Source: a virus (taxonomy: Duplodnaviria > Caudoviricetes). From it: DNA of 64,000 nucleotides. Under the pieces are notes generated by a model, which ran no database searches, was not told the DNA's origin, and saw nothing but the letters and a program-made list of their open reading frames with translations. A program made the translations under genes and the position numbers. Positions 1-64,000 of this stretch are shown here, piece by piece. Position 1 is the stretch's first letter; each line of letters opens with the position of its first letter. The stretch is taken from positions 32,001 to 96,000 of IMG/VR virus record IMGVR_UViG_3300021255_002052; one strand, 5' to 3'.

Positions 1-774
1 GAGTACCTCAAAAAGGTGATCCTAGACTATAACGGAGGAGCTGACGCGTACGGGAATATAGCCTATATACTGATAGACGCCGGATCTGGCGGAGGTGGAG
101 TAAATATCGCCGATTATTTAATGCCAGACTGGACGGACAAGGCGGGAATGAAGCACAGAGGGCTTATAGATAAAGAGTACTCCGAGGAATACGTAAAGAA
201 ATTTCCGAATGCAGTAGATAAAGTAAAATTAGTCTCCCCGTCTATGTATAAATCTGAGATGTACGAGGCACTCATAGAGCTTACGTCTCAGGACAAGATA
301 TCTTTTACTGCTCCCTACGACAATAAAGATTATCTTACGACCTTTGTCGTCGACGAGGCAAAGACATAGAAGCGGCGAAAAGAAATCGCCGATCGTCTCA
401 GAGCCGAAAAAGTTGACGAGTCTGAATTTGAACGAAGGTTAGCCGAAGAGCTGGAACAGGAGATGGATACTGAGCGGATTAAGCTCGACTGGGAAGACAA
501 GATGGCTTTAGCCAATATGGATGCCCTTAAGGAAGAGCTGGTCAATATGGTTAGGAAGAAACGTGAATCCGGGAAAGACTCCTTCGAGCTAACTCCGGAA
601 AAAGCGAACATTCTTCACGATGACCGCGCTTATACCGCCGCTCTTCTTGCGTACGCTCTTATGTTGGAGCGCCGGAAACAAATAATACCGAAGAAGAAAT
701 CTTCTGCGAATATTATGGATGCCCTACATATAAGAGCACCCAGGAAGGTAACACGATATGATAGGAGGGGGTGA
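1..774 (+). CDS. terL: Terminase large subunit, C-terminal nuclease part (5'-truncated; TAG at 367 read as Gln)
   Basis: ORFs 16..369 and 463..774 share a frame, joined across TAG. Motifs IDAGSGGGG and HDDRAY fit a terminase RNase H-like domain. Lies directly upstream of the portal. Confidence 0.85.
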
Positions 775-2324
775 CCGTTACGGCAAAAATAACCAGAACT
801 CAAGAGGACGATTACGTAACAAAACGTGAGCGAGCCTAGAAAATAACAGAAGCGTATTTCCAGAGGTTATCCGACGAGGGTATACTAACCCGAAATCCGC
901 GTGGTAACGTCTCGAAGACGTTTACTCAGTACACTAGAGAGGAACTGGATTCCTATACGGAGTCACCTCTGAATAACATAGACAATATCAGAGAGATCTC
1001 GCGATTCTTAACTAGAGTTTCGATGCCGTACAAGCTCTTGCTTTAGTATTATGCATCGATGTATGAGTATCGCTATAATATTACTCCTATTTCTGACTAT
1101 TCTAAGGCTTTCAAGTCTAATATCCTGAAATAGTACCAGGATATTCTCTTAAGATTCCACGGTTTCGATGTGGCGGCGGAACTGAACGATATCATCTACA
1201 TAATGCTGCGAGATGGTATCTATGTCGGATTTATGTACGACTCAGAGGAAGATGGTATGTTCTTTATGCCACTGGACGTTCGCTATTGTAGGATTACCGG
1301 CAAAACGCCCGAAGGACAGTGGATCGTATATTTCGATGCGAACTATTTTAACCAGGGGAACAATATTCAGTTTGTTGAGGGCATAGATGGCGACACTTCC
1401 GCGTGTTGGGACCCGGTGTTTGTCGACGGTTATAGACAGTACGATGAACAGGGAAGGGACTACCAGTGGTTTTAGCTAACGCCGGAACTGACGGCTTGCT
1501 TCATAGCGACGACGAGCGACGAATTCTATATGCCGCTACCCTATTTCCTGCCGATTTTCAAGAGTCTCTTGCAGCTACTCGACACGGAGACCCTGATCGC
1601 CAATAAGAACGAGCTCCAGAATTACAAACTGATCTTGGAGAAGATCCCGCTCCTGAACGGGGACGATATTGATGACTTCGCAGTCTCTTTAGACCTGGTT
1701 ATGAGATTCCAGGACTTACTCGAATAGACTGTCCCGGATAACGTAGGCGTAGGTCTTACTCCGTGTGAGACTGAGGTAGTCTCCTTCGAGAAGTCCACTT
1801 CTACCGCCGACACTGACGAACTCGGAAACGCGATGAATAATCTGTTTTCTAACGCTGGTGTAAACCGTCTGATCGTCAGTTCTGGAGAATCTTCCAACGC
1901 TAACGGAATCAAATATTCCATAGCAAATGACCTAGGAAAAATCTCGGTATTTGTTAGAAAAATAGAATCCTGGCTGAACTACTTCATCAAGAAGAATATT
2001 GCGGAGGGATTCTTTATTCGCATTATGGATATCACAAGGTATAACCACCAGGATTTCGTTAACGAGATGAAAGAAGCTGCGACTCTTGGCGGATCCAAGA
2101 TGGATTACCTGATCGCGCTCGGACACGAGCCACTGGAGATCATCAATAAGTTAAAGTTCGAAAGCGAACTACTTCAAATAGCGCAATACATGGAGCCGCT
2201 AGAAAGCTCGTATAATAGAACTGATTCTGTCGGTGGTGCTCCGACGAAACCGGATGAAGATTTATCACCAGAAGGACAGGCAACTAGAGATTCCGGGAAG
2301 AACGAAGACAAAGGTAACAAATAA
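771..2324 (+). CDS. Portal protein (~517 aa, several TAG=Gln)
   Basis: ORFs 1170, 1530 and 1833 are in one frame, separated only by TAG. Ends in TAA with a typical portal tail (GGAPTKPDEDLSPEGQATRD). Start is GTG 771 or ACG 780. Confidence 0.8.
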
Positions 2325-2330
2325 AACCAT

Positions 2331-2541
2331 ACCCATATGAGATTGTTTAGCATTTACGAGATGGGGCTGTCATCTCGAGCTTTCATTTGTGCGTTTCTTA
2401 AACGCTCGTATCATTTGATACGCTTCTAAATTTTTTCGGTGAGCATCATGGTAAAACCGATAATGCCTACTATATCAGCTATTCTGCCGATCATAGTCCA
2501 CATTTTCTCACCTCCCCTAACTATATATTTCTCATATGGGT
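2331..2541. repeat. 12-bp perfect inverted repeat ACCCATATGAGA (2331-2342) / TCTCATATGGGT (2530-2541) flanking the peptide gene
   Basis: Read directly. Internal hairpins also present at 2357-2377 and 2407-2422. Confidence 0.8.
2411..2503 (-). CDS. Small hydrophobic peptide MWTMIGRIADIVGIIGFTMMLTEKI(Q)KRIK, type I toxin-like or exclusion peptide
   Basis: Strong RBS GGGGAGGTGA before the ATG at 2503 on the minus strand. One hydrophobic segment plus a basic tail. TATAAT at 2558..2553. Confidence 0.6.
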
Positions 2542-2552
2542 GGATTTTATAC

Positions 2553-2558
2553 ATTATA
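2553..2558 (-). promoter_or_regulatory. Putative sigma-A -10 box (TATAAT) for the antisense peptide gene
   Basis: Perfect TATAAT about 50 nt upstream of the ATG. The -35 match is weak. Confidence 0.4.
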
Positions 2559-2576
2559 CACCGTAAAGGAAAAAAG

Positions 2577-2747
2577 ATGAAAAAGTTCATTAAGACGAAC
2601 GATCTGAAAACTAAGGAAATACTTCTGGAACTTGGCTATCAGCTAATTTCCGACGCTAACGGTGTAGCTACGTTCCTGAACGATTCGAAGATCGTTTTCG
2701 ATAAAAAAGATAAGAAAGTTATTTATAGTAACAAACTGGAAATATAA
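2577..2747 (+). CDS. Small hypothetical phage protein (56 aa)
   Basis: AAAGGA RBS, ATG 2577, MKKFIKTNDLKTKEILLELGYQLI..., ends TAA. Lies between portal and protease. Confidence 0.7.
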   Translation: MKKFIKTNDLKTKEILLELGYQLISDANGVATFLNDSKIVFDKKDKKVIYSNKLEI

Positions 2748-2762
2748 CGGAAGGAGGAATCC

Positions 2763-4301
2763 ATGAAGAAGAAAATTCTAACATTGGAAGATCTGTATTC
2801 CTTCTATAGTACGAAGAAACGTTCCATGACGTTCTCGGCGGAAAAACAGGGCTACTAGATCGGAGTCATGGTTCCCGCTACGTTCGAGGCCGATGAATCC
2901 GGCAGTGAAACGATGATGTTTGCTAATATCAAAGCTTTTCACTGCGGACGAAATCGCAATGGAAGCTCCGTAACTATGGAAGCCGCAGAGGCCGCGTTAC
3001 CTGATATGGATTATAAGCCGGTACTTGCTCATATCGTCTCTAACGACGAAGGCGAGGAAGATTTTTCTGCCCACGACTATACGGTAGATGAGGAAGGAAA
3101 CTTCATCTATCTGGAAAGCTAGGTCGGAACCGTTATGGCGGGCACTTCCTATATAGAACACGACGACGAGAAGGATCGTGATTACGTTTTCTGTAAAGTG
3201 GCGATCCCGAAAGGATATTCGCATACGTCGGATATCATAGAGCGTCGTGGCGGGACGGACGTATCTGTTGAACTTCTAATAAATGAATGCTCTTATAACG
3301 CCAAGGAAAAGTACCTGGAGCTGTCGGATATAGAAGTTGCGGGAATTACTCTGTTGGGTGCCGATTATGAACCCGGCATGTCCGGTGCGAAGCTTCAGCT
3401 AAAGGATTTCGCGGCGCAGGAAACATCTACCGCTCTCTTTTCTGCTGAGCAGACTGAACGCCTGATTAATGCTCTCGAAAATCTAACCGAGAGTCTTAAT
3501 ATAGAAAACTACGGGAAGGAGGACGAAACGATGGACGAGGAAAGAACAATTACCGAGTCTGAGGAGGAAGTCACGGAAGAAGTGACTACCGAGACCGAGG
3601 AAGAGACCGTCGATACCGAGGAAGAGATCGAAGAAACTCCTTCCGAAGAGTTCGAGGTGATCACGAGAGATTTTGAGATAGACGGACATCCGTTTTCTGT
3701 GAGTTTCTCGCTCAGCCATGAAGACATCAGAACTGGTCTTTACAATCTGATTTCTATGGCCGGTTGGGAATCCGAGGATAATGATTGGTACGGCATTTCT
3801 GCTGTATACGATGATCATTTTATTGCTAGAGGATTCTTCACAGACCAGATCTGGGGACAGAACTATGTTGTAGATGGCGATAATATCGATTTCTCCGGTG
3901 ACAGATATCGGCTTCATGCGGAATATCTTACGGATTCGGAGCTTGAGTCTCTGAACGAAATGAGATCTAACTATTCCGCCATTTCAGAGAAACTAGCCAA
4001 TTATGAGCTAGCAGAACTGAATGCTCAGAGGGACGAAATCCTCAATTCGGAGAAGTACGCTAACTACGTGAATACGAAAGAGTTTAAACAACTCAGAGAG
4101 CACAAGGAAGATTATTCTCTGGAAGATCTGAGGACTCAGTGCGAGCTCGCTTTTGCGGCGCAGTTTAATGGTAAGCCGGAAGTGCAGACTTTCGCGGCTA
4201 ACAAGAAAACCCCGAAGATGTTTATGTTTGGACAGCAAGAGAAACAGGAAAACGACTTCCTGGCTGGCCTTCATGAAATAGTAACGAATAGAAAGAAATA
4301 A
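2763..4301 (+). CDS. Prohead protease / scaffold fusion (~512 aa; TAG at 2856 and 3120)
   Basis: AAGGAGGA RBS. Protease-like N-terminal motifs (HCGRNRNGS, VSVEL, ITLLG...PGM) followed by an acidic, coiled-coil scaffold region. Confidence 0.8.
3531..4301 (+). CDS. Nested in-frame scaffolding protein (256 aa) from an internal start
   Basis: Perfect AAGGAGG at 3516-3522, 8 nt before the in-frame ATG 3531, at the start of the Glu/Thr-rich region. Confidence 0.65.
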   Translation: MDEERTITESEEEVTEEVTTETEEETVDTEEEIEETPSEEFEVITRDFEIDGHPFSVSFSLSHEDIRTGLYNLISMAGWESEDNDWYGISAVYDDHFIARGFFTDQIWGQNYVVDGDNIDFSGDRYRLHAEYLTDSELESLNEMRSNYSAISEKLANYELAELNAQRDEILNSEKYANYVNTKEFKQLREHKEDYSLEDLRTQCELAFAAQFNGKPEVQTFAANKKTPKMFMFGQQEKQENDFLAGLHEIVTNRKK

Positions 4302-4330
4302 TATATAAAACGAAAAAGGAGGAAAATACC

Positions 4331-4930
4331 ATGGCTTTTGTAAATAGTAACGCAAAAGGAAGACATGGACAGTTCCAGTCTAGTCGCCTTAAAGCTACAG
4401 ACGTCGGAAGAATCTATGATGCCCTTTGCGTAGAAGACGCTGCGGCTGAAACAAAGGAATATATTGATATGGACAACGGCGTGGCGTTGTCTATTAAAGA
4501 TTTTACCGGAAATGGCCTTCAGGAGGTTTATGCGGAGATTGCTAAGACCACTGATAAGATCGCAGTCACCGGTGATGTAGCGCTCGTAAAGGATGCCCGC
4601 ATCAAGCGAGACGAGGTTCCGTCTAATTGGTACCGCAAGGCCGGAGTGCCGATCAAGACTTATGAAGTGCTTGACGACGATTACGAAGTTTTTGCTGTAG
4701 CTGATTATCAGTTCACTGACGCTTCCGTTGCCAATATCAAGGTTGGCGCTTACGTAGTTACCGACGGCAACGGCATGTGGGTTGCACAGGCTGCGGCTCC
4801 GGATGCTAGCAAATATGGCTTCATTGGCAAGATTCATAGCCTCCAGACTGACCGTTTCAACCTGGCTGCAGATGGCAAGCATCTTACCACGATCGTACGT
4901 ATTCAGTGCGTACAGAACAAACAGCTTTGA
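4331..4930 (+). CDS. Capsid decoration / cement-like structural protein (199 aa)
   Basis: Intact ORF with strong RBS between the scaffold and major capsid genes. Function inferred from position. Confidence 0.6.
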   Translation: MAFVNSNAKGRHGQFQSSRLKATDVGRIYDALCVEDAAAETKEYIDMDNGVALSIKDFTGNGLQEVYAEIAKTTDKIAVTGDVALVKDARIKRDEVPSNWYRKAGVPIKTYEVLDDDYEVFAVADYQFTDASVANIKVGAYVVTDGNGMWVAQAAAPDASKYGFIGKIHSLQTDRFNLAADGKHLTTIVRIQCVQNKQL

Positions 4931-4956
4931 TTTTTGAAGAAAGGAGGGAATAAGAC

Positions 4957-5375
4957 ATGCCTAGAATTATGACATATTCAGCGCATATGCTGGACGCTTT
5001 CAAGAATGATGTAAACAATATCGTAGCTTTCTAGTCTCTAATGATGGATACGAGTAATCGCAATTATGTCAAGTATCCGCATGATGAGTCTAATGAAATG
5101 ATCCGCGCTCAGCTCAATAAGGTGCTGGGAATTGACTATAAGACCGCTTCCAATATGGAACGCAGATAGGCCATGAGACTTCACGGTCCTGAAGCTTACT
5201 CTCTGGTCGAGACTGTTCTTGTTGAGAAGCTTCAGTCCGGCTGGGATTCCAATAACGCTTTCTTCATGAATTATGTGGAGCAGAGGAATCTGGCACAGGG
5301 TGACATGAACGAGTTCTACGTAGAGGACAATAGTCTTCTAACGGTAAGCCGTTTCGCTGGAAACCATCATGACGT
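4957..5375 (+). CDS. Major capsid protein, exon 1 (TAG at 5032 and 5167)
   Basis: AAGGAGG RBS, ATG 4957. Reading ends ...FAGNHHD-GT at the predicted 5' splice site. Confidence 0.8.
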
Positions 5376-6531
5376 TAATTTTTATAGCGTCCGTGTAGCG
5401 TGAGCTGCATGATAAAATACGCATCTAACTGCTGGAAACCCTTAAAGCTAACTAAACCACTACGTGGGGATGAAATAAGCCCGAGCGTGACGGTGACGAA
5501 AGTAGAAAAAATTAGTTAGATGGCATAAGGTTAAAACCTAAGTGCTGAAACAATAGGCAATCAGCAGCCAAATTCCGAACAGGAAGAGGTTCAACGACTA
5601 TCCCTTTGGTGGGCTAATCCCCCACAACAGGAGTACGGCTCAAGCGAGTAGGTGAAAATCCTTTAAATGGAAATGGTGCGTCGTTATATTATTATAACGA
5701 AAAGATATAGTCTGCTCACGGGTGAAAGATCCGTGGGATATTTAATATCCGACAGGGAATAGCGCCCCTACAAAATTATTTCCCCTTATACCCTTAAAAG
5801 GAGCGATTAAAACGAAAGATAAAATTTCTGGGATTTACTGCATCAGAAATATAGAGAACGACAAGAGATATATCGGACAGTCTATAGATATTCATGATAG
5901 ATGGAGACGGCATATAAGTGAGTTGACCAATGGGAAACACCACAACGACCATCTTCAAAAATCATGGAATAAATATGGAGAAGATTCTTTCTAGTTTGAT
6001 GTATTAGAGGAATGTCCTGAAGATTAGCTAGATGATAGAGAACGTTTCTATATTGACGTGTACAATACGATGGACGGGGATTTCGGATATAATGAAAAAA
6101 CTGGAGGATAGGCTGGCAATCATTATTCTGAACAGACACGTCTAAAGATGAGTGAATCTATAAAACGTACTTTTCTAGATCCAAATAGAAGAAAGATACA
6201 GAGTGAAAACGCCTTGAAACAATGGGCGAATCCGGAGATAAAATAGAAAATTCTTGGAGAAAATAATGGTATGTACGGAAAACACCATTCTGAAGAATCC
6301 AAGAGAAAGATGGGCGAAGCCAAGAAGGGACGACCTTCATGGAGACGCAATACGACTCCGGTTTTCTGCGTTGAATTGGATCAAACATATGACTGCGCTG
6401 TCACCGCAGCTAAAGAGCTATCGTTAGATAGTTGTGGCATATTAAAAACATGTAGAGGAGAACGCCATACATGTGGTGGTTACCATTGGAATTTTGTTTA
6501 ATAGGGAAAATAATATAAGTCAAACATAAGG
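5376..6531 (+). mobile_element. Group I self-splicing intron (IA-like) in the major capsid gene
   Basis: Core elements: P AACTGCTGGAAA 5427, Q AATCAGCAGC 5559, R GTTCAACGACTA 5589, S AAGATATAGTCT 5702. P3 is ACGCATC/GGTGCGT. P1 pairs exon GACGT with GCGTC 5387-5391, giving U.G at T5375. Terminal G at 6531. Splicing restores HHDVIRQ in frame. Confidence 0.9.
5806..6501 (+). CDS. Intron-encoded GIY-YIG homing endonuclease with NUMOD3/NUMOD1-like DNA-binding tail (4 TAG=Gln)
   Basis: SGIYCIRNIENDKRYIGQS...RWRRH, GYN, then GMYGKHHSEESKRKM and a C-terminal GGYHW. No ATG at the 5' end; ATT 5806 or ACG 5812 follows AAGGAG. Confidence 0.88.
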
Positions 6532-7210
6532 TATTAGACAGGCTTTACTGCCCGGCAAGTCTTTCGTCATTGATACCGAGTGGAAGGTCATCAAAGTTTA
6601 TGCTGACTTCCGCCTGATGATGACTGGTCGTATCGACTTCGCTGAGTTCATCGACCGTTGCTACAGATCTATCGAAGTAGACCGTTACGACGCTATCTAT
6701 GAAGAGTTCATGGCTCTTGACGATGCTATTCCGACCGATCTGGTTAAGGGTATTACTTTTAGCGAGAACACTCGTACCGATATTATCGAACACATCGAGA
6801 CAGTCGCTTCTGCTGCCGGATCCGAAGTTACTCTTGTAGGAACCCGTCCGGCCCTTGAGAAGCTTCAGTCCACTGTTAACTACAATATGTGGTCTGATGC
6901 GATGAAGGATGAGCGCCACAATAACCAGATCCTGGGTAACTGGGAAGGTTATGAGCTTCTTCCGCTTCGTAGAGTTAATAAACTGAATACTTTCCAGTCT
7001 GTTTTCACCGCAGCGGACAACAACAAGATCCTCGTTATGCCGAAGAATATGGACAAGCCGATCAAGCTTGTTGTCGAAGGCGACGTGGAAGTTTACGAGG
7101 GCGGCCGTGACGGCATGAAGAAAGACATGACCGTTGATACTGAGATCCAGTACTGCGAAGGTGTCGGAACAGTCGTTAATCAGTACTTTGGCGAGATCAA
7201 GATTCAGTGA
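6532..7210 (+). CDS. Major capsid protein, exon 2 (spliced product ~365 aa)
   Basis: Frame is open from 6532 (IRQALLPGKSF...) into ORF 6617..7210. Exon lengths 419+679 nt give 366 codons. Confidence 0.8.
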
Positions 7211-7240
7211 TCTCACTGATCGACGGAGGATTAGAAGGAA

Positions 7241-7912
7241 ATGAAAATAGGTGAATTATCCAAAGAGCTAGGGGTCAAGAATAAGGACCTGATAACATAC
7301 CTGAGAGAGGCCGGGTTTTCCTCGGTCTCTTCTCATGTTCAGGCCGCGACAGAAGACATGATTGTCATGGCTCACAAACACTTTGATGCACTTGAGGAAA
7401 CTCCTAAATAGGAGGAACCTGCTGAGCAGCCGGTAGAGAAATCTTCCCAGAAGAGGCCGCTTAAACGGTTCGCTCTCGACGATATGATCCCGTGTCGGTC
7501 TGTGACACCTTACGGTCTCATCCTTGAATCTCCTGATAGGACACTGATCTACCGTTGGAGCAACTGGGGCGACGTAGAACTTGTCAGATACAAGGATCTC
7601 CAGTCATGGAGACGGAATCCGATCGTTACAGACCCGAAGATTCTGATCGAAGACGCTGATCTGGTCGAGCAGTGGAAACGCGATATCGGAGATGTCTATA
7701 AGCCGTTCATTGGGGTGGATTATCCGGAAGAACTGTTTGATCTGTCTGACGACGATTTTGAGAAGCTTCTTAGAACCGGGAATCGGACGGTTAAGCAGAT
7801 CATTGCGACCACAGCAATGTCGATGATCCGCGCCGAGAATTATCCAGACGTGAGGAAACTCAGGATCATTGACGACGTCCTCGGGACGATGCTGATGCAG
7901 GTCCTTAGGTAA
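7241..7912 (+). CDS. Protein with an N-terminal IF2-N-like domain fused, via TAG 7409, to a phage head-module domain (223 aa)
   Basis: MKIGELSKELGVKNKDLITYLREAGFSSVSSH resembles the translation initiation factor IF2 N-terminal motif. In frame with ORF 7484..7912. Confidence 0.7.
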
Positions 7913-7932
7913 TATAAAAAGGAGGAGGCTAA

Positions 7933-8379
7933 ATGGAATATGAAGTTATTTTCAATCGCTTCCTCTCCCGTATAAAAGATGTTTCTCTGCTTTCTCTAGA
8001 GGAAAGATACAGGAACGAAATGTTACAAGATTATCTAATCGGTGCGCTTGGTATTCCGTATGTGCGTAAGATCTTCTCTACCATAGAAACAGACGACGAC
8101 TACGGAGAGCTCTCTTACACTCTAGCGGACGATTTTACGACCGACGTAGATTCGGCTGATCGTTTCGTCCTGGAGGTTCTAGTTCAGGCGATGACAGTAG
8201 AGTGGCTGCGCCCACAGATAGATAACGCACTCAATCTCGCTATGGTAATTGGTGGTAAGGAAGAAAAAGTTCTTTAGAACAATTTGAAAGCCAACATGTA
8301 GCGTCTCCATGACGCGGAAATTCGGCTTCAAAAATATATTAGAGACCACGGCTACTATCAGGGAAACTATGAGTCTTAA
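7933..8379 (+). CDS. Head-tail adaptor-like protein (148 aa)
   Basis: ORF 7933 extends through two TAGs to TAA 8377-8379. Neck-module position. Confidence 0.6.
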
Positions 8380-8719
8380 ACACGAATACGGGGAATTTAC
8401 TTCGGAACAGGTCGCTAAAGAAAAGAAAGCGCTATAGAGTTCTATATTCTTCCTGCTCTTAGCGGTGGACCCTAAGACGGCAGACCGATATCCGAACGTA
8501 GATGTCGACAAGACGTTTACAAACTTGCTCAGGCGAATCTCCGGGCTTAACACTCTCCTCTTCTGCTAGCGAGAGCTGGTGGACGTGATGAGTTACCTGG
8601 AAGAGGCGAGAACTGAGTACAATAAAGATGATTTCGACTTCGGTTCGTATAGGAATTTAGTCCTTACGGCCGGGGCTGAAGTTATGAAGCTTAAGGAGGT
8701 GGATGATGGCCTCGCTTAA
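8369..8719 (+). CDS. Hypothetical neck-module protein (116 aa, 2 TAG)
   Basis: ATG overlaps the previous gene. Open to TAA with TAG=Gln. Overlaps the next gene's RBS. Confidence 0.65.
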
Positions 8720-9944
8720 TGCTTTAACTAGTTTCTATGGTGCAGAACCTAAAATCGGTAAGCAATTAAAAACTATAGCAGATAGCGCTATGGAATAGAC
8801 ATTCTATAACGATATCACGACGCGAAGATGTTATATCTACGATTATTTTAGTGATGATCCTGAAACGGAAGATCTGGAAGTATTCGGAACGGACTACGTG
8901 CCGCCAGAGGGTTCCAAGAAGATTCCGGTCGATCTCAAGTTCATGATCAAAGGATATAGATCTCTCGCGAAGGATGATCCTGAGTACTACGTATAGTTCT
9001 TGCCATCGGAATGGAACAGAGTAGTCGAAGATCCGGAAAATCAGTAGATTATTCCGAATTACTTCCAGGATCGCTATGGTAAGTTCGGTGTCAGATATCC
9101 GGTAGGACTCTATATTGACGTACCCGACGATCGAGGTCGCTATCAGCGATGGTTGGTCGTATACGAGGATGTCGCTAACTAGTTCCCGAAGTTCGGCGTA
9201 CTTCGCTGTAACTATCAGTTGGACTGGGTTATAGACAAACCGGAAGGTAGATTTAAACGAAAAATGTGGGGAGTATAGAGAACACAGAGTTCGTACAACG
9301 CAGGAATTTATTCCTTCGATAAATCTACGGTAATGGAAAGTCAGTCTCGTTTCTGGCTTCCCTGGAACTCTATCTCTAGAGAGATTTTCTATAATCAGAG
9401 GATCATCCTATCCATGCCTATGGATATCCCCCTCTGTTGGCAAATTTCTAAAGCTCAGAACACCGAACCGCGCGGAGTACTTATGCTTACGCTATATTAG
9501 GATACTTACAATCCTGTTACCGATTATATAGATAAAACCAATCCCGACCATTGGCGGATGTATGCCGATTACTATAAGTTCCCCGCTACCCCGGAATTTT
9601 CGGAGAACGAGGAAACGGAAAACACTCCCACAGGAGAACTGCGTATAAGTAGCAACACGGCTCTGGTAAAGATCGGAGGATCTTATAAGACTCTGACGGC
9701 TACGATCTATAACGAAAAATCGGAAGAGATCACTTCTGACTACTCTTCTTTCTCGTGGTCCTTCGCCCTGGGCGACGGGACTGACGCTACGGATCTGGTT
9801 TCCACGTCGGAGGTTCCTGGTTCTGCTAATAAAATCAAAGTGAAATTCCTCGGAGACGAGTCGTATGTCGGTCAGCGATTAGTCGCTACTTGTACCGCAG
9901 ACGATCTAACTGACGAACATAGCTTTGACATCCTATTCATGTAA
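8706..9944 (+). CDS. Head-closure/neck protein with C-terminal Ig-like domain (~412 aa)
   Basis: AAGGAGGT RBS. In frame with ORF 9558..9944 across TAGs. Function inferred from position. Confidence 0.6.
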
Positions 9945-9954
9945 GGAGGGATAA

Positions 9955-10494
9955 GTGATGGATGCTGAACTCTCCGAACTGATAAAGTACAAAAAAGAAT
10001 TCGGTAAAGATAATATCCACTATAAGGAAATTATCAAACAAAAACTCATGAACAACCGAAAACTACTGGTTGCGTTAGACGCTGACGGCCTGGATCCAGA
10101 TGAGGACCCGGATGCTTATGTTGGCACACATCTAATCCCCTACTACGTGCTTCCCGACGTTAAAACTGAGGCACAAAATCTAGTCTGTTTCGAGACGGCC
10201 TTCACGGAAGTCCCTCGCTACAACGAAACCCGTCGCTACATGTAGATCATCTTCTATATTCTCTGTGATCCGAAAAATATCTATGATCGGAACACGGGCA
10301 TCGCCCGACACGATCTGATCGCGGCAATTATAGAAGACGAATTCAACTACTGTAACGATTTTGGGTACTAGTTGACTATAGTGTCAGACCGTCCATACGC
10401 CGTAGACTCGAATAAGTACGTTCTTCGGACTCTGACATTCGAGCAGATAGATATCCATAATATGCTAAGAGATGGAGCTCTCTATAACAAATGA
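9955..10494 (+). CDS. Tail terminator/completion-like protein (179 aa)
   Basis: ORF 9955 continues through TAG to TGA 10492-10494 (ATGA overlap with the next gene). Motif GIARHDLIAAIIEDEFN. Confidence 0.55.
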
Positions 10495-11276
10495 CGAGCA
10501 CTAACTTAACCGAAAACGCCATTGAGTGCGGATTCGATAAATTGAAGATGTTCTTCGGAGAGACGTATGTTGTTAACGACGCGATTTCTATATACGAAGT
10601 GACGATACAAGAGATCGTCGATTTCGGAGAAGAACATTTCTTCGCCTGTATAGCGCCGTTCGTGAGCAATCCTACAACGTACAGACTCTAGCTCTGGGAC
10701 ATGGGTATCGACTGGTGTGAACTGTCAGATTTCGATCTATTCTGTATGCTAGCGCCGACTTTACAACCAGAAATTACCTGTATTTTGTTCGGCCGCTATG
10801 ATTTTACGAATCTCTAGTTGATGATGCGTAAAGATACGGAAGAACGTGTACTATACGATCCGACCACGGATACGGTAGTAGACAACGCTACCTATATTAT
10901 TATGCGCGAGTACATCCGTATGATGATGAACTAGTATCCGAGGAGGGAATTTACCCGAGGTAAACAGACTAAATTAGCATTGATAGACGAGGATAGGATA
11001 AATATACGCAACGCGGAAAGAAAGAGGAGAATCGAGGGCGGCCGGAAGGTCGAATCCTATCTCTTCTCTCTGATTTCTACTATGTTGATAACTCCGGGCT
11101 TCAAGTATAAGAAGAACGAACTAAGAGAAGTCAACATAGCGGAATTTATGATTAGTGTCGAGAAATTCCAGGTGTTTAAGGCGACAGAATCTCTGTTGCG
11201 GGGCATGTATTCCGGATTCTTAGACACTAGCAAAATAGATACCCAGAAAGAACTTAATTGGTTCAGGGAATCTTAA
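10491..11276 (+). CDS. Hypothetical tail-module protein (261 aa)
   Basis: ORFs 10491 and 10980 are in one frame across TAGs and end in TAA before a terminator. Confidence 0.65.
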
Positions 11277-11288
11277 TAAGGTAAAAAT

Positions 11289-11316
11289 GGCGACCGTTTA
11301 TTGGTTGTCTTTTTTT
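11289..11316 (+). terminator. Rho-independent terminator
   Basis: GGCGACC-loop-GGTTGTC followed by a T run. Confidence 0.65.
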
Positions 11317-11356
11317 ATGTAAAAATCACATTCATATTTAAAAAGGAGGAATCCAC

Positions 11357-12172
11357 ATGTTCTAGATTAACGGTATTGTGGTCGATAGAATCCAGATTGC
11401 TGTAGCCGAGTCTCTTAAGGAAGCCGATTAGGGCGCTATCCTCTATACTCTGACTCAGCTCAACACCGCTTCTATTGAGACCACCGCAGACTCTACTGAC
11501 GCTGTTGACCAGAAGGGTAACCTCATCAAGCGCTTCTACAATGCGAAGAATGCTAGCTTCACGGCTACGAACGCATTCCTGGATCTGAACGCAATCGGCG
11601 GGCTGTCCGGTGATAACTCCACCACTATCGCTTCTGATGGTGCTGGCGCTTTCGTTGCTCCGAAGGTTGAGGTTGTTAAGGTTGCTGACGCTACCACTTT
11701 CGATATGACTGGCTACGTAGCTGGTACTGTCGCTGTAGCGGGTGTTAACAACCAGAACGCTGTTGTCGAGAAGTATACTCTTGGCACCGCTGCTGCCGAG
11801 AAGAAGTTCGCCATCGCGGAGAATCATTTCGTTCCGCCGACGGGACCGGATGCTAACGTTACCAAGTATCTGATCTCCTTCGATCGTACCGTCAACAACG
11901 GTATCAAGGTTATCAACAGCTCCAAGGACATCCCGTCCACGGTTAAGCTTGTTCTGAAGTGCCTCGCGATCGATCCGTGCCATCCGGGAGAACTGAAGGC
12001 TCTTTACGTGACCTTCCCGTCCTTCCAGCCGTCTCCGGAAGTAAGCTTCGACCTTGCTACCGACGCCACCTTCGATTACAGCGGTGACGCCCAGGTCGAT
12101 TACTGCGGCGAAGACCAGGCTCTTTACATCCTGACTTGGGCAGACGAGGATCAGGAAGATTCCACTTATTGA
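11357..12172 (+). CDS. Major tail tube protein (271 aa; TAG at codons 3 and 25)
   Basis: AAGGAGGA RBS. High-expression-type codon usage, beta-rich sequence, flanked by terminators. In frame with ORF 11705..12172. Confidence 0.75.
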
Positions 12173-12201
12173 TTAAGTGATTCGGTCTAACTGATATTAA
12201 C

Positions 12202-12223
12202 GGGGGAGCTTAGGCTCCCCCTT
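12202..12223 (+). terminator. Hairpin terminator after the tail tube gene
   Basis: GGGGGAGC-TTAG-GCTCCCCC-TT. Confidence 0.6.
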
Positions 12224-12246
12224 CTGCTCGAAACACGGAGGTAATT

Positions 12247-12600
12247 ATGGAAAAAGGAAGAACTTGCCTAATCTGTGGCAAAAAGTATAAATTCTGCCGT
12301 TCTTGTACCGGCAAAGAACCTGCTTGGCGTACACTGTTTGACAGTGACAACTGCTACGCTATTTATGACGCTATTTCTAATGTAAAGATCGACAAGTTAA
12401 AAAGCTTAGACCTGTCGGAAGCGACTGAAGAAGTCCAGAATCAGGTTAAAGAAATGATCGCTCAGAGAGAGCCGAAGAAGACCGAAGAGGTCGAGAAAGC
12501 TGTTAATACGAATCATGAAACAGCTGCTAGTGTAGAGAAGCCGATAGATAATAAGTCGGTAGTCGCCAATAAGCGAAAATTTAATCATAAGGGTGACTGA
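12247..12600 (+). CDS. Zn-finger (CxxC...CxxC...C) phage protein (117 aa)
   Basis: CLICGKKYKFCRSC...DSDNC, with a GGAGG RBS. Confidence 0.7.
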   Translation: MEKGRTCLICGKKYKFCRSCTGKEPAWRTLFDSDNCYAIYDAISNVKIDKLKSLDLSEATEEVQNQVKEMIAQREPKKTEEVEKAVNTNHETAASVEKPIDNKSVVANKRKFNHKGD

Positions 12601-12629
12601 CTCTAACTAGGGTTGGTCGCCCATTTTTT
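12591..12629 (+). terminator. Rho-independent terminator
   Basis: GGGTGACTGACTCT-loop-AGGGTTGGTCGCCC, then ATTTTTT. Confidence 0.65.
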
Positions 12630-12649
12630 CGTTCTAAGGGAGGTAGCAT

Positions 12650-12901
12650 GTGGAAGCGATTACGAGCGGATTGACAGGAAAGACGTACGACCTGCGAAAA
12701 TTGGCAAGAGTGGCAGACCGTCGCCTCCAGACTTTATATATAAAGAACGGCATAATGCCTGTGGAGATGTATTGGTCCTAGGACCGAAACGAGCGAGACA
12801 TTATTATCATGCTCTTCCCCAAGAATAAGACGACCGAGCTGTATAAAGTCTGGAAAGCTAACAACCCCAAAAAAGGTGAGGCCGATGCGTTACATGACTA
12901 A
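12650..12901 (+). CDS. Hypothetical protein (83 aa, 1 TAG)
   Basis: GGGAGGT RBS, GTG 12650, open to TAA with TAG=Gln (EAITSGLTGKTYD...LYKVWK). Confidence 0.6.
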
Positions 12902-13277
12902 CCGCGAATTTTAGCGGGAATTGGAAAAGATCAAAAAGGATAATGAACAGAAGGAACTGCTGCGGGAGTTGCGTAGTGAACGTCATAGATTAGATGAACC
13001 TAAAAAGAAAATACCGACCAGCAAGAAGATTGTATGGTCATGTATCCTCCTAGTCCTTGAGATCGTGTTGTTTTCAGAATTTATGATGTGGCACACTGGG
13101 GACCTCTCCTCTCTTTATGTCTTAATAGGCCTAGTTGCGACACTAGCACCTATCATCGTCAAGTTCTATTCAAAGAGCCAGGCGGAAAACACTAAGGGAG
13201 GAATAGTTTATGACGCCGCTTTTGCTCCCGCCGACGAGGATTTAGACTTAGAAAGTGAGGCGGACGAGGATGCTTAA
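12885..13277 (+). CDS. Two-TM membrane protein, holin-like (130 aa; TAG at codon 10)
   Basis: Two hydrophobic segments followed by YSKSQAENTKGG. Confidence 0.6.
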
Positions 13278-13662
13278 AGGATTACAGAATTTTCTGGAAT
13301 TCGTTAATAATAACTGGACTTCTATTCTGGTTATTATCGGTCTGATTATAGGCCTTTACAAGAAAATTGAATCATTCTGGAAACTGTCGACAGATCAGAA
13401 AGTAGCCATAGCCAAACACGAAATCGAGGAAGCTATGCTAAAGATGATTACGGACTCCGAACTGGAGTATGAAACCTGGAAGGAATCCGGCGAGATTAAG
13501 AGATCGCAGGTAATCAAACAGATTTACGCTGAATATCCGATCCTGGAGAAGGTCGCGGATCAGAATTCCGTGATCGCGTGGATAGATACGCAGATAGACA
13601 ACGCGCTAGTGACTTTACGTAAGGTGATCGAGGAAAATCGGACCACTAAGGAAGCTGAGTGA
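13270..13662 (+). CDS. Putative holin, LL-H-like (130 aa)
   Basis: Single N-terminal TM segment, then a helical domain with an SGEIKRSQV motif. Confidence 0.5.
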   Translation: MLKGLQNFLEFVNNNWTSILVIIGLIIGLYKKIESFWKLSTDQKVAIAKHEIEEAMLKMITDSELEYETWKESGEIKRSQVIKQIYAEYPILEKVADQNSVIAWIDTQIDNALVTLRKVIEENRTTKEAE

Positions 13663-13667
13663 TTCCG

Positions 13668-14183
13668 ATGGATAATTTAAGGGAATTACTACATCTTAGT
13701 TGGGGCAACTGGGTTATCTAGCTATTCGTTTTATGTGTCGCGGTCGTATTTATCTCGGACACGATCAAGAAGGCCTTCGCTGTGTTTAAGAAACCCGTCG
13801 ATCAATGGACTCAGATAGAGGAAAACGAGAAAGCGATCAAGTCCCTGGAGGGACGTGTTGACCGCTTAGAAGAACGTCTGGAGAAAGCCGTCGAGGAGTC
13901 CATCCATCACGACGAAAAGATCGAGTATTCGATTAAGCAGGTCGGAGACAAGATCGAGAAAATGAGCGAAGTCGCCGGGCGGCGCACAGTCGTCTCCCTG
14001 AGATCTGAACTCTATAAACTCCATCACGATTTTATGGAGCAGGGTTACGTAACAGAATCCGGGCTCCATACCTTTATGGAGATCTATAACATTTACGAAG
14101 AAGCGGGAGGCAACGACATAGCCAAAAAGAAGCTGCTGCCTGAGGTTTAGCAGTTAGAGCTTCGGCGGGATATGCCAGATTAA
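13668..14183 (+). CDS. Membrane-anchored coiled-coil protein, lysis-accessory/holin-like (171 aa, 2 TAG)
   Basis: N-terminal TM segment, coiled coil, and a C-terminal YNIYEEAGGN motif of a type seen in Firmicute phage lysis-adjacent proteins. Confidence 0.55.
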
Positions 14184-14184
14184 T

Positions 14185-14646
14185 ATGGGTAAACGAAGTA
14201 AATACAAAGTGGACATGTCTAATTCCGCGAAGAAGAAACGCACGGTCCACGACGAGCATACCGGGAAGGATATCACTTTTGATAGTGCCATCGAAAAAAG
14301 GTACTATGACGAAGTTGTACTCCCCGGGTTTTTATCCGGTGAAATAGTCGACTACGATCTCTAGCGGCGGTACACTCTTCTACCCTCTTTCCGGAGGGAA
14401 AACGGAGAACTTGTAAGGGCTATTACCTATATAGCTGATTACGTGCTTAAGTTCGCTGACGGGCACGAAGAGATCAAAGATACGAAAGGTGCGGGTTATC
14501 TAGTCGACCCACTGGCTCGCATTAAGCGGAAATTATTTTATCACGCATTCCCAGATCTCGATCTTGAATGGATCACTTGGACTAAGGCTACGGGTTGGGT
14601 TAACTGGGATGATTTCATGAAGGAAAAGAGGAATAAAAGGACATGA
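14185..14646 (+). CDS. DUF1064-family PD-(D/E)XK endonuclease (153 aa, 1 TAG)
   Basis: SKYK...FDSAIEKRYY...L(Q)RRYTL...ITYIADY...DTKG...KRKLF. Confidence 0.8.
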
Positions 14647-15212
14647 CAGTAAAAGAATTTATAGGAAAATATCATACGGCAAAGAAGGTCCCGGGAGGGG
14701 TCGAAACTTTTCTGGAACAGAGTCTGGTGACCAGATACGTTCCTTACCTAACGAAAAAGGTTATTTGTCAGAAAATCGTTGACGCCACTTATTACGTGAC
14801 GGAGAAGAATGATGACGGTGTGGTCGTTAATCGGAGATTCCGTGTAGACTCCGCGAACACCTATCTCCTGTTCATCACTAGATTGATCGCGACGTATTAC
14901 GGATTAGAACTATCCGAGAATATCGCCGACGATTACGATCTATTGAATCAGGAAGGGCTGATAGCTCCGGAAGACGGAGAATCAGTGACTCTGATCACCA
15001 GCATCCCGGCAACGGAATATGCGGAGTTCAAAGCGTTGTTAGATATGGCTAAAGCTGATATCACGGCTAACGAATATGAGCCGGGTGCGTATATCTCCAA
15101 TAAGATCAACAATCTCGGACTCATTCTCGGAACTGCTATTCAACCGATTTTGGATGCGGCGGGGATCACTCCGGAGGATATCAGGACTTTATTATTGAAT
15201 TCGCGTAGTTAA
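14643..15212 (+). CDS. Hypothetical protein, possible tail assembly chaperone (189 aa)
   Basis: Intact ORF with an ATGA overlap, upstream of the tape measure gene. Confidence 0.6.
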   Translation: MTVKEFIGKYHTAKKVPGGVETFLEQSLVTRYVPYLTKKVICQKIVDATYYVTEKNDDGVVVNRRFRVDSANTYLLFITRLIATYYGLELSENIADDYDLLNQEGLIAPEDGESVTLITSIPATEYAEFKALLDMAKADITANEYEPGAYISNKINNLGLILGTAIQPILDAAGITPEDIRTLLLNSRS

Positions 15213-15220
15213 ACGCAGTC

Positions 15221-15255
15221 AGGCTCCCGTGGTGTCATAGCTACGGGGGCTTTTT
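15221..15255 (+). terminator. Terminator hairpin with TGTCATAG loop
   Basis: AGGCTCCCGTGG-TGTCATAG-CTACGGGGGCTTTTT. Confidence 0.7.
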
Positions 15256-15270
15256 AAAAGGAGGGGAAAT

Positions 15271-15855
15271 ATGAATTTAGCAGGTTGGGCTGCTCGGTTA
15301 GAATAGAGAATAGAGGCGGGAAAGAAAATCGCGAACAAGAAAACAATACAGCTCGCTGCGAAAAAATCTAAGATGTTCGCAAAATATGCGGCAAAGGAGT
15401 TTTATAGTTCTTATGATCCCCTCTTTTATGGTAGAACTTATGATTTTTACAATCGACTTTTCATTATTGAACCAAAAGAGGAAGAGATTTTTGTAAAGGC
15501 ATCTTCTGCCGGTCTATGGGGGCATAGGGTATCTGGCGATTATATTTTAGAAGTTGTCGCTAATCAAGGATATCATGGAGGAGCCATGAGTGGTCCATCA
15601 GATTTTCACGGTAATTCGCATCCGGCACCAGGAACACCGTATTGGCGTAAACCAGCTACAGAATATGACGGTATCCCTCCATATTCCCTCTGGGGAAGAC
15701 CCGCAGAGAAAACCGAGTCTCCAATAGAGATTTTTTTAAGGTATTTCCGTGCTGCTGAAAAGAGCGATTTTAGTGATTGCTGGAATAAGACTTTTTTGAA
15801 GTATGTGTATACAAAAAACTTTCAAGATTTCTTAAAGATTAAAATAGAGTTATAA
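15271..15855 (+). CDS. Hypothetical tail-associated protein (194 aa, 1 TAG)
   Basis: AAGGAGG RBS, ATG 15271, in frame with ORF 15373..15855. Confidence 0.65.
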
Positions 15856-15872
15856 CCGAAGGAGGTGGTCTA

Positions 15873-18800
15873 ATGAGTGAAGAAATTAGTTTAGTTAAAG
15901 GTACAATAGAGATTGATTCTTCTAAATCCGTTGAAGCTACTAATGCGGTCGTTGGTGCATTGAAGGAAATGGCGGAACAAGCTGGCCAGACAAAGAGAGC
16001 TATCTCTGATGTATTTAAAACGCTCAACAACGCAGGGAATAGAAAAGGTATTACGGGATATGCCGAGTCTATGGAAAAGGCCTTAGAAGGTGTAGGAGAA
16101 ACGGCGAAAGATGCTCAGGATCAAATAAGAACATTAAATGATTTTATGAAGACCACTTCTAAGGGTGGGAAATTCCTAAAATCCAAAGAAGAATTAGCAG
16201 ATGTTATTGCCGGTAGCCTTATGCCGCAAGCTAAAGGTTTCGCCAAAAAAGAAGACCGGTCAGGGTTTGGCCGTACAGCGGATACGCTAGCTTAGTATGT
16301 GAACGCATACGTAGCCAAAGGTGGAACTTTGGACGATTCTGATAGTGTGCTGAAAAAGGCATTAAAGAAAAATGGTTTTGACCTTGATACTCTCATGGCG
16401 ATAAGCAATGAAGGGAACGCCGGAGATAAAACAGTCGAGAATTTACAAAATATCTACGGTATTGTAGATAAATTAGCCAGCACCAAACAGGTGGATCTAA
16501 GCGCAATTATCGATTCTAGTGCTTACCTTAAAGAGCTGCACATCATAGAGGCCGAAACTACGAGAACCATGGATAATATCATGGCAAAACTTGCAGGAAA
16601 AAGCAAAGGCCCTTCTGTCTAGAAAGATGATATCGCATCGAGCAAGACTTCATCACAGAGAAGTGCCGATATTAAAAGATTCGCTAAGACTCTTCTGAAT
16701 AGGGATATTCCTCTATCAGATGATGATAAAAAGTTGGCCGCGACATTATTAGGTGAAATTGAAGGTGAATTACGGTCAAGTGAAAATACCGATCTACGAA
16801 ATCAATTAAAGAATAAGCTTAAATTTAAAGGAAACTTCGAAGGCCCCGGGACTATGATGGACTTCTGGGATGCATTAAGAGAAAACGCGGGTGATGGGTC
16901 TATTGATGTAGAAGAAGCCATAAAATCTATAGATGTGAAATACACTCAAAGAAAAAAATAGGCATTAGACACGACGATCGCTAAGAAAGCTAAGAATGCC
17001 GCAGAAGAAGCTTTAAAGAGTGTTGATGGCTTAAACAAAGACCAGCTCAGATAGATGAGAGAAAAAATAAATGGCATGCTAGATGAATCGATCGCAAAGG
17101 AAATAGAAGAAGCATACGATGAAAAAATGAAAGATTTTGAGTGGCTGACGGACGAAGAGATCCAGGACAGATGGTTTAATGAACATACAGATGAGAGGGG
17201 AAAAGTCAAAGCTGGGCGCCGTAATGAAAGATTTGATGGCAGTAAAGGTGGCAAGAAAACGGAAAAAATTGGCGGAGATGCTGCGTATATCGATTATTTG
17301 ACTAGTAGAGGAATAGATCCGTATGCCAGGGAAGGCTTTACCGGTGATCTAACAGACGAAGAAACCAACAAAAGAGCATTAGAATTGATCAAGTCAAGAA
17401 AAACGCTTAGGGGGTTAGGTGAACAAGCATCGAAAGCGTACGCTGAGCAGGAAACGGAAGCGATTGAAAATCTTACGAATAGACTTCAAGAGGCAAACGA
17501 TAAGGTAGCTGAATTAAAACAGAATGCCGCAAAAATGTTAGATGGAGATGGGACAACAGAGGAAATCAAAAATATCATTAACGAATTAGATAATCTTAAA
17601 AGCGCTCTTGGAGAAATTTCTAAAGATGCATCAAGAGCCAAATTGACTGATCTGATCCCGGGATTTTATGATATAGATTCAACAAAGGATGACTTGTTAG
17701 ATTTAAGGTCTAACCTTAACAAAAGGTACGGAGAAGCTGAGAGAAAACAGCAGAGGGATGCTAATTTAAAGAAGGCTCGAGAAGCTTTCCAAAAAAACGC
17801 TAACATTGATCAATTCATGAAAGATGACGCATCTTTTGAAGATATCAAAAGAGCTATCAACGAAGAGAAAACGGCAATAGAAAATCTGAAGAATCTACAG
17901 AAGCAAAATGGAAAAGAAACATGGAAATTTACTCCGGAGGAGCTCGGTGGCGATATAGATGCAAAGATAACAGATTACACTCAAAATCTCTATACCCTAG
18001 CTGCCGCGCTAGATAAAGTTGCTACGGCCCAAGAAGAGGCTGCGGCAGAGACAGATAAAGCAGGGTCTTTCTATGGAGAAGCTAGTGATACGGTACTATC
18101 TGTAGCTGAGTAGCTTGGGGTTGCAAGGAAAGATAAGAACGGAAAACTATCTGTCGATGTTCGTGATATAGACAGGAATAGAGGGTTTTTAGCTGGTAAT
18201 GATTAGGCTGTCGCGTTTCTCGATATGCTAGAGAAATATGCGAGAAGGGATTCAGAGAAATTTGGATTCAAGGATTATACGGCAGACGACCTTAAAAAGA
18301 AAGTGTCCTCCGAAGAAAACGTTCGCGATGTACAGAATTATGTGGACGCCATCGAAAAAGGACTGGATCAATCTTCTGAAGAATTCCAGTAGATTCAAGA
18401 AGCTTATAAACGCGCGGTCGAGAGAATTCAGAAATTTGGTGAAGGACTGTCCCATTTCAAGATCGACGATTATTCGGACCCGAAACAAGTTCTGTCGGCT
18501 ATAACGGATAAGAATCTAGGCCTCTCAGATTACGACATTGAAAAAAATAGCCTTTTAGAAAGAACACACTCGCTCGCGGAGAGAAGGAAAGATATAGGGA
18601 AAACAGCAAGTGACCAAAGTGAAGAGAATATCCGGAACAGAATAAAAGCGTATAAGGAATTGCTACCCGAATACCAAGCGCTTCAAAAAGATCTCGACGC
18701 GTCCGAATTTAAGGACGATTTTCTTGCGCCAAAAGGCGGGATAAAAGAGTTTAAATACCTGGCCGGTGAAATTCAAGGCTTGATGGACCTCATCAAGAGG

Positions 18801-21800
18801 ATGGAAGCTGATCTCGAAAAAGTAACTGGTGAGAATCCGTTTAAAGATCTTACAGATGAGGTAGATAATTATAAGAAGTCGCTAGAGGATGTAGCAAAAA
18901 CATCGGAAACGGCACTGTCGAAAAAAACTATAGACTCTGACGGGATCAAATAGGAAATAGAAAAGATCAATGAAGCACTAAAAGAATATGCTGAGATAAA
19001 AGAGAAAGTTGAAAAATCCGAGTCTGCTGATGCTGTAAAAGAAAGAACGGGATTTGGAGCGATTGAGGACACCACTAAAGCCCTCGAGGATCAAAAGAAA
19101 AAGTTAGAGCAAAAGTTCGAAGTCCAACAAGAATATGAGAAGCTTCAAGCTCAAGCTCAGAAGCTAAGGACAGATCGAAACGCTATTAGCACCACGCAGA
19201 AAGATTACACTCAGGCAGAAGACGCAGATGAGGCGATCGGAAAACTTAAAAATCTCCAGGAAGAATACGAAAAGCTTAAAGAAGCGGTTGTGGCATACCA
19301 GAAAACCAGAGCTGATGCCGGTGATATAGCGTCGGGATAGGAATTCGATCTTGGTAAAAGACTTGGTGTCGATCAAATCGATAATATTATCAAGCAGATA
19401 GATACCAATATCGCGACACTTTAGAAACGGGCGGATAAACTACGCGGAGTAACTCCTGAACAGGAAGCCCCATCTTCCACTGGCTCTACTTAGTCAAGAG
19501 GTGAAGAGACAAAGAGTACGGCTTCTTCTGATACAAAGGAAGAGGCTAGAGCAATGGAACCTCTCGAAAATGAGGTTAGGGCGGTCACTCGGGCGGTAGA
19601 TGAAAAGACTTAGGCCTTTGATCGTGAAGCGACGGCTGTTGGTGCAAATGTTATCAACGAAGTGGCTGACCTTGAGAAACTCCAGAAGATCCTCACCGAA
19701 ATCGCGAAGACAACCGCTGATGTCACATAGTTCCCGGAGGGTTTTGTCAACCAGCTAAAAGCGATTGGTAAGATCGACATAAAAGATGGAGTTCCTGCTA
19801 AGATTGAGGAACTTGCGGAAGCACTGACCAAGCTGTCAAATTCTCTCAATAGTATCTCAGGCGAAGGTGCCGCAAATATATAGCATCTTAATACCCTAAT
19901 TAATTCAGCACAGGAAGTCGGTGGAGTTGTTAGTGCTCTCGCGAAGGTAAGCGAGAAGAATAACGGTGCATCCGCTACTAACGAAGAATAGCTGTTCAAA
20001 ACATATGATCGTCTGAAATACGCTATGACTGATTACTACGCAGTAATCGATGAGGGTATAAAGAAGGGGTATTTAGATAAGGACTTCTGGGATAAAGCGG
20101 GTGTTACAGACCCGACGGATTATGAAGTCAGTGATCAAATCCCGTCCGACCCGGGATATTATAACAGATTCGTGGCGGCAAGATCAAAAGCCCGCAAGAT
20201 GAATCAAGAACTTGAAAAGAGTGTCTCCAACTATAATCAGAATGCCGAATCTCAGTACGATTATGATTCTCTGGCTAAAGGAGCGAGGGAATGGGCACGG
20301 GCAAATCAAGACGCCCTCTCTTCTATCGAAGAATTGTCTCGGGCAGAGAAAAAGAGATCAGATATTGAACGAGAACTAGTCACGAAGGCTGATCAAAATA
20401 AAAACTCTGAATATTATAAAAAGCTGACGGATGATTTAAAGGAACAAGAAGATGCTATAGAAAAAATAAAAGCAGATATTAAGTAGACTTTCGCTGATCT
20501 GGGCTCTGATGGTGGGTTTGTTGGCGGAGATGTTGATTCGTTAATTAATGAAGCTATCAGCTAGGCCGGAACTAAGAATAAGGAAGCCGTAGCTAATACC
20601 ATTGCCAAATATAAGGATGAGCTACGTGGCCAATTAGACGAACTTGTCAAAGAATACGGATTTAACAAGAACGATAATAGAATCAAACGACTGAATACGG
20701 CCATAAGCGGAGTGACTGATCTGACCGGTCGCAACCTCGTAGAAAATCAGATCACTGACCTGATGGAAACTAAAGACAAAAAAGCTGCGACATTAAAAAG
20801 ATATTCCAAGGAATATGCAGAACTTAATCGACTTCAACTAGAACAGGCGAAAACCGATTAGTCGCAGGATCCTTAGAAATTTTCCGAGGTAACCACAGCT
20901 ATTCAGGCACAGCAAAAAGTCGTTGCTGAGCTAGTCAATGAATACAAAAACCTGTCCACCGTTAAGAGAGACGCAGAACGGGAACTGGCTGCCGAGGCGA
21001 GGACTGTTCGGACAAAGCAGGGAAATGTTTCTGACGAAGTAAAAGGCTATAAGGATGAGGCGACGAAGCAGCTTGATAAGATAGCTCAAAAGCATAATAT
21101 CAAAAAAGACAGTTCCGAGTATGACGCGTTAGCCAGACAGATTTCGAAAATTAAAGGGAAGACCCAACAATCTAAGATTTTATCTAAGATAGATGATCTG
21201 GATAAAGATTATACTCGTAAAACACAGGCTAAAGATAATAAAGAGACTGTTGAGAAAAAGCTAAACGATATTATAGAAAAGCGCAAGTTAGACAGAAATG
21301 GTATCTATAAGGGAAGAATTGAAGCTCTGGAAGCCTCCAAAACGGAGACTAAGGAAGAACTGAACGATACATTAGATGAGATAGACAAATTCGATGCCGA
21401 AATTAAAAAGAGGCAGGATAAGGGCAAGAAAGCTCTATCTCATTACAATGAAGCTTACACTAACCAAGCAAAATTAGAAGCTCAGGCCGTCGCCACTACT
21501 CCTCTCGATGCAGGATATGACCAACTGAACAATGCGTTGGATGAGGCGAAGAATAAGACTGCTGCTCTACGCGCAGAGACTCTATCCTATGTCGACGTGA
21601 TTCCTAATATCGGAAATTAGATGAAGGATGTTGAAGCTACGGCAGATGCGACTTACGACAAACAAGCCGCCATTATGAAGCGCTATAAATCTGAAAAAGA
21701 AGCCAGAGAACAGCTTAACTATAAATACAAAACAACCGACTATGGTAATCCTAATAACACGTAGGCGAAAGCTCAGAGAGACGAACTTCAGAGGCTAGAT

Positions 21801-24800
21801 GGGATTCTTCAGGAATTAGACAGCCGTTACGTCAGCTTGGCCGCCTCTGCCGGACAGGCAGCGACTGCTACCCAACAGATGGCCGACGCGAAAGCAAGTA
21901 TCGGAAAAGATAATATCAATAAGCTTCAGGGTAAAATTGACGAGTATAAAGACTCTGCGAATAAACGTCTAGCTGACACGCTCTCTTCTACCGGGATTTC
22001 AACTACCGGTGCATACAAGAATTTCATAGAGAATATTAAGGGACAGATCGGAAACATCGACTCTGCTTCTTCTCTAAAAGACGTAGTTTCGAAGATAGAC
22101 AACTTTAAAACCTATATTTCTAAACGCTAGACGAAGTCCACTGGTCTGTTAGATGAATATAAATAGGCTATGACCCTATAGTCTCAACTTCAGGCTCAAT
22201 TATCCACAATGAAACCTGGAGATGCGGGATTTGACAAGATCAAGCAAGATCTAGACGACGCGACAAAGAAAACCAGCGAATTACGTACATAGCTCGAACG
22301 TTTAGACGATGTGACGCCGGATATTAGTACGAAGCTGGATACCTTTGACAACGAGGCGAAGGCCACGGCTCAAGCTGAGAAAGAAAAAGATTTACTGGAT
22401 CAGATTACTAAAGCAGAGGAAAAACGTGCGAATGCCCAGAAAAGGCTAGTATCTACCAACACGGATGCTCCGAGTAGCGCGAAGGTTTACGCAGAGGCTA
22501 ATCAGGAAATTTCGACCCAAACAGAATTAATCAATAAGCTCACTGAAGCGTATATGAACCTAACGGGCGGAACTACTGCCGCTCAAGATACCATCGCCAG
22601 AACAATAGCTGGAGCGGGCGCTGATACCAAGGCCAGTATGGCGCAGTAGATTGAACGGTATAAGTCTCAGGCGTACAATGAATTGAATAGCTCGGCTATT
22701 ACCGGTTCTGATTTCACGAAAATATCTGATAACATATCTAATCTCACAGGGAAAACAGATCTAGACAAGATTCTCCAGACAATTAAAGAACTTAATAAAG
22801 AAGCACAAAAACCGACTGAACAGCAGAATAAGCTAAAAGAATATGTGGAAGCTGTTAAGGAACAGGAAAAAGCTCAACTGCACTTGAATGCAATAAACAA
22901 AGACACAAACCCGTATGCATGGGATGCGCAAAAGAACGCTGTAGACCAACTCACACAGAAGGTGCGGGACCTCGGTGAGGAATATGTCAAACTCTCTTAT
23001 AATGAGGAAGTTGCGAGGAATGCCCTAAAGTTTAACGCCGGAGAAGCGGTAGCTGAGGTTGATCGTAACTGGAGTGGTAAAACTACAGCCAATTTCCAAG
23101 ACGAGACACATCAATATTTTCTTCGATTCCTATAGAAATATGGGAATATCTCAGACAAAAATCAGGATTATCTGAATATACGTAATAGAATTAGAGGAAT
23201 AATGGATGCCACATCGGCGAGTGGTGTCAGAACGGATATTGATGAATGGGCTAATCGCTTAGACCAGGAAAGAAAAGAACGAGAAGAGCTATACAGCAAA
23301 TTATCTACTAAGCAATGGAAAGATTATGGGTATCTACAGGGAAAACTCGAACTTGCCGGAGGAGATACGTCGAAACTAACTTCCGACGAATTGAGCAGAT
23401 ACAACGAATATCTACAAGTCTTATCAAAAATCGAACAAAAGATCGGTGATATCACTAAAGGGGTGTCCGGACTAACATTACCGGAAGGTATAACTGACGG
23501 CGAGTTTTCTAAGATAGACAAAATGCTCGACAATGCCAAGGAAATGCAGAAGTCGAAAGCATTTGAAATCAAGGTAGGGAATAACCCGGAACTTCAGGGT
23601 TATCTGCTTCAAATTAATAACCTAAGAAATGTGATCGACGGTATAGGTCCAATAGCAGATAGAGCTGAAAATGAATTGGCGGAGCTAAATGCTCAATTCG
23701 CTAAAAAAGGCGACATGTCTGGCTTCACGGAAAGAGCGCAAGAGGTCGTATCTAACCTGAGTAAAATTCAGAGAGTGATGCCGGAAGAAACCACTAGAGA
23801 AGGTGGTGTTGCTGCGGCACGGAGCATGATCGAACAGAGAAGTGGTGGTACTGCTACCGGCTATAAGGTAGATTATAACGGCAACACGTCTACTGTCACG
23901 GCTGAATATAGAGACCAGAACAATATGATCCGTACTCTTTCGGCCTCTTATAATGAACTTGACAGGAGTATTAGTCTCACGCAGACAAGGGCTGTATAGG
24001 GATAGACCATAATGCAACAATTCGCCGAGGGGCTCAAGCAACGCATGATGAGCCTCGGCTAGTATCTTCTGACTTTTGTGTCCTTCTACGATATTATTAA
24101 TATGGCGAAGTAGGCGGCATCGATCGTGACAGATTTCGATACTGCTTTTACTGAGATGAGAAAAGTATCAGACGAATCGGTTTAGTCGCTAAAGCAATTC
24201 CAGGAAGAGTCTTTCGCTATCGGAGATTCAGTTGGAACGACCGGATTACAGATCGAACAGTCCACCGCTGAATTTATGAGACTTGGATAGGCTCTAGAAG
24301 AAGCAAAAGAATCCGCAAAGAATGCCAACATACTTTTTAACGTATCAGAATTCGATACTATAGATGAAGCTACGGAATCCCTAATCGCGATGTCTTAGGC
24401 ATTCGACGATGTGAGCCAGACTGAAATCATTGATTCGCTCAATAAAATTGGTAACGATTTCTCAATCAGCACATCTGGACTATCAGAAGCCCTCCAAAAT
24501 TCCGCATCAGCATTAAGGACATCTGGAAACGATCTAGCTGAATCCCTGGCCATCCTAACCGCTGGTAACTAGGTCGTGCAAGATCCGAATAAAGTCGGGG
24601 CTGGCGCTAGAACAATCGCTCTGCGTCTGTCTGGAACTGATCAGGCGAAAACTGAGTTGGCGGAATTGGGTGAAGAGACCGAAGGTGTCATTACTACGGT
24701 CTCAAAACTCAGAGATACAATAATGAACGCCACGAGGGTATCTTCCAATTCCTACAAAGGGTTTGATATTCTAAATGAGAATGGGAATTATAAGAGCACC

Positions 24801-27800
24801 TATGAAATAATCCAAGGCATTGCCGACATATGGGAAGAGATCGGTCAGAACGATATCGTGACTGGAAATAATAACCAGAATCTACTCCTAGAAAAGATGG
24901 CTGGCAAGAATAGGTCGAATATTCTAGCCTCCATGCTTCAATCACCGGACGTTCTTAGAGATGCCTATGAAGAAGCTCAGGACGCAGCAGGATCAGCAGC
25001 TAAAGAGAACGAGAAATATATCGATTCAATAGAAGGAAGAACAAAAGCATTAAAGAATCAACTTCAGGAACTAGCTACTACTACTCTCAAATCCGGTTTT
25101 CTTAAAGCCATAGTATCTGGCGGGACCGAAGCCCTGAAGATAATTACCGAACTCGAAAAAGGACTAGGCCTTCTAGGAACTGCGGCTCTTGGAGGAGGTG
25201 GGATTGGTTTTGCAAAAGCCCTAATGAAAAACATGGACGCTATAAAGAAGGGAGCTTTCGCGCAAACGTCCGCCGAATAGCTCACTACTTCTTTAAATGC
25301 TTTAGGCTCTACGTATTCTGGTTTTTCTGGTGGCGACGCTCAAGTGAAAGGGCTCGAACTCTTCACTAAGGCTAAAACAGCTATAGAAATTGGAAACATA
25401 GAATATAATACCGATCAATTACAGGCTTTTGCTAACGCGCTTAGATCTACAGCAGGAGAGGCCGGAAATGTGGCGGCAGGTCTTTTTGAAGCGGCATATG
25501 GAATTGATAAAGTTAGCCAAACTGCACAGGAAGCACAGAAACAAACTGGCGTATTATCAAATATGTTCTCAGCTTTTAAAGCAAATCCAATTCCGGGATT
25601 AATAGCGGCAGGGACATTAGCTATAACAGTTATTTCAGGAGTAGTAAAACATATATAGAAACAGAAACAAGAAGCTATATAGAGTGCTTCTGAGGGGGCA
25701 TCCGAGTTTAAGAAGACATCGGATAATGTTGAAGAAAGTGTTCTTGCGTATAATTCGTTATATGAAGCTATGGCAAGCGGGAATCAAACTGAAAAAGAAG
25801 CGGCTCAGACTAAATCAGAACTCCTATCTCTATAGCAGCAACTAGTGGAAACGTACGGAGCTCAAGCAGAAGGAATAGACCTCGTAAACGGATCATACGA
25901 TGAGCAAGTTGCAAAGATTAAAGAAATAGAAGAAGCAAGCGCAAGGGCAATGCTCGCGAAAAACAAAGTGACAGGTACGAGCGATGGTAACTTTGAAACT
26001 GCTGTTGAAGAAATGGAAAAACAGTATGGTGCTGATAATAGAAATACTTGGATGTCATTATCTCAGACGGACGAAATCGGCTCTAAGATACTGGACGTCG
26101 CTAGTAAATACGTCGGGAAAGGTGTGGAAATAGTCGCGAATGACCTAAATCCGGATCTCAAAGATGTAGTTTTGACAGGCACAGTAAAAGATGTCAACAA
26201 AACAGCGCTAGATCTAAAAACAGCTCTGCAAGAATCTGATTTCTACGAGGATAACACTGGCAATGAGTGGATCTCTGTGATGGAGAGAACTCTTGATGCA
26301 GTTTATGACGACACCGATGAAATTCTCAAAAACTATGAAGAAACTTATACTCAGTATTTAGAAGCTTCAATGATTACCAGTACAAAGAGATTGTCTGCTG
26401 GTAATAAGAAAGAGAAAATCGGGGATTTCTATTACGACTACATGAAAGCGATTGCTGATTACCAGAGAGCAGTCGAAATTGGTGCAGACAACGATAAAGT
26501 CGAAGAAGCTAGAGCAAAAGTTGAAGAACTCGGGCTTGCCTGGGATGCTGTAGCCGATCAAGAAGGGTTTTCCAAATACGGAATCTTGATCGATGGACTA
26601 GAAGAATCTCTCGACAGCGCAACTATAAAAGCTTACGAATTCAAGCGTGCTCTTTCGAATCCGACAGAGAATAGCGAAGATTTCAATAAAGCGATGAACG
26701 CTATAAGAGAAAGCGGCGCAACGAAAGATGAGCTACTCTCCTCTTATGGAACCGGAAGTTCAAAATCCGAGCATAATAAATACTACGGCATCGTTGAATC
26801 TGCCGCTCAAGCGGCTCAATAGGCTGGGTTTATAGATGAAGTTACGGAAGCAACTGTTTCTTGGCTACTAACCCAGTTCGAAAATTCTATGCCGTCGAGT
26901 TATTCCGGAAGAGAACAGAAAGCCGCAACTTTCAGCGATTTTCTGAAAGGAACCGCCGAATCTGATTCAGAGAAGACAATAAGCGATATTGTAGACGATT
27001 ACCAGAGCGCGGTATCCAGTATCGATGAAGTCAGAAACAAATTCCTGAGTGAATCGATGACTTCCTCAGAGTTTACTGACATGTTACAGACTTATCCCGA
27101 ACTGGCCGAAGATGCCAAATTCATGCAGGAAGTAACGGATAACATGGATCCTTCCGGATTCATTCGCTATTCTTCCGGTATTGAAAGTGCCTTAAAGGGC
27201 CTATAGTTCGATAAGGTCAAGGAAGAAGTCAAGGATCTAAACAGTGCTATCGGTGACCAGTAGAAAGAGCTGGATCTGATGATCACGCAGGGCGCTGATC
27301 AAAAGGTGATATCTGCTCAAAGAGCTACGATCCAGAAAACCAAGGATTACCTCAAGACTCTGATCTCCACGTCTGACTTCTCCGGAATCTTAGCAGATGA
27401 TATCAGATCTGTATTTTATTCTAGCACATTCGCGGCTGAGAAAGATGCAGAAGTGAGGAAAGCTAGCCAGGATCAAGTGTTCAATCTAGCCAAAAATGGA
27501 CATGCGGAAGCGGTTGCTACTCTCCTACTTGAAACCAATACTGCTACCTGGGATTATGAACGTTGGGTGGCTGAGATCGAGAGTAAGGAGATCGAACTCA
27601 AAACTCGCATAGATACGGAAGCTATCCAAGGCGCGACTTCACAAATTCAGGATGCACTCTCCAAGAATTCGAATCTTAAAGGAGTTATTGATTCGGCGAC
27701 GAACCGAGAATTTAACACAGACTCCGTATTGGATCTTATCAATCAATTCCCTCTTCTGACTCAGAATACTAACGAATGGGCGGCGATTATCGGCTCTATT

Positions 27801-30800
27801 GATTCTGATGGACTGGTGACAGACGTACAGGCAGTCTCTGATCTTGTTGCGGGAATGACTTTTGATAATCTTTCCGGACTTGGAACATATTTCGATACTA
27901 TAGCAGAAAAAGCGAGAATTAATTCTAACGTATTTGATGATTTACGCAAAAAGATAATTGATCTTTCGGATTTATCATCTGTAAGCTGGGAAGATATTAT
28001 AGATTCTGACGCTTATAAGAGTTTGTCTGGTTACACGAGAACAAAACTAGCTGAAACTGGAGCTCCGACAGAGGTCCTAGCTAAAATTATACTCAGAGGA
28101 GATATTGATCTCAATACTCTTGAGCAGGATATCCAAGAAGGTATCGCCCAGATCGAACACCGGAAATTCTAGGCTCAGATATCTGTACTGACGACTTACA
28201 ACTCCGACATTTCGTCTATTAGAGATGCGGAGGCCGAAATCGCTCAGGGTACGATGACACCGGACAAAGCCCTCTCTCTCGCTTCTAGCTTACCGGAAGT
28301 GGCAAAGGCGGCGGAAGAACTAGGCCTCACGTTTACAGATATGAATGCCGACGAGATCTTAGACGATGTCGACAAACTATAGGTTGCACTGGCTAATGCG
28401 AAATTTGACAGACTAGAACGACTCCTATCTGATAAAAATGTCGGTCGAGCCGAGAAACTCTCTGCCATAGCTAACGCGGATCTTTCCGGCAATACGCGTC
28501 AAAATGATTATCTCGCCAGAGGAGGCCACGTACAAAACGAATGGTTAGCTAATAGGCTAGCTGGCGAAGGCGAATTTGAGAATACATACGGTTTTGGCCG
28601 AGAGTCTGCGTACCAGACGGTGGTCGGCGTTTAGATGATGCTCGACGCAGGGTCTTTAGAAAATACCGAAGCTTCTGTAGAATAGGCATTCTCGGCACTA
28701 GAGCCTAAGGTCGCGATCTAGTTGGCGGAAGGTTCGATCAGAGATATTGAACAGCAGATTACCACGATCTCACAGGTCGCTAGCGACTAGATGGCAAACG
28801 GATACGTCACTTAGGAGCAGTTAAATACCCTGAAAGCTGCCGGTATCGATTATTCGCAGATGCTCGAAGTCGGTGCTAAAGGCTGGAAACTGAACACGGA
28901 TAAAGTCCAGGAATACGAAGATGCTCTCCGTGCGGTTCAGGTGGCTCAGTCGAAACAAACCGAGAATATCGCGAAAGATAGGGTGGCTGCCTTAGATAAA
29001 TAGATGAAGGAACTCCTCGGAGAAGGATCGGGGTCAGCTAAAATAGCAGAAGAAGCCGGTAAGAACGCCGCGAATAATTTTGTCAGTGGCATGTCTAGCG
29101 AGCTCGAAACTGCGGCCAGAGGTGGAACTACAGCATACGGAAAAGCAGAGCAAGAAACCGCTAAGACAGATATCGCGGAGCGCATTCAGGCTGGTGCATC
29201 AGCACAGGATCTATTGGATGAAGGATACGGATTCCAGGATCTGGCGGCTGCTCAGAATTATCTCGATCTTTCTGATGCCAGGGCTGAGCTGGAAGAAACA
29301 ATATAGAAGCAACAGCAGTACCAGATGGCTACAGCGGCCTCTATAGATATAGCCAAACAGTTCAGCGAAGCAAGTTCTGCGGCCAACGACCGTGATCTGG
29401 CAGAGACTGTTAGCGGCGGAGTTAAAGGTGCGTTAGAGACGAAGAATAAGGGCTGGTGGGGAGATAAGAATCTTCAACAGTATGCGAAGTTCTTTGCGGA
29501 TAAAGACACACCTCTTTATAAGGCGCTCGATGAATTTGAATCATCTTGGAATAACGTCTGGTCGAAGTATTACGGTTCCGATGGAGAGATAACCGACGAC
29601 GGAGTTCAGAAGTTTATTTAGGACTCAGTCGGAAAAGGACTTACTCTCGATTCGGAAGTTGGGGAAGATGGTTATACGTTCGACTGGCTCTTAAAAGACG
29701 TTAATATAGATGAACTGGCTAAATCCTGGGATACTAGTACCGAAAATATTATCGCTCTTCTCTCCGCTTTTGAAGACACTCGTTCTTGGGATCAAGTTGA
29801 CTGGAGCTCGATATTTGGAAGCACTGACGAAATAAGTGATTCTGCTTCTGCAATGGACGAGTACATAAGCAATTTAGAGATTCTTCAGAAATATAATCCT
29901 GAAATGGATATGGGGTAGTACTTCTAGACGGCAGCGGAAGGACTCAAAACTCTCTAGGCGAGCGATCCAAATGCAGACATACAAGGGTACGTAGATAGGC
30001 TTAATCAATTAGCGCAATTGACTGGTTAGGATTATGTGGTAACAGTTACAGACAGTGGCGATTTCGAAGTCGTCGACTCGAAGCTCGCTGAAATGCATGA
30101 AAAGATTGATCAAATCAATAAGAGCAATATTACCATTAACGCAGAAGGGAAAGTAGAAACCGATTCTGAAACAGAAAAACAATTAAATGCACTAGCCGAT
30201 TACGCAAACGGTGATGGCAAGGAGATGATGCTCAAGTGGGGATTTAAACCCGCTGAGAATGGTCAATTTACGCCGGAGGACTTAGCCAAGTAGATCATCG
30301 AGTTCCGCTGGAAATTTAGCGAAAAACCGGAAGTAGAACCTGGAGAAACTGGCAACGGTAAAGGATTTCATAGGGGTCCAGTAAAGAAAAATGCTAAAGG
30401 GGAACTCATAACCGGGGCTGTAGAATATACAGATTCGGGGGTAACCGAACCTGAAACCCATGTCATTGAGACAGAAACACCTACAGATCCGATGGAAAAC
30501 CTCAACAGTGGCGTAGATAATATATATAGCGGAATTGAAACAGCTAATGGATACCTGGCGACGATCGCAGGGAAAGCAGAAAAAGACTCTGAAAAAGATG
30601 AAGGATCAGAGCCTAAAACTGACGAGTCTGATACACCAAAAGACAATAGCGACAGACCTGATAAACATGGCCCAAGCACTACTAAAGAATATCGCGATCA
30701 ATTAGTGTCGGAAGGTAAAGTCGCAGAGGATACATCAACCGTATTTGAAAATTCAGTAAATGAATTATAGGAAAGCGCGAAAGAAGCCTACGAAGAAGCA

Positions 30801-33800
30801 CATGGTATCACAGAAGGCTTGCCATTAGTTTAGAATGCCATAAATGCAAATACATAGGCACAAGTTGATAACACCACCAGTGAAGAGTCAAAAGAGAACA
30901 TTCCTATCGATTTGCCGTATAATGAAGAGCCAGGTGTTGAAACAGGTTTACTTGGACTTACTCATCCTATCGGAGTTCCTTCATTTGGTCATGAGGTGTA
31001 TGCTTCCGAAAACGAAGGTGGTGATACAAGTTTCGTTGAGACCCCCACCGAAACCGAACAAACCGCTGAAAATGTATCTGTAAGTGGTCAAGTGGTTTAG
31101 GTCACAGATGATACCAACACTCCTGGCACTCTATCCAAAGGTGAGAGCCTTACATCGGAACAGAGATCGGAGTACTCTTCCACTGCCGAAACCCCAGAAG
31201 GTGAAGCATACGAGCCGGAATCTCAAACTTCTAGAGCAGTCATCAACGCAGACGTTGCTGAACTTAACGCTGATCTTCCTAACGAAACCGATCCTAATTA
31301 TCAGCCGCCTTCTGATGATTTCAATTATCGATTCATAAATCCGTCGAATCCTTTCACATACGGTCAAGCACCGCAACCCGCTCCGGGACAATCGCTCCCA
31401 ATGAATTAGGGGTTACAATTACAAACCGTCGAAGGGACTACCACACCGGGCGAATTATCCGCTTCTGAAGTTTCGGTAAGCGGCGGATCCGTAACAGTAT
31501 CTGGTCCAGTCGAGATACCTACGAGTACACCGACGGAGACTTCGACGTTCACTCCCACTCCTACCATTACTTCTGCCCCGGCTCCGGAAGCACCTACCAC
31601 TGAAGCGACTACGACGGTTACGGTAGAAGCAGACGTTACCCCAGCGGAAGAAGCCATAGCGGGGCTAGAGGATAAAACCGTAACAATTGGAGTATAGATA
31701 GAAACGCCGTAGCCAGAGGAGTTTTAGGGCGTTCTTGACCGAGTGGGTAATTCTGGTCCGCAGTCAGTATAGGTAGATGCATCTGTTCAAGATGGAGCGA
31801 CTGAAGGTTTATAGGAAGTTGAAAATAAAGCCAATGAGGTAGACGGCTTAAATCCGACAGTCACGGCAGAAACTTAGGATAACGCTAGTAGTGTTCTGGG
31901 CAATATAGTGAGTAGCGCGTAGGAAGTTGATGCTCAAACTCCGAATGTGGGCGTTGAAGCGACGGATAATGCGTCCTCTACTTTGGATAAGGTTAAAGGC
32001 CTGGCTGACGACGTAGAATCGACAGATCCAAACGTGAGTGTTAGTGCTAGTACAGGAAATACTATAAGCGTTCTTACGGATATTCTCAACAAAGTTAATC
32101 AACTGCCACCGAGCAGAATGATTAACATAACGACAAAATATACCACAATCGGAAATCCTCCTGGGCAAGCATCCGGTACCTTCCACCCAGCCCAAAACCT
32201 CGGCACTGTTAAATCAGCATTTGCTGATGGTACTGTTGGAAAGCTATGGGATGATTATTCTAGACAAAACAGTCTAGGTGCATATGCAAGAGGAACCGAT
32301 GTAACGCTCAGTCGTAACCAAGACGCATTGGTAAACGAGGTCGGTATTGAATCCATCGTTCGTGACGGTCAATGGATGCTAATGCCAGGTGGCAATGGCG
32401 TTCATGTAGAGAGCCTCAAACGCGGCGACATAGTTTTCAATGCCAGTTAGACTGCTGACCTAATCAAACACGGTAAGGCTTCTGGGCGCGGCAAAGTAGC
32501 ATACGCATCTGGTACTGCTACCAGCCCAATGCCCGCTTTCGTAAAAGCGACCGAAGAGCCGACCAAAGTACGACACAACAGAAATATCGTCCATAGCACT
32601 AACGGCAAAGGTCACGTCGAGATAATCAGAGATGGCAACCTCGTCGATCAAATCAGCGGCGTTGTCTCTAAGATGGCTCACGAAGTCGCGGGTGCAATAG
32701 AAGATGTTCAAGATAATAGCCCCGATTCGTGGTCTGACGGCTACGGAGTGACGCATCTGATCAACGCGCAATCTGCGGCTATTCAGGCTAACACTGCGGC
32801 GACGCAGAACAATACCAAGGTTAAGAATCAAGAAGCGACCTACGTAGACTTCGCGGAAAAGGTCATGAATCGCCTGTCCAAAGCGACGGCGAGACTTCAG
32901 AACCGCATCACGGAGTTTACCACCTATACATTTAAGAAGAACACCTTAAGATCCGAACTCGATTCTCTCGCTGACGAAATCGCGGCGGCTTCTGCTGCTC
33001 TCCCGGTCTATGCGGAGTACTTAGAGATGCTCCGTAATACCCCGATTCAGCACGAGTCCGGTTCTGATAGTGGCGGAGGTGGCGGCGGAGGATCCGACTC
33101 CGGTTCTGATTCTAGCGCCGATGATACGGCCGAAACAGATGCCGAGGCAGCTGCTACCAGGCTCGAAACAGCTAAGAGTAATCTCAAAGCGGCGAAATAG
33201 AACCTGAAGCAGAACTATAAACTTTCCGACGAACAAAGTAAGAAGCTTAAGAATAATAAGAAGATCGACGAATCCGAGATTAAAGGATCGAATAAGAAGA
33301 ACGCGGCTTCCGTATATAACGATGCGCTGAAGCAGTATAAGCAGTTAAAGAAACAGGAAGATACCGCGACCGAAACGACTGCGAAAGAAACGAGTAAGTC
33401 CGTTAAGAATACTGAGAAATCCACTGCCGAAGTTGCTCAGACTAGTAGTCAGACGGCTTCTAATAGTGGGGCTATCGTATCTAGTGCGGAAGCTGTACAG
33501 GCGTCCGGCTACGATATTGCGTCGTATACGGCATTGGGCGCTGCAGCTGGTTAGGATACTCTCACGGTGCTTCAGACAATTGCCGGATAGATAGCTGGCC
33601 TATCTACTCAGATTGCCGATATTAGCGTCAATGTTAACGTGAATGGCGGATCTGTGAGTACAAGCTCAGGCGGCGGATCTAAAAAGTCTGGAGGTGGAAA
33701 TAGCGGGGACGACGGTGACGACAGCGGAAATGGTGGCGTCGACGATTATTCCTGGAGTAAGAAGAATCAAAAAGCTATCGAAAACGGTGAAAAGATCGAC

Positions 33801-36800
33801 ATCTCCACCATCGATCCTTCCAAGAAAGATAAGATTAAAGCCGCCAAGCAATATAATAAATCTCTGAAGAATGGCGGAGGATCTAGTAGTTCTGGTTCCA
33901 GTAATAAGAGTTCCGGCGGTAATTCTGGCGGAAATGTTAAAAGTAAATCCGGAGGTGGAGGACTTTCTGTCTCTAGCAGTAACAGCGGTTCCGCGAGCCC
34001 CGAAGAAAAGCAGTTCAAGAAAGAAATGAAGGCGGCGGCTAAGGAAGTTAAGAACTCCTATTCGCTCACTTCTAATTAGAAATCTTCGATTAAGAAAGGT
34101 GAGACTTTATCTACTAAGGGTATCACCGATCCGACGAAGAAGTAGGCTTTCCAGACATATAATCAAGCCGTAAAGAAATATAACAATGCTAAAGTTTCTC
34201 GAAGCGTTACGAGCAATAGTAATAATTCAAGTTCAAGTTTCGATAACTTCGGACCTAACATGGATTACATCAACAAAGTTCAGTCTTCTCTGGGCAAAGG
34301 CGGCGGAGGAGGCGGAGGAGGCGGTTTCCAGAATGCCAGGATTATGATACCAGAAGGTCTTGCCACAGGTGAAGAGACCACTGAAATAGATCCGGCATTT
34401 GCTGGTGATTATCTTGGTGCGTACGCTGATCTCCTTGAAGATAATAATCTGGTCGATATTCTTGGGCTAGATAAAGATCTGGCTGCCGCTATAGAGGAAT
34501 ATGATGAGTTCTTAAGCAAACTTGAAGACACTAAAGATACTCTCGAATAGCTCTATCAGCAAGTCGTATAGGTCTGGGATTAGATGGCGCAAGCTCCGCT
34601 GGAAGAAGCTGACCGTCAGATCGAACAGCTAGAATTAGGAATAGATGGTCTAACTGCGGCTCTCGGTCGGTTAGATAGCGCGATGGCGGGTGGTTCTACA
34701 CTCAACGTTCTCGACACTATCAGAGAGACATAGAAAGCTGCGGCAGATTATACCGCGACATCTCAAGCGGTTCTCGATGCTATCCGTGGCGTAAACGCTG
34801 ATAAAACAGAAAACGCGGCTAAACAAGTAGAAATTAGACGGTGGGCGGTTGACGAAGCCAAGCAGGTTCTCGATGACGCATAGACCGCCATGGATGACCT
34901 AACTCGCGAATTAGATACGAAGATCGCTGAATATAAGAAAATTCGAGAAGAAACCGAAGTGAAGGTAGCTTAGGCCCAGGGCGAAGTGACTGCCACTTCT
35001 GCTGCTGTAGCTGCTCTGGAAGAAACAGATGCGATAAAATATTATAATGATGTCGGCGCATTGTGGGGCAAAGGTGCGCTACTTATGAGCGGGAATATTG
35101 GTATCGCTGGAACTGTTACTGGCTACGATCCTCGCGTATGGAATGAGATTAAGTGGCGGGGTGATGACTGGAAGTTTATGCCCGGCGGCCCGCTAGAAGT
35201 TGGATAGGAAAGAGCTGGAGATCCATATGCTGATCAGAAGCCGCAAACATCCGGTGGAGTTATAGATGAATACAAAGCTGCTGTTTAGAAAGCCGGGGAA
35301 GCGACGGCAGAACTTACCTAGCAACAGACGGCGCTTAGGGAAGCTACCTATATGCTCGCCCAGGCGGAACTCGACAAAACTCTCCGCGAGGAGATGTAGG
35401 CAGAGATTCTCCAGCAAGCTAAACTCGCATATGATTAGGCTCAGACTGCGTTAGCGTAGGCCGAATCCGAATACGCGGCTCAGTACATCCAGGAAATCGT
35501 AGATAACTTCGGCGCAGTAGAAGAAGCCTTCGAATCTGTACTGAATTATCAGAAAGCTCTCGACGAAAACGAAGAACTATACGTCAAAAACGCAGAAGAT
35601 CGCGGAAACCGTATCACGGCGGCGATGCGTCAGTTCCAGTCAGGCAATCTTATCGGACAAACCGCGACGCTAAGAGCAGAAATCGCGGCGCTGAACGAAG
35701 AACTGTCTGGTGATAGGCTAGTCTACGGATCTAAGGAATGGAACGACCTGATGTCCCAGATCCTGGATAAGGAGACGGAACTTAACGATCTACTGAATCA
35801 GCAACATAGTATTCTGCTTAATATTCTCTCCGACGTGAAAGAACATTACGGTGTTCTGATCGATCATCTGGAGCAGGTTAATAAGCTGAACGATGCGTGG
35901 ATTGATGCCGCCAAGGCTATAGGCGATTACGAGACGGAGCTCTCCTACGTATAGAGATATGCGGAACAGCAGGGACTCGTTAATCTGTATCTACAGCAGT
36001 CGGCAGATGCGTAGGAACAGTTTAATAACTTGGTTGCAAGCGGAGAACTGATCGCTGGTACGGATGAATATATAGCCAAACAGTCAGAGGTTCTGAGTCT
36101 AATTAACGATGCCAAGGATGCCCAGAACGAACTTCGCCAGATTGAAGCCGACCGTATCCAGTATACTATCGACCGCTACGAAGAGTTACTGGAAAGAACC
36201 GACAACTACGTAGATATTATTCAGGCTCTCGGGTCTCTGATTACTGATGCTGCTAAATTCGATTATAAGACTGGCAATCTGACCGATATGGGACAGGCGA
36301 CCATCGCTATAGAGATGACGGCTTGGCAGGAAAACACCGAGCAGTTGCGCGACGTACTCGAAGAACGGCAGAGACTGCGCGACGAATTCGCTAGTAATCC
36401 GGATTTCGGAGAACAGGCATTTGCGGAAGCCCTCGACGCTAACGATAAACAGATTCAAGAGTATCTGTCTAATATCAAGGGTGCGGCGGATCAGATCGTT
36501 GAAATCGGAATAATGATAGCCGAGAAGCAATTAGCGGCGATTAATAAGACAATAGATGCTAGGAAAAAGGCGCTCTAGCTGGAGCAAGATTATTATAATT
36601 ACGACAAGTCGTTAAAGAGTTCGACGAAGGACATAGAGCTGTTAAATGCTTAGATTTCGGCCCTTGACGGCGTAGCAGATGCTGAGAGCCGCGCAATGAA
36701 GGCTCGTCTCGAAGCTCAGAGGCAAGAACTTCAGGAAGACTTAGATGATACTGTAAGAAATCACGTCGTTTCGCTCCAGACTGAAGGCCTCACCGAGATG

Positions 36801-38357
36801 CAGGAGCAGTTAGCGGACAACCTCGACGAATGGCGCAACGAGCTGTAGGGAGACATTCAGAAGCAGCTTGATTATATTAACTCTCTCAATCTGTCTGCTA
36901 GTAACATCGAGGCTGCTCTCAACAAGCTAGTGTTAGGTGCTTCTAACGGTGTGGCTACTCTCTCCGATGTTGAAACGGCGGTTAAAGAAAACGGTCTTCT
37001 GACCAGTACTGTATCCGACGTTAATAAGCAGTATGAGGAAGGTCATGCTAATGCGGTAGCTACTAAACAGGCTCAAGATGCTGGTGCCGAATTGGCGGCT
37101 CGTATCCAGGGCGCGATCAATACCCTCGGGACTAGTGTCTCTACTACTAACATCGACAAGTTTACCAAGGAGTGGGCGGAAGTCGCAGATAAGACGAACT
37201 ATAATATCGGATCTACGGATCAGACCGGTAAAGATATTTAGGCTCTAATCGATTAGCTGAAGAGCGATGTAGCTCAGAATCAGTCTATGAAGAAATGGGT
37301 AGACGCGATCGCCGCCGTTAAGAATCCGACTTATAACTACTCTCAGGCGCAGATCGACGCGATGGCGAAGTCTGGCAATGTGGCAAAAGCGAACTATAGT
37401 TCCGTGATAACCAACGCAAAAGCGGTCTGGGATAAGATGTCCGCCGAACAAAAGAAAGCTTATAACGAAATCGCGGGGTCCTTCCACGCCGGTAAGACTG
37501 TCGATCAGATGCTGGCCACCTACACTAACGCTGTAGATTCTCTGAATAAAGCGGTTGCTACGAACGTCGAAAAGGCGAAGGCTGAAATGGCGAGAAAAGC
37601 TGCCGAAGAGGCTAAGCGTAAAGCCGAAGAAGAAGCCAAACGCAGAGCGGCGGAAGAAGCTGCGAGAAAGAAAGCCGAGGAAGAAGCGAAGAAAAAGGCT
37701 GAAGAAGCTGCCAAGAAGAAGGCCGAAGAAGAGGCTAAGAAGAAGGCCGAGTAGGAAGCCCAGGATCCATGGGGACTAAGAAGATTCATCATGGGCGGTG
37801 GCGGAGGTGGAAGCTATGGAGATGGTGGATACTCCAATATGCTATACGGTGTCCAGTCAGCTCCTGCCGCTACGACCACTAGTTCTTCTAAAGAAAAGGT
37901 TTATGTGCTAACTCCGAAGGGTGATTATAACCTGAAAGAAGGCGAGATCCTTGTAGACACGAAGAAGTCCAAAAAGAAAAAAGCTACCGGTACGAGATAC
38001 GCTCAGAAAGGCTTAACTCTCACCCAGGAAAAAGGCGGAGAGATCATCACCACAAAAGATGGTGTTCTTGTGCCGCTTAAAGCCGGTGATGGAGTGATTC
38101 CGGCTCATTTGACGGATAAATTATTCAAGATGGCTATGAATTATCCGAACATTGGGCAAACTATCACTCTGCCGTAGGTACAACCTGCGCAACAGAATCT
38201 TACGGTGAACTATGGTTCACTTCTTACGGTTAACGGAGATGTAGATAAAGAGGCTCTTCCAGGTCTCCAAGACATTCTCAAGCAAGCATATCAGTATACT
38301 AGTAAACAATTAGCCATAGACGCTAAGAAAGCAGGAATGCGTCAGGCAAGATATTAA
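15873..38357 (+). CDS. Giant tail tape measure protein (~7,494 aa with TAG=Gln)
   Basis: Thirty ORF fragments from 15873 to 37791 all lie in one frame, and the junctions I checked are TAG. TP901-type TMP core at ~24000-25100 (DTAFTEMRKVSDES...QDPNKVGAGARTIALRLSG). Ends TAA 38355-38357. Not every gap was checked codon by codon. Confidence 0.82.
37570..37762 (+). repeat. (K/R)KAEEEA-type charged tandem repeats (single alpha-helix) in the TMP C-terminus
   Basis: RKAAEEAKRKAEEEAKRRAAEEAARKKAEEEAKKKAEEAAKKKAEEEAKKKAE. Confidence 0.85.
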
Positions 38358-38361
38358 TTTT

Positions 38362-38398
38362 AGGAGGCGGGGCTGTCATAGGCTCCGTCTCTTCTCTT
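38362..38398 (+). terminator. Terminator-like hairpin with TGTCATAG loop
   Basis: AGGAGGCGGGGC-TGTCATAG-GCTCCGTCTCTT followed by a pyrimidine run. Confidence 0.6.
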
Positions 38399-38422
38399 AA
38401 TTAGGAAAGGAGGGGAGAAATC

Positions 38423-39346
38423 GTGGGATTTAGATATAACGGATTTTCTACCGAAAACATTATAGGAACGAAACTTATGCTTATGTCGATGGATGGTGCT
38501 ATAGATCGCGTTGATTGGGCTAGCCGCGAGAATATGATAGGATCGACCACTGTGACGAGACCTATTCCTAACGACTACGGTACGACCTATAATCTGCCGG
38601 AGTTTACGTACGGACTTATGAAAGCGGATTATGAACCCTTCACAACAGAAGAACAGGTTATGGTTGAAGCCTGGCTTACTAGTCCGAAAAGATCTTCTTT
38701 CGTCGAGATATGGCCGGATGGCTGCGACGAACCGGCGGAAGGTGAAGAAGTATACAGATATTTCGGCAAATTCACCAGTACGTCTTACGGTCTTATGAGC
38801 GAAGGTTTCTACGGCGTGATATTCACGTTCCAAAGTACATCGCCGTATCCGCTCAAACATGTGGAGTTTACCATAGACGCCACTTTGGATGGCGGTCGCA
38901 CTATAGAGACTACTGACCCAGATACCGGCGAGACTACTACCGAAGTTATTCCGGTGGATGAGCCGTTCATTGCGCCGTGTTATATATACTCTGACGAATG
39001 GGAAGAATATGTCTACCCAACTGTTACTATCTCTAACAACGACAATTCGCAGGAAGTGACTATCACTCAGGTGACAGACAACGGTAATGTTATGGGTATA
39101 TACGCCGACGAGATGGGGAACGTCCTTAGACTCGACGTTACTATAGACTGTCAGCGTTGCTTACTAACCGACTCTACCAGATCTACGGTAGTTAGTTTTA
39201 AAGACATGGGCTGGGCCGATGTCGGATCTATTTACTGGCTCAGATTCTTGCCGAGGCGTATCAACGTACTGGAAATCATCGGAGACGTTTCGATCAAAAT
39301 AGCCTACGACTATCCGTATAAGAAAGTCGGCGGGTGGTTAGTATGA
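38423..39346 (+). CDS. Distal tail protein (Dit-like, 307 aa)
   Basis: Intact ORF directly after the TMP. Motifs FRYNG, VEAWLTSP and FTFQSTSPY. Confidence 0.75.
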   Translation: MGFRYNGFSTENIIGTKLMLMSMDGAIDRVDWASRENMIGSTTVTRPIPNDYGTTYNLPEFTYGLMKADYEPFTTEEQVMVEAWLTSPKRSSFVEIWPDGCDEPAEGEEVYRYFGKFTSTSYGLMSEGFYGVIFTFQSTSPYPLKHVEFTIDATLDGGRTIETTDPDTGETTTEVIPVDEPFIAPCYIYSDEWEEYVYPTVTISNNDNSQEVTITQVTDNGNVMGIYADEMGNVLRLDVTIDCQRCLLTDSTRSTVVSFKDMGWADVGSIYWLRFLPRRINVLEIIGDVSIKIAYDYPYKKVGGWLV

Positions 39347-42300
39347 TATCAGATGTAAAGCATTTATATCTCTGCCGCCCGGATCTTTCTATAATCACGG
39401 AACTGAACGGTGTAAACCGCGAATCCGTATCTTATTCTCAACATACTAAGGACTTTGATACTCTCGATTTCGTAGTTGACGAATATATCGAAAGCCCCGG
39501 CGATTCCGACGGTCTTATCGAAGGATACCGCAAGTCGAACGGATACGATTATCTGGATAAGAGTATGTATATTCTTCTCGAAGATGTCGGCTACTTTATC
39601 ATGGAATATCCAGCAATTGAGAACGACGGCTTACACGAGACAAAACAGGTAAGTGCGTATTCGCTAGAGAAGGAACTATACAACCGCGACTGGCTGAACT
39701 TCAAAGTTAACACTGGCGAAGAAGATTCTCTTGAATCTATAGCGACTGATAACCTTAACGAACTCGGAATCCCAAAGAATTTCGTCACCTTCTATTGTCC
39801 TAGTAATCCCGAATTATCGTTATTAGATTTGCTCTTAACCAAACTCCCGGGCTGGTCCCTGGGTGAGATAGATCCTCTGCTAGTTAATAAGAAGATCGGT
39901 CAGTATAAAGAGCCAAATATTAACATATACGCTCTCCTAACATCTGTGATAGGCCCGAAAGTACCATGCATCTTCACGTTCGACATAATGCATCGGAAGA
40001 TTAATGCGTACTCATAGGAGAGTCTGGAACTAGATTCTAACATCTTCATCGGATTCAGAAATCTGGCGCAGAACGTAACCATTCAGGTAGAGGAAGATTC
40101 GATTATCACTCGGCTTCGTTGCTACGGAGATAACGAACTCTCGTTCGAGGCTCTGAACTACGGTTCTACCCAGATCGTGAATCTCTCCTATTTCATGCGC
40201 GAGCCTTACATGTCGCCGGAACTGGCGGCTAAGGTCCAGGCATGGCAAAATTATTAGGACGAAAACCGTGAGACGTTTAAGGAACTAGGCCGCACATCCG
40301 CCGATCTCTACGAGAAGATGGACGAGATCAAATATCGCGTTCCTAGCGACGGCGTTATGCAAGATTGGAGTGATCTTAACGAAGATGCTCTGAATGAGTC
40401 TCAGAAGTACTACGAGGCTCTTCTGACGTCTTTACAAGTCTCGGTTGACGCTAACCCACAGTACGATGAGGACGGCTCCTACATACCTTGGAAGGACTCT
40501 GAGGGGCATGTGGATGACGCACGTTATCTCGAACTGCTCTACGACATGGCGAATGGCTATGGCGGCTACTATACCTATAAGGAGATCCAGGAATATATCC
40601 TTCCTAACATTCAGATCGCTATAGATAATTTGAATATCCCGGAAGATGACCAGGAAAGTTATGTCGAAACCTGGAAAACTAACTGGGATCTCTACGGAAT
40701 CGAAGAACTGGAAGGTAAGAAGAAAGATTATACGAATCGACTGGAGGCTCTGTAGGTCTATTCCAAAGATTGGGACGAACTTACCCCCGAAGAACAGGCG
40801 GCTTAGGTTAACGAGGATTACTACAACATCCAACACGCCGAGTATACGAAAGTCGAGGGATATCTGGACGAAGACAGTCCAACTTCTCTCCCCGCCAAGT
40901 TGAAGCAGTTATAGGGAGAATACGACGATCTTAAAGAATAGCGCGATCAAAACGAAGAGAACAGAATCGCGATGGTTAATCCGTCGAAACTCTACTATAC
41001 AAACGAAGAAGGCGAGACAGTATACAACTTCGATCTTACGGCTGAAGACTGTGCGATCATCGAGCCGTTACTGATCGATTCTGACTACGTTAACTCTAAC
41101 ATTATCAGTACGTCCATAGATACATCTGTCAGCAGGTTTGACAGACAGTAGGAATTATTCGACGATTCTGTGGATAAGCTGTCAGAGCTATGTCAGCCTC
41201 AGTATAAGTTTACCACTACTCTCGACAATCTGTATAGACTGCCGGAATTCGCGGATTTCGCGAAAGATCTGAAACTCCTGACATATATCCGGCTAGGAGT
41301 ACGAGACGATTATTCTGTTAAACTTCGCGTGGTAGGTATCACCTGGAATCCGTGTGAGGTAACTCCCGATCTGGAGTTAGAGTTCTCTAACATGATTTCG
41401 TCGAGATCCGGGCGGACAGACTACGTAGATATTCTTCAGACGGAGAATGAGCGGGCTTCAAAAAACTCCGTCGCTCTCGGAACAGGTAACTCGGATACGG
41501 ACAAAGAATATCTGACAAACCTGCTCAACCTAATGATAACCAACCGGCTGTTTACTAACGCCGTTTCGAATATATCTGGTGTCGCTAGTGGAGGGTCCGC
41601 AGACAGTGCTGGGAGTGCCGCAACTGCTGGTTACGCCGCTAATGCCGGAACCGCGAACAAAGCTATATCAGCTAATACGGCTACTAACGCCATTAATATA
41701 GATCCCAACGGTAACATCTCCAGTATTATCTCCGATTATATCAAGGCGAATAAGATCGATGTCGGATATATCACTGGCGATGCCGCCGATTTTCGTAAAC
41801 TCTTCGCTGACTACATCGACGCTGAGAGTATCGTTACGAATATCTTAAGAGCGGATTAGGCGACACTTAACTAGCTGACCACGAAGGTGGTGACGGCCGA
41901 TTCTATCTCTACGGGGATTCTGAACGCGACCGACGCCCAGATTACGAATATTAAATCGAAAGTGGTTACCGCCGACGATGTGGCAACCAAGCTGTTATCC
42001 GCGACAGACGCGAATATTACGAACCTGTCATCGAAACTAGTAACATCAGAGATCGTAACTACTGCCGTTCTTAACGCGACAGACGCCCAGATATAGAACA
42101 TACGTTCGTCCGTAATTAGCGCCGACGATATCTCGACCCGTCTTCTCTCCGCCGAAAACGCGAAGCTGGGAGAACTCTCCGCCGGAATTATCGAAGCCGG
42201 TGAAGCGACGATCCGGGAACTCGCGGCGAATAACGTGACGGCGGATTATATCTTTTCTAACGTACTTGAAGCTAACCAGGCGCGGGTCGGAGAACTGATA

Positions 42301-43143
42301 TCTGACGTGGCTGCTTCAGCTAGTTCGCAGATATTCAACCTTACTTCCTCTAACGCGACCATCGACTCCGTATTGGCGAGAAGTATCGTAGCGGGGAATG
42401 TATAGGCATCCGACATTCAGGCGGGGAATATCACGCTATCCGACAATCTGAAGATCGTATCTGAGAACGGCTAGTTAACAGCGAATGGCGACACGATTCT
42501 GATAGGACGGACAAACCAGGACGGAACCCTGAGATCTGGCGTACAGATCGGCTATAACGCGTAGGATGAGCCGTCGGTCATCGTAAAGAACGAGAACGGC
42601 GCGACGGTAATGACGGCAGAGGGTATCACTTCTGACGCAGTAGCTGATTCGCTGATCGTCAACCGGATGGTGTAGGATAAGGCGATTACGCCCGGAAAGC
42701 TGTCGTTCAACGTCGAGACAGACGAAGATGGCAACATCGTCACTTCTATAGATAATATCTACCTCGGCGATGGCGGCAAATTTGGTGCGGACTACAGTAC
42801 GTTCAAAGAATCCACCAAGGGAGACCTGGCGGATATACAGGATGCCGTAGATTCGTCTATGGTATATCAGATAGAGATCATCTCTTCTAACGGAGACGCT
42901 TTTAAACACGGCGAGGTATCTACTACTCTCTCCGCGCACGTATATAAATAGAACGAAGACATCACCGACTACCTGGACGCGAACGCTTTCCACTGGTGGA
43001 AAATTAATAGCGACGGAACACACGACACTGAGTGGGAGACGAATCACGCCGCCGGTCGGAAGAGCATCACTATAACTAGTGCGGACGTATACAGACGTGC
43101 CACGTTTAATGTTACGGTAGATGGGATCCCGTCTTCTAGTTAA
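39343..43143 (+). CDS. Tal-like baseplate hub / tail spike (~1,266 aa)
   Basis: ORFs 39334, 40318, 41170 and 41887 share a frame across TAGs, ending TAA 43141-43143. Follows Dit. C-terminal 25-aa repeats. Confidence 0.72.
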
Positions 43144-43160
43144 TAAAGGAGGTTTGAAAT

Positions 43161-44231
43161 ATGGCTATATCAATGGGCCAGTTTACGATTCATGATTATA
43201 ATGATGCCGTAACGCTAACTGGTTATATATCGAGTAATATCTAGAAATATCAAATTTATAATCCGGACACCGACACGGTTGCGCCGGATTTTACTAATAC
43301 GAATATGATTCTCACGCCCTCACTGTACGTGATTAACTCTACGGATGATATCATGTCTGGAGCGCAGACGAGTATCTAGTCTGTCAAGTGGTATAGAGAT
43401 AATGAGACAACCGCGATCGCGGCGGGTACGAGTTACGCTTTCGAGGGAACTAATAACTATAAACTGAAGATCAAGACTAATATTCTGACTGAAGCGATTC
43501 CTACCGCGACATTCCGCTGCGAAATCGCGTATAAGGACCCGGCATCCAGTCTTGTAGTTACACACGTAGAAGACATCACGATCAACCGTGTATCCTCTGG
43601 TGGTGGCGTACAGACTGCTATAGCGGCAACTCCGAATGGCAACGTATTCAAGAATGGCACAATCGACTCTCTGATCGCGACCTGTGAATTATGGCACGGC
43701 TCGACGGTTCAGACGACCGGGTTAACATTCCAGTGGTACATTATGGACTCTTCTGTTACTACCGACCAGGGTGGCGGAAAAGGCTGGAAGAAACTGACTA
43801 ATACCACAAATATGTATACTGGCGTAACAACCACGCAGATCACCGTTTATAACAAAGCGGTCGATTCTGTGCAGTCATTCAAGTGTATCATCACTGATTC
43901 TAGCGGCAACGACTATCAGGATTTCGTAACCTTCAACGACTATACAGATCCGATTCAGGTCGAGGTCCAGTCTTCCGCCGGAGACGTATTCAAGAACGGC
44001 GTCGGTTCGACTGTGTTAACCGCGAGACTGTTCCAGAATGGTGCCGAGATCGATACGGCGGGAACGAAATACTTATATACCTGGACGATGCGGGATAAAG
44101 ACGGAGTCGCGACAGACTTCGACGCAGATACTTCCAGCCCTGTAGCTACCAAGACGGGCAAGACTCTGACGGTCGATGGGGGCGATGTAGATGTAAAAGC
44201 TACTTTCATAGTCGAAATAACTGAGAGGTGA
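43161..44231 (+). CDS. Ig-like domain baseplate/tail protein (356 aa)
   Basis: AAGGAGG RBS. Repeated GNVFKNG/GDVFKNG...LTARLF Ig-like units. In frame with ORF 43743. Confidence 0.7.
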
Positions 44232-44235
44232 TAAT

Positions 44236-47200
44236 ATGGTCGCTTATGGACAGTTTACGATATCCGCTCTCAATGACGGTACAAGCGTAGAGTCTGTCTC
44301 AGTCCAGTACTATCTCTCGACTAGCAGAACTAAGCTAACGGGCGGATCCTGGGGCGCGACATGCCCTAGCGTGTCTGACGGGCATTATGTCTGGACAAGA
44401 ACCGGAACTAAACTGTCCGATTCCGCCACCGTTAACTACTCCCAACCGGCTTGTATTACCGGCGACAAGGGAGCTACGGGTGCAAGCGGCAAGGGGATAG
44501 TCTCGGTAACGCCCCTGTATCTGATGAATGAGAGCAAAGAGAGCTGTGCGGAACCGCCCACTGGATGGACAGACGATCCGTCTACTCTAACCTGGGAAGC
44601 CGGAAAATATATCTGGACGACTAGTAAGATCGTCTATAGCAATCCGTCTTCTACTGTTTATACTACGCCTTCATGCGACACGGCGTGGGAGGCGGCAAAC
44701 GAAGTCCAGAATAATCTGGATACCTATAAGCAGACGAACGACGCGGCAGTCGCGGCTTAGGCACAGACCTTAGCTAAGCACACCAGTTCTATCAGTACGA
44801 TCAGCTCTACAGTCGACGACCATACGAATCAGATCGCGAATAAAGTATCCCAGAGCGACTTTAACAGTTCAATCCAGGGAATCGAGAACGACATAGACAA
44901 GTCCACCGGAATCAATAAGTGGCTGGTCGAGATCTATAATAAGGCTAATCTGCCCACGGCTAACCAGTCTCTATACGACTTCACCGCGTTCACTGGCAGC
45001 GGAATAAACCCGACATCCTCCGCCACTTATAAGGATTCGGATATATCGAAGTCATTCCTTTCTACGACTAACTACATCGGCTACGCTCTTACGTTCGTGG
45101 ATGTAACGACGCAATTCACCTGGACGCACGGATTTTCGGCTTCCGGCAATGGGCGTTTATACGTCAACGGATCTCAGGTAACCGGCACGACGATCACGCT
45201 TAAAGTAGGTTGGAACGTCATCGAAGTTATCTGGAATGTTGGAACCACGAAGCCAAATGGGTTCACGTTCTCTAATAAGCTGGGTACGAATTCCAACGTT
45301 CTTCTGATGAACTGCTACCACCGCACGATCACCGGGCGCGAGGCTTCTGAGGTAACGCGGACTTCTGAGTTGACAATCGATCTGAACGGGATTACCTCCC
45401 GGGTAAGTTCGGCTGAGACGAACATCAACACGAACGCCGGAAATATCACGACTTTGAATCAGAGCGTTTCCACGGTCTCTCAGACGGCGAATAAGATCAA
45501 CTGGCTAGTAAAATCGGGATCGTCACAGTCTTCAGTTACGCTGACAGACGCTGCGGTCACCGCTGTTACGAACCAGTTCGTGATTAAAGACCCAGAAGGA
45601 TCTGCTACGATTATTAGCGGAGGGAAGATTCAGGCGAACAGTATCACCGCAAATATGCTGGCCGCGAACGCGATCAAGTCTTAGAATTATCGGACTTACG
45701 ACAAAGATGGCCACCAGGTAACAGATGGCGTTCCTTATAACTCGCCCTATTCGACATTCGGTACGCTACTCGATCTGTCAACGGGAAGTATCTATACACC
45801 GAATTTCGGCGTAGACAACGCGAACGGTAATGCATATATCAACGGTGAGATCATCGCGACTAGCGGAAGAATCGGCGGAGAGAGCGGAACTTACTGGGAT
45901 ATTACTTAGGTAGAGGAAGACTCGTAGGATCACGCGGCGATTATCGCGAATGGCCGGGCGTTTATTAATACCGGCGACTGGACGATCGCGGCTGATCGGA
46001 TTCACAGCTAGTCGGTTAACGCTCAGAAGAATCTGGTCTATCCTTCCTACAATAAGAGATATTACGACTTCGGACTTCACGTACCAGAATTAAACCCGGC
46101 AGCGTCGGGTTATATTGAGCACGTATCCGATGATTTCTTATATATACGGTATCATGACAACACTGTTCCCGAAATCGAGTCGGACTGGAACTATATATTC
46201 CGAATTGACAAAGCGGGAATGATCTATATTAACGGTCAGTCGCTAGATCAGAAATACGCTTCTATAGACGGGGTATCTGGCGCTTACCTGCCGATGACTG
46301 GCGGTACAATCACTGGCGATCTTACAGTAAACGGAACTCTCTCTGCCAACGCTTCTTCAGCCACCAAGCTGAATAACTCTATCTCAATCAACGGAAAGTC
46401 CTTCAACGGAGAATCTTCCGTGAACGTGGGAACTATCGGAGTCGGCTACGGCGGAACCGGGCGGACAGCTTGGACGGCAGCCGGGATCGTATACGCTTCT
46501 ACGGCTAATACGCTTGGATAGCTGGATACCGGAACTTCTGGGCAGATTCTTAGTTCTGGTGGAAACACCGCGCCTACCTGGATTAACCAGAGTTCGATAG
46601 CGGCTGGGTCGGCGACTAAAGACTCTGCGGGGCATACGATATCTAGTTACTATGCTCCTCTTTCTGGAGCGACCTTCACTGGAGATGTGACGTTCACAGA
46701 GGGGGCAACTTTCTCTGGTGCGACGTTCAATGGAGATGTGGTGTTCACGGATGGAGTAACTGTAGGTCAAACCTTCGATGCAATCGAAGCGACCGTCGGT
46801 GATCTGATGGTCACTGGCGCGGCGAGATTTATTAACGGTTTGTATGGTAATTTAATTGGGAACGCCGACACTGCGACGACTGCCACTACTGCGGATAAGG
46901 TTGGTAGTAATCTGGTAATACTGCTCAATAGTGGAACTACCGAGGGAACTAATAAGTTTACGTATAACGGTTCAGCGACGAAAAACGTAAATATAACAAA
47001 GTCCGCCATTGGACTTGGTAATGTGGATAACACGGCAGATGCGAATAAGACTGTCAAAGAAGCGGGTAAGGTTACAAATACGCTCAAGATTCAGCTTAAC
47101 GGCGGGACTACGGAAGGAACTAACCAGTTCTCATACAATGGTTCCGCTGCCAAGAATATAAATATAACTAAATCAAGCGTAGGACTTGGGAATGTGGAAA

Positions 47201-50200
47201 ACACTGCTCTCTCGACTTGGGCGGGTTCTGCAAATCTTACGACAACAAAAGTCGGTACTCTCGCTGCTGCTGCGGCAAAGGATGTGGATACGTCAATCAG
47301 TGCCGCTTCTTCAAGCGCAAATCTTCCTACTTCTGAGGCAGTTGCGGCATTCGTGGAAGGAAAAGGGTACGCCACAAGTACCGAGGTTACGACGTTTGTT
47401 GAGGGCAAAGGATACGTAACAAGTTCTGGCGTAACATCTGTTCGTGTACAAGCAACAAGTCCTGTTGTATCGAGCGTTAATACTGCGCAGTCTTCGACAT
47501 TAAATACGACGATATCTCTCGCCAATGGATATGGTGACACGAAGAATCCGTATGGTACGAAAACGAAGAACTACGTTCTCGCTGGCCCATCATCTGGTGA
47601 CGCTGCTGCGCCGACGTTTAGGGCATTAGTTGCGGCTGATATTCCGACTCTCACTCCTGCAAAAGCTGGACTTGGGAATGTCACAAACAATAAACAAGTC
47701 AAAGGTCTTTCATCTGGGACGACATCTGGGCATCTTGTTTCTTGGGGGTCAGATGGGTATACAGTGGCTGACAGCGGAATTGCCACTACTTCTGTAACGA
47801 CAAAAATCAAGCTTGCCGAAACAGATTATTCCGTATCATCAAATACGATTACCATTACTTAGGAGAATCTGCAAAGTGCAGTCCAAAGCACTGGCCTTGT
47901 GTTAATGACTTCGGCAGAAAGGTCTAAACTTGAATCAATCCAAGTATCTGAAGGCGGCACTATCGACTTCTCTGGCGTTACTGCAAGCTCACCGTTAACT
48001 GCGACTGTTGCTACCAATAAAACCGTAAATATCACTCATAATACAAGTGGTGTATCTGCCGGTACTTATAGGTCGGTTACGGTAAATACCTACGGACACG
48101 TAACCGCAGGAACAAGCCCAACTACTTTGAGTGGGTATGGAATAACAGATGCAAAAATAGCGAGTGGAACTATAACTCTTGGAAGTAATACGATTACGCC
48201 TCTTACGGCAAATAGCACTCTTAACGCAGCAAAGTTAAGTGGTACAGCGAGTATTTCCACAACTGGAAACGCCACTACTGCGACAAAATTCAGTTCTAAC
48301 CGTTCAATAACGCTCACTGGCGATGTAATTGGAACTTCAAGTTCGAATGGTGAAAATGGTTGGAGTTTAACAACTGCTATCGTTGATGATTCGCATAATC
48401 ACACAACTGAGACAATAGTACCATTACAGGCCAAGACATATACTGGAGTCATTGCAGAGGCAAATAATGAGGCAAAGGGTTAGTTATATTTTATAAAAGT
48501 GCAGCCCGATACTTATGGTGGTTAGTGGAGTATCCATTACAAAGTAACGGCAACTATCGATGGCGTATCAGTAGCAAATGGTAGCGGTTTTGAAACCAGT
48601 AATGTTTATTTAAGCGGTATGAGAGATACTTATTCTAGTTATAGAACATGGAATGATATCACTAATACATCTTATCGACCATATTATTACCATTGCTTTT
48701 ATAGAGCAAAGGAAGCAGGAATCACTGACGGATATGGTCATGCCATAGGTGTTAATCTAAGATATTCTTATAATCCAACAACCGCTGCTAACACCAGAAC
48801 CGTTACTTTTGAAATAATTAAAACAGAAGGGTGTACAGTAACGTTACTTGATTCGCCACTAACGTATGATAGTTTCCCTGGAACTGGATCGACAAATTAT
48901 AATACTTACAATAATTTTGATGCTACGACTTATGGCAATACAATGACTGGGGATCGAAATGATGTAAACTATTATAACCGTAATTATTATGGAAGTCGTA
49001 CTGCGGCTGCTAATATTTATAGGTTTCAATTATGCCTAACAAAAAAAGACAGATCGTTGTTGCCAATCAATAGCGTTAATAATAGCATTTCGACGGATAA
49101 AACGTTAACGACGGAAGCGTTTGACCCATTTGGAGATATTCTGTATTGGAGCAGTACTACCACTTATTCTGCTGGGGCGAATGTTGGTGATGGTTGGTAT
49201 GCTCAATACCTTGCTGATATACGATATTCTTTTAATATTGGAGGATATAATACTACTTCTACATTAGTTGGAAGAAAACCCTTGTATCTAGTTGCTACCC
49301 CACAAGCAGATGGAACTGCTATATTACATTCTTCTCCTCTAGCACAAGAATTGCCAACCACAGAAGATGGGCTGATTTATATTTATTTGGGGCAAGTATA
49401 CCCAGATACTCATCCATATAGGTTGTATTTAACGATTTTGCATCCGATTTACTGGTACAAAAATGGAGCCGTCTGCCAATATATCCAAACATCTGAAAAG
49501 GCGTTGCAAGACGGCAACGGTGCAGTCATCGCTTCAACGTACGCCAAGCTCTCCGGCGCAACATTTACCGGTGCTGTCAATACCGCAAAAAGTACTTGGA
49601 ATACAATCGGCGACGATGCCTATTTAGGTGATATAAATAAAGCTGGTCACATCGGTATTAAAGGCAAGAACGGTAATACTGGACTGTTTTTCGTTACTTA
49701 TAATTAGGACTCTAATACTACAGGCGGAGCAATAACATGGGATGGAACTAAATTCTCTATTTCTGGCACTGTAGATACGAGTATTTCTGGAAATGCTGAT
49801 ACTGCGACAAAACTTGCTGCTGCCAAAACAATAACTCTCTCTGGTTCTGTAACTGGTTCGACTACATTTGATGGTTCTGGTAATGTAACAATTGCTACTA
49901 CTACAAATCATACACATAACTACGCTGGCTCTAGTTCTGCGGGCGGTTCTGCCAATAAGGTAGCCGGGGGTGTTGGTACCGTTAATAAAGATAGACATGT
50001 GTGGTTTTCGGACTCCGCAACTGAGACTGTACGAAATTATGATGATGATTTTAAATATAATCCTTCAACAAATGTTTTAACGGTAGGGTCCATTACTGGT
50101 AATGCTGCAACTGCTACTAAAGCAACACAAGACGGCTCTGGCAATACGATCACTAGCTACTACGTCACTCTCTCTACGGCCCAGACAGTATCTGGTGCGA

Positions 50201-50388
50201 AGACGTTCTCTGGTGCTACTGCCATTACGAATACGACAGCCAGTACGAATAAGTCTACTGGTGCGCTGAAGGTATCCGGCGGCGTAGGAGTCGCGGGGTA
50301 GATGTCCGCTAATAAAGTGATGGTTGGAGATAATGTTACGCTAGAATATGACTCATCCAAGTCCTGTCTGAATTTCGTGTTTGTGTAA
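44236..50388 (+). CDS. Long tail fibre protein (~2,050 aa), mosaic
   Basis: Seven ORF fragments in one frame. Collagen-like GDKGATGASGKG, YLPMTGGTITG, GLGNVDNT and GNATTATK fibre motifs. Ends TAA 50386-50388. Confidence 0.78.
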
Positions 50389-50400
50389 GGAGGTGGTGGC

Positions 50401-52236
50401 ATGTTGAGCGTATGGTTTCCTTTGACAGAGGATTTAAGAAATTAGGGTTTATTTAATCTACCAGCATCTTCATTTGATACTCGGATTCGATATACAGATG
50501 GGAAATTAGGACAATATTGTTATGGAGACTGTGCAATTTATCATATTGGGCAAGAGTGGCTAGGAAATACATGGAGCCTTGCTTGTTGGGTTAAATCCTC
50601 AGAATGGTCGAATTATAATGATATAATATTATGTAAGAATACAACAAGTTCAACTGAAGCTCAATTTTATTTTTCAATAATTGGAGGAAAGCAATTAAAT
50701 ATTGGATGTAATGCTGGTAGTCAAACGCTTGCAACTTCTTACACTTTTGCTACAAATACATGGTATCATGTAGCGGCAACATATGATGGTACTACTTTAA
50801 AATTATATTTGAATGGTAATGAAATCGCATCTAAAGCTTATGCTTCAGTTCAAAAGACCGGCATGAATAATTTGGGTATTGGATGTAGATCTAACAATAC
50901 AAGTGGGACTTCTGCTACAGGCTAGGCAAGTAAACGTATGAATGACGTCCGTATCTATGATCACGCTCTTTCACCTCTCGAAGTAAAACACTTGGCGCAA
51001 GGGTTGGTGCTGCATTATCCTTTAAATAGAGGGGGATTTGGGGGAGACAACATCCTTCCGAACACCTGGGCAGGAGAAAGAACCTTCGAATACCCGTCAA
51101 GTTCCTACTCTGATAGATGGAGTTGCGTTACATCTATTGTTCCTACAGCTTCTCAGTACACACTTTCATTCTGGGCGAAATCAACTGTGGCTGGGGATTA
51201 GATCAGGACACATTTTTATAGCCCGAATACGACGACGACTTGCGTAAGTAGCTAGGGGATTACAAAACGGGCAACGGACGGGAATATGACATTCACGTTA
51301 TCCACAGAATGGGAACATTACTGGGTAACGTATTCACAGAATGAAACGTCCGCTGTAAAACATGTAATCTGCCCAAGAATGGGTGCGGTAGGAAATACTC
51401 AAGGTGTTTGTTACGGAACTGGTACCGTTTCTATCAAAGGACTTAAACTTGAAGAGGGTTCCGTGGCTACTCCCTGGGTCCCGGCTACCACTGATTCGTT
51501 GTACTCGGCTATGGGACTTGATTCAAACGTAGTTTATGACACAAGTGGATATGGCAATAATGGAGAATTATATGCACACGATACAGAAGGCTCAATAACT
51601 GTAGAAAGTGATACTCCGAGATATAACGTGTCAACTCATATTGCTAGTACAAATACGACAACTTCTACTTCAACTGGCACTAGATATATTTATGGTCATT
51701 GTTCATTAACAAACCCAACTGAAATGACTGTTGCTTTTTGGGCAAAACCAATAAGTGCCGGTTATCGTGAATCTTCTTCAACTGGAAATGGCATTTTTTG
51801 CACTACTAATTACAAATATGGCAGCGGTAGTGTTGGAACAGATTATGTAACAAGTGCGATGAATCATAGAGATGGCACAGTTGATATAAACGACTCAGCA
51901 AGTACTACACAATGTAGGCCATCACTTAATGTTACTCTTAATGAATGGCATCATTATGCAATTACGTATGATGGTCAAGTAGGGCGAGTATACAAAGATG
52001 GAGTTTAGTCAAGTACTGCGCAATTTAGTTCACCGAAAACGCTTGACTCTTTTATTGGCGTTGTAATTGGTTTCTCAGGTGCTGGGAGCGCTTGGCGAAG
52101 TAATGACGCATATTACTCCGACTTCCGAATCTACGCCACCTGCCTCTTGCCGCAAGACATCCGCGATCTATATGCAGTCGGTGCTTCCCTATCGGACACC
52201 GGCGTTTTATTTTCTAACGAGGTATCAGAAGTATGA
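50401..52236 (+). CDS. Receptor-binding protein with two LamG/concanavalin A-like domains (611 aa)
   Basis: WYHVAATYDGTTLKLYLNG...MNDVRIYDHALS and WHHYAITYDG...SDFRIYATCL, with a CBM-like middle (LKLEEGSVATPW). Confidence 0.8.
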
Positions 52237-52427
52237 GCAATATATCTAAAGCAGGAATCGTAAACGCGGACTATCTGATCGAGGATGTCGACCTATCCGA
52301 AGCGGGAATCGAGGACGAGCAGACCACTAAACTAGCATCTATCGGCAGCTATCCTCTGCTTACAGACAAGATCGAAACACGGGTGGGCGAAGACTATATC
52401 ATAGTCCGCGAATTTATAGAATGGTAA
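52233..52427 (+). CDS. Hypothetical protein (64 aa)
   Basis: Intact ORF with an ATGA overlap. Confidence 0.6.
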   Translation: MSNISKAGIVNADYLIEDVDLSEAGIEDEQTTKLASIGSYPLLTDKIETRVGEDYIIVREFIEW

Positions 52428-52437
52428 GGAGAAAGAC

Positions 52438-53298
52438 ATGACCGGATATAATATACGGCTCAACGGGGACGGTGGGTTGACCTACTAGTTGACCGACTTC
52501 TCCGTCTCCGATTTTGAGAATAACAGAACCCTCAGTATACAGTCGAACGATTTCAATACGCTTAGGGACGCGTTCGGAAGGCTGACTCTGCTGGAGGTGT
52601 TCAAGGGCGAAAATCCCGTGGCTAGTTATACCTGCTACGACGGCTTCGAGAATATCTCGTACGTCGGGACGGTATACGTGCCGCTGGAGAAGAAGTTCGC
52701 CGAATGTATCAAAGTAACGTTAATTAAGACGAATATCGTCGAATTAGTAAACCGCCTGGATAAGCAGATCAATCCCGTAGTTAATACGGATACTCTGACA
52801 CTTACTTAGGCGAAGGCTTACAAGGTCGAGCAGATCCGCGCAGCTTGTTAGGAAGATATCTATGCGGGGCAGGTAATTGAGACTTCTCTGGGATCCCATC
52901 TGTATAAATACGATCCAGAGACTCAGATCGACCTCGACAGTATGGTGACGCTAGTTAATCTCTGTAAGCTGAACGGTATTGACGACGTTAAGAAATTGCC
53001 ATGGCACTGGCATGCGGGAGCTTGTCAGCTTATGGACGTGAAGGATCTCTTCACGATCTATATCACGCTGAAGACGATGCTAGTATCGAAAACGACATAC
53101 GGCAATCTGCTTCAGAGAGTGGTCAACGAGATGACTAATAAAGATCTGGTATTAGAGGCGAAATACGGTGATCCGCTACCGCCGAGGTATCAGGATATCC
53201 TTAACGAGATTAATACAGAAACGTTGACCGCTGTAACGAAATTTAAGGAAAAGATTAACGGTTCTTCCGCTAGTAACGAAGAATCGAATGAGGAATAA
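52438..53298 (+). CDS. Tail-fibre-associated protein with DUF4376-like C-terminus (286 aa)
   Basis: ORFs 52489 and 52942 share a frame. Motif IRAAC(Q)EDIYAG...ETQIDL...PWHWHAGAC. Confidence 0.6.
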
Positions 53299-53310
53299 AG
53301 GAGAAAAAAT

Positions 53311-53823
53311 ATGAACATGAATCTAACTACTGCCGAAGTTTACGGAATCGTATCTTTCTATATCGAAGACTCTAAGAAACCGGACGGAATCGTTTCGCGA
53401 CTATCCAACCTTCTCAAGTGGAAGCTGAAGCGGAACATCGCGATTCTTCAGCCTGTCGCGGAGGAATTCGAGAAGTTTCGGAACGAAACCCGGGACGAGC
53501 TCTTCGCCGCATGGTTCACTGACGAGAAATCCGATCCTTACGAGGAACCTATTCTGGACGAGAACGGTGAGCAGAGAACTGACGAAGAAGGGAACGTATT
53601 AACTAATAGTCTCCGGAAGATCAAGCCGGAATTTATGGAGGACTACGCTAAAGCCGCCGACGAGGCTAATAAGAAGATCATCGAGGTGGCGAATAACGTC
53701 GAATCCTATAAGCTGAATACCGCGAACGTCGAGGCTGAGATTGAGACCTTTATCAACGATCTGTCCGACGAAGACTTCAGCAGGGTAGATGTCCTGATGT
53801 TTATGGATGAGGGCGATGAGTAA
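53311..53823 (+). CDS. Hypothetical acidic protein (170 aa)
   Basis: Intact ORF with AAGGAG RBS. Confidence 0.7.
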   Translation: MNMNLTTAEVYGIVSFYIEDSKKPDGIVSRLSNLLKWKLKRNIAILQPVAEEFEKFRNETRDELFAAWFTDEKSDPYEEPILDENGEQRTDEEGNVLTNSLRKIKPEFMEDYAKAADEANKKIIEVANNVESYKLNTANVEAEIETFINDLSDEDFSRVDVLMFMDEGDE

Positions 53824-53847
53824 TCGCTCTAAACGGGGTGATTATTT

Positions 53848-56658
53848 ATGGCTATATTAGGAAATTTAATCGTATAGGGTGACGCCAGATTCCTCTAGGG
53901 GATTACGGCGGACACCCTGTCCGTAATAAACCGGATCGAGGCACCGGCGGTTATGGCGGACTCGTATTTGATCGGAGCCCGCGAATTCGCCTCTGCAATC
54001 GATGATCAGCTTAGGATCAACGCTGAGAACGTCTTCGCCGATGGCGTATATTTTGGCGAGTCGGTAATTAAGACAGAGGGCGGGGTCCAGGTCGGAACGG
54101 ACGGTGCTGTCGCTAGTATCTCTCAGAACGGGGCCATGTTCGGAGTAGACGTATATCCATCCACGGCGAACGGCTCACTGGGACTTTAGACTCACACTTG
54201 GGAGTATATCTACGGCTTCCACGGCATATTCACCGGCGACCTCGACGTATCCGGTAATACTACTTTTAATGGCGAAAACTAGTTTAACGGCAGATCGGTG
54301 TTTGTCGGCGATATTTAGTCATAGGACGCGGAGTTCGAAAAAGTGCGCGTCAGATCTGAACTTCGGGCGACTAACTACATCTTAGATAACGTATCCTCGA
54401 TTGGCGGAACGTTCTACGTCTCTCCGTCGCTCTACTGTCTTACACCGACTGTCGTCGTTTCAAATAAAGGAAATACCTCCTCAACGCTGACGATCACAGA
54501 TACCGCGATTTCGTCGGATAATCTGGGCGGCACGACCTGGCATTCCGGTTCGCGGGTAAAAGTATCCGGGCGAATCGGCAATGTCGTACTCGGATCGGTC
54601 GACGGTACTCTTAAGTCGAAAATGAACAGTACTTCGCACGTACTGGCTCTGAACATAACGTTCGCAGCTAGTGATCCTATTGCTGAACTAGATAACGGAA
54701 CCTACGACGATATCCAGAATCTGATCGTCACGCTCTACGAGGTAAACTATAACGGAACCGGGCAGTTATATCCGCTCGGCATCTATCTGGAGTCTTACGG
54801 TGACGCGAAGAAACCGGTAATCGACATATTCGGCGGAAATTCTGGTTATTCCGATCCTAACGTCCGAATCGGCTATCTGGACGGACTCCCAGCGATTACG
54901 GTAGGCAGCTCATCTTTCGTGCCCCGCAACTGGGGTATCTACGCGAATAACGGCTACTTCAAAGGGACTATCGTCACGAACTCCGGCGCGATTGGTAACT
55001 GGCGGATAAACGATGATTCTCTCTACTACGGCACTCTCGGCTAGGGTATCTGGCTCTCGCCGGTAGGTACTTAGGGCGTTGCGGATATCGCGGGATCCGG
55101 TCTCAGAAGCGGCTGGGCGTTTACTTCGTCGAATACGTTCGGCGTTACGTCTGCCGGGGAATTTTACTCTACGGCTGGTAAGATCGCCAGCTTCTATATT
55201 AACGACACTACGATCTATAACGGAGAATTCGGAACTGACAACTCTGTCTTACTGAGCACGGGTTATACGACCGCTACAGGAATCGGCACAATCACTGGTA
55301 CCTAGGAGTACGCTTTCGGTGCTGGTGCGCATTTCGGCGTTACGACGTCTGGCTATCTTACTTCTAGCGCTGGAAACATCGCTGGCTGGGAAATATCGCC
55401 TATCGCGCTCTCCCATGGGACGTTAGGATCTCCGCAGGGATATATCCTCGATTCGTCCGGTTCGACTCAGACAACGATTAACGGAGATTAGATATCCGGC
55501 CTAATGATGGTGGTCGGATCTAACTTCGCGATAGATAAAGACGGAATTATATATACGAACGGTGGCGTATTCAGCGGGGATATTATCGGTGGAACGATAA
55601 CTTCGCGGAACTACTCCTCCGACTCCTATATGAAAACGGCGACTGGAGCATACGTACTTCTCGCCGACGGTACTAGTAAACTGAAGAAAACTAGAGAAGA
55701 TAACTATTCTAACAACGGTATGATGCTCGACCTGAATCGCGGTATCATTTCTACCTCTAACTTCTTTATAGCCGAAGACGGATCAGTAAATATCCGTAAC
55801 GCGACGATAGGCGGAACTCACGCGACCGGTATGATTCATACGGAAGCGTATCTGCCACCATCTGTCGGCAACGAGAATAGTCTGATCAATTCTAATGGCG
55901 CAGATAGTATATCTACTAAGTATTTCGCCAGGCAGGGAATAAAGATCGGCCTAGACGATAGCGGATTCTTCACGTCGGAGAATTTCGCGATCACTGGCGA
56001 CGGAAGCGCGTATATAAACGGCGAAATAAGAGGGCATCTGGGTTCTTCGTCTAGCGGTCTGACTATCGGCGAATCGGCGATCTATAAAGGAACAGCCTCG
56101 ATGACCAGTATTATCCCCGGTATCTATTATGGCACGGACGGTATTAGGAACTTCACCGAAGACGGCAAATATGCGCAGATTAAAGACGGTGTTATCAGTT
56201 CGACGGAAAGTATAACTATTGGATCGACGGTGGGAAATCATGTTGTGCTGTCGGAAAACACTGGCAAGTTTGCGCTGAATTATCTCAATTCTTCTGGTGA
56301 ACTTAACAGTAGCATAGAACTCGGATCTGGAGCTAGAGGTCCTAACTCCGTGGTTGTATTACCATATACCGATTATGTCGGCTTTGGTTCTTCTACTGGT
56401 ATTACCCTATAGGCATACCTTCAGAAGCTCATTCAGTGGATATGTGTCAATTATCCGAATCGTAGTCGAAATCTCTTTATAGGTGTCGGAGGTCCTGCGG
56501 CGATGGGATTTTATATAATCTGCATTTACGGTACCTCCGACTTAAGCGGTGGCGTTCCTAAACATGCTTTTGGCTAGTTTACTTTATGGAATACTGCTGT
56601 ATATAATTTTGGGTACAATAACTATAACTTCTATTTCAAGACCTTAACTCAGACCTAA
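53848..56658 (+). CDS. Second tail fibre/spike protein (~936 aa)
   Basis: ORFs 53953, 54343 and 55504 share a frame. Repeated G-x-I-G/A-x-W/F-x-I beta-helix motifs. Ends TAA 56656-56658. Confidence 0.7.
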
Positions 56659-56676
56659 CGCGGAAGGAGGCCCTAT

Positions 56677-57081
56677 ATGAAGAAGAACTTATTCTTATTT
56701 ATAGTCGGCGGCATTCTATACTCCGTAATTGAGCTGCTCTTTCGTGGTCATACCCACTGGCTGATGTTCTTCGTCGGAGGATTCTGTTTCTTGTTAGTCG
56801 GAGCTATAAACAATTATATCGACTGGGAAATGCCGTTTCCTCTGTAGTAGTTAATAGGAGCTATACTAATTACCGCTGTTGAACTAATATCAGGTTTCGT
56901 CCTGAACATTATGTTAAAACTGAATATATGGGATTATAGTAATATGCCACTCAACTTTCTCGGCTAGATATGTTTGCCGTTTTCTATTGGGTGGTTTTTC
57001 TTATCAGCCGTAGCGATAGTTCTAGACGATTATCTCCGCTACTGGCTTTTCAACGAACAAAAACCTAAATATAGGGGGTGA
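56677..57081 (+). CDS. Membrane protein, ABC_trans_CmpB/DUF1113-like family (134 aa; TAG-TAG at 56845, TAG at 56965)
   Basis: GGILYSVIELLFRGHTHW...WDYSNMPLNFLG(Q)ICLPFS. The family GQICL motif is encoded GGC TAG ATA TGT TTG. Confidence 0.85.
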
Positions 57082-57086
57082 TTTAA

Positions 57087-57938
57087 TTGCCGGAAAATGA
57101 AGGAATAAAGATTTCCGATATGACAGAGGCGAGCACTATTGATGGGTCGGAAAATCTGTACGCAATATAGCTTAGTGATGACCGGAGACTTACCCCGCAA
57201 TAGTTAGCTGATTACGTAGCAGAATCCTACGTATATGATAAGACTAACTCGGATACGACTACGATCGCCGGGAAACTTAACGAGTTAGAAGCAGCTCTTA
57301 CGTCTGCGACGAATTTATTACCTTATGTATATCCGGTTGGGGCTATATATTGGAGTCGACGGGATACTAGTCCGGCGTCGTTATTCGGCGGAACATGGAC
57401 GCAAATACAGAATAGATTTTTATTAACGGCTGGAGGGTCTTACGCGGTTAATTCTACTGGTGGGGAAGCTACGCATACTCTTACAGTGGCAGAAATGGGA
57501 AGACATGATCATGGCGGGGTCACCGGCAAACCGAGTAACAATACTTCAGGCGGATCTAGTTCAGATAAGACTGGAGTCTCAACTAAACATACACATGGTA
57601 TCCCTGGGTTATCTGGAACAGCCACTAATACAGGAACTCATGCTCATACACTGCCTGATGATTATAATTTTGGAGCATCAGGAACTGTCCCGTTTATAGT
57701 TCAAAGAACCGGTGGAGCATCATGCTCGATGAGTATGTCAACCGATGGTGCTCATACACACACGGTAAAGACTACCGCTGCTACTTCAGGTGCAGCAGAC
57801 AAGGGGCATACCCACGATCTTTAGAGCCATACTCATAGCATTAGTCATACACATACTATTACGGCTGAGGGCAGTGGAGGAGCCCATAATAATATGCCCC
57901 CGTACGTAGCTTATTACTGTTGGGAAAGGACGGCATAA
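57087..57938 (+). CDS. His-rich short fibre / baseplate protein paralog 1 (283 aa)
   Basis: YPVGAIYWS...PASLFGGTW, GGEATHTLT, many HTH motifs, C-terminal HNNMPPYVAYYCWERTA. Confidence 0.78.
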
Positions 57939-58786
57939 TATGGCAGATAAATCTATATTAGAATTCCCTACTTCTGAATCTATTGAAGGTGATGAAATTT
58001 TTTATGGTGTTTAGGCTTCGTCTGACGTGAAAATAATAGCAGACGATCTCGCGGAATATATCCTTGATAAATATACTTTCAATCAAGCCGTAACTAATAA
58101 GAACGTCATATCTGGCAGAATTACTTCGCTAATGACTATTGCCAATATAGAAGATCTTGCTGATAAGACTTATCCTCCAGGCAGTCTTTACTGGAGTAGT
58201 TCGAGTACGTCACCAGCATTGATATTAGGCGTGGGAGTGTGGACACGAGTTAACGATGCGTTTATTCTAGCTGCCGGAAGCACTTACACTGCTGGTTCAA
58301 GCGGGGGCGAAACAGTACATTTACTTACTATTAATGAAATTCCATCTCACGCTCATGGTACTACTACTGGTGATGCTAGTAATACAACGTCTAATGGTCC
58401 AAATACGACTAATACAGGCGATACAGATGCTGGGCATACTCATACCATACCTTCTTTATCCGCAACTACAAGTAAAAATACTGGTCATACACATTATGTG
58501 AATAATCCATCGTATTCTGCTGGCGATAATGATATGATGGGTTCGCCGTATAGAACCACTTATGGTAGTAGCAGTAAAACGAGTTTTTCATCTTAGGCAG
58601 GTCATAGTCATACAGTATCAATTCCGTCTGGGTCATACCTTGATAAGAATACGGCAACACATACTCATAGTCTTCAGGATCATACTCATGATCTTAGCAA
58701 TCATACACACACTATATCGGCTCAAGGTGGAGGCTTATAGCATAATAATATGCCCCCGTACGTAGCTTATTACTGTTGGGAAAGGA
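57885..58786 (+). repeat. 46-bp perfect direct repeat (57885-57930 and 58741-58786), with a partial third copy ~59613-59630
   Basis: CATAATAATATGCCCCCGTACGTAGCTTATTACTGTTGGGAAAGGA occurs at both sites. Confidence 0.9.
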
Positions 58787-58794
58787 TAGAATAA
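57940..58794 (+). CDS. His-rich short fibre / baseplate protein paralog 2 (284 aa)
   Basis: Same architecture: YPPGSLYWS, GGETVHLLT, HNNMPPYVAYYCWERIE. Confidence 0.78.
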
Positions 58795-59636
58795 TGGCAG
58801 ACTCAATGATACCGGAATTATCGATAGCTTCCGCGCTATCTGGAGCGGAGTCTTTCTATATTATAGATGAATCTTCGGACGTGAAGATATCTCCTGTTCA
58901 ATTAGCACAATATATAGTGGAGTCGTATCAATTTGACACTACAAACGATACTGAAAATTCTATTACAGGAGCAATTAATTAGTTGAACGCCATCGGAACT
59001 GATACTCGTGCCTTGTTATTGTCTGTTCATCCAATAGGTAGTCTTTATTGGAGTAGCTCTAGCAAGAGTCCAGCTGAACTATTTGGTGGCACATGGACAT
59101 AGATAAAAGATCGGTTTATATTGGCAGCCGGAAATACTTTTGCAGTAAAGCAAACTGGCGGCGAAGAAAAACATACTTTAACGGTAGCTGAAATGCCATC
59201 ACATAGTCACGGTGGGAAAACTAGCGCTCCTGGTAATAATAAAACTGGTAAGCCTAGCAAAACCACTACAGGAAATAATAGTTAGGCTCATCAACATAGC
59301 ATCCCTAAATTATCAGGAACAGCTCTAACATGCTCATCTCATACCCACACAGTTACTGTAAATGGTAACCCTGGTGGCGGTAATGGAGCTAGTGGTAGTG
59401 TCAATATGAAAGGGCAAGCCATAAGATGGATAACAACGACTTCTAACGGAGATCACGGTCATACGTTCACTACTACAAAAAGCACTTCTGGTTAGGATTC
59501 GGCAGATCATAAACATACGATGGCTCATACACATAATTTATAGAACCACACGCATAGTCTTACAGCTGAAGGTGGTTCTGCCCACAACAACATGCCGCCT
59601 TATGTCGCTAAATACTGTTGGGAAAGGATATCTTAA
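58794..59636 (+). CDS. His-rich short fibre / baseplate protein paralog 3 (280 aa)
   Basis: Same architecture: HPIGSLYWS, GGEEKHTLT, HNNMPPYVAKYCWERIS. Confidence 0.78.
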
Positions 59637-59638
59637 AA

Positions 59639-60478
59639 ATGAGAATATTGGACGAAAATGGAAATGAAATAACAAACCCAGATTTAGAACTGGGTTATTT
59701 AGAACAGGAAGAAATAATTAAAGAACACCATGACGAAATTCCGGCAACACCCGGATCTTTTCATTATGAAGTAATACGAGAATATCCGAATGGTGGCAAA
59801 GATGCTGAGAAGGTCTGGGATGTAGAACCGACCGAAGCTATCGCCGCTTGGGATGAGAAAGAAATCATCTCGCGCTATATCCGCTATACTCAGGAAGAAC
59901 TAGACGAACAGGAAACGAAGAAACGCGAGGAGCGAGAAGCAGCTGAGCGGGAAGACGCAGAACGTACCGCACGTGAAGCTCGGTTAGTAAAAATCGAGTA
60001 GACTCTCAGTAAACTCGACGATGAAGCGATCAAAAAAGAAATCGAGACAGCAGAAGATTTAGAGGACATCGAATACGTTCGCCAGAAAAAACTACGTGAT
60101 ATGTCTGAAGCATGTGCTGCCTCTATAGAAGCTGGGTTTGGCGTCCAACTCTCAGATGGTCATATGCATCACTTCTCTCTCACTGTTGTGGATCAGGTCA
60201 TGATTATGGCTTTAGCGCAGAAAGCTAAAGCGGGATAGACAGTTCTTCCCTGGCATGCTGACGGCGAATTCTGTGAGTTCTTTTCTCCAGAGGATATTCT
60301 GGTAATCAACGAAGAAATGGAACACATAGTTACTTATCACGAAACCTACTTCAACTCTTTGAAGCAGTACATGCTCTCGATGAACGTAATTGAGCAGCTT
60401 AACGCAGTAACCTACGGACAAGAAATCCCGGAGGCTTACTGGTCAGATGTATACCGGGCGATCGTTACGCCTACTTGA
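59639..60478 (+). CDS. Tail fibre assembly-like protein fused to a DUF4376-like domain (279 aa, 2 TAG)
   Basis: MRILDENGNEITNPDLELGYL..., then SEACAASIEAG...HFSLTVVDQ...PWHADGEFC. Ends TGA. Confidence 0.65.
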
Positions 60479-60506
60479 TTATTAGTGAAGAAAGGACGGT
60501 GATACC

Positions 60507-60920
60507 GTGAGTTGGAAAATAACTGAGCGAACAGATGGCGACGAAACGTCGTACGTCATAAAGATGTGTCGCGGAGATACGCCGACTTTTCGTATAAACG
60601 TAAAGAAGAATACCGTGGACGGGGTGCTAGACTGGGAACCGACGCAGGGCCTGGACTACGACCTCGTCTTCGCGATTAAGGAGAGGGGCGGAGAATCCCC
60701 TCTCTACTAGATTAAAGCAGACTCCGACTATACGATCTTTCTGCCGGAGGAAGCGACGGGCAATCTCGAGCCCGGGAAGTACCGCTGGGAAGTATCTCTG
60801 AACATTTACGACGAGGGAGAACTCTCCTACCACGATACCTTTATCGAGAACCAGCTTCTAATAATAACCGACGAAGTCTACGGAAGCCGTAACCGGGGAG
60901 GAGGCGATCTCGGTGGCTGA
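60507..60920 (+). CDS. Baseplate upper (BppU-N-like) beta-sandwich protein (137 aa)
   Basis: IKMCRGDT...LVFAIKE...LEPGKYRWEVSL, with one TAG. Confidence 0.55.
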
Positions 60921-62097
60921 TTTTATAGGGACGCTAGAAACGACGCCCGAGCAGATAACCGGTAACCTGTCATCCGACTAGTCGCTGGCCGGTAAGCTCT
61001 CCTCTCTCGGTATCCCTGGCAACGGAATCGCGACGATCGAGAAAACCGCGACCGAGGGGCTCGTAGACACGTATACGATCACGTACGACGACGGCGCGAC
61101 GACCGTCTACCAGATCACGAACGGTAACGGGATCGCGAACGCTAGCTTTAACGAGGATAATACTCTTACGCTCGAATTCTCGGACGGGACCTCTCTCACG
61201 ACCGGAGTCCTGCGCGGCGACGACGGAGAGGAAGTCCTGCTGCGAGCCGAGGATAACGTAGTCAGCTATAAGTACGAGTCGGATCCGGACTGGACAGTGC
61301 TCGTCGATCTGACCGGTTTCGCGGACGAAGCGAGTAACGCCGCCGCTACGGCGACCGAGAAAGCTACCCAGGCCAGCAACTCCGCGACCAGGGCCGAGAC
61401 AGCCGCGAGTACGGTTAATTCCGCTGTTGCGACCGTAACACAGAAGGCGGAGGAGGTCACGAATTCGGCGGAACAGGCCGCGATCTCTCAGAGACGAGCC
61501 GAAGCCGCCGCCGAGGATGGGCGGATCTATAAGAACACCGCCCGGGAATACGCCACCGCTTCTCTAGCCGCACAGGAGAATACGCGGATATATTCGGAGC
61601 GGACTCTTGGCTACGCTAATAACGCCGCCGCGTCTGCCCAGGCTGCGAAAGATTCCGAGACTGCCGCCGCTTCCTCCGCCGATCAGGCGCGGGAATATGC
61701 CGAGAACGTCGACGATCTAGCTGTCCAGGCGATGGAGGATTATCTCGACGAACATCCGGCGGTACAGTCGATCAACGGTAAAACCGGCCACGTTATTCTC
61801 TCCGCCTCCGATGTCGGGGCTCTCCCCTCTTCTACGGCTATCCCCTCGAAGATCTCGGATCTGACGGACGATTCGGGTCATTATACTAAACCGGCAACGG
61901 GTATTCCGGCAAGTGACATGGCGAACGGTGTGATCCCGGCCATTGACAACACGCTGACCGTTATCGGAGCGGCGGCAGACGCAAAGAAAACTGGTGACGA
62001 ATTATATGCGTTAAAGGAAGAATTAACCGAGATCAAGAGGCGTATCGACGATATCGAGGAGAAACACAACGCTGGAGAAGGTGAATCCAATGGATAA
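60913..62097 (+). CDS. Tail fibre-like protein with Ala-rich coiled coil (394 aa)
   Basis: GGAGG RBS, GTG 60913. Motifs GNGIATIEKT...DTYTITY, VQSINGKTGHVILSASDVGA and DNTLTVIGAAADAKKTGD. Confidence 0.7.
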
Positions 62098-62236
62098 AGA
62101 TTTAGCAGAAAAGATATATTGGATATTGATTGAAGAAGGACAGCACAATTTAAATTTCCCACTTGGCAGTATAATCACAAATACACCAGATGAAGTAAGG
62201 GATATTATCCGAAAACACATCAAGGAACTAACTTAA
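62090..62236 (+). CDS. Small hypothetical protein (48 aa)
   Basis: GAAGGTGA RBS, ATG 62090, MDKDLAEKIYWILIEEGQHN..., ends TAA. Confidence 0.55.
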   Translation: MDKDLAEKIYWILIEEGQHNLNFPLGSIITNTPDEVRDIIRKHIKELT

Positions 62237-62260
62237 ATAGATCTTTCAGGAGGCAAGTAT

Positions 62261-62383
62261 ATGGTAGAGCTAATATGCGAATTCTGCTCAGAGCATTGGG
62301 TAGTTTTGTATGGGCTTTTGATGTTTGGTATAGGCGAAATCTACGGATATATCAAAGGCCGAAAAACTATCGCAGGAGCTTAA
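62261..62383 (+). CDS. Small single-TM peptide (40 aa)
   Basis: AGGAGG RBS. MVELICEFCSEHWVVLYGLLMFGIGEIYGYIKGRKTIAGA. Confidence 0.6.
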   Translation: MVELICEFCSEHWVVLYGLLMFGIGEIYGYIKGRKTIAGA

Positions 62384-62397
62384 AGGAGGAAACAATT

Positions 62398-62460
62398 ATG
62401 AAAAAGTATCATGAAGTATCGGCGGCGGTAACTGAAACGAAGCCGGTCGAGGAGGGATAA
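62398..62460 (+). pseudogene. 20-aa mini-ORF, probable internally deleted gene remnant
   Basis: Very strong AAAGGAGG RBS but only MKKYHEVSAAVTETKPVEEG before TAA. Confidence 0.35.
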
Positions 62461-62464
62461 TCTG

Positions 62465-64000: not shown

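What the first reader, a model, noticed from the sequence alone, without database searches (positions are those of the whole stretch)
7241..7912. IF2 N-terminal-like domain separated from a phage domain by a single TAG: possible code-dependent switch
Seen: the first ~48 aa follow the IF2_N pattern (I-x-EL-x-KELGV-x-x-K-x-L-x-x-x-L...SH), and the only TAG (7409) lies in the linker right after it. Known: IF2-N contacts the ribosome. Inference: under the host code the gene makes a free 56-aa IF2-N mimic, and under the phage code a 223-aa fusion. A translation-factor mimic next to the capsid gene of a recoded phage could modulate initiation or tether ribosomes, and might relate to the non-ATG starts.
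Basis: partly seen in the sequence, partly recalled or inferred. Interest (0 to 1): 0.75.

Follow-up and report, generated by a model that had tools for sequence, protein, structure and literature searches.

The report
Ordinary amber-Gln codon, phage head gene
The gene is real and does begin with a domain like the N-terminus of translation factor IF2, but its single TAG is an ordinary glutamine codon of a stop-codon-recoded phage, lying in a floppy linker, and not a conserved switch that makes two products.

Summary
Observation confirmed. ORF 7241-7912 has one in-frame TAG (7409-7411, codon 57). Residues 1-50 match Pfam IF2_N (25.4 bits against a cut-off of 25.3), and their best structural match is the Thermus IF2 N-domain (Z 7.2). 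The switch reading is not supported. The window is a TAG=Gln recoded SPbeta-like phage with 205 TAGs in 20,422 codons and its own tRNA-CUA, so 2.2 TAGs are expected in a gene this long. More than 45 standard-code relatives encode the same fused two-domain protein without any TAG. Of 18 recoded lineages, 9 have no TAG in this gene. Four have TAGs only inside the folded domains, including the conserved Gln34 and Gln121. Five have one in the linker, which is the background rate (28% against 27% expected). A 99%-identical strain has GAG at codon 57 and TAG at codon 63. The premise is also weak: the published partner of the IF2 N1 domain is NusA, not the ribosome. The protein is the counterpart by position of SPbeta YonA, encoded right after the capsid-like gene. 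It has a phage-specific C-domain of unknown fold and is probably a head-assembly or packaging accessory factor. The scan has not noted this protein on other DNA.

The parts
7225..7229 (+). Shine-Dalgarno-like GGAGG, 11 nt before the ATG
   Evidence: read directly from the sequence
7241..7912 (+). gene for a 223-aa two-domain protein (TAG read as Gln), ending in TAA; positional counterpart of SPbeta yonA
   Evidence: full-length homologs of 222-236 aa at 100% coverage; conserved synteny
7241..7390 (+). residues 1-50: IF2_N-type domain (strand, two helices, strand, helix)
   Evidence: Pfam PF04760 at 25.4 and 28.5 bits; relatives down to E 7e-14; top structural match 4b3x_A, IF2 N-domain, Z 7.2, 56 residues, rmsd 2.7 A; every PDB hit of the family profile is an IF2 N-terminus
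7391..7468 (+). residues 51-76: disordered, charged, hypervariable linker; this is the ancestral disordered N-terminal tail of the family
   Evidence: pLDDT under 50 for residues 52-70; variable in length and sequence in alignments; family members without IF2_N carry only such a tail
7409..7411 (+). TAG, codon 57, read as Gln; a young, strain-level codon variant
   Evidence: TAG interchanges with CAG/CAA in 23 of 28 differing sites against L001; L077 has GAG here and TAG at codon 63
7469..7909 (+). residues 77-223: conserved acidic C-domain (a small sheet followed by a helical half), the widespread core of the family
   Evidence: 363 representative clusters; phrog_13983 and phrog_5329; pLDDT 95.6 when modelled alone; no convincing solved-structure match; only viral clusters in the ESM Atlas; pI 4.7

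Best explanation
This is an ordinary late gene of a TAG-to-glutamine recoded, SPbeta-like gut phage. Its product is the full 223-aa protein. It has an IF2_N-type module of about 50 residues, a disordered charged linker, and a conserved acidic C-domain of a phage-specific fold. TAG57 is decoded as Gln, presumably by the phage's own tRNA-CUA. It is one of about 200 such codons in the window and a recent, neutral or nearly neutral codon variant in a poorly constrained linker. It is not a programmed domain-boundary switch. Shown: the recoding, the meaning of TAG, the domain architecture, the non-conservation of the TAG, and the conserved gene position right after the YonB-type capsid-like gene. 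Inferred, at roughly 35% confidence: the protein is a head-assembly or DNA-packaging accessory factor. In that reading its C-domain docks on a head component and its tethered N-terminal module binds another partner. This resembles lambda gpFI in gene position and in having two modules joined by a flexible linker. The overall confidence given here refers to the shown part (an ordinary Gln codon, one full-length product, no gene-specific switch).
For: Recoding: reading TAG as sense raises ORF coverage from 74% to 98% and opens a 7,494-aa frame holding 96 TAGs. There are 205 TAGs in 20,422 codons, no gene ends in TAG, and 2.2 TAGs are expected in this gene. TAG means Gln: against the close recoded relative L001, TAG pairs with CAG or CAA at 23 of 28 differing sites, and only 11 of the window's 26 aligned TAG sites are shared. 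Conserved Gln columns in standard-code relatives agree. A tRNA with anticodon CUA lies 3.3 kb upstream of the window. The fusion is the conserved form: over 100 full-length homologs, and dozens of standard-code loci encode it with no TAG. The TAG is not conserved: of 18 recoded lineages, 9 have none, 4 have TAGs only in the domains (at window-numbered positions 16, 34, 82, 121, 121 and 154), and 5 have a linker TAG, 28% against 27% expected, p = 0.55. L077, 99% identical, has GAG57 and TAG63. A general 5' bias of TAG in this phage's genes under 700 codons (36/23/12 by thirds, KS p = 0.002) already favours codon 57 of 223. Context: the order portal, YonD_N, ~150-199 aa, YonB, target, ~145 aa, ~105 aa, ~360-412 aa, YomW, then YomV and YomU_Tube is kept in distant relatives and prophages. 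The same order is seen in Lactococcus phage WRP3, whose gene 166 matches at hhalign 98.8%, and in SPbeta.
Against: One of my own arguments failed: TAG sites in the window's other genes are not enriched at variable alignment columns. A TAG lying in a variable region is therefore not a genome-wide rule. Within this family, TAGs are about 6-fold depleted from the two folded domains (6 observed, about 35 expected) but not from the linker. Between the window and its 99% relative, the only two linker differences both involve TAG. A model that keeps one TAG in the linker would also predict this. The functional part rests on gene position and architecture only. The C-domain has no known fold and no experimental data. 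Homology to SPbeta YonA itself is borderline (hhalign 45%).
Confidence: 0.8

Rival explanations
1. The TAG is a programmed switch. Before the suppressor tRNA acts, or through incomplete suppression, the gene releases a free IF2_N peptide of about 56 aa that acts on host translation or transcription. Later it yields the 223-aa fusion.
For: Under table 11 the ORF does end just after a complete IF2_N domain. Five of 18 recoded lineages have a TAG between residues 49 and 67. The window and its 99% relative each keep exactly one linker TAG, at different codons.
Against: Half of the recoded lineages, including all relatives at 81-86% identity, have no TAG in the gene. Four lineages have TAGs only inside the domains, at Gln34 or Gln121 for example, which would truncate within a domain. 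The rate of linker TAGs equals the genome-wide background. Standard-code phages keep the fusion. The gene lies in the late head operon, among genes that nearly all carry TAGs. The IF2 N1 domain is reported not to bind ribosomes noticeably (PMC12297416).
Confidence: 0.04
2. The TAG is functional, but only as part of a genome-wide gate. Early, 5'-proximal TAGs in late genes keep them silent, at low cost, until the phage suppressor tRNA is made. This is the published model for recoded phages. The domain boundary is irrelevant.
For: TAGs are 5'-biased in genes under 700 codons, 36/23/12 by thirds with p = 0.002, and 15/9/3 in the head module. Parts of the genome outside the late region barely depend on TAG read-through. 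The model is stated in bioRxiv 10.1101/2021.08.26.457843 (title and abstract).
Against: Nine of 18 recoded lineages have no TAG in this gene, and seven genes in the window have none. Gating of each individual gene is therefore not required. TAG sites turn over quickly between close relatives.
Confidence: 0.12
3. The N-terminal module works as a MerR-type winged-helix DNA binder, like RacA or pSK1 Par, rather than like IF2N. It would tether phage DNA to a head or packaging component. This rival concerns the function of the module only and is compatible with the ordinary reading of the TAG.
For: The structural matches after IF2 are pSK1 Par (Z 5.9), RacA (Z 5.5), CvkR and GlnR DNA-binding domains. 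Weak Pfam hits to HTH_10 and MerR_1. Many family members have a basic disordered tail instead of this module.
Against: IF2 is the top hit by fold and the only hit by family profile. The S-H-x-Q motif, which is invariant in the phage family, aligns with the K-S-H of Thermus IF2. The module is near neutral (pI 6.2, family median 6.0), not basic.
Confidence: 0.12

Closest known systems
N-terminal domain of bacterial IF2 (IF2N/N1; Pfam PF04760; Thermus IF2 structure 4b3x)
   Same: About 50 residues at the extreme N-terminus, the same secondary-structure order, a collinear sequence match that includes the S-H motif, and a long flexible linker after it.
   Different: It is not attached to a translational GTPase but to a phage-specific C-domain in a head gene block. 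Its binding partner is unknown. E. coli N1 binds NusA and not noticeably the ribosome (PMC12297416).
YonA-position proteins of SPbeta-like and Lactococcus 949-group phages (SPbeta yonA; WRP3 gene 166; phrog_13983 and phrog_5329)
   Same: Same gene slot, between the YonB-type capsid-like gene and the yomZ-like gene. The C-domain is homologous to WRP3_166 (hhalign 98.8%). All are annotated as hypothetical.
   Different: Most members carry only a disordered tail of 30-90 aa before the C-domain. The IF2_N head is found in one subfamily, 15 of 86 distant representatives. The match to SPbeta YonA itself is borderline.
TAG-to-Gln recoded gut phages (genetic code 15; Borges et al. preprint 10.1101/2021.08.26.457843; Peters et al., PMC9523058; the phAss-1 group, PMC10607447)
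   Same: In-frame TAGs throughout the late genes, a phage-encoded tRNA-CUA, TAG read as Gln, and standard-code close relatives.
   Different: Nothing that bears on this gene. It is a typical recoded late gene with fewer TAGs than average.
Lambda gpFI (DNA-packaging accessory protein; general knowledge, cited only through the reference list of PMC3224144)
   Same: Encoded directly after the major capsid gene, and built as two modules joined by a long flexible linker. The WRP3 homolog is not labelled structural although most of its neighbours are.
   Different: No sequence or fold similarity was shown here. This is an analogy of position and architecture only.

Membership tests
Pfam IF2_N (PF04760) | Score at or above the curated gathering threshold | tested here: met
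   25.4 bits (full protein) and 28.5 bits (56-aa piece) against 25.3. Fifteen distant relatives match, the best at E 7e-14. Nearly all close homologs carry PF04760 in the precomputed table.
Pfam IF2_N (PF04760) | Fold of the IF2 N-domain | tested here: met
   The top hit among 48,161 chains is 4b3x_A residues 4-59, with Z 7.2, rmsd 2.7 A and 56 residues aligned. The next hits are MerR-type domains at Z 5.9 or lower. Z is under 8, so this is moderate support on its own.
Bacterial IF2 (translation factor) | GTPase and C-terminal fMet-tRNA-binding domains after the N-domain | tested here: not met
   The C-terminal 147 residues match only phage families of unknown function.
Bacterial IF2 (translation factor) | Binding to the ribosome or to NusA | not testable with these tools
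   The host is unknown and no binding assay is possible. The literature gives NusA as the N1 partner.
TAG-to-Gln recoded phage (code 15) | In-frame TAGs in most genes, TAG never used as a terminator, TAG aligned with Gln, phage tRNA-CUA present | tested here: met
Programmed stop-codon switch giving two functional products | The stop codon is conserved in position among relatives that use the same code | tested here: not met
   Of 18 recoded lineages, 9 have no TAG, 4 have TAGs only in the domains, and 5 have one in the linker, each at a different codon. A 99% relative differs in position.
Programmed stop-codon switch giving two functional products | The stop occurs more often at the boundary than background predicts | tested here: not met
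   28% of lineages against 27% expected from the genome-wide TAG density, p = 0.55. The opportunity model predicts 52% of TAGs in the linker.
YonA-position head-module family (SPbeta-like phages) | Gene slot between the YonB-type gene and the yomZ-like gene in a conserved module running from the portal to the tail tube | tested here: met
YonA-position head-module family (SPbeta-like phages) | Sequence homology to named members | tested here: inconclusive
   WRP3_166 matches at hhalign 98.8%, E 1e-16. SPbeta YonA matches at only 45%, E 2e-4, though collinearly and with shared Y-x-W and I-E-D motifs.
Lambda gpFI-like packaging accessory proteins | Sequence or structural similarity to gpFI; absence from the virion; stimulation of packaging | not tested
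   Only gene position and the two-module architecture were compared. The 'hypothetical' label beside 'structural' labels in WRP3 is a lead, and its experimental basis was not found.

The most novel reading that the evidence does not exclude
Selection keeps one TAG somewhere in the disordered tail, just after the IF2_N module, in some recoded lineages. The window and its 99% relative would show turnover from codon 57 to codon 63. Infected cells would then make a free IF2N-like peptide, a possible NusA or ribosome ligand, before or alongside the full-length head-module protein.
Probability: 0.04. Interest if true: 0.6.

Novelty: new member of a known kind. Interest (0 to 1): 0.2.

Why it matters
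As a switch it does not hold, which removes an attractive but unsupported idea. What remains is modest but real. An IF2_N-type module has been grafted onto the disordered tail of a conserved, uncharacterised head-module protein in a sizeable group of gut and rumen phages, both standard-code and recoded. The IF2 N1 domain was recently shown to bind NusA. The phage module is therefore a candidate ligand for a host transcription or translation factor, and it could be tested cheaply by pull-down. The dataset also gives a clean example of how fast TAG and CAG codons interchange between closely related recoded phages.

Tried and rejected
- Foldseek against the PDB found nothing at E <= 0.001, either for the whole model or for the C-domain alone. 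The weak GINS-like rows were not pursued.
- VIA-align on the C-domain gave a best Z of 5.4, on the helical half only, which is within the noise range stated by the tool.
- Profile and single-sequence searches of PDB sequences gave nothing for the C-domain or for the 56-aa piece alone.
- tblastn of the protein against 50,697 phage records found no match. The cultured relatives were reached only through the neighbouring YonB-like gene.
- A complex-prediction job of the C-domain with the adjacent YonB-type protein, using the standard-code pair from L009, gave no verdict: scores 0.00, 0.73 and 0.00. It is neither support nor evidence against binding.
I did not resend it in another form.
- The first try of the atlas structure search failed on the remote machine and later worked.
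- My argument that TAGs sit at variable positions genome-wide was tested and failed.
- Literature searches for SPbeta yonA/yonB and for the basis of the 'structural protein' labels in 949-group phages found nothing usable.
- A small-terminase reading (N-terminal winged helix plus oligomerisation domain) was considered and dropped. The gene is not next to the terminase gene, and the C-domain models as a compact monomer with no terminase-like match.

Full report
**1. The observation**

The + strand frame from ATG 7241 to TAA 7910-7912 is open except for one TAG at 7409-7411, codon 57. Under table 11 it falls into a 56-aa ORF and a 142-aa ORF. A GGAGG lies at 7225-7229. Pfam IF2_N matches residues 1-30 of the full protein (1-32 of the 56-aa piece). 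The score is 25.4 bits for the full protein and 28.5 bits for the 56-aa piece, against a gathering score of 25.3. An AlphaFold2 model built on 31 homologs has mean pLDDT 83.7. It shows a small N-terminal domain with helices at 3-10, 14-23 and 38-50, a disordered stretch with pLDDT under 50 at 52-70, and a well-folded C-terminal domain.

**2. The genome and its code**

- **Origin.** The window is bases 32001-96000 of a 109,771-bp IMG/VR virus record estimated about 60% complete.
- **TAG is a sense codon.** Reading TAG as sense raises coverage by ORFs of at least 100 aa from 74% to 98%. It also opens a 7,494-aa frame that holds 96 TAGs.
- **TAG frequency.** In 37 + strand genes there are 205 TAGs in 20,422 codons, about 10 per 1000. 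TAG makes up 24% of TAG+CAA+CAG codons. No gene ends in TAG: 22 end in TAA and 14 in TGA.
- **Expectation for this gene.** A 223-codon gene is expected to hold 2.2 TAGs, and the probability of at least one is 0.89.
- **TAG means Gln.** The close relative L001 is itself recoded and 81-96% identical per protein. Against it, window TAGs pair with TAG 11 times, CAG 8 times, CAA 5 times and other codons twice. The reverse comparison gives TAG 11, CAG 8, CAA 2 and other 3. TAG therefore means Gln. Only 11 of the window's 26 aligned TAG sites are shared, so TAG sites turn over quickly.
- **Independent support.** Standard-code relatives show Gln at the conserved TAG-aligned columns. For example, one site has Gln in 26 of 26 relatives and another in 23 of 25.
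- **Suppressor tRNA.** A tRNA with anticodon CUA lies at genome 28566-28657, 3.3 kb upstream of the window. Rfam confirms it at 51 bits. It has a 20-nt insertion in the variable region.

**3. The protein and its relatives**

More than 100 clusters of full-length homologs, 222-236 aa at 100% coverage, share both domains. The alignment shows a conserved N-domain with invariant L6, N14, K15, S31, H32 and Q34. It also shows a conserved C-domain. Between them lies a linker that varies in both length and sequence.

An exhaustive search finds 363 representative clusters. Most are 180-210 aa and match only residues ~55-220. In those, the C-domain is preceded by a disordered tail of 30-90 aa rich in K, T, E and P, and often basic. 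Only 15 of 86 distant representatives carry IF2_N. The IF2_N module is therefore an addition to an older protein made of a tail plus a C-domain. The 'linker' in this gene is that ancestral tail.

**4. Is the N-domain really IF2_N?**

Four lines of evidence agree:

- Pfam matches at the gathering threshold here and at E 7e-14 in relatives.
- All six hits of the family profile among PDB sequences are bacterial IF2 N-termini. They align collinearly, profile 2-63 to IF2 5-66, and include the S-H motif, although the E-values are weak at 0.15-0.32.
- An all-against-representatives structural search puts Thermus IF2 (4b3x_A, residues 4-59) first, with Z 7.2, rmsd 2.7 A and 56 residues aligned. MerR-type winged-helix DNA-binding domains follow at Z 4.2-5.9: pSK1 Par, RacA, CvkR and GlnR.
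- The domain is near neutral, with pI 6.2 here and a family median of 6.0. This fits IF2N better than a basic DNA binder.

On function, PMC12297416 states that the role of the E. coli N1 subdomain had remained obscure. [quoted passage not shown] By pull-down and in-cell crosslinking the paper shows that Domain I binds NusA.

**5. Is the TAG a switch?**

- **Standard-code relatives.** Dozens of loci from IMG/VR and metagenomes use the standard code and encode the same fused protein with no TAG.
- **Closest recoded relatives.** L001-L003 (81% identity), L073 (86%) and L075/L081 (83-84%) have no TAG in this gene, although their neighbouring genes carry TAGs.
- **The 99% relative.** L077 has GAG at codon 57 and TAG at codon 63, where the window has CAG.
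- **Other recoded lineages.** In window numbering they carry TAGs at 16 and 52 (L083), 34, the invariant Gln (L008), 49 and 56 (L004/L068/L069), 59 (L058), 65 (L021/L100), 82 (L107), 121, the nearly invariant Gln (L067), and 121 and 154 (L106).
- **Tally.** Clustering at 90% identity gives 18 recoded lineages. Nine have no TAG, four have TAGs only in the folded domains, and five have a linker TAG. A 31-codon linker at the genome-wide TAG density should hold at least one TAG in 27% of lineages. The observed share is 28% (p = 0.55).
- **Opportunity model.** The linker holds about 3.1 codons one step from TAG, and the domains hold about 3.0 CAG codons. This predicts 52% of TAGs in the linker. The observed share is 7 of 13.
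- **5' bias.** TAGs in this phage's genes under 700 codons are biased to the 5' end: 36/23/12 by thirds (KS p = 0.002), and 15/9/3 in the head module. Codon 57 of 223 lies in the generally favoured region.

**6. Points that do not fit neatly**

- I expected TAGs to sit at poorly conserved columns genome-wide. They do not: the mean majority fraction is 0.75 for TAG sites, 0.68 for CAA/CAG sites and 0.73 for all sites.
- Within this family, TAG is depleted about 6-fold in the folded domains (6 observed, about 35 expected) but not in the linker.
- The only two linker differences between the window and L077 both involve TAG.

A model that keeps one TAG in the tail would also predict the last two points. 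I put its probability at about 4%, because half of the recoded lineages lack any TAG in this gene.

**7. What the protein is**

- **Gene order.** The order runs terminase, portal, a ~60-aa gene, YonD_N, a ~150-199-aa gene, YonB, then the target. After the target come genes of ~145 aa, ~105 aa and ~360-412 aa, then YomW, YomV and YomU_Tube. It is kept in distant relatives, including a prophage in a 2.78-Mb contig. It mirrors SPbeta yonF through yomU and Lactococcus phage WRP3.
- **Named relatives.** WRP3 gene 166 is a clear homolog of the C-domain: hhalign 98.8%, E 1e-16, 148 columns. SPbeta YonA is the positional equivalent but gives only a borderline match: 45%, E 2e-4.
- **Annotation.** In both records this gene is 'hypothetical' while several neighbours are 'structural protein' or 'virion structural protein'. 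I could not find the experimental basis for those labels, so this is only a lead.
- **C-domain fold.** Modelled alone, the C-domain reaches pLDDT 95.6 and pTM 0.84. It has no convincing match among solved structures. Its structural relatives are only viral clusters, one of them auto-named as IF-2 N-terminal domain-containing.

My best functional guess, at about 35%, is a head-assembly or packaging accessory factor. It resembles lambda gpFI in gene position and in being two modules joined by a flexible linker. That comparison rests on general knowledge and is an analogy, not a membership.

**8. Verdict**

The code-dependent switch is not supported. The gene is a typical, TAG-poor late gene of a known kind of recoded phage. 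It belongs to an uncharacterised but widespread head-module family. Earlier notes of this scan concern only this same genome. The protein was not noted on other DNA.

Noticed in passing
window 4957-7210 (insertion about 5373-6538; Rfam match 5366-5735; endonuclease ORF 5923-6501): The YonB-type capsid-like gene is interrupted by a group I intron (RF00028, 61.9 bits, E 7e-15). The intron carries a GIY-YIG/NUMOD3 homing endonuclease with four in-frame TAGs. The intron is polymorphic. It is absent from L077, which is 99.9% identical upstream of the site, and from L001, and present in L073.
   Followed up: partly
window 6539-8194 compared with L077: Identity to L077 drops from 99.9% upstream of the intron site (3 mismatches in 3,288 nt) to 97.9% downstream (35 in 1,656 nt). 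Nine synonymous differences are packed into 6625-6694. This looks like a co-conversion or recombination tract tied to intron homing, and the target gene lies inside it.
   Followed up: partly
whole window, + strand genes: TAG codons are biased to the 5' part of genes under 700 codons: 36/23/12 by thirds, KS p = 0.002. Seven genes have no TAG at all. TAG sites are no less conserved than other sites.
   Followed up: partly
genome 28566-28657 (3.3 kb upstream of the window; L080:268-357): The suppressor tRNA (anticodon CUA; Rfam 51 bits) has a 20-nt insertion in the variable region, like class II tRNAs, yet codon comparisons say TAG means Gln. Which synthetase charges it is unexplained.
   Followed up: partly
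window 15873-38357: A single 7,494-aa open frame with 96 in-frame TAGs follows the tail genes. It was not characterised here.
   Followed up: no
L070:769-1440 and L071:714-1385: In two short contigs the ortholog is split by a true stop after residue 85 into an 85-aa IF2_N piece and a 100-aa C-terminal piece. This may be a frameshift, an assembly error or a decaying copy.
   Followed up: no
L073:5481-7047: In this 86%-related phage the counterpart of the window's 413-aa gene (8703-9944) is called as two genes of 235 and 176 aa with a ~330-nt gap. A product with a faint LAGLIDADG hit lies at the locus end. This may be a second insertion in the head or neck module.
   Followed up: no

What the first reader, a model, noticed from the sequence alone, without database searches (positions are those of the whole stretch)
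15873..38357. Tape measure gene of ~22.5 kb (~7,500 aa) hidden by recoding
Seen: one continuous frame containing a TMP core. Known: tail length scales at about 0.15 nm per TMP residue, and the very long-tailed Thermus phage P74-26 has a TMP of about 5,000 aa. Inference: either a tail near 1 micrometre, or a polyprotein carrying large ejected cargo domains. Its many TAGs make it the gene most sensitive to suppression efficiency.
Basis: partly seen in the sequence, partly recalled or inferred. Interest (0 to 1): 0.75.

Follow-up and report, generated by a model that had tools for sequence, protein, structure and literature searches.

The report
Giant TAG-recoded phage tape measure gene
This is a genuine 7,494-residue tail "ruler" gene of an uncultured phage that reads the stop codon TAG as glutamine. 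It is half again as long as the largest studied ruler and predicts a tail of about one micrometre, but it is one member of a populous, undescribed clade of similarly giant rulers and not a one-off.

Summary
Window 15873-38357 (+) is one frame of 7,494 codons with 96 in-frame TAGs and no TAA or TGA. It starts behind a strong ribosome-binding site and ends at TAA. It holds a real tape-measure core (Pfam PF10145, PHROG 4211). It sits where a siphophage TMP should, between conserved small tail genes and Dit-like/Tal genes.

TAG means glutamine. The column at TAG codon 5526 is Gln in 31 of 31 homologs.

The protein is about 80% helix-compatible filler strung between four conserved anchors. The 2,650-residue N-terminal extension has no homolog elsewhere and is predicted all-helical. 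I found no enzyme or cargo domain.

It is not unique. I found 42 database relatives of 4.2-7.6 kaa, plus TAG-recoded relatives of 5,960, 6,353 and 7,650 residues. This scan had already met the clade on other DNA.

I found no paper describing a TMP above the 5,002 residues of Thermus phage P23-45/P74-26. At 0.15-0.18 nm per residue the gene predicts a 0.9-1.3 micrometre tail. This is untested.

Some relatives carry the same gene in two pieces or interrupted by insertions (a group I intron in one). The window copy is uninterrupted.

Verdict: a real, extreme, new member of a known kind.

The parts
15858..15868 (+). Shine-Dalgarno site GAAGGAGGTGG, 4 nt before the ATG of the TMP gene
   Evidence: Read directly from the sequence. 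Neighbouring late genes have similar sites.
15873..38357 (+). Tape measure protein gene: 7,494 codons plus TAA, with 96 in-frame TAG codons read as Gln
   Evidence: frame; TMP families; TAG=Gln
15873..23822 (+). N-terminal extension, aa 1-2650: charged, helix-rich, lineage-specific filler
   Evidence: No family hit. No homolog in 5.8 billion proteins except fragments of the same gene. No alignment to the N-terminal parts of any relative. AF2 on aa 1-1200 gives 71% helix, no beta domain, at low confidence. Pro+Gly is 3-12%.
20370..22922 (+). Diverged tandem duplications inside the extension (aa ~1500-2350, period ~150-235 aa)
   Evidence: Window-against-self BLAST, best pair aa 1806-1917 vs 2042-2155, E 2e-14
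23820..25922 (+). Anchor A: conserved TMP core (aa ~2650-3350), including PF10145 at 24219-24848
   Evidence: It is 40-57% identical to relatives, and most invariant columns of the family alignment lie here.
25587..25655 (+). The only strongly hydrophobic segment (aa 3239-3261). A Gly-rich hydrophobic stretch lies ~120 aa upstream (aa ~3100-3125).
   Evidence: Kyte-Doolittle scan, maximum 2.03. A membrane-inserting role is inference from other TMPs.
25923..30272 (+). Helix-compatible acidic spacer between the core and the linker region (aa ~3350-4800)
   Evidence: Composition. Partly alignable to P0002, P0003 and L002 only.
30270..32282 (+). Pro/Thr/Gly/Ser-rich, probably non-helical linker region (aa ~4800-5470)
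   Evidence: Pro+Gly 15-20% in most 100-aa windows (10% in two), poor helix propensity. AF2 pLDDT below 50 in the flank of anchor B.
32304..32474 (+). Anchor B: small conserved domain (aa 5478-5534), five strands plus one helix, motif ALVNE.G.ES..RDG.W...PGG...E.LK.GD.VFN..QT.DL. It contains the TAG codon at the invariant-Gln column 5526.
   Evidence: pLDDT 92-96. Conserved in 38 of 42 relatives. Falls inside the PHROG 167 TMP match. No structural or Pfam match.
33030..34352 (+). Gly/Ser/Lys-rich low-complexity region with repeated Lys-rich motifs (aa ~5720-6160)
   Evidence: Translation, composition, internal repeat aa 5768-5826 vs 6049-6107
35730..36992 (+). Anchor C: conserved helical block (aa ~6620-7040, with a YYNYDK motif corresponding to the family's YYDYDK)
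   Evidence: Aligned in 23 or more relatives at 21-37% identity. No Pfam family.
37620..37750 (+). Charged Ala/Glu/Lys/Arg repeat. It is the only DNA tandem repeat in the gene.
   Evidence: Tandem Repeats Finder, period 24/48. It caused the single spurious PDB sequence hit.
37983..38354 (+). Anchor D: conserved C-terminal domain (aa 7371-7494, motif GGEI...DG.L.PL..GD.V.P)
   Evidence: 60% identical to P0003, 57% to L002, found at the very end of the full-length relatives that retain it. Contact with the tail tip is inference.
14185..15855 (+). Three small genes upstream (153, 189 and 208 aa), conserved next to the TMP in relatives. Presumed tail tube or assembly-chaperone genes.
   Evidence: 65%, 41% and 26% identity at the same positions in L002; also found in L013, L062 and L065. 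Their functions are not shown: Pfam and PHROGs are silent except a Holliday-junction-resolvase-like match for the 153-aa gene.
38423..43143 (+). Dit-like gene (307 aa) and Tal-like gene (1,269 aa) directly downstream
   Evidence: DUF6558_C, weak, 22.8 bits against a cutoff of 24.4; PF06605 Prophage_tail at 42.8 bits against 31.3; PHROG tail families. The Dit-like gene is conserved downstream of the TMP in G002 and G004.

Best explanation
The gene encodes a single 7,494-residue tape measure protein of a large (roughly 180 kb), TAG-to-Gln recoded siphophage that probably infects Firmicutes. It can be made only late in infection, once the phage's amber-suppressor system reads all 96 TAGs. By analogy with studied TMPs (inference), a few copies bind the tail-tip complex (Dit/Tal) through the conserved C-terminal domain. 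The tail tube then polymerises along the extended, mostly helical chain until it reaches the N-terminus. Most or all of the chain therefore sets the length, and the tail should be about 0.9-1.3 micrometres, as long as or longer than any measured phage tail. At infection the protein is expelled, and its hydrophobic segment after the core helps form the channel (inference). Shown: a real continuous frame, TMP identity, TAG=Gln, conserved gene neighbourhood, a four-anchor architecture shared by a large family, and helix-rich filler of very variable length. Inferred: tail length, assembly order, ejection.
For: The frame and its start are real. TMP core: PF10145 above its cutoff and PHROG 4211/167. 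The core resembles annotated TMPs of Bacillus, Brevibacillus, Lactococcus, Enterocloster and Clostridioides phages. It is the only PF10145 match in the 109.8-kb record. Dit-like and Tal genes follow it, and conserved small genes precede it. No gene large enough for a sheath lies between the head genes and the TMP. TAG=Gln: column 5526 is Q in 31 of 31 homologs, 6927 in 21 of 26, 2747 in 29 of 42; Q5526 is invariant in the family alignment; 18 of 37 TAG columns are Q in the closer relative P0198. A tRNA with anticodon CUA is on the contig. Ruler-like build: about 62 of 74 100-aa windows are helix-compatible; aa 1-1200 are predicted 71% helix with no beta domain; there are diverged tandem duplications; each inter-anchor spacer varies 2-4 fold across 42 relatives. 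One-piece relatives exist in both codes: L002 6,353 aa with 183 TAG, G002 7,650 aa with 153 TAG, G004 5,960 aa with 132 TAG, L014 5,974 aa with no TAG. At least three largely independent lineages cluster at 7,464-7,650 aa, although only about 14% of the window protein aligns with them. This hints that total length is what is constrained. Precedent: the 5,002-aa TMP of P23-45 'defines the length' of a tail of nearly 1 micrometre (PMC10770324, PMC10034513).
Against: No particle, tail length or peptide has been observed. About 1,200 residues are Pro/Gly-rich and unlikely to be helical, so 0.15 nm per residue may not apply to them. The fold of aa 1-1200 is a low-confidence single-sequence model (mean pLDDT 51.6), and aa 1200-2650 were judged from composition only. 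Many relatives encode the protein in two genes, split just after the core with 4-7 kb of other genes between them, so the part before the split need not be covalently part of the ruler. The N-terminal extension has no homolog at all, which would also fit a fast-evolving effector. Full-length yield falls as p to the 96th power, only 38% at 99% read-through per codon. The record is an estimated 60% complete, so a second TMP-like gene elsewhere is not excluded.
Confidence: 0.6

Rival explanations
1. Only part of the protein is a ruler. The core-to-C-terminus part (about 4,800 aa or less) measures the tail. The orphan 2,650-residue N-terminal extension, and perhaps the linker regions, is ejected cargo or a periplasm/cell-wall-spanning device, as in the virion RNA polymerase fused to the P23-45 TMP. 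The tail would then be about 0.4-0.7 micrometre.
For: There is a precedent for an N-terminal cargo enzyme on a giant TMP (PMC10770324). The extension has no homolog and differs even between close relatives, as expected of an arms-race module. Relatives split the gene exactly behind the core. Relatives carry cell-wall-binding and other globular inserts (PF01471, PF01473, PF19127, PF08230, PF08239).
Against: Nothing enzyme-like is in the window protein: no Pfam or PHROG hit, no relative among solved structures, an all-helical prediction for aa 1-1200, no Cys, 9 His in 2,650 aa, a single DxDxD inside a helical repeat, and no HExxH. Tandem duplications and low Pro+Gly look like ruler filler. In P23-45 the whole 5,002 aa, cargo included, go with a tail of nearly 1 micrometre (about 0.18 nm per residue, my arithmetic from the papers' figures), so cargo and ruler are not exclusive.
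Confidence: 0.25
2. It is a polyprotein. The primary product is cleaved, for instance near anchor B, into a conventional TMP of about 5,500 aa and a second tail or ejection protein of about 2,000 aa. Each would end in a similar small domain.
For: Anchors B and D share a loose motif (…E.G.E.I…G…P.G..V..L..GD.V…T..L, by eye). PHROG 167 TMP profiles match around anchor B at 60-73% of the profile length. In G003 the parts before and after anchor B lie in separate frames. Processing of TMPs is known for lambda gpH and T5 pb2 (my knowledge, not checked here).
Against: No protease domain or cleavage motif was found. The break in G003 lies in a region that holds a group I intron, so splicing and not separate proteins may explain it. 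The B-C-D order is kept in one frame in nearly all full-length relatives.
Confidence: 0.1
3. It is an artefact: a chimeric assembly, or a decayed pseudogene whose frame happens to be open only when TAG is ignored.
For: Metagenomic contig, no reads available. The record is linear and estimated 60% complete.
Against: There are 7,494 codons without TAA or TGA, against 251 and 636 in the other two frames. Codon-position GC is uniform. Conserved columns at TAG sites are Gln. The anchor order is identical to that of relatives. Fragments of the same gene occur on other contigs. There are no long DNA repeats.
Confidence: 0.03

Closest known systems
TMP gp96 of Thermus phage P23-45 and its P74-26 homolog (5,002 aa; longest measured phage tail, nearly 1 micrometre; PMC10770324, PMC10034513)
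   Same: A giant single-chain siphophage TMP with a very long N-terminal part ahead of the recognisable TMP features. The size predicts a micrometre-scale tail.
   Different: There is no detectable sequence relationship. The window protein is 50% longer. Its N-terminal part shows no polymerase signature and is predicted all-helical. No metallopeptidase domain was found. It is a mesophilic gut or rumen-type phage of Firmicutes-phage ancestry, and its gene needs TAG suppression.
TP901-1-type TMPs with the PF10145 core in Firmicutes siphophages (Brevibacillus phage Sundance, Bacillus phages PBC2, Thrax2 and SPbeta YomI)
   Same: They share the core domain (25-31% identity over 350-550 aa), a hydrophobic segment after the core, and a position upstream of Dit/Tal.
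   Different: In the cultured phages the match covers only 23-37% of a 1,500-aa query. Anchors B-D and the 2,650-aa extension have no counterpart in GenBank phages by these searches. No lytic transglycosylase or peptidase domain was found in the window protein.
TMPs of phAss-1 and related TAG-recoded human-gut phages (3,149-3,209 aa; PMC10607447)
   Same: A TAG-to-Gln recoded large siphophage in which standard annotation shatters the TMP gene. Long TMP.
   Different: The window TMP is 2.4 times longer. No megablast match to any GenBank phage record. Direct relatedness to phAss-1 was not tested.
Uncharacterised metagenomic clade of giant TMPs (P0002-P0043, P0198; IMG/VR loci L002, L062/G002, L072/G004, L014 and others)
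   Same: They share the four collinear anchors and the same flanking genes. Lengths are 4.2-7.65 kaa, in both the standard and the TAG-recoded code.
   Different: The window copy is uninterrupted and in one piece. It has the longest B-to-C spacer seen (1,410 aa) and an N-terminal extension unrelated to any of theirs.

Membership tests
Phage tail length tape measure protein, TP901-1/PF10145 type | Core domain PF10145 (PhageMin_Tail) above the curated cutoff | tested here: met
   46 bits against a cutoff of 33.2, aa 2783-2992; 48.5 bits in the genome search; PHROG 4211 E 6e-54
Phage tail length tape measure protein, TP901-1/PF10145 type | Gene lies in the tail module, after tail tube/chaperone genes and directly before Dit and Tal | tested here: met
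   A Tal-like gene (PF06605, 42.8 bits) and a weak Dit-like gene follow it. Three conserved small genes precede it; their tube or chaperone identity is not shown. The portal gene lies at 771-2324.
Phage tail length tape measure protein, TP901-1/PF10145 type | Mostly alpha-helical, extended chain with hydrophobic or Gly-rich segment(s) after the core | tested here: met
   Composition scan, AF2 71% helix for aa 1-1200 at low confidence, hydrophobic segment at aa 3239-3261
Phage tail length tape measure protein, TP901-1/PF10145 type | Protein length determines tail length (about 0.15 nm per residue) | not testable with these tools
   It needs virions. The only indirect hints are the variable spacers and the clustering of total lengths.
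Phage tail length tape measure protein, TP901-1/PF10145 type | Single TMP gene per genome | tested here: inconclusive
   One PF10145 match in the record, but the record is estimated 60% complete
TAG-to-Gln (table 15) recoded phage late genes | In-frame TAG at positions where homologs conserve Gln | tested here: met
   Q in 31/31, 21/26, 29/42 and 27/42 homologs at four conserved TAG columns; invariant column Q5526; 18/37 in P0198
TAG-to-Gln (table 15) recoded phage late genes | Phage-encoded suppressor tRNA with anticodon CUA | tested here: met
   ARAGORN finds a tRNA(CUA) at genome 28566-28657, 3.3 kb before the window. It is drawn with a long variable arm, unlike tRNA-Gln. Its charging identity was not tested.
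TMP-fused virion RNA polymerase (P23-45 gp96 type) | N-terminal two-barrel RNAP with a conserved DxDxD metal site | tested here: not met
   There is one DxDxD (aa 1775) inside a helical repeat. Pfam, PHROG and PDB sequence searches gave no hit. No beta-barrel is predicted in aa 1-1200. Aa 1200-2650 were not folded.
Lambda gpH C-terminal region (Pfam PF09718), recalled from memory as resembling anchor B | Match to the family profile | tested here: not met
   No Pfam family matched anchor B or D, even at E up to 5

The most novel reading that the evidence does not exclude
Gut or rumen Firmicutes phages of this clade build tails longer than one micrometre, the longest of any virus. Total ruler length would be held near 7,500 residues in several lineages that share only about 14% alignable sequence. 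That would point to a physical or ecological optimum, such as crossing a thick capsule or mucus layer. Because the ruler needs 96-183 amber codons read without a miss and assembles from its C-terminus, tail building would be possible only after the code switch is complete.
Probability: 0.3. Interest if true: 0.7.

Novelty: new member of a known kind. Interest (0 to 1): 0.5.

Why it matters
If the whole chain measures, these phages would hold the record for tail length. They would provide a natural series from about 0.8 to 7.6 kaa around one homologous core, on which the ruler rule could be tested over a tenfold range. Such tails raise practical questions. How does a tube of more than 1,500 subunits assemble without error? 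How does DNA travel a micrometre? What host surface demands such reach? The gene is also the most stringent natural test of amber suppression that I know of, because 96 consecutive read-throughs are needed for one protein. For annotation, it shows that standard pipelines shred the largest gene of these genomes into dozens of false small genes.

Tried and rejected
1. Misassembly or chance frame: rejected.
2. TAG decoded as Ser, Leu or Tyr, suggested by the long variable arm of the tRNA(CUA): rejected for the protein, because conserved TAG columns are Gln. The odd tRNA remains unexplained.
3. Hidden gene boundaries at TAGs: none of the 96 TAGs has an SD plus an in-frame restart.
4. Cargo enzyme in the N-terminal extension: Pfam, PHROGs, PDB sequence search, motif scan and AF2 all gave nothing.
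5. Identity of anchor B by structure: the domain folds confidently, but Foldseek (best E 0.5) and VIA-align (best Z 3.5, TNF/C1q-like jelly rolls) give only background matches.
6. Pfam at E up to 5 on anchors B, C, D and the hydrophobic region: nothing meaningful.
7. Close relatives by exact peptide patterns in IMG/VR: none. The alignment-based scan worked.
8. Megablast against GenBank phages: no match.
The standard code of the roughly 7.5-kaa database proteins (P0018 etc.) is therefore unverified at DNA level. Standard-code giants up to 5,974 aa are verified in IMG/VR loci (L014).
That step was dropped.
11. Programmed frameshift between the 189-aa and 208-aa upstream genes: only a 14-nt overlap and no slippery site, so inconclusive.
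12. Literature searches for any TMP above 5,002 aa or for 'giant/longest tape measure': nothing beyond Gordonia phages and P23-45/P74-26.
Full report
OBSERVATION. Under table 11 the stretch 15873-38357 holds only fragments of at most 352 aa. With TAG read as a sense codon it becomes one ORF of 7,494 codons with 96 TAGs. I counted 0 TAA and 0 TGA in frame. The other two forward frames of the same DNA hold 251 and 636 such stops. GC at the three codon positions is even along the gene. The ATG at 15873 follows GAAGGAGGTGG. None of the 96 TAGs is followed by a strong ribosome-binding site and an in-frame start, and neither is any of 198 control CAG codons. The only DNA tandem repeat is a 128-bp stretch coding for a charged Ala/Glu/Lys repeat.

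WHAT IT IS. PF10145 (PhageMin_Tail) matches aa 2783-2992 above its cutoff. PHROG 4211 'tail length tape measure protein' matches aa ~2691-3835 at E 6e-54, and PHROG 167, also a TMP family, matches aa ~5322-5614. By tblastn the core resembles annotated TMPs of Brevibacillus, Bacillus (including SPbeta YomI), Lactococcus, Enterocloster and Clostridioides phages at 25-31% identity. No GenBank phage matches at DNA level. The window is a phage virion module: portal at 771-2324, head genes, then the giant gene. After it come a Dit-like gene (weak DUF6558_C), a 1,269-aa Tal-like gene (PF06605) and further tail and fibre genes. No ORF large enough to be a sheath lies between the head genes and the TMP, so the tail is presumably non-contractile. 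The window is bases 32001-96000 of a single 109,771-bp virus record that CheckV rates about 60% complete. The record holds only this one PF10145 match.

THE CODE. ARAGORN finds a tRNA with anticodon CUA 3.3 kb upstream of the window. It is 92 nt long and is drawn with a long variable arm, which is a class II feature and not that of tRNA-Gln. I therefore tested the meaning of TAG independently. I masked the 96 TAG positions as X and aligned the protein to 42 homologs. Gln is by far the commonest residue at TAG columns (167 of 592 aligned cells). At the conserved columns it dominates: position 5526 is Q in 31/31 homologs, 6927 in 21/26, 2747 in 29/42 and 2842 in 27/42. Q5526 is an invariant column of the 12-sequence family alignment. 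In the closer relative P0198, 18 of 37 aligned TAG positions are Q. Table 15 is therefore right. The tRNA's shape is left as an unexplained side observation.

ANATOMY.
(i) Aa 1-2650 form a charged, Pro-poor extension. AlphaFold without an alignment predicts 39 helices covering 71% of aa 1-1200, two three-residue strands and no compact domain, at low confidence (mean pLDDT 51.6). Aa ~1500-2350 contain diverged tandem duplications (best E 2e-14).
(ii) Aa ~2650-3350 are the conserved core (anchor A). A Gly-rich stretch and the only strongly hydrophobic segment (aa 3239-3261) follow it.
(iii) Aa ~3350-4800 are a helix-compatible acidic spacer.
(iv) Aa ~4800-5470 are Pro/Thr/Ser/Gly-rich linkers.
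(v) Anchor B (aa 5478-5534) folds with pLDDT 92-96 as five strands and a helix.
(vi) Aa ~5720-6160 are Gly/Ser/Lys-rich low complexity.
(vii) Anchor C is a helical block at aa ~6620-7040.
(viii) A charged repeat follows, then anchor D, the C-terminal domain at aa 7371-7494.
The protein has no cysteine, 37 histidines, no HExxH motif and one DxDxD inside a helical repeat. About 62 of 74 100-aa windows are helix-compatible and about 12 are rich in helix breakers. Anchors B, C and D match no Pfam family even at E 5. No part has a relative among solved structures by sequence. Anchor B has only background structural matches.

THE FAMILY. A length-restricted search with the core found 42 proteins of 4,207-7,628 aa. 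All share the anchors in the same order. The spacers vary 2-4 fold:
- N-terminal part: 1,021-3,701 aa.
- A to B: 1,399-3,606 aa.
- B to C: 480-1,330 aa in the relatives; the window's 1,410 aa is the longest.
- C to D: 179-739 aa.
An unrestricted HMMER search found 2,451 proteins at E below 1e-30. An alignment-based scan of IMG/VR gave 80 loci, mostly on contigs of 75-218 kb.

Reading the frame through the core in each locus shows three groups:
- TAG-recoded giants: L002 with 6,353 aa and 183 TAG, L065 with 5,777 aa and 125 TAG, L073 with 4,755 aa and 92 TAG, and others running off the fetched ends.
- Standard-code giants with no TAG: L014 5,974, L080 5,413, L025/L078 4,938, L054 4,620, L035 4,286, L005 4,209 aa.
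- Many frames of only 0.8-1.7 kaa.
After fetching the missing flanks, G002 has a single frame of 7,650 aa with 153 TAG and G004 one of 5,960 aa with 132 TAG.

In L002, the nearest relative (57% identity in the core), all anchors lie in one frame, and the upstream genes of 153, 195 and 196 aa match the window's 153, 189 and 208 aa. The window gene is thus a large but typical member of a populous clade.

This scan has reported the same clade from other genomes: 4,552, 5,359, 5,608, 6,153 and 7,473 aa, with a claim of relatives up to 8,310 aa that I did not verify. I found no paper describing a TMP above 5,002 aa. The recoded phAss-1 group has 3,149-3,209 aa.

SPLIT AND INTERRUPTED FORMS. Many of the nearest homologs end at core position 455-480. 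In L013 and L010 the gene stops there, just before the Gly-rich segment. It resumes 4-7 kb later in another frame, with several small genes in between. A second recurrent break lies inside anchor B. P0016 and P0023 end right after LK(K/R)GD. In G003 the 6,237-aa frame ends there and resumes 1.6 kb later, and anchor D lies in a third frame. Rfam finds a group I intron within this interrupted region of G003. That agrees with earlier notes of the scan describing a GDI|VFN splice junction. The insertion inside anchor B itself did not reach Rfam's threshold. The window gene has neither interruption, although the window does hold a group I intron elsewhere, at 5366-5735.

HOW IT MOST LIKELY WORKS. 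The following steps are inferred from established TMP biology. The C-terminus docks in the tip complex, the tube polymerises along the chain towards the N-terminus, and the chain is ejected at infection. Several results favour the whole chain acting as ruler:
- The helix-rich, duplication-prone, length-variable spacers.
- The absence of any enzyme-like domain.
- At least three largely independent lineages (the window; the G002/P0018/P0022 clade; P0028) fall at 7,464-7,650 aa, although their segment lengths differ by up to about 1,000 aa and only about 14% of the window protein aligns with them. This last point is a weak hint (n = 3) that total length is constrained.

Arithmetic gives the following figures:
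- 7,494 x 0.15 nm = 1.12 micrometres.
- The helix-compatible ~6,200 aa alone give 0.93 micrometre.
- Without the N-terminal extension the figure is 0.73 micrometre.
- With the ratio implied by P23-45/P74-26 (5,002 aa and 'nearly 1 um', about 0.18 nm per residue; PMC10770324, PMC10034513) it is about 1.3 micrometres.
In P23-45 the cargo polymerase is part of the full-size virion protein. Cargo and ruler are therefore not exclusive.

THE TAG LOAD. The TMP holds 96 of about 263 in-frame TAGs on the contig, and the next gene has 15. Its density (12.8 per 1,000 codons, 22% of Gln codons) is ordinary among late genes. At 99% read-through per codon only 38% of chains would be complete; at 95% the figure is 0.7%. 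Because assembly starts at the C-terminus, truncated chains would be excluded from tails (inference). Only a few chains per virion are needed.

RIVALS. A partial ruler with a non-ruler extension gets 0.25. It is favoured by the orphan extension, the two-piece relatives and the P23-45 precedent, and weakened by the lack of any domain. A processed polyprotein gets 0.1. An artefact gets 0.03.

LIMITS. There were no reads, particles or peptides. The Atlas tool did not accept the recoded translation.

VERDICT. This is a real, uninterrupted, TAG-recoded tape measure gene of 7,494 residues. It is an extreme new member of a known kind, belonging to an undescribed clade that this scan has met repeatedly.

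Noticed in passing
genome 28566-28657 (3.3 kb before window base 1; outside the window): The only tRNA with anticodon CUA is 92 nt long and is drawn by ARAGORN with a long variable arm, as in Ser, Leu or Tyr tRNAs. Yet conserved TAG columns say Gln. Either it is an unusual Gln-accepting tRNA or the fold is wrong.
   Followed up: partly
L013:6242-21314 and L010:7385-21129: In many relatives the TMP is encoded in two genes, split just after the core (window aa ~3105-3130). An island of 4-7 kb with small genes on both strands lies between the halves.
   Followed up: partly
G003 record (L090/L091); L090:5941-6228 (-): In this TAG-recoded relative the TMP frame ends inside anchor B and resumes 1.6 kb later. 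Anchor D lies in a third frame, and Rfam finds a group I intron in the interrupted region. P0016 and P0023 end at the same LK(K/R)GD point, which suggests a recurrent insertion site.
   Followed up: partly
window 5366-5735 (+): Group I intron (RF00028, 61.9 bits against a gathering score of 50) in the head-gene region, between ORFs 4957-5403 and 5923-6501.
   Followed up: no
P0198 against window aa 5039-6940 and 2717-3113: The TMP is a mosaic. P0198 is 67% identical over the C-terminal third but only 47% over the core, so halves of the gene appear to recombine between lineages.
   Followed up: partly
G002 (L086+L087) against P0018: A TAG-recoded TMP (7,650 aa, 153 TAG) and a database protein called as one uninterrupted ORF (7,628 aa) are 67% identical over 92% of their length. 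They may be close relatives that use different codes. The DNA of P0018 could not be fetched.
   Followed up: partly
window 15873-38357: There is not a single cysteine in 7,494 residues, and only 37 histidines.
   Followed up: no
window 14185-14646 (+): A 153-aa gene resembling Holliday junction resolvases or endonucleases (PHROG 190, E 6e-27) sits inside the tail module just upstream of the TMP. It is conserved at the same place in L002 at 65% identity.
   Followed up: no
window 15199-15229: The frame of the 208-aa gene before the TMP opens 14 nt before the end of the 189-aa gene, and its GTG start has no ribosome-binding site. It could be a tail-chaperone frameshift pair, but there is no classic slippery site.
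   Followed up: partly
window 44236-50388 (+): A second very large late gene (2,050 aa, 11 TAG) has only partial PHROG matches: an unknown family and a head-decoration-like C-terminus.
   Followed up: no
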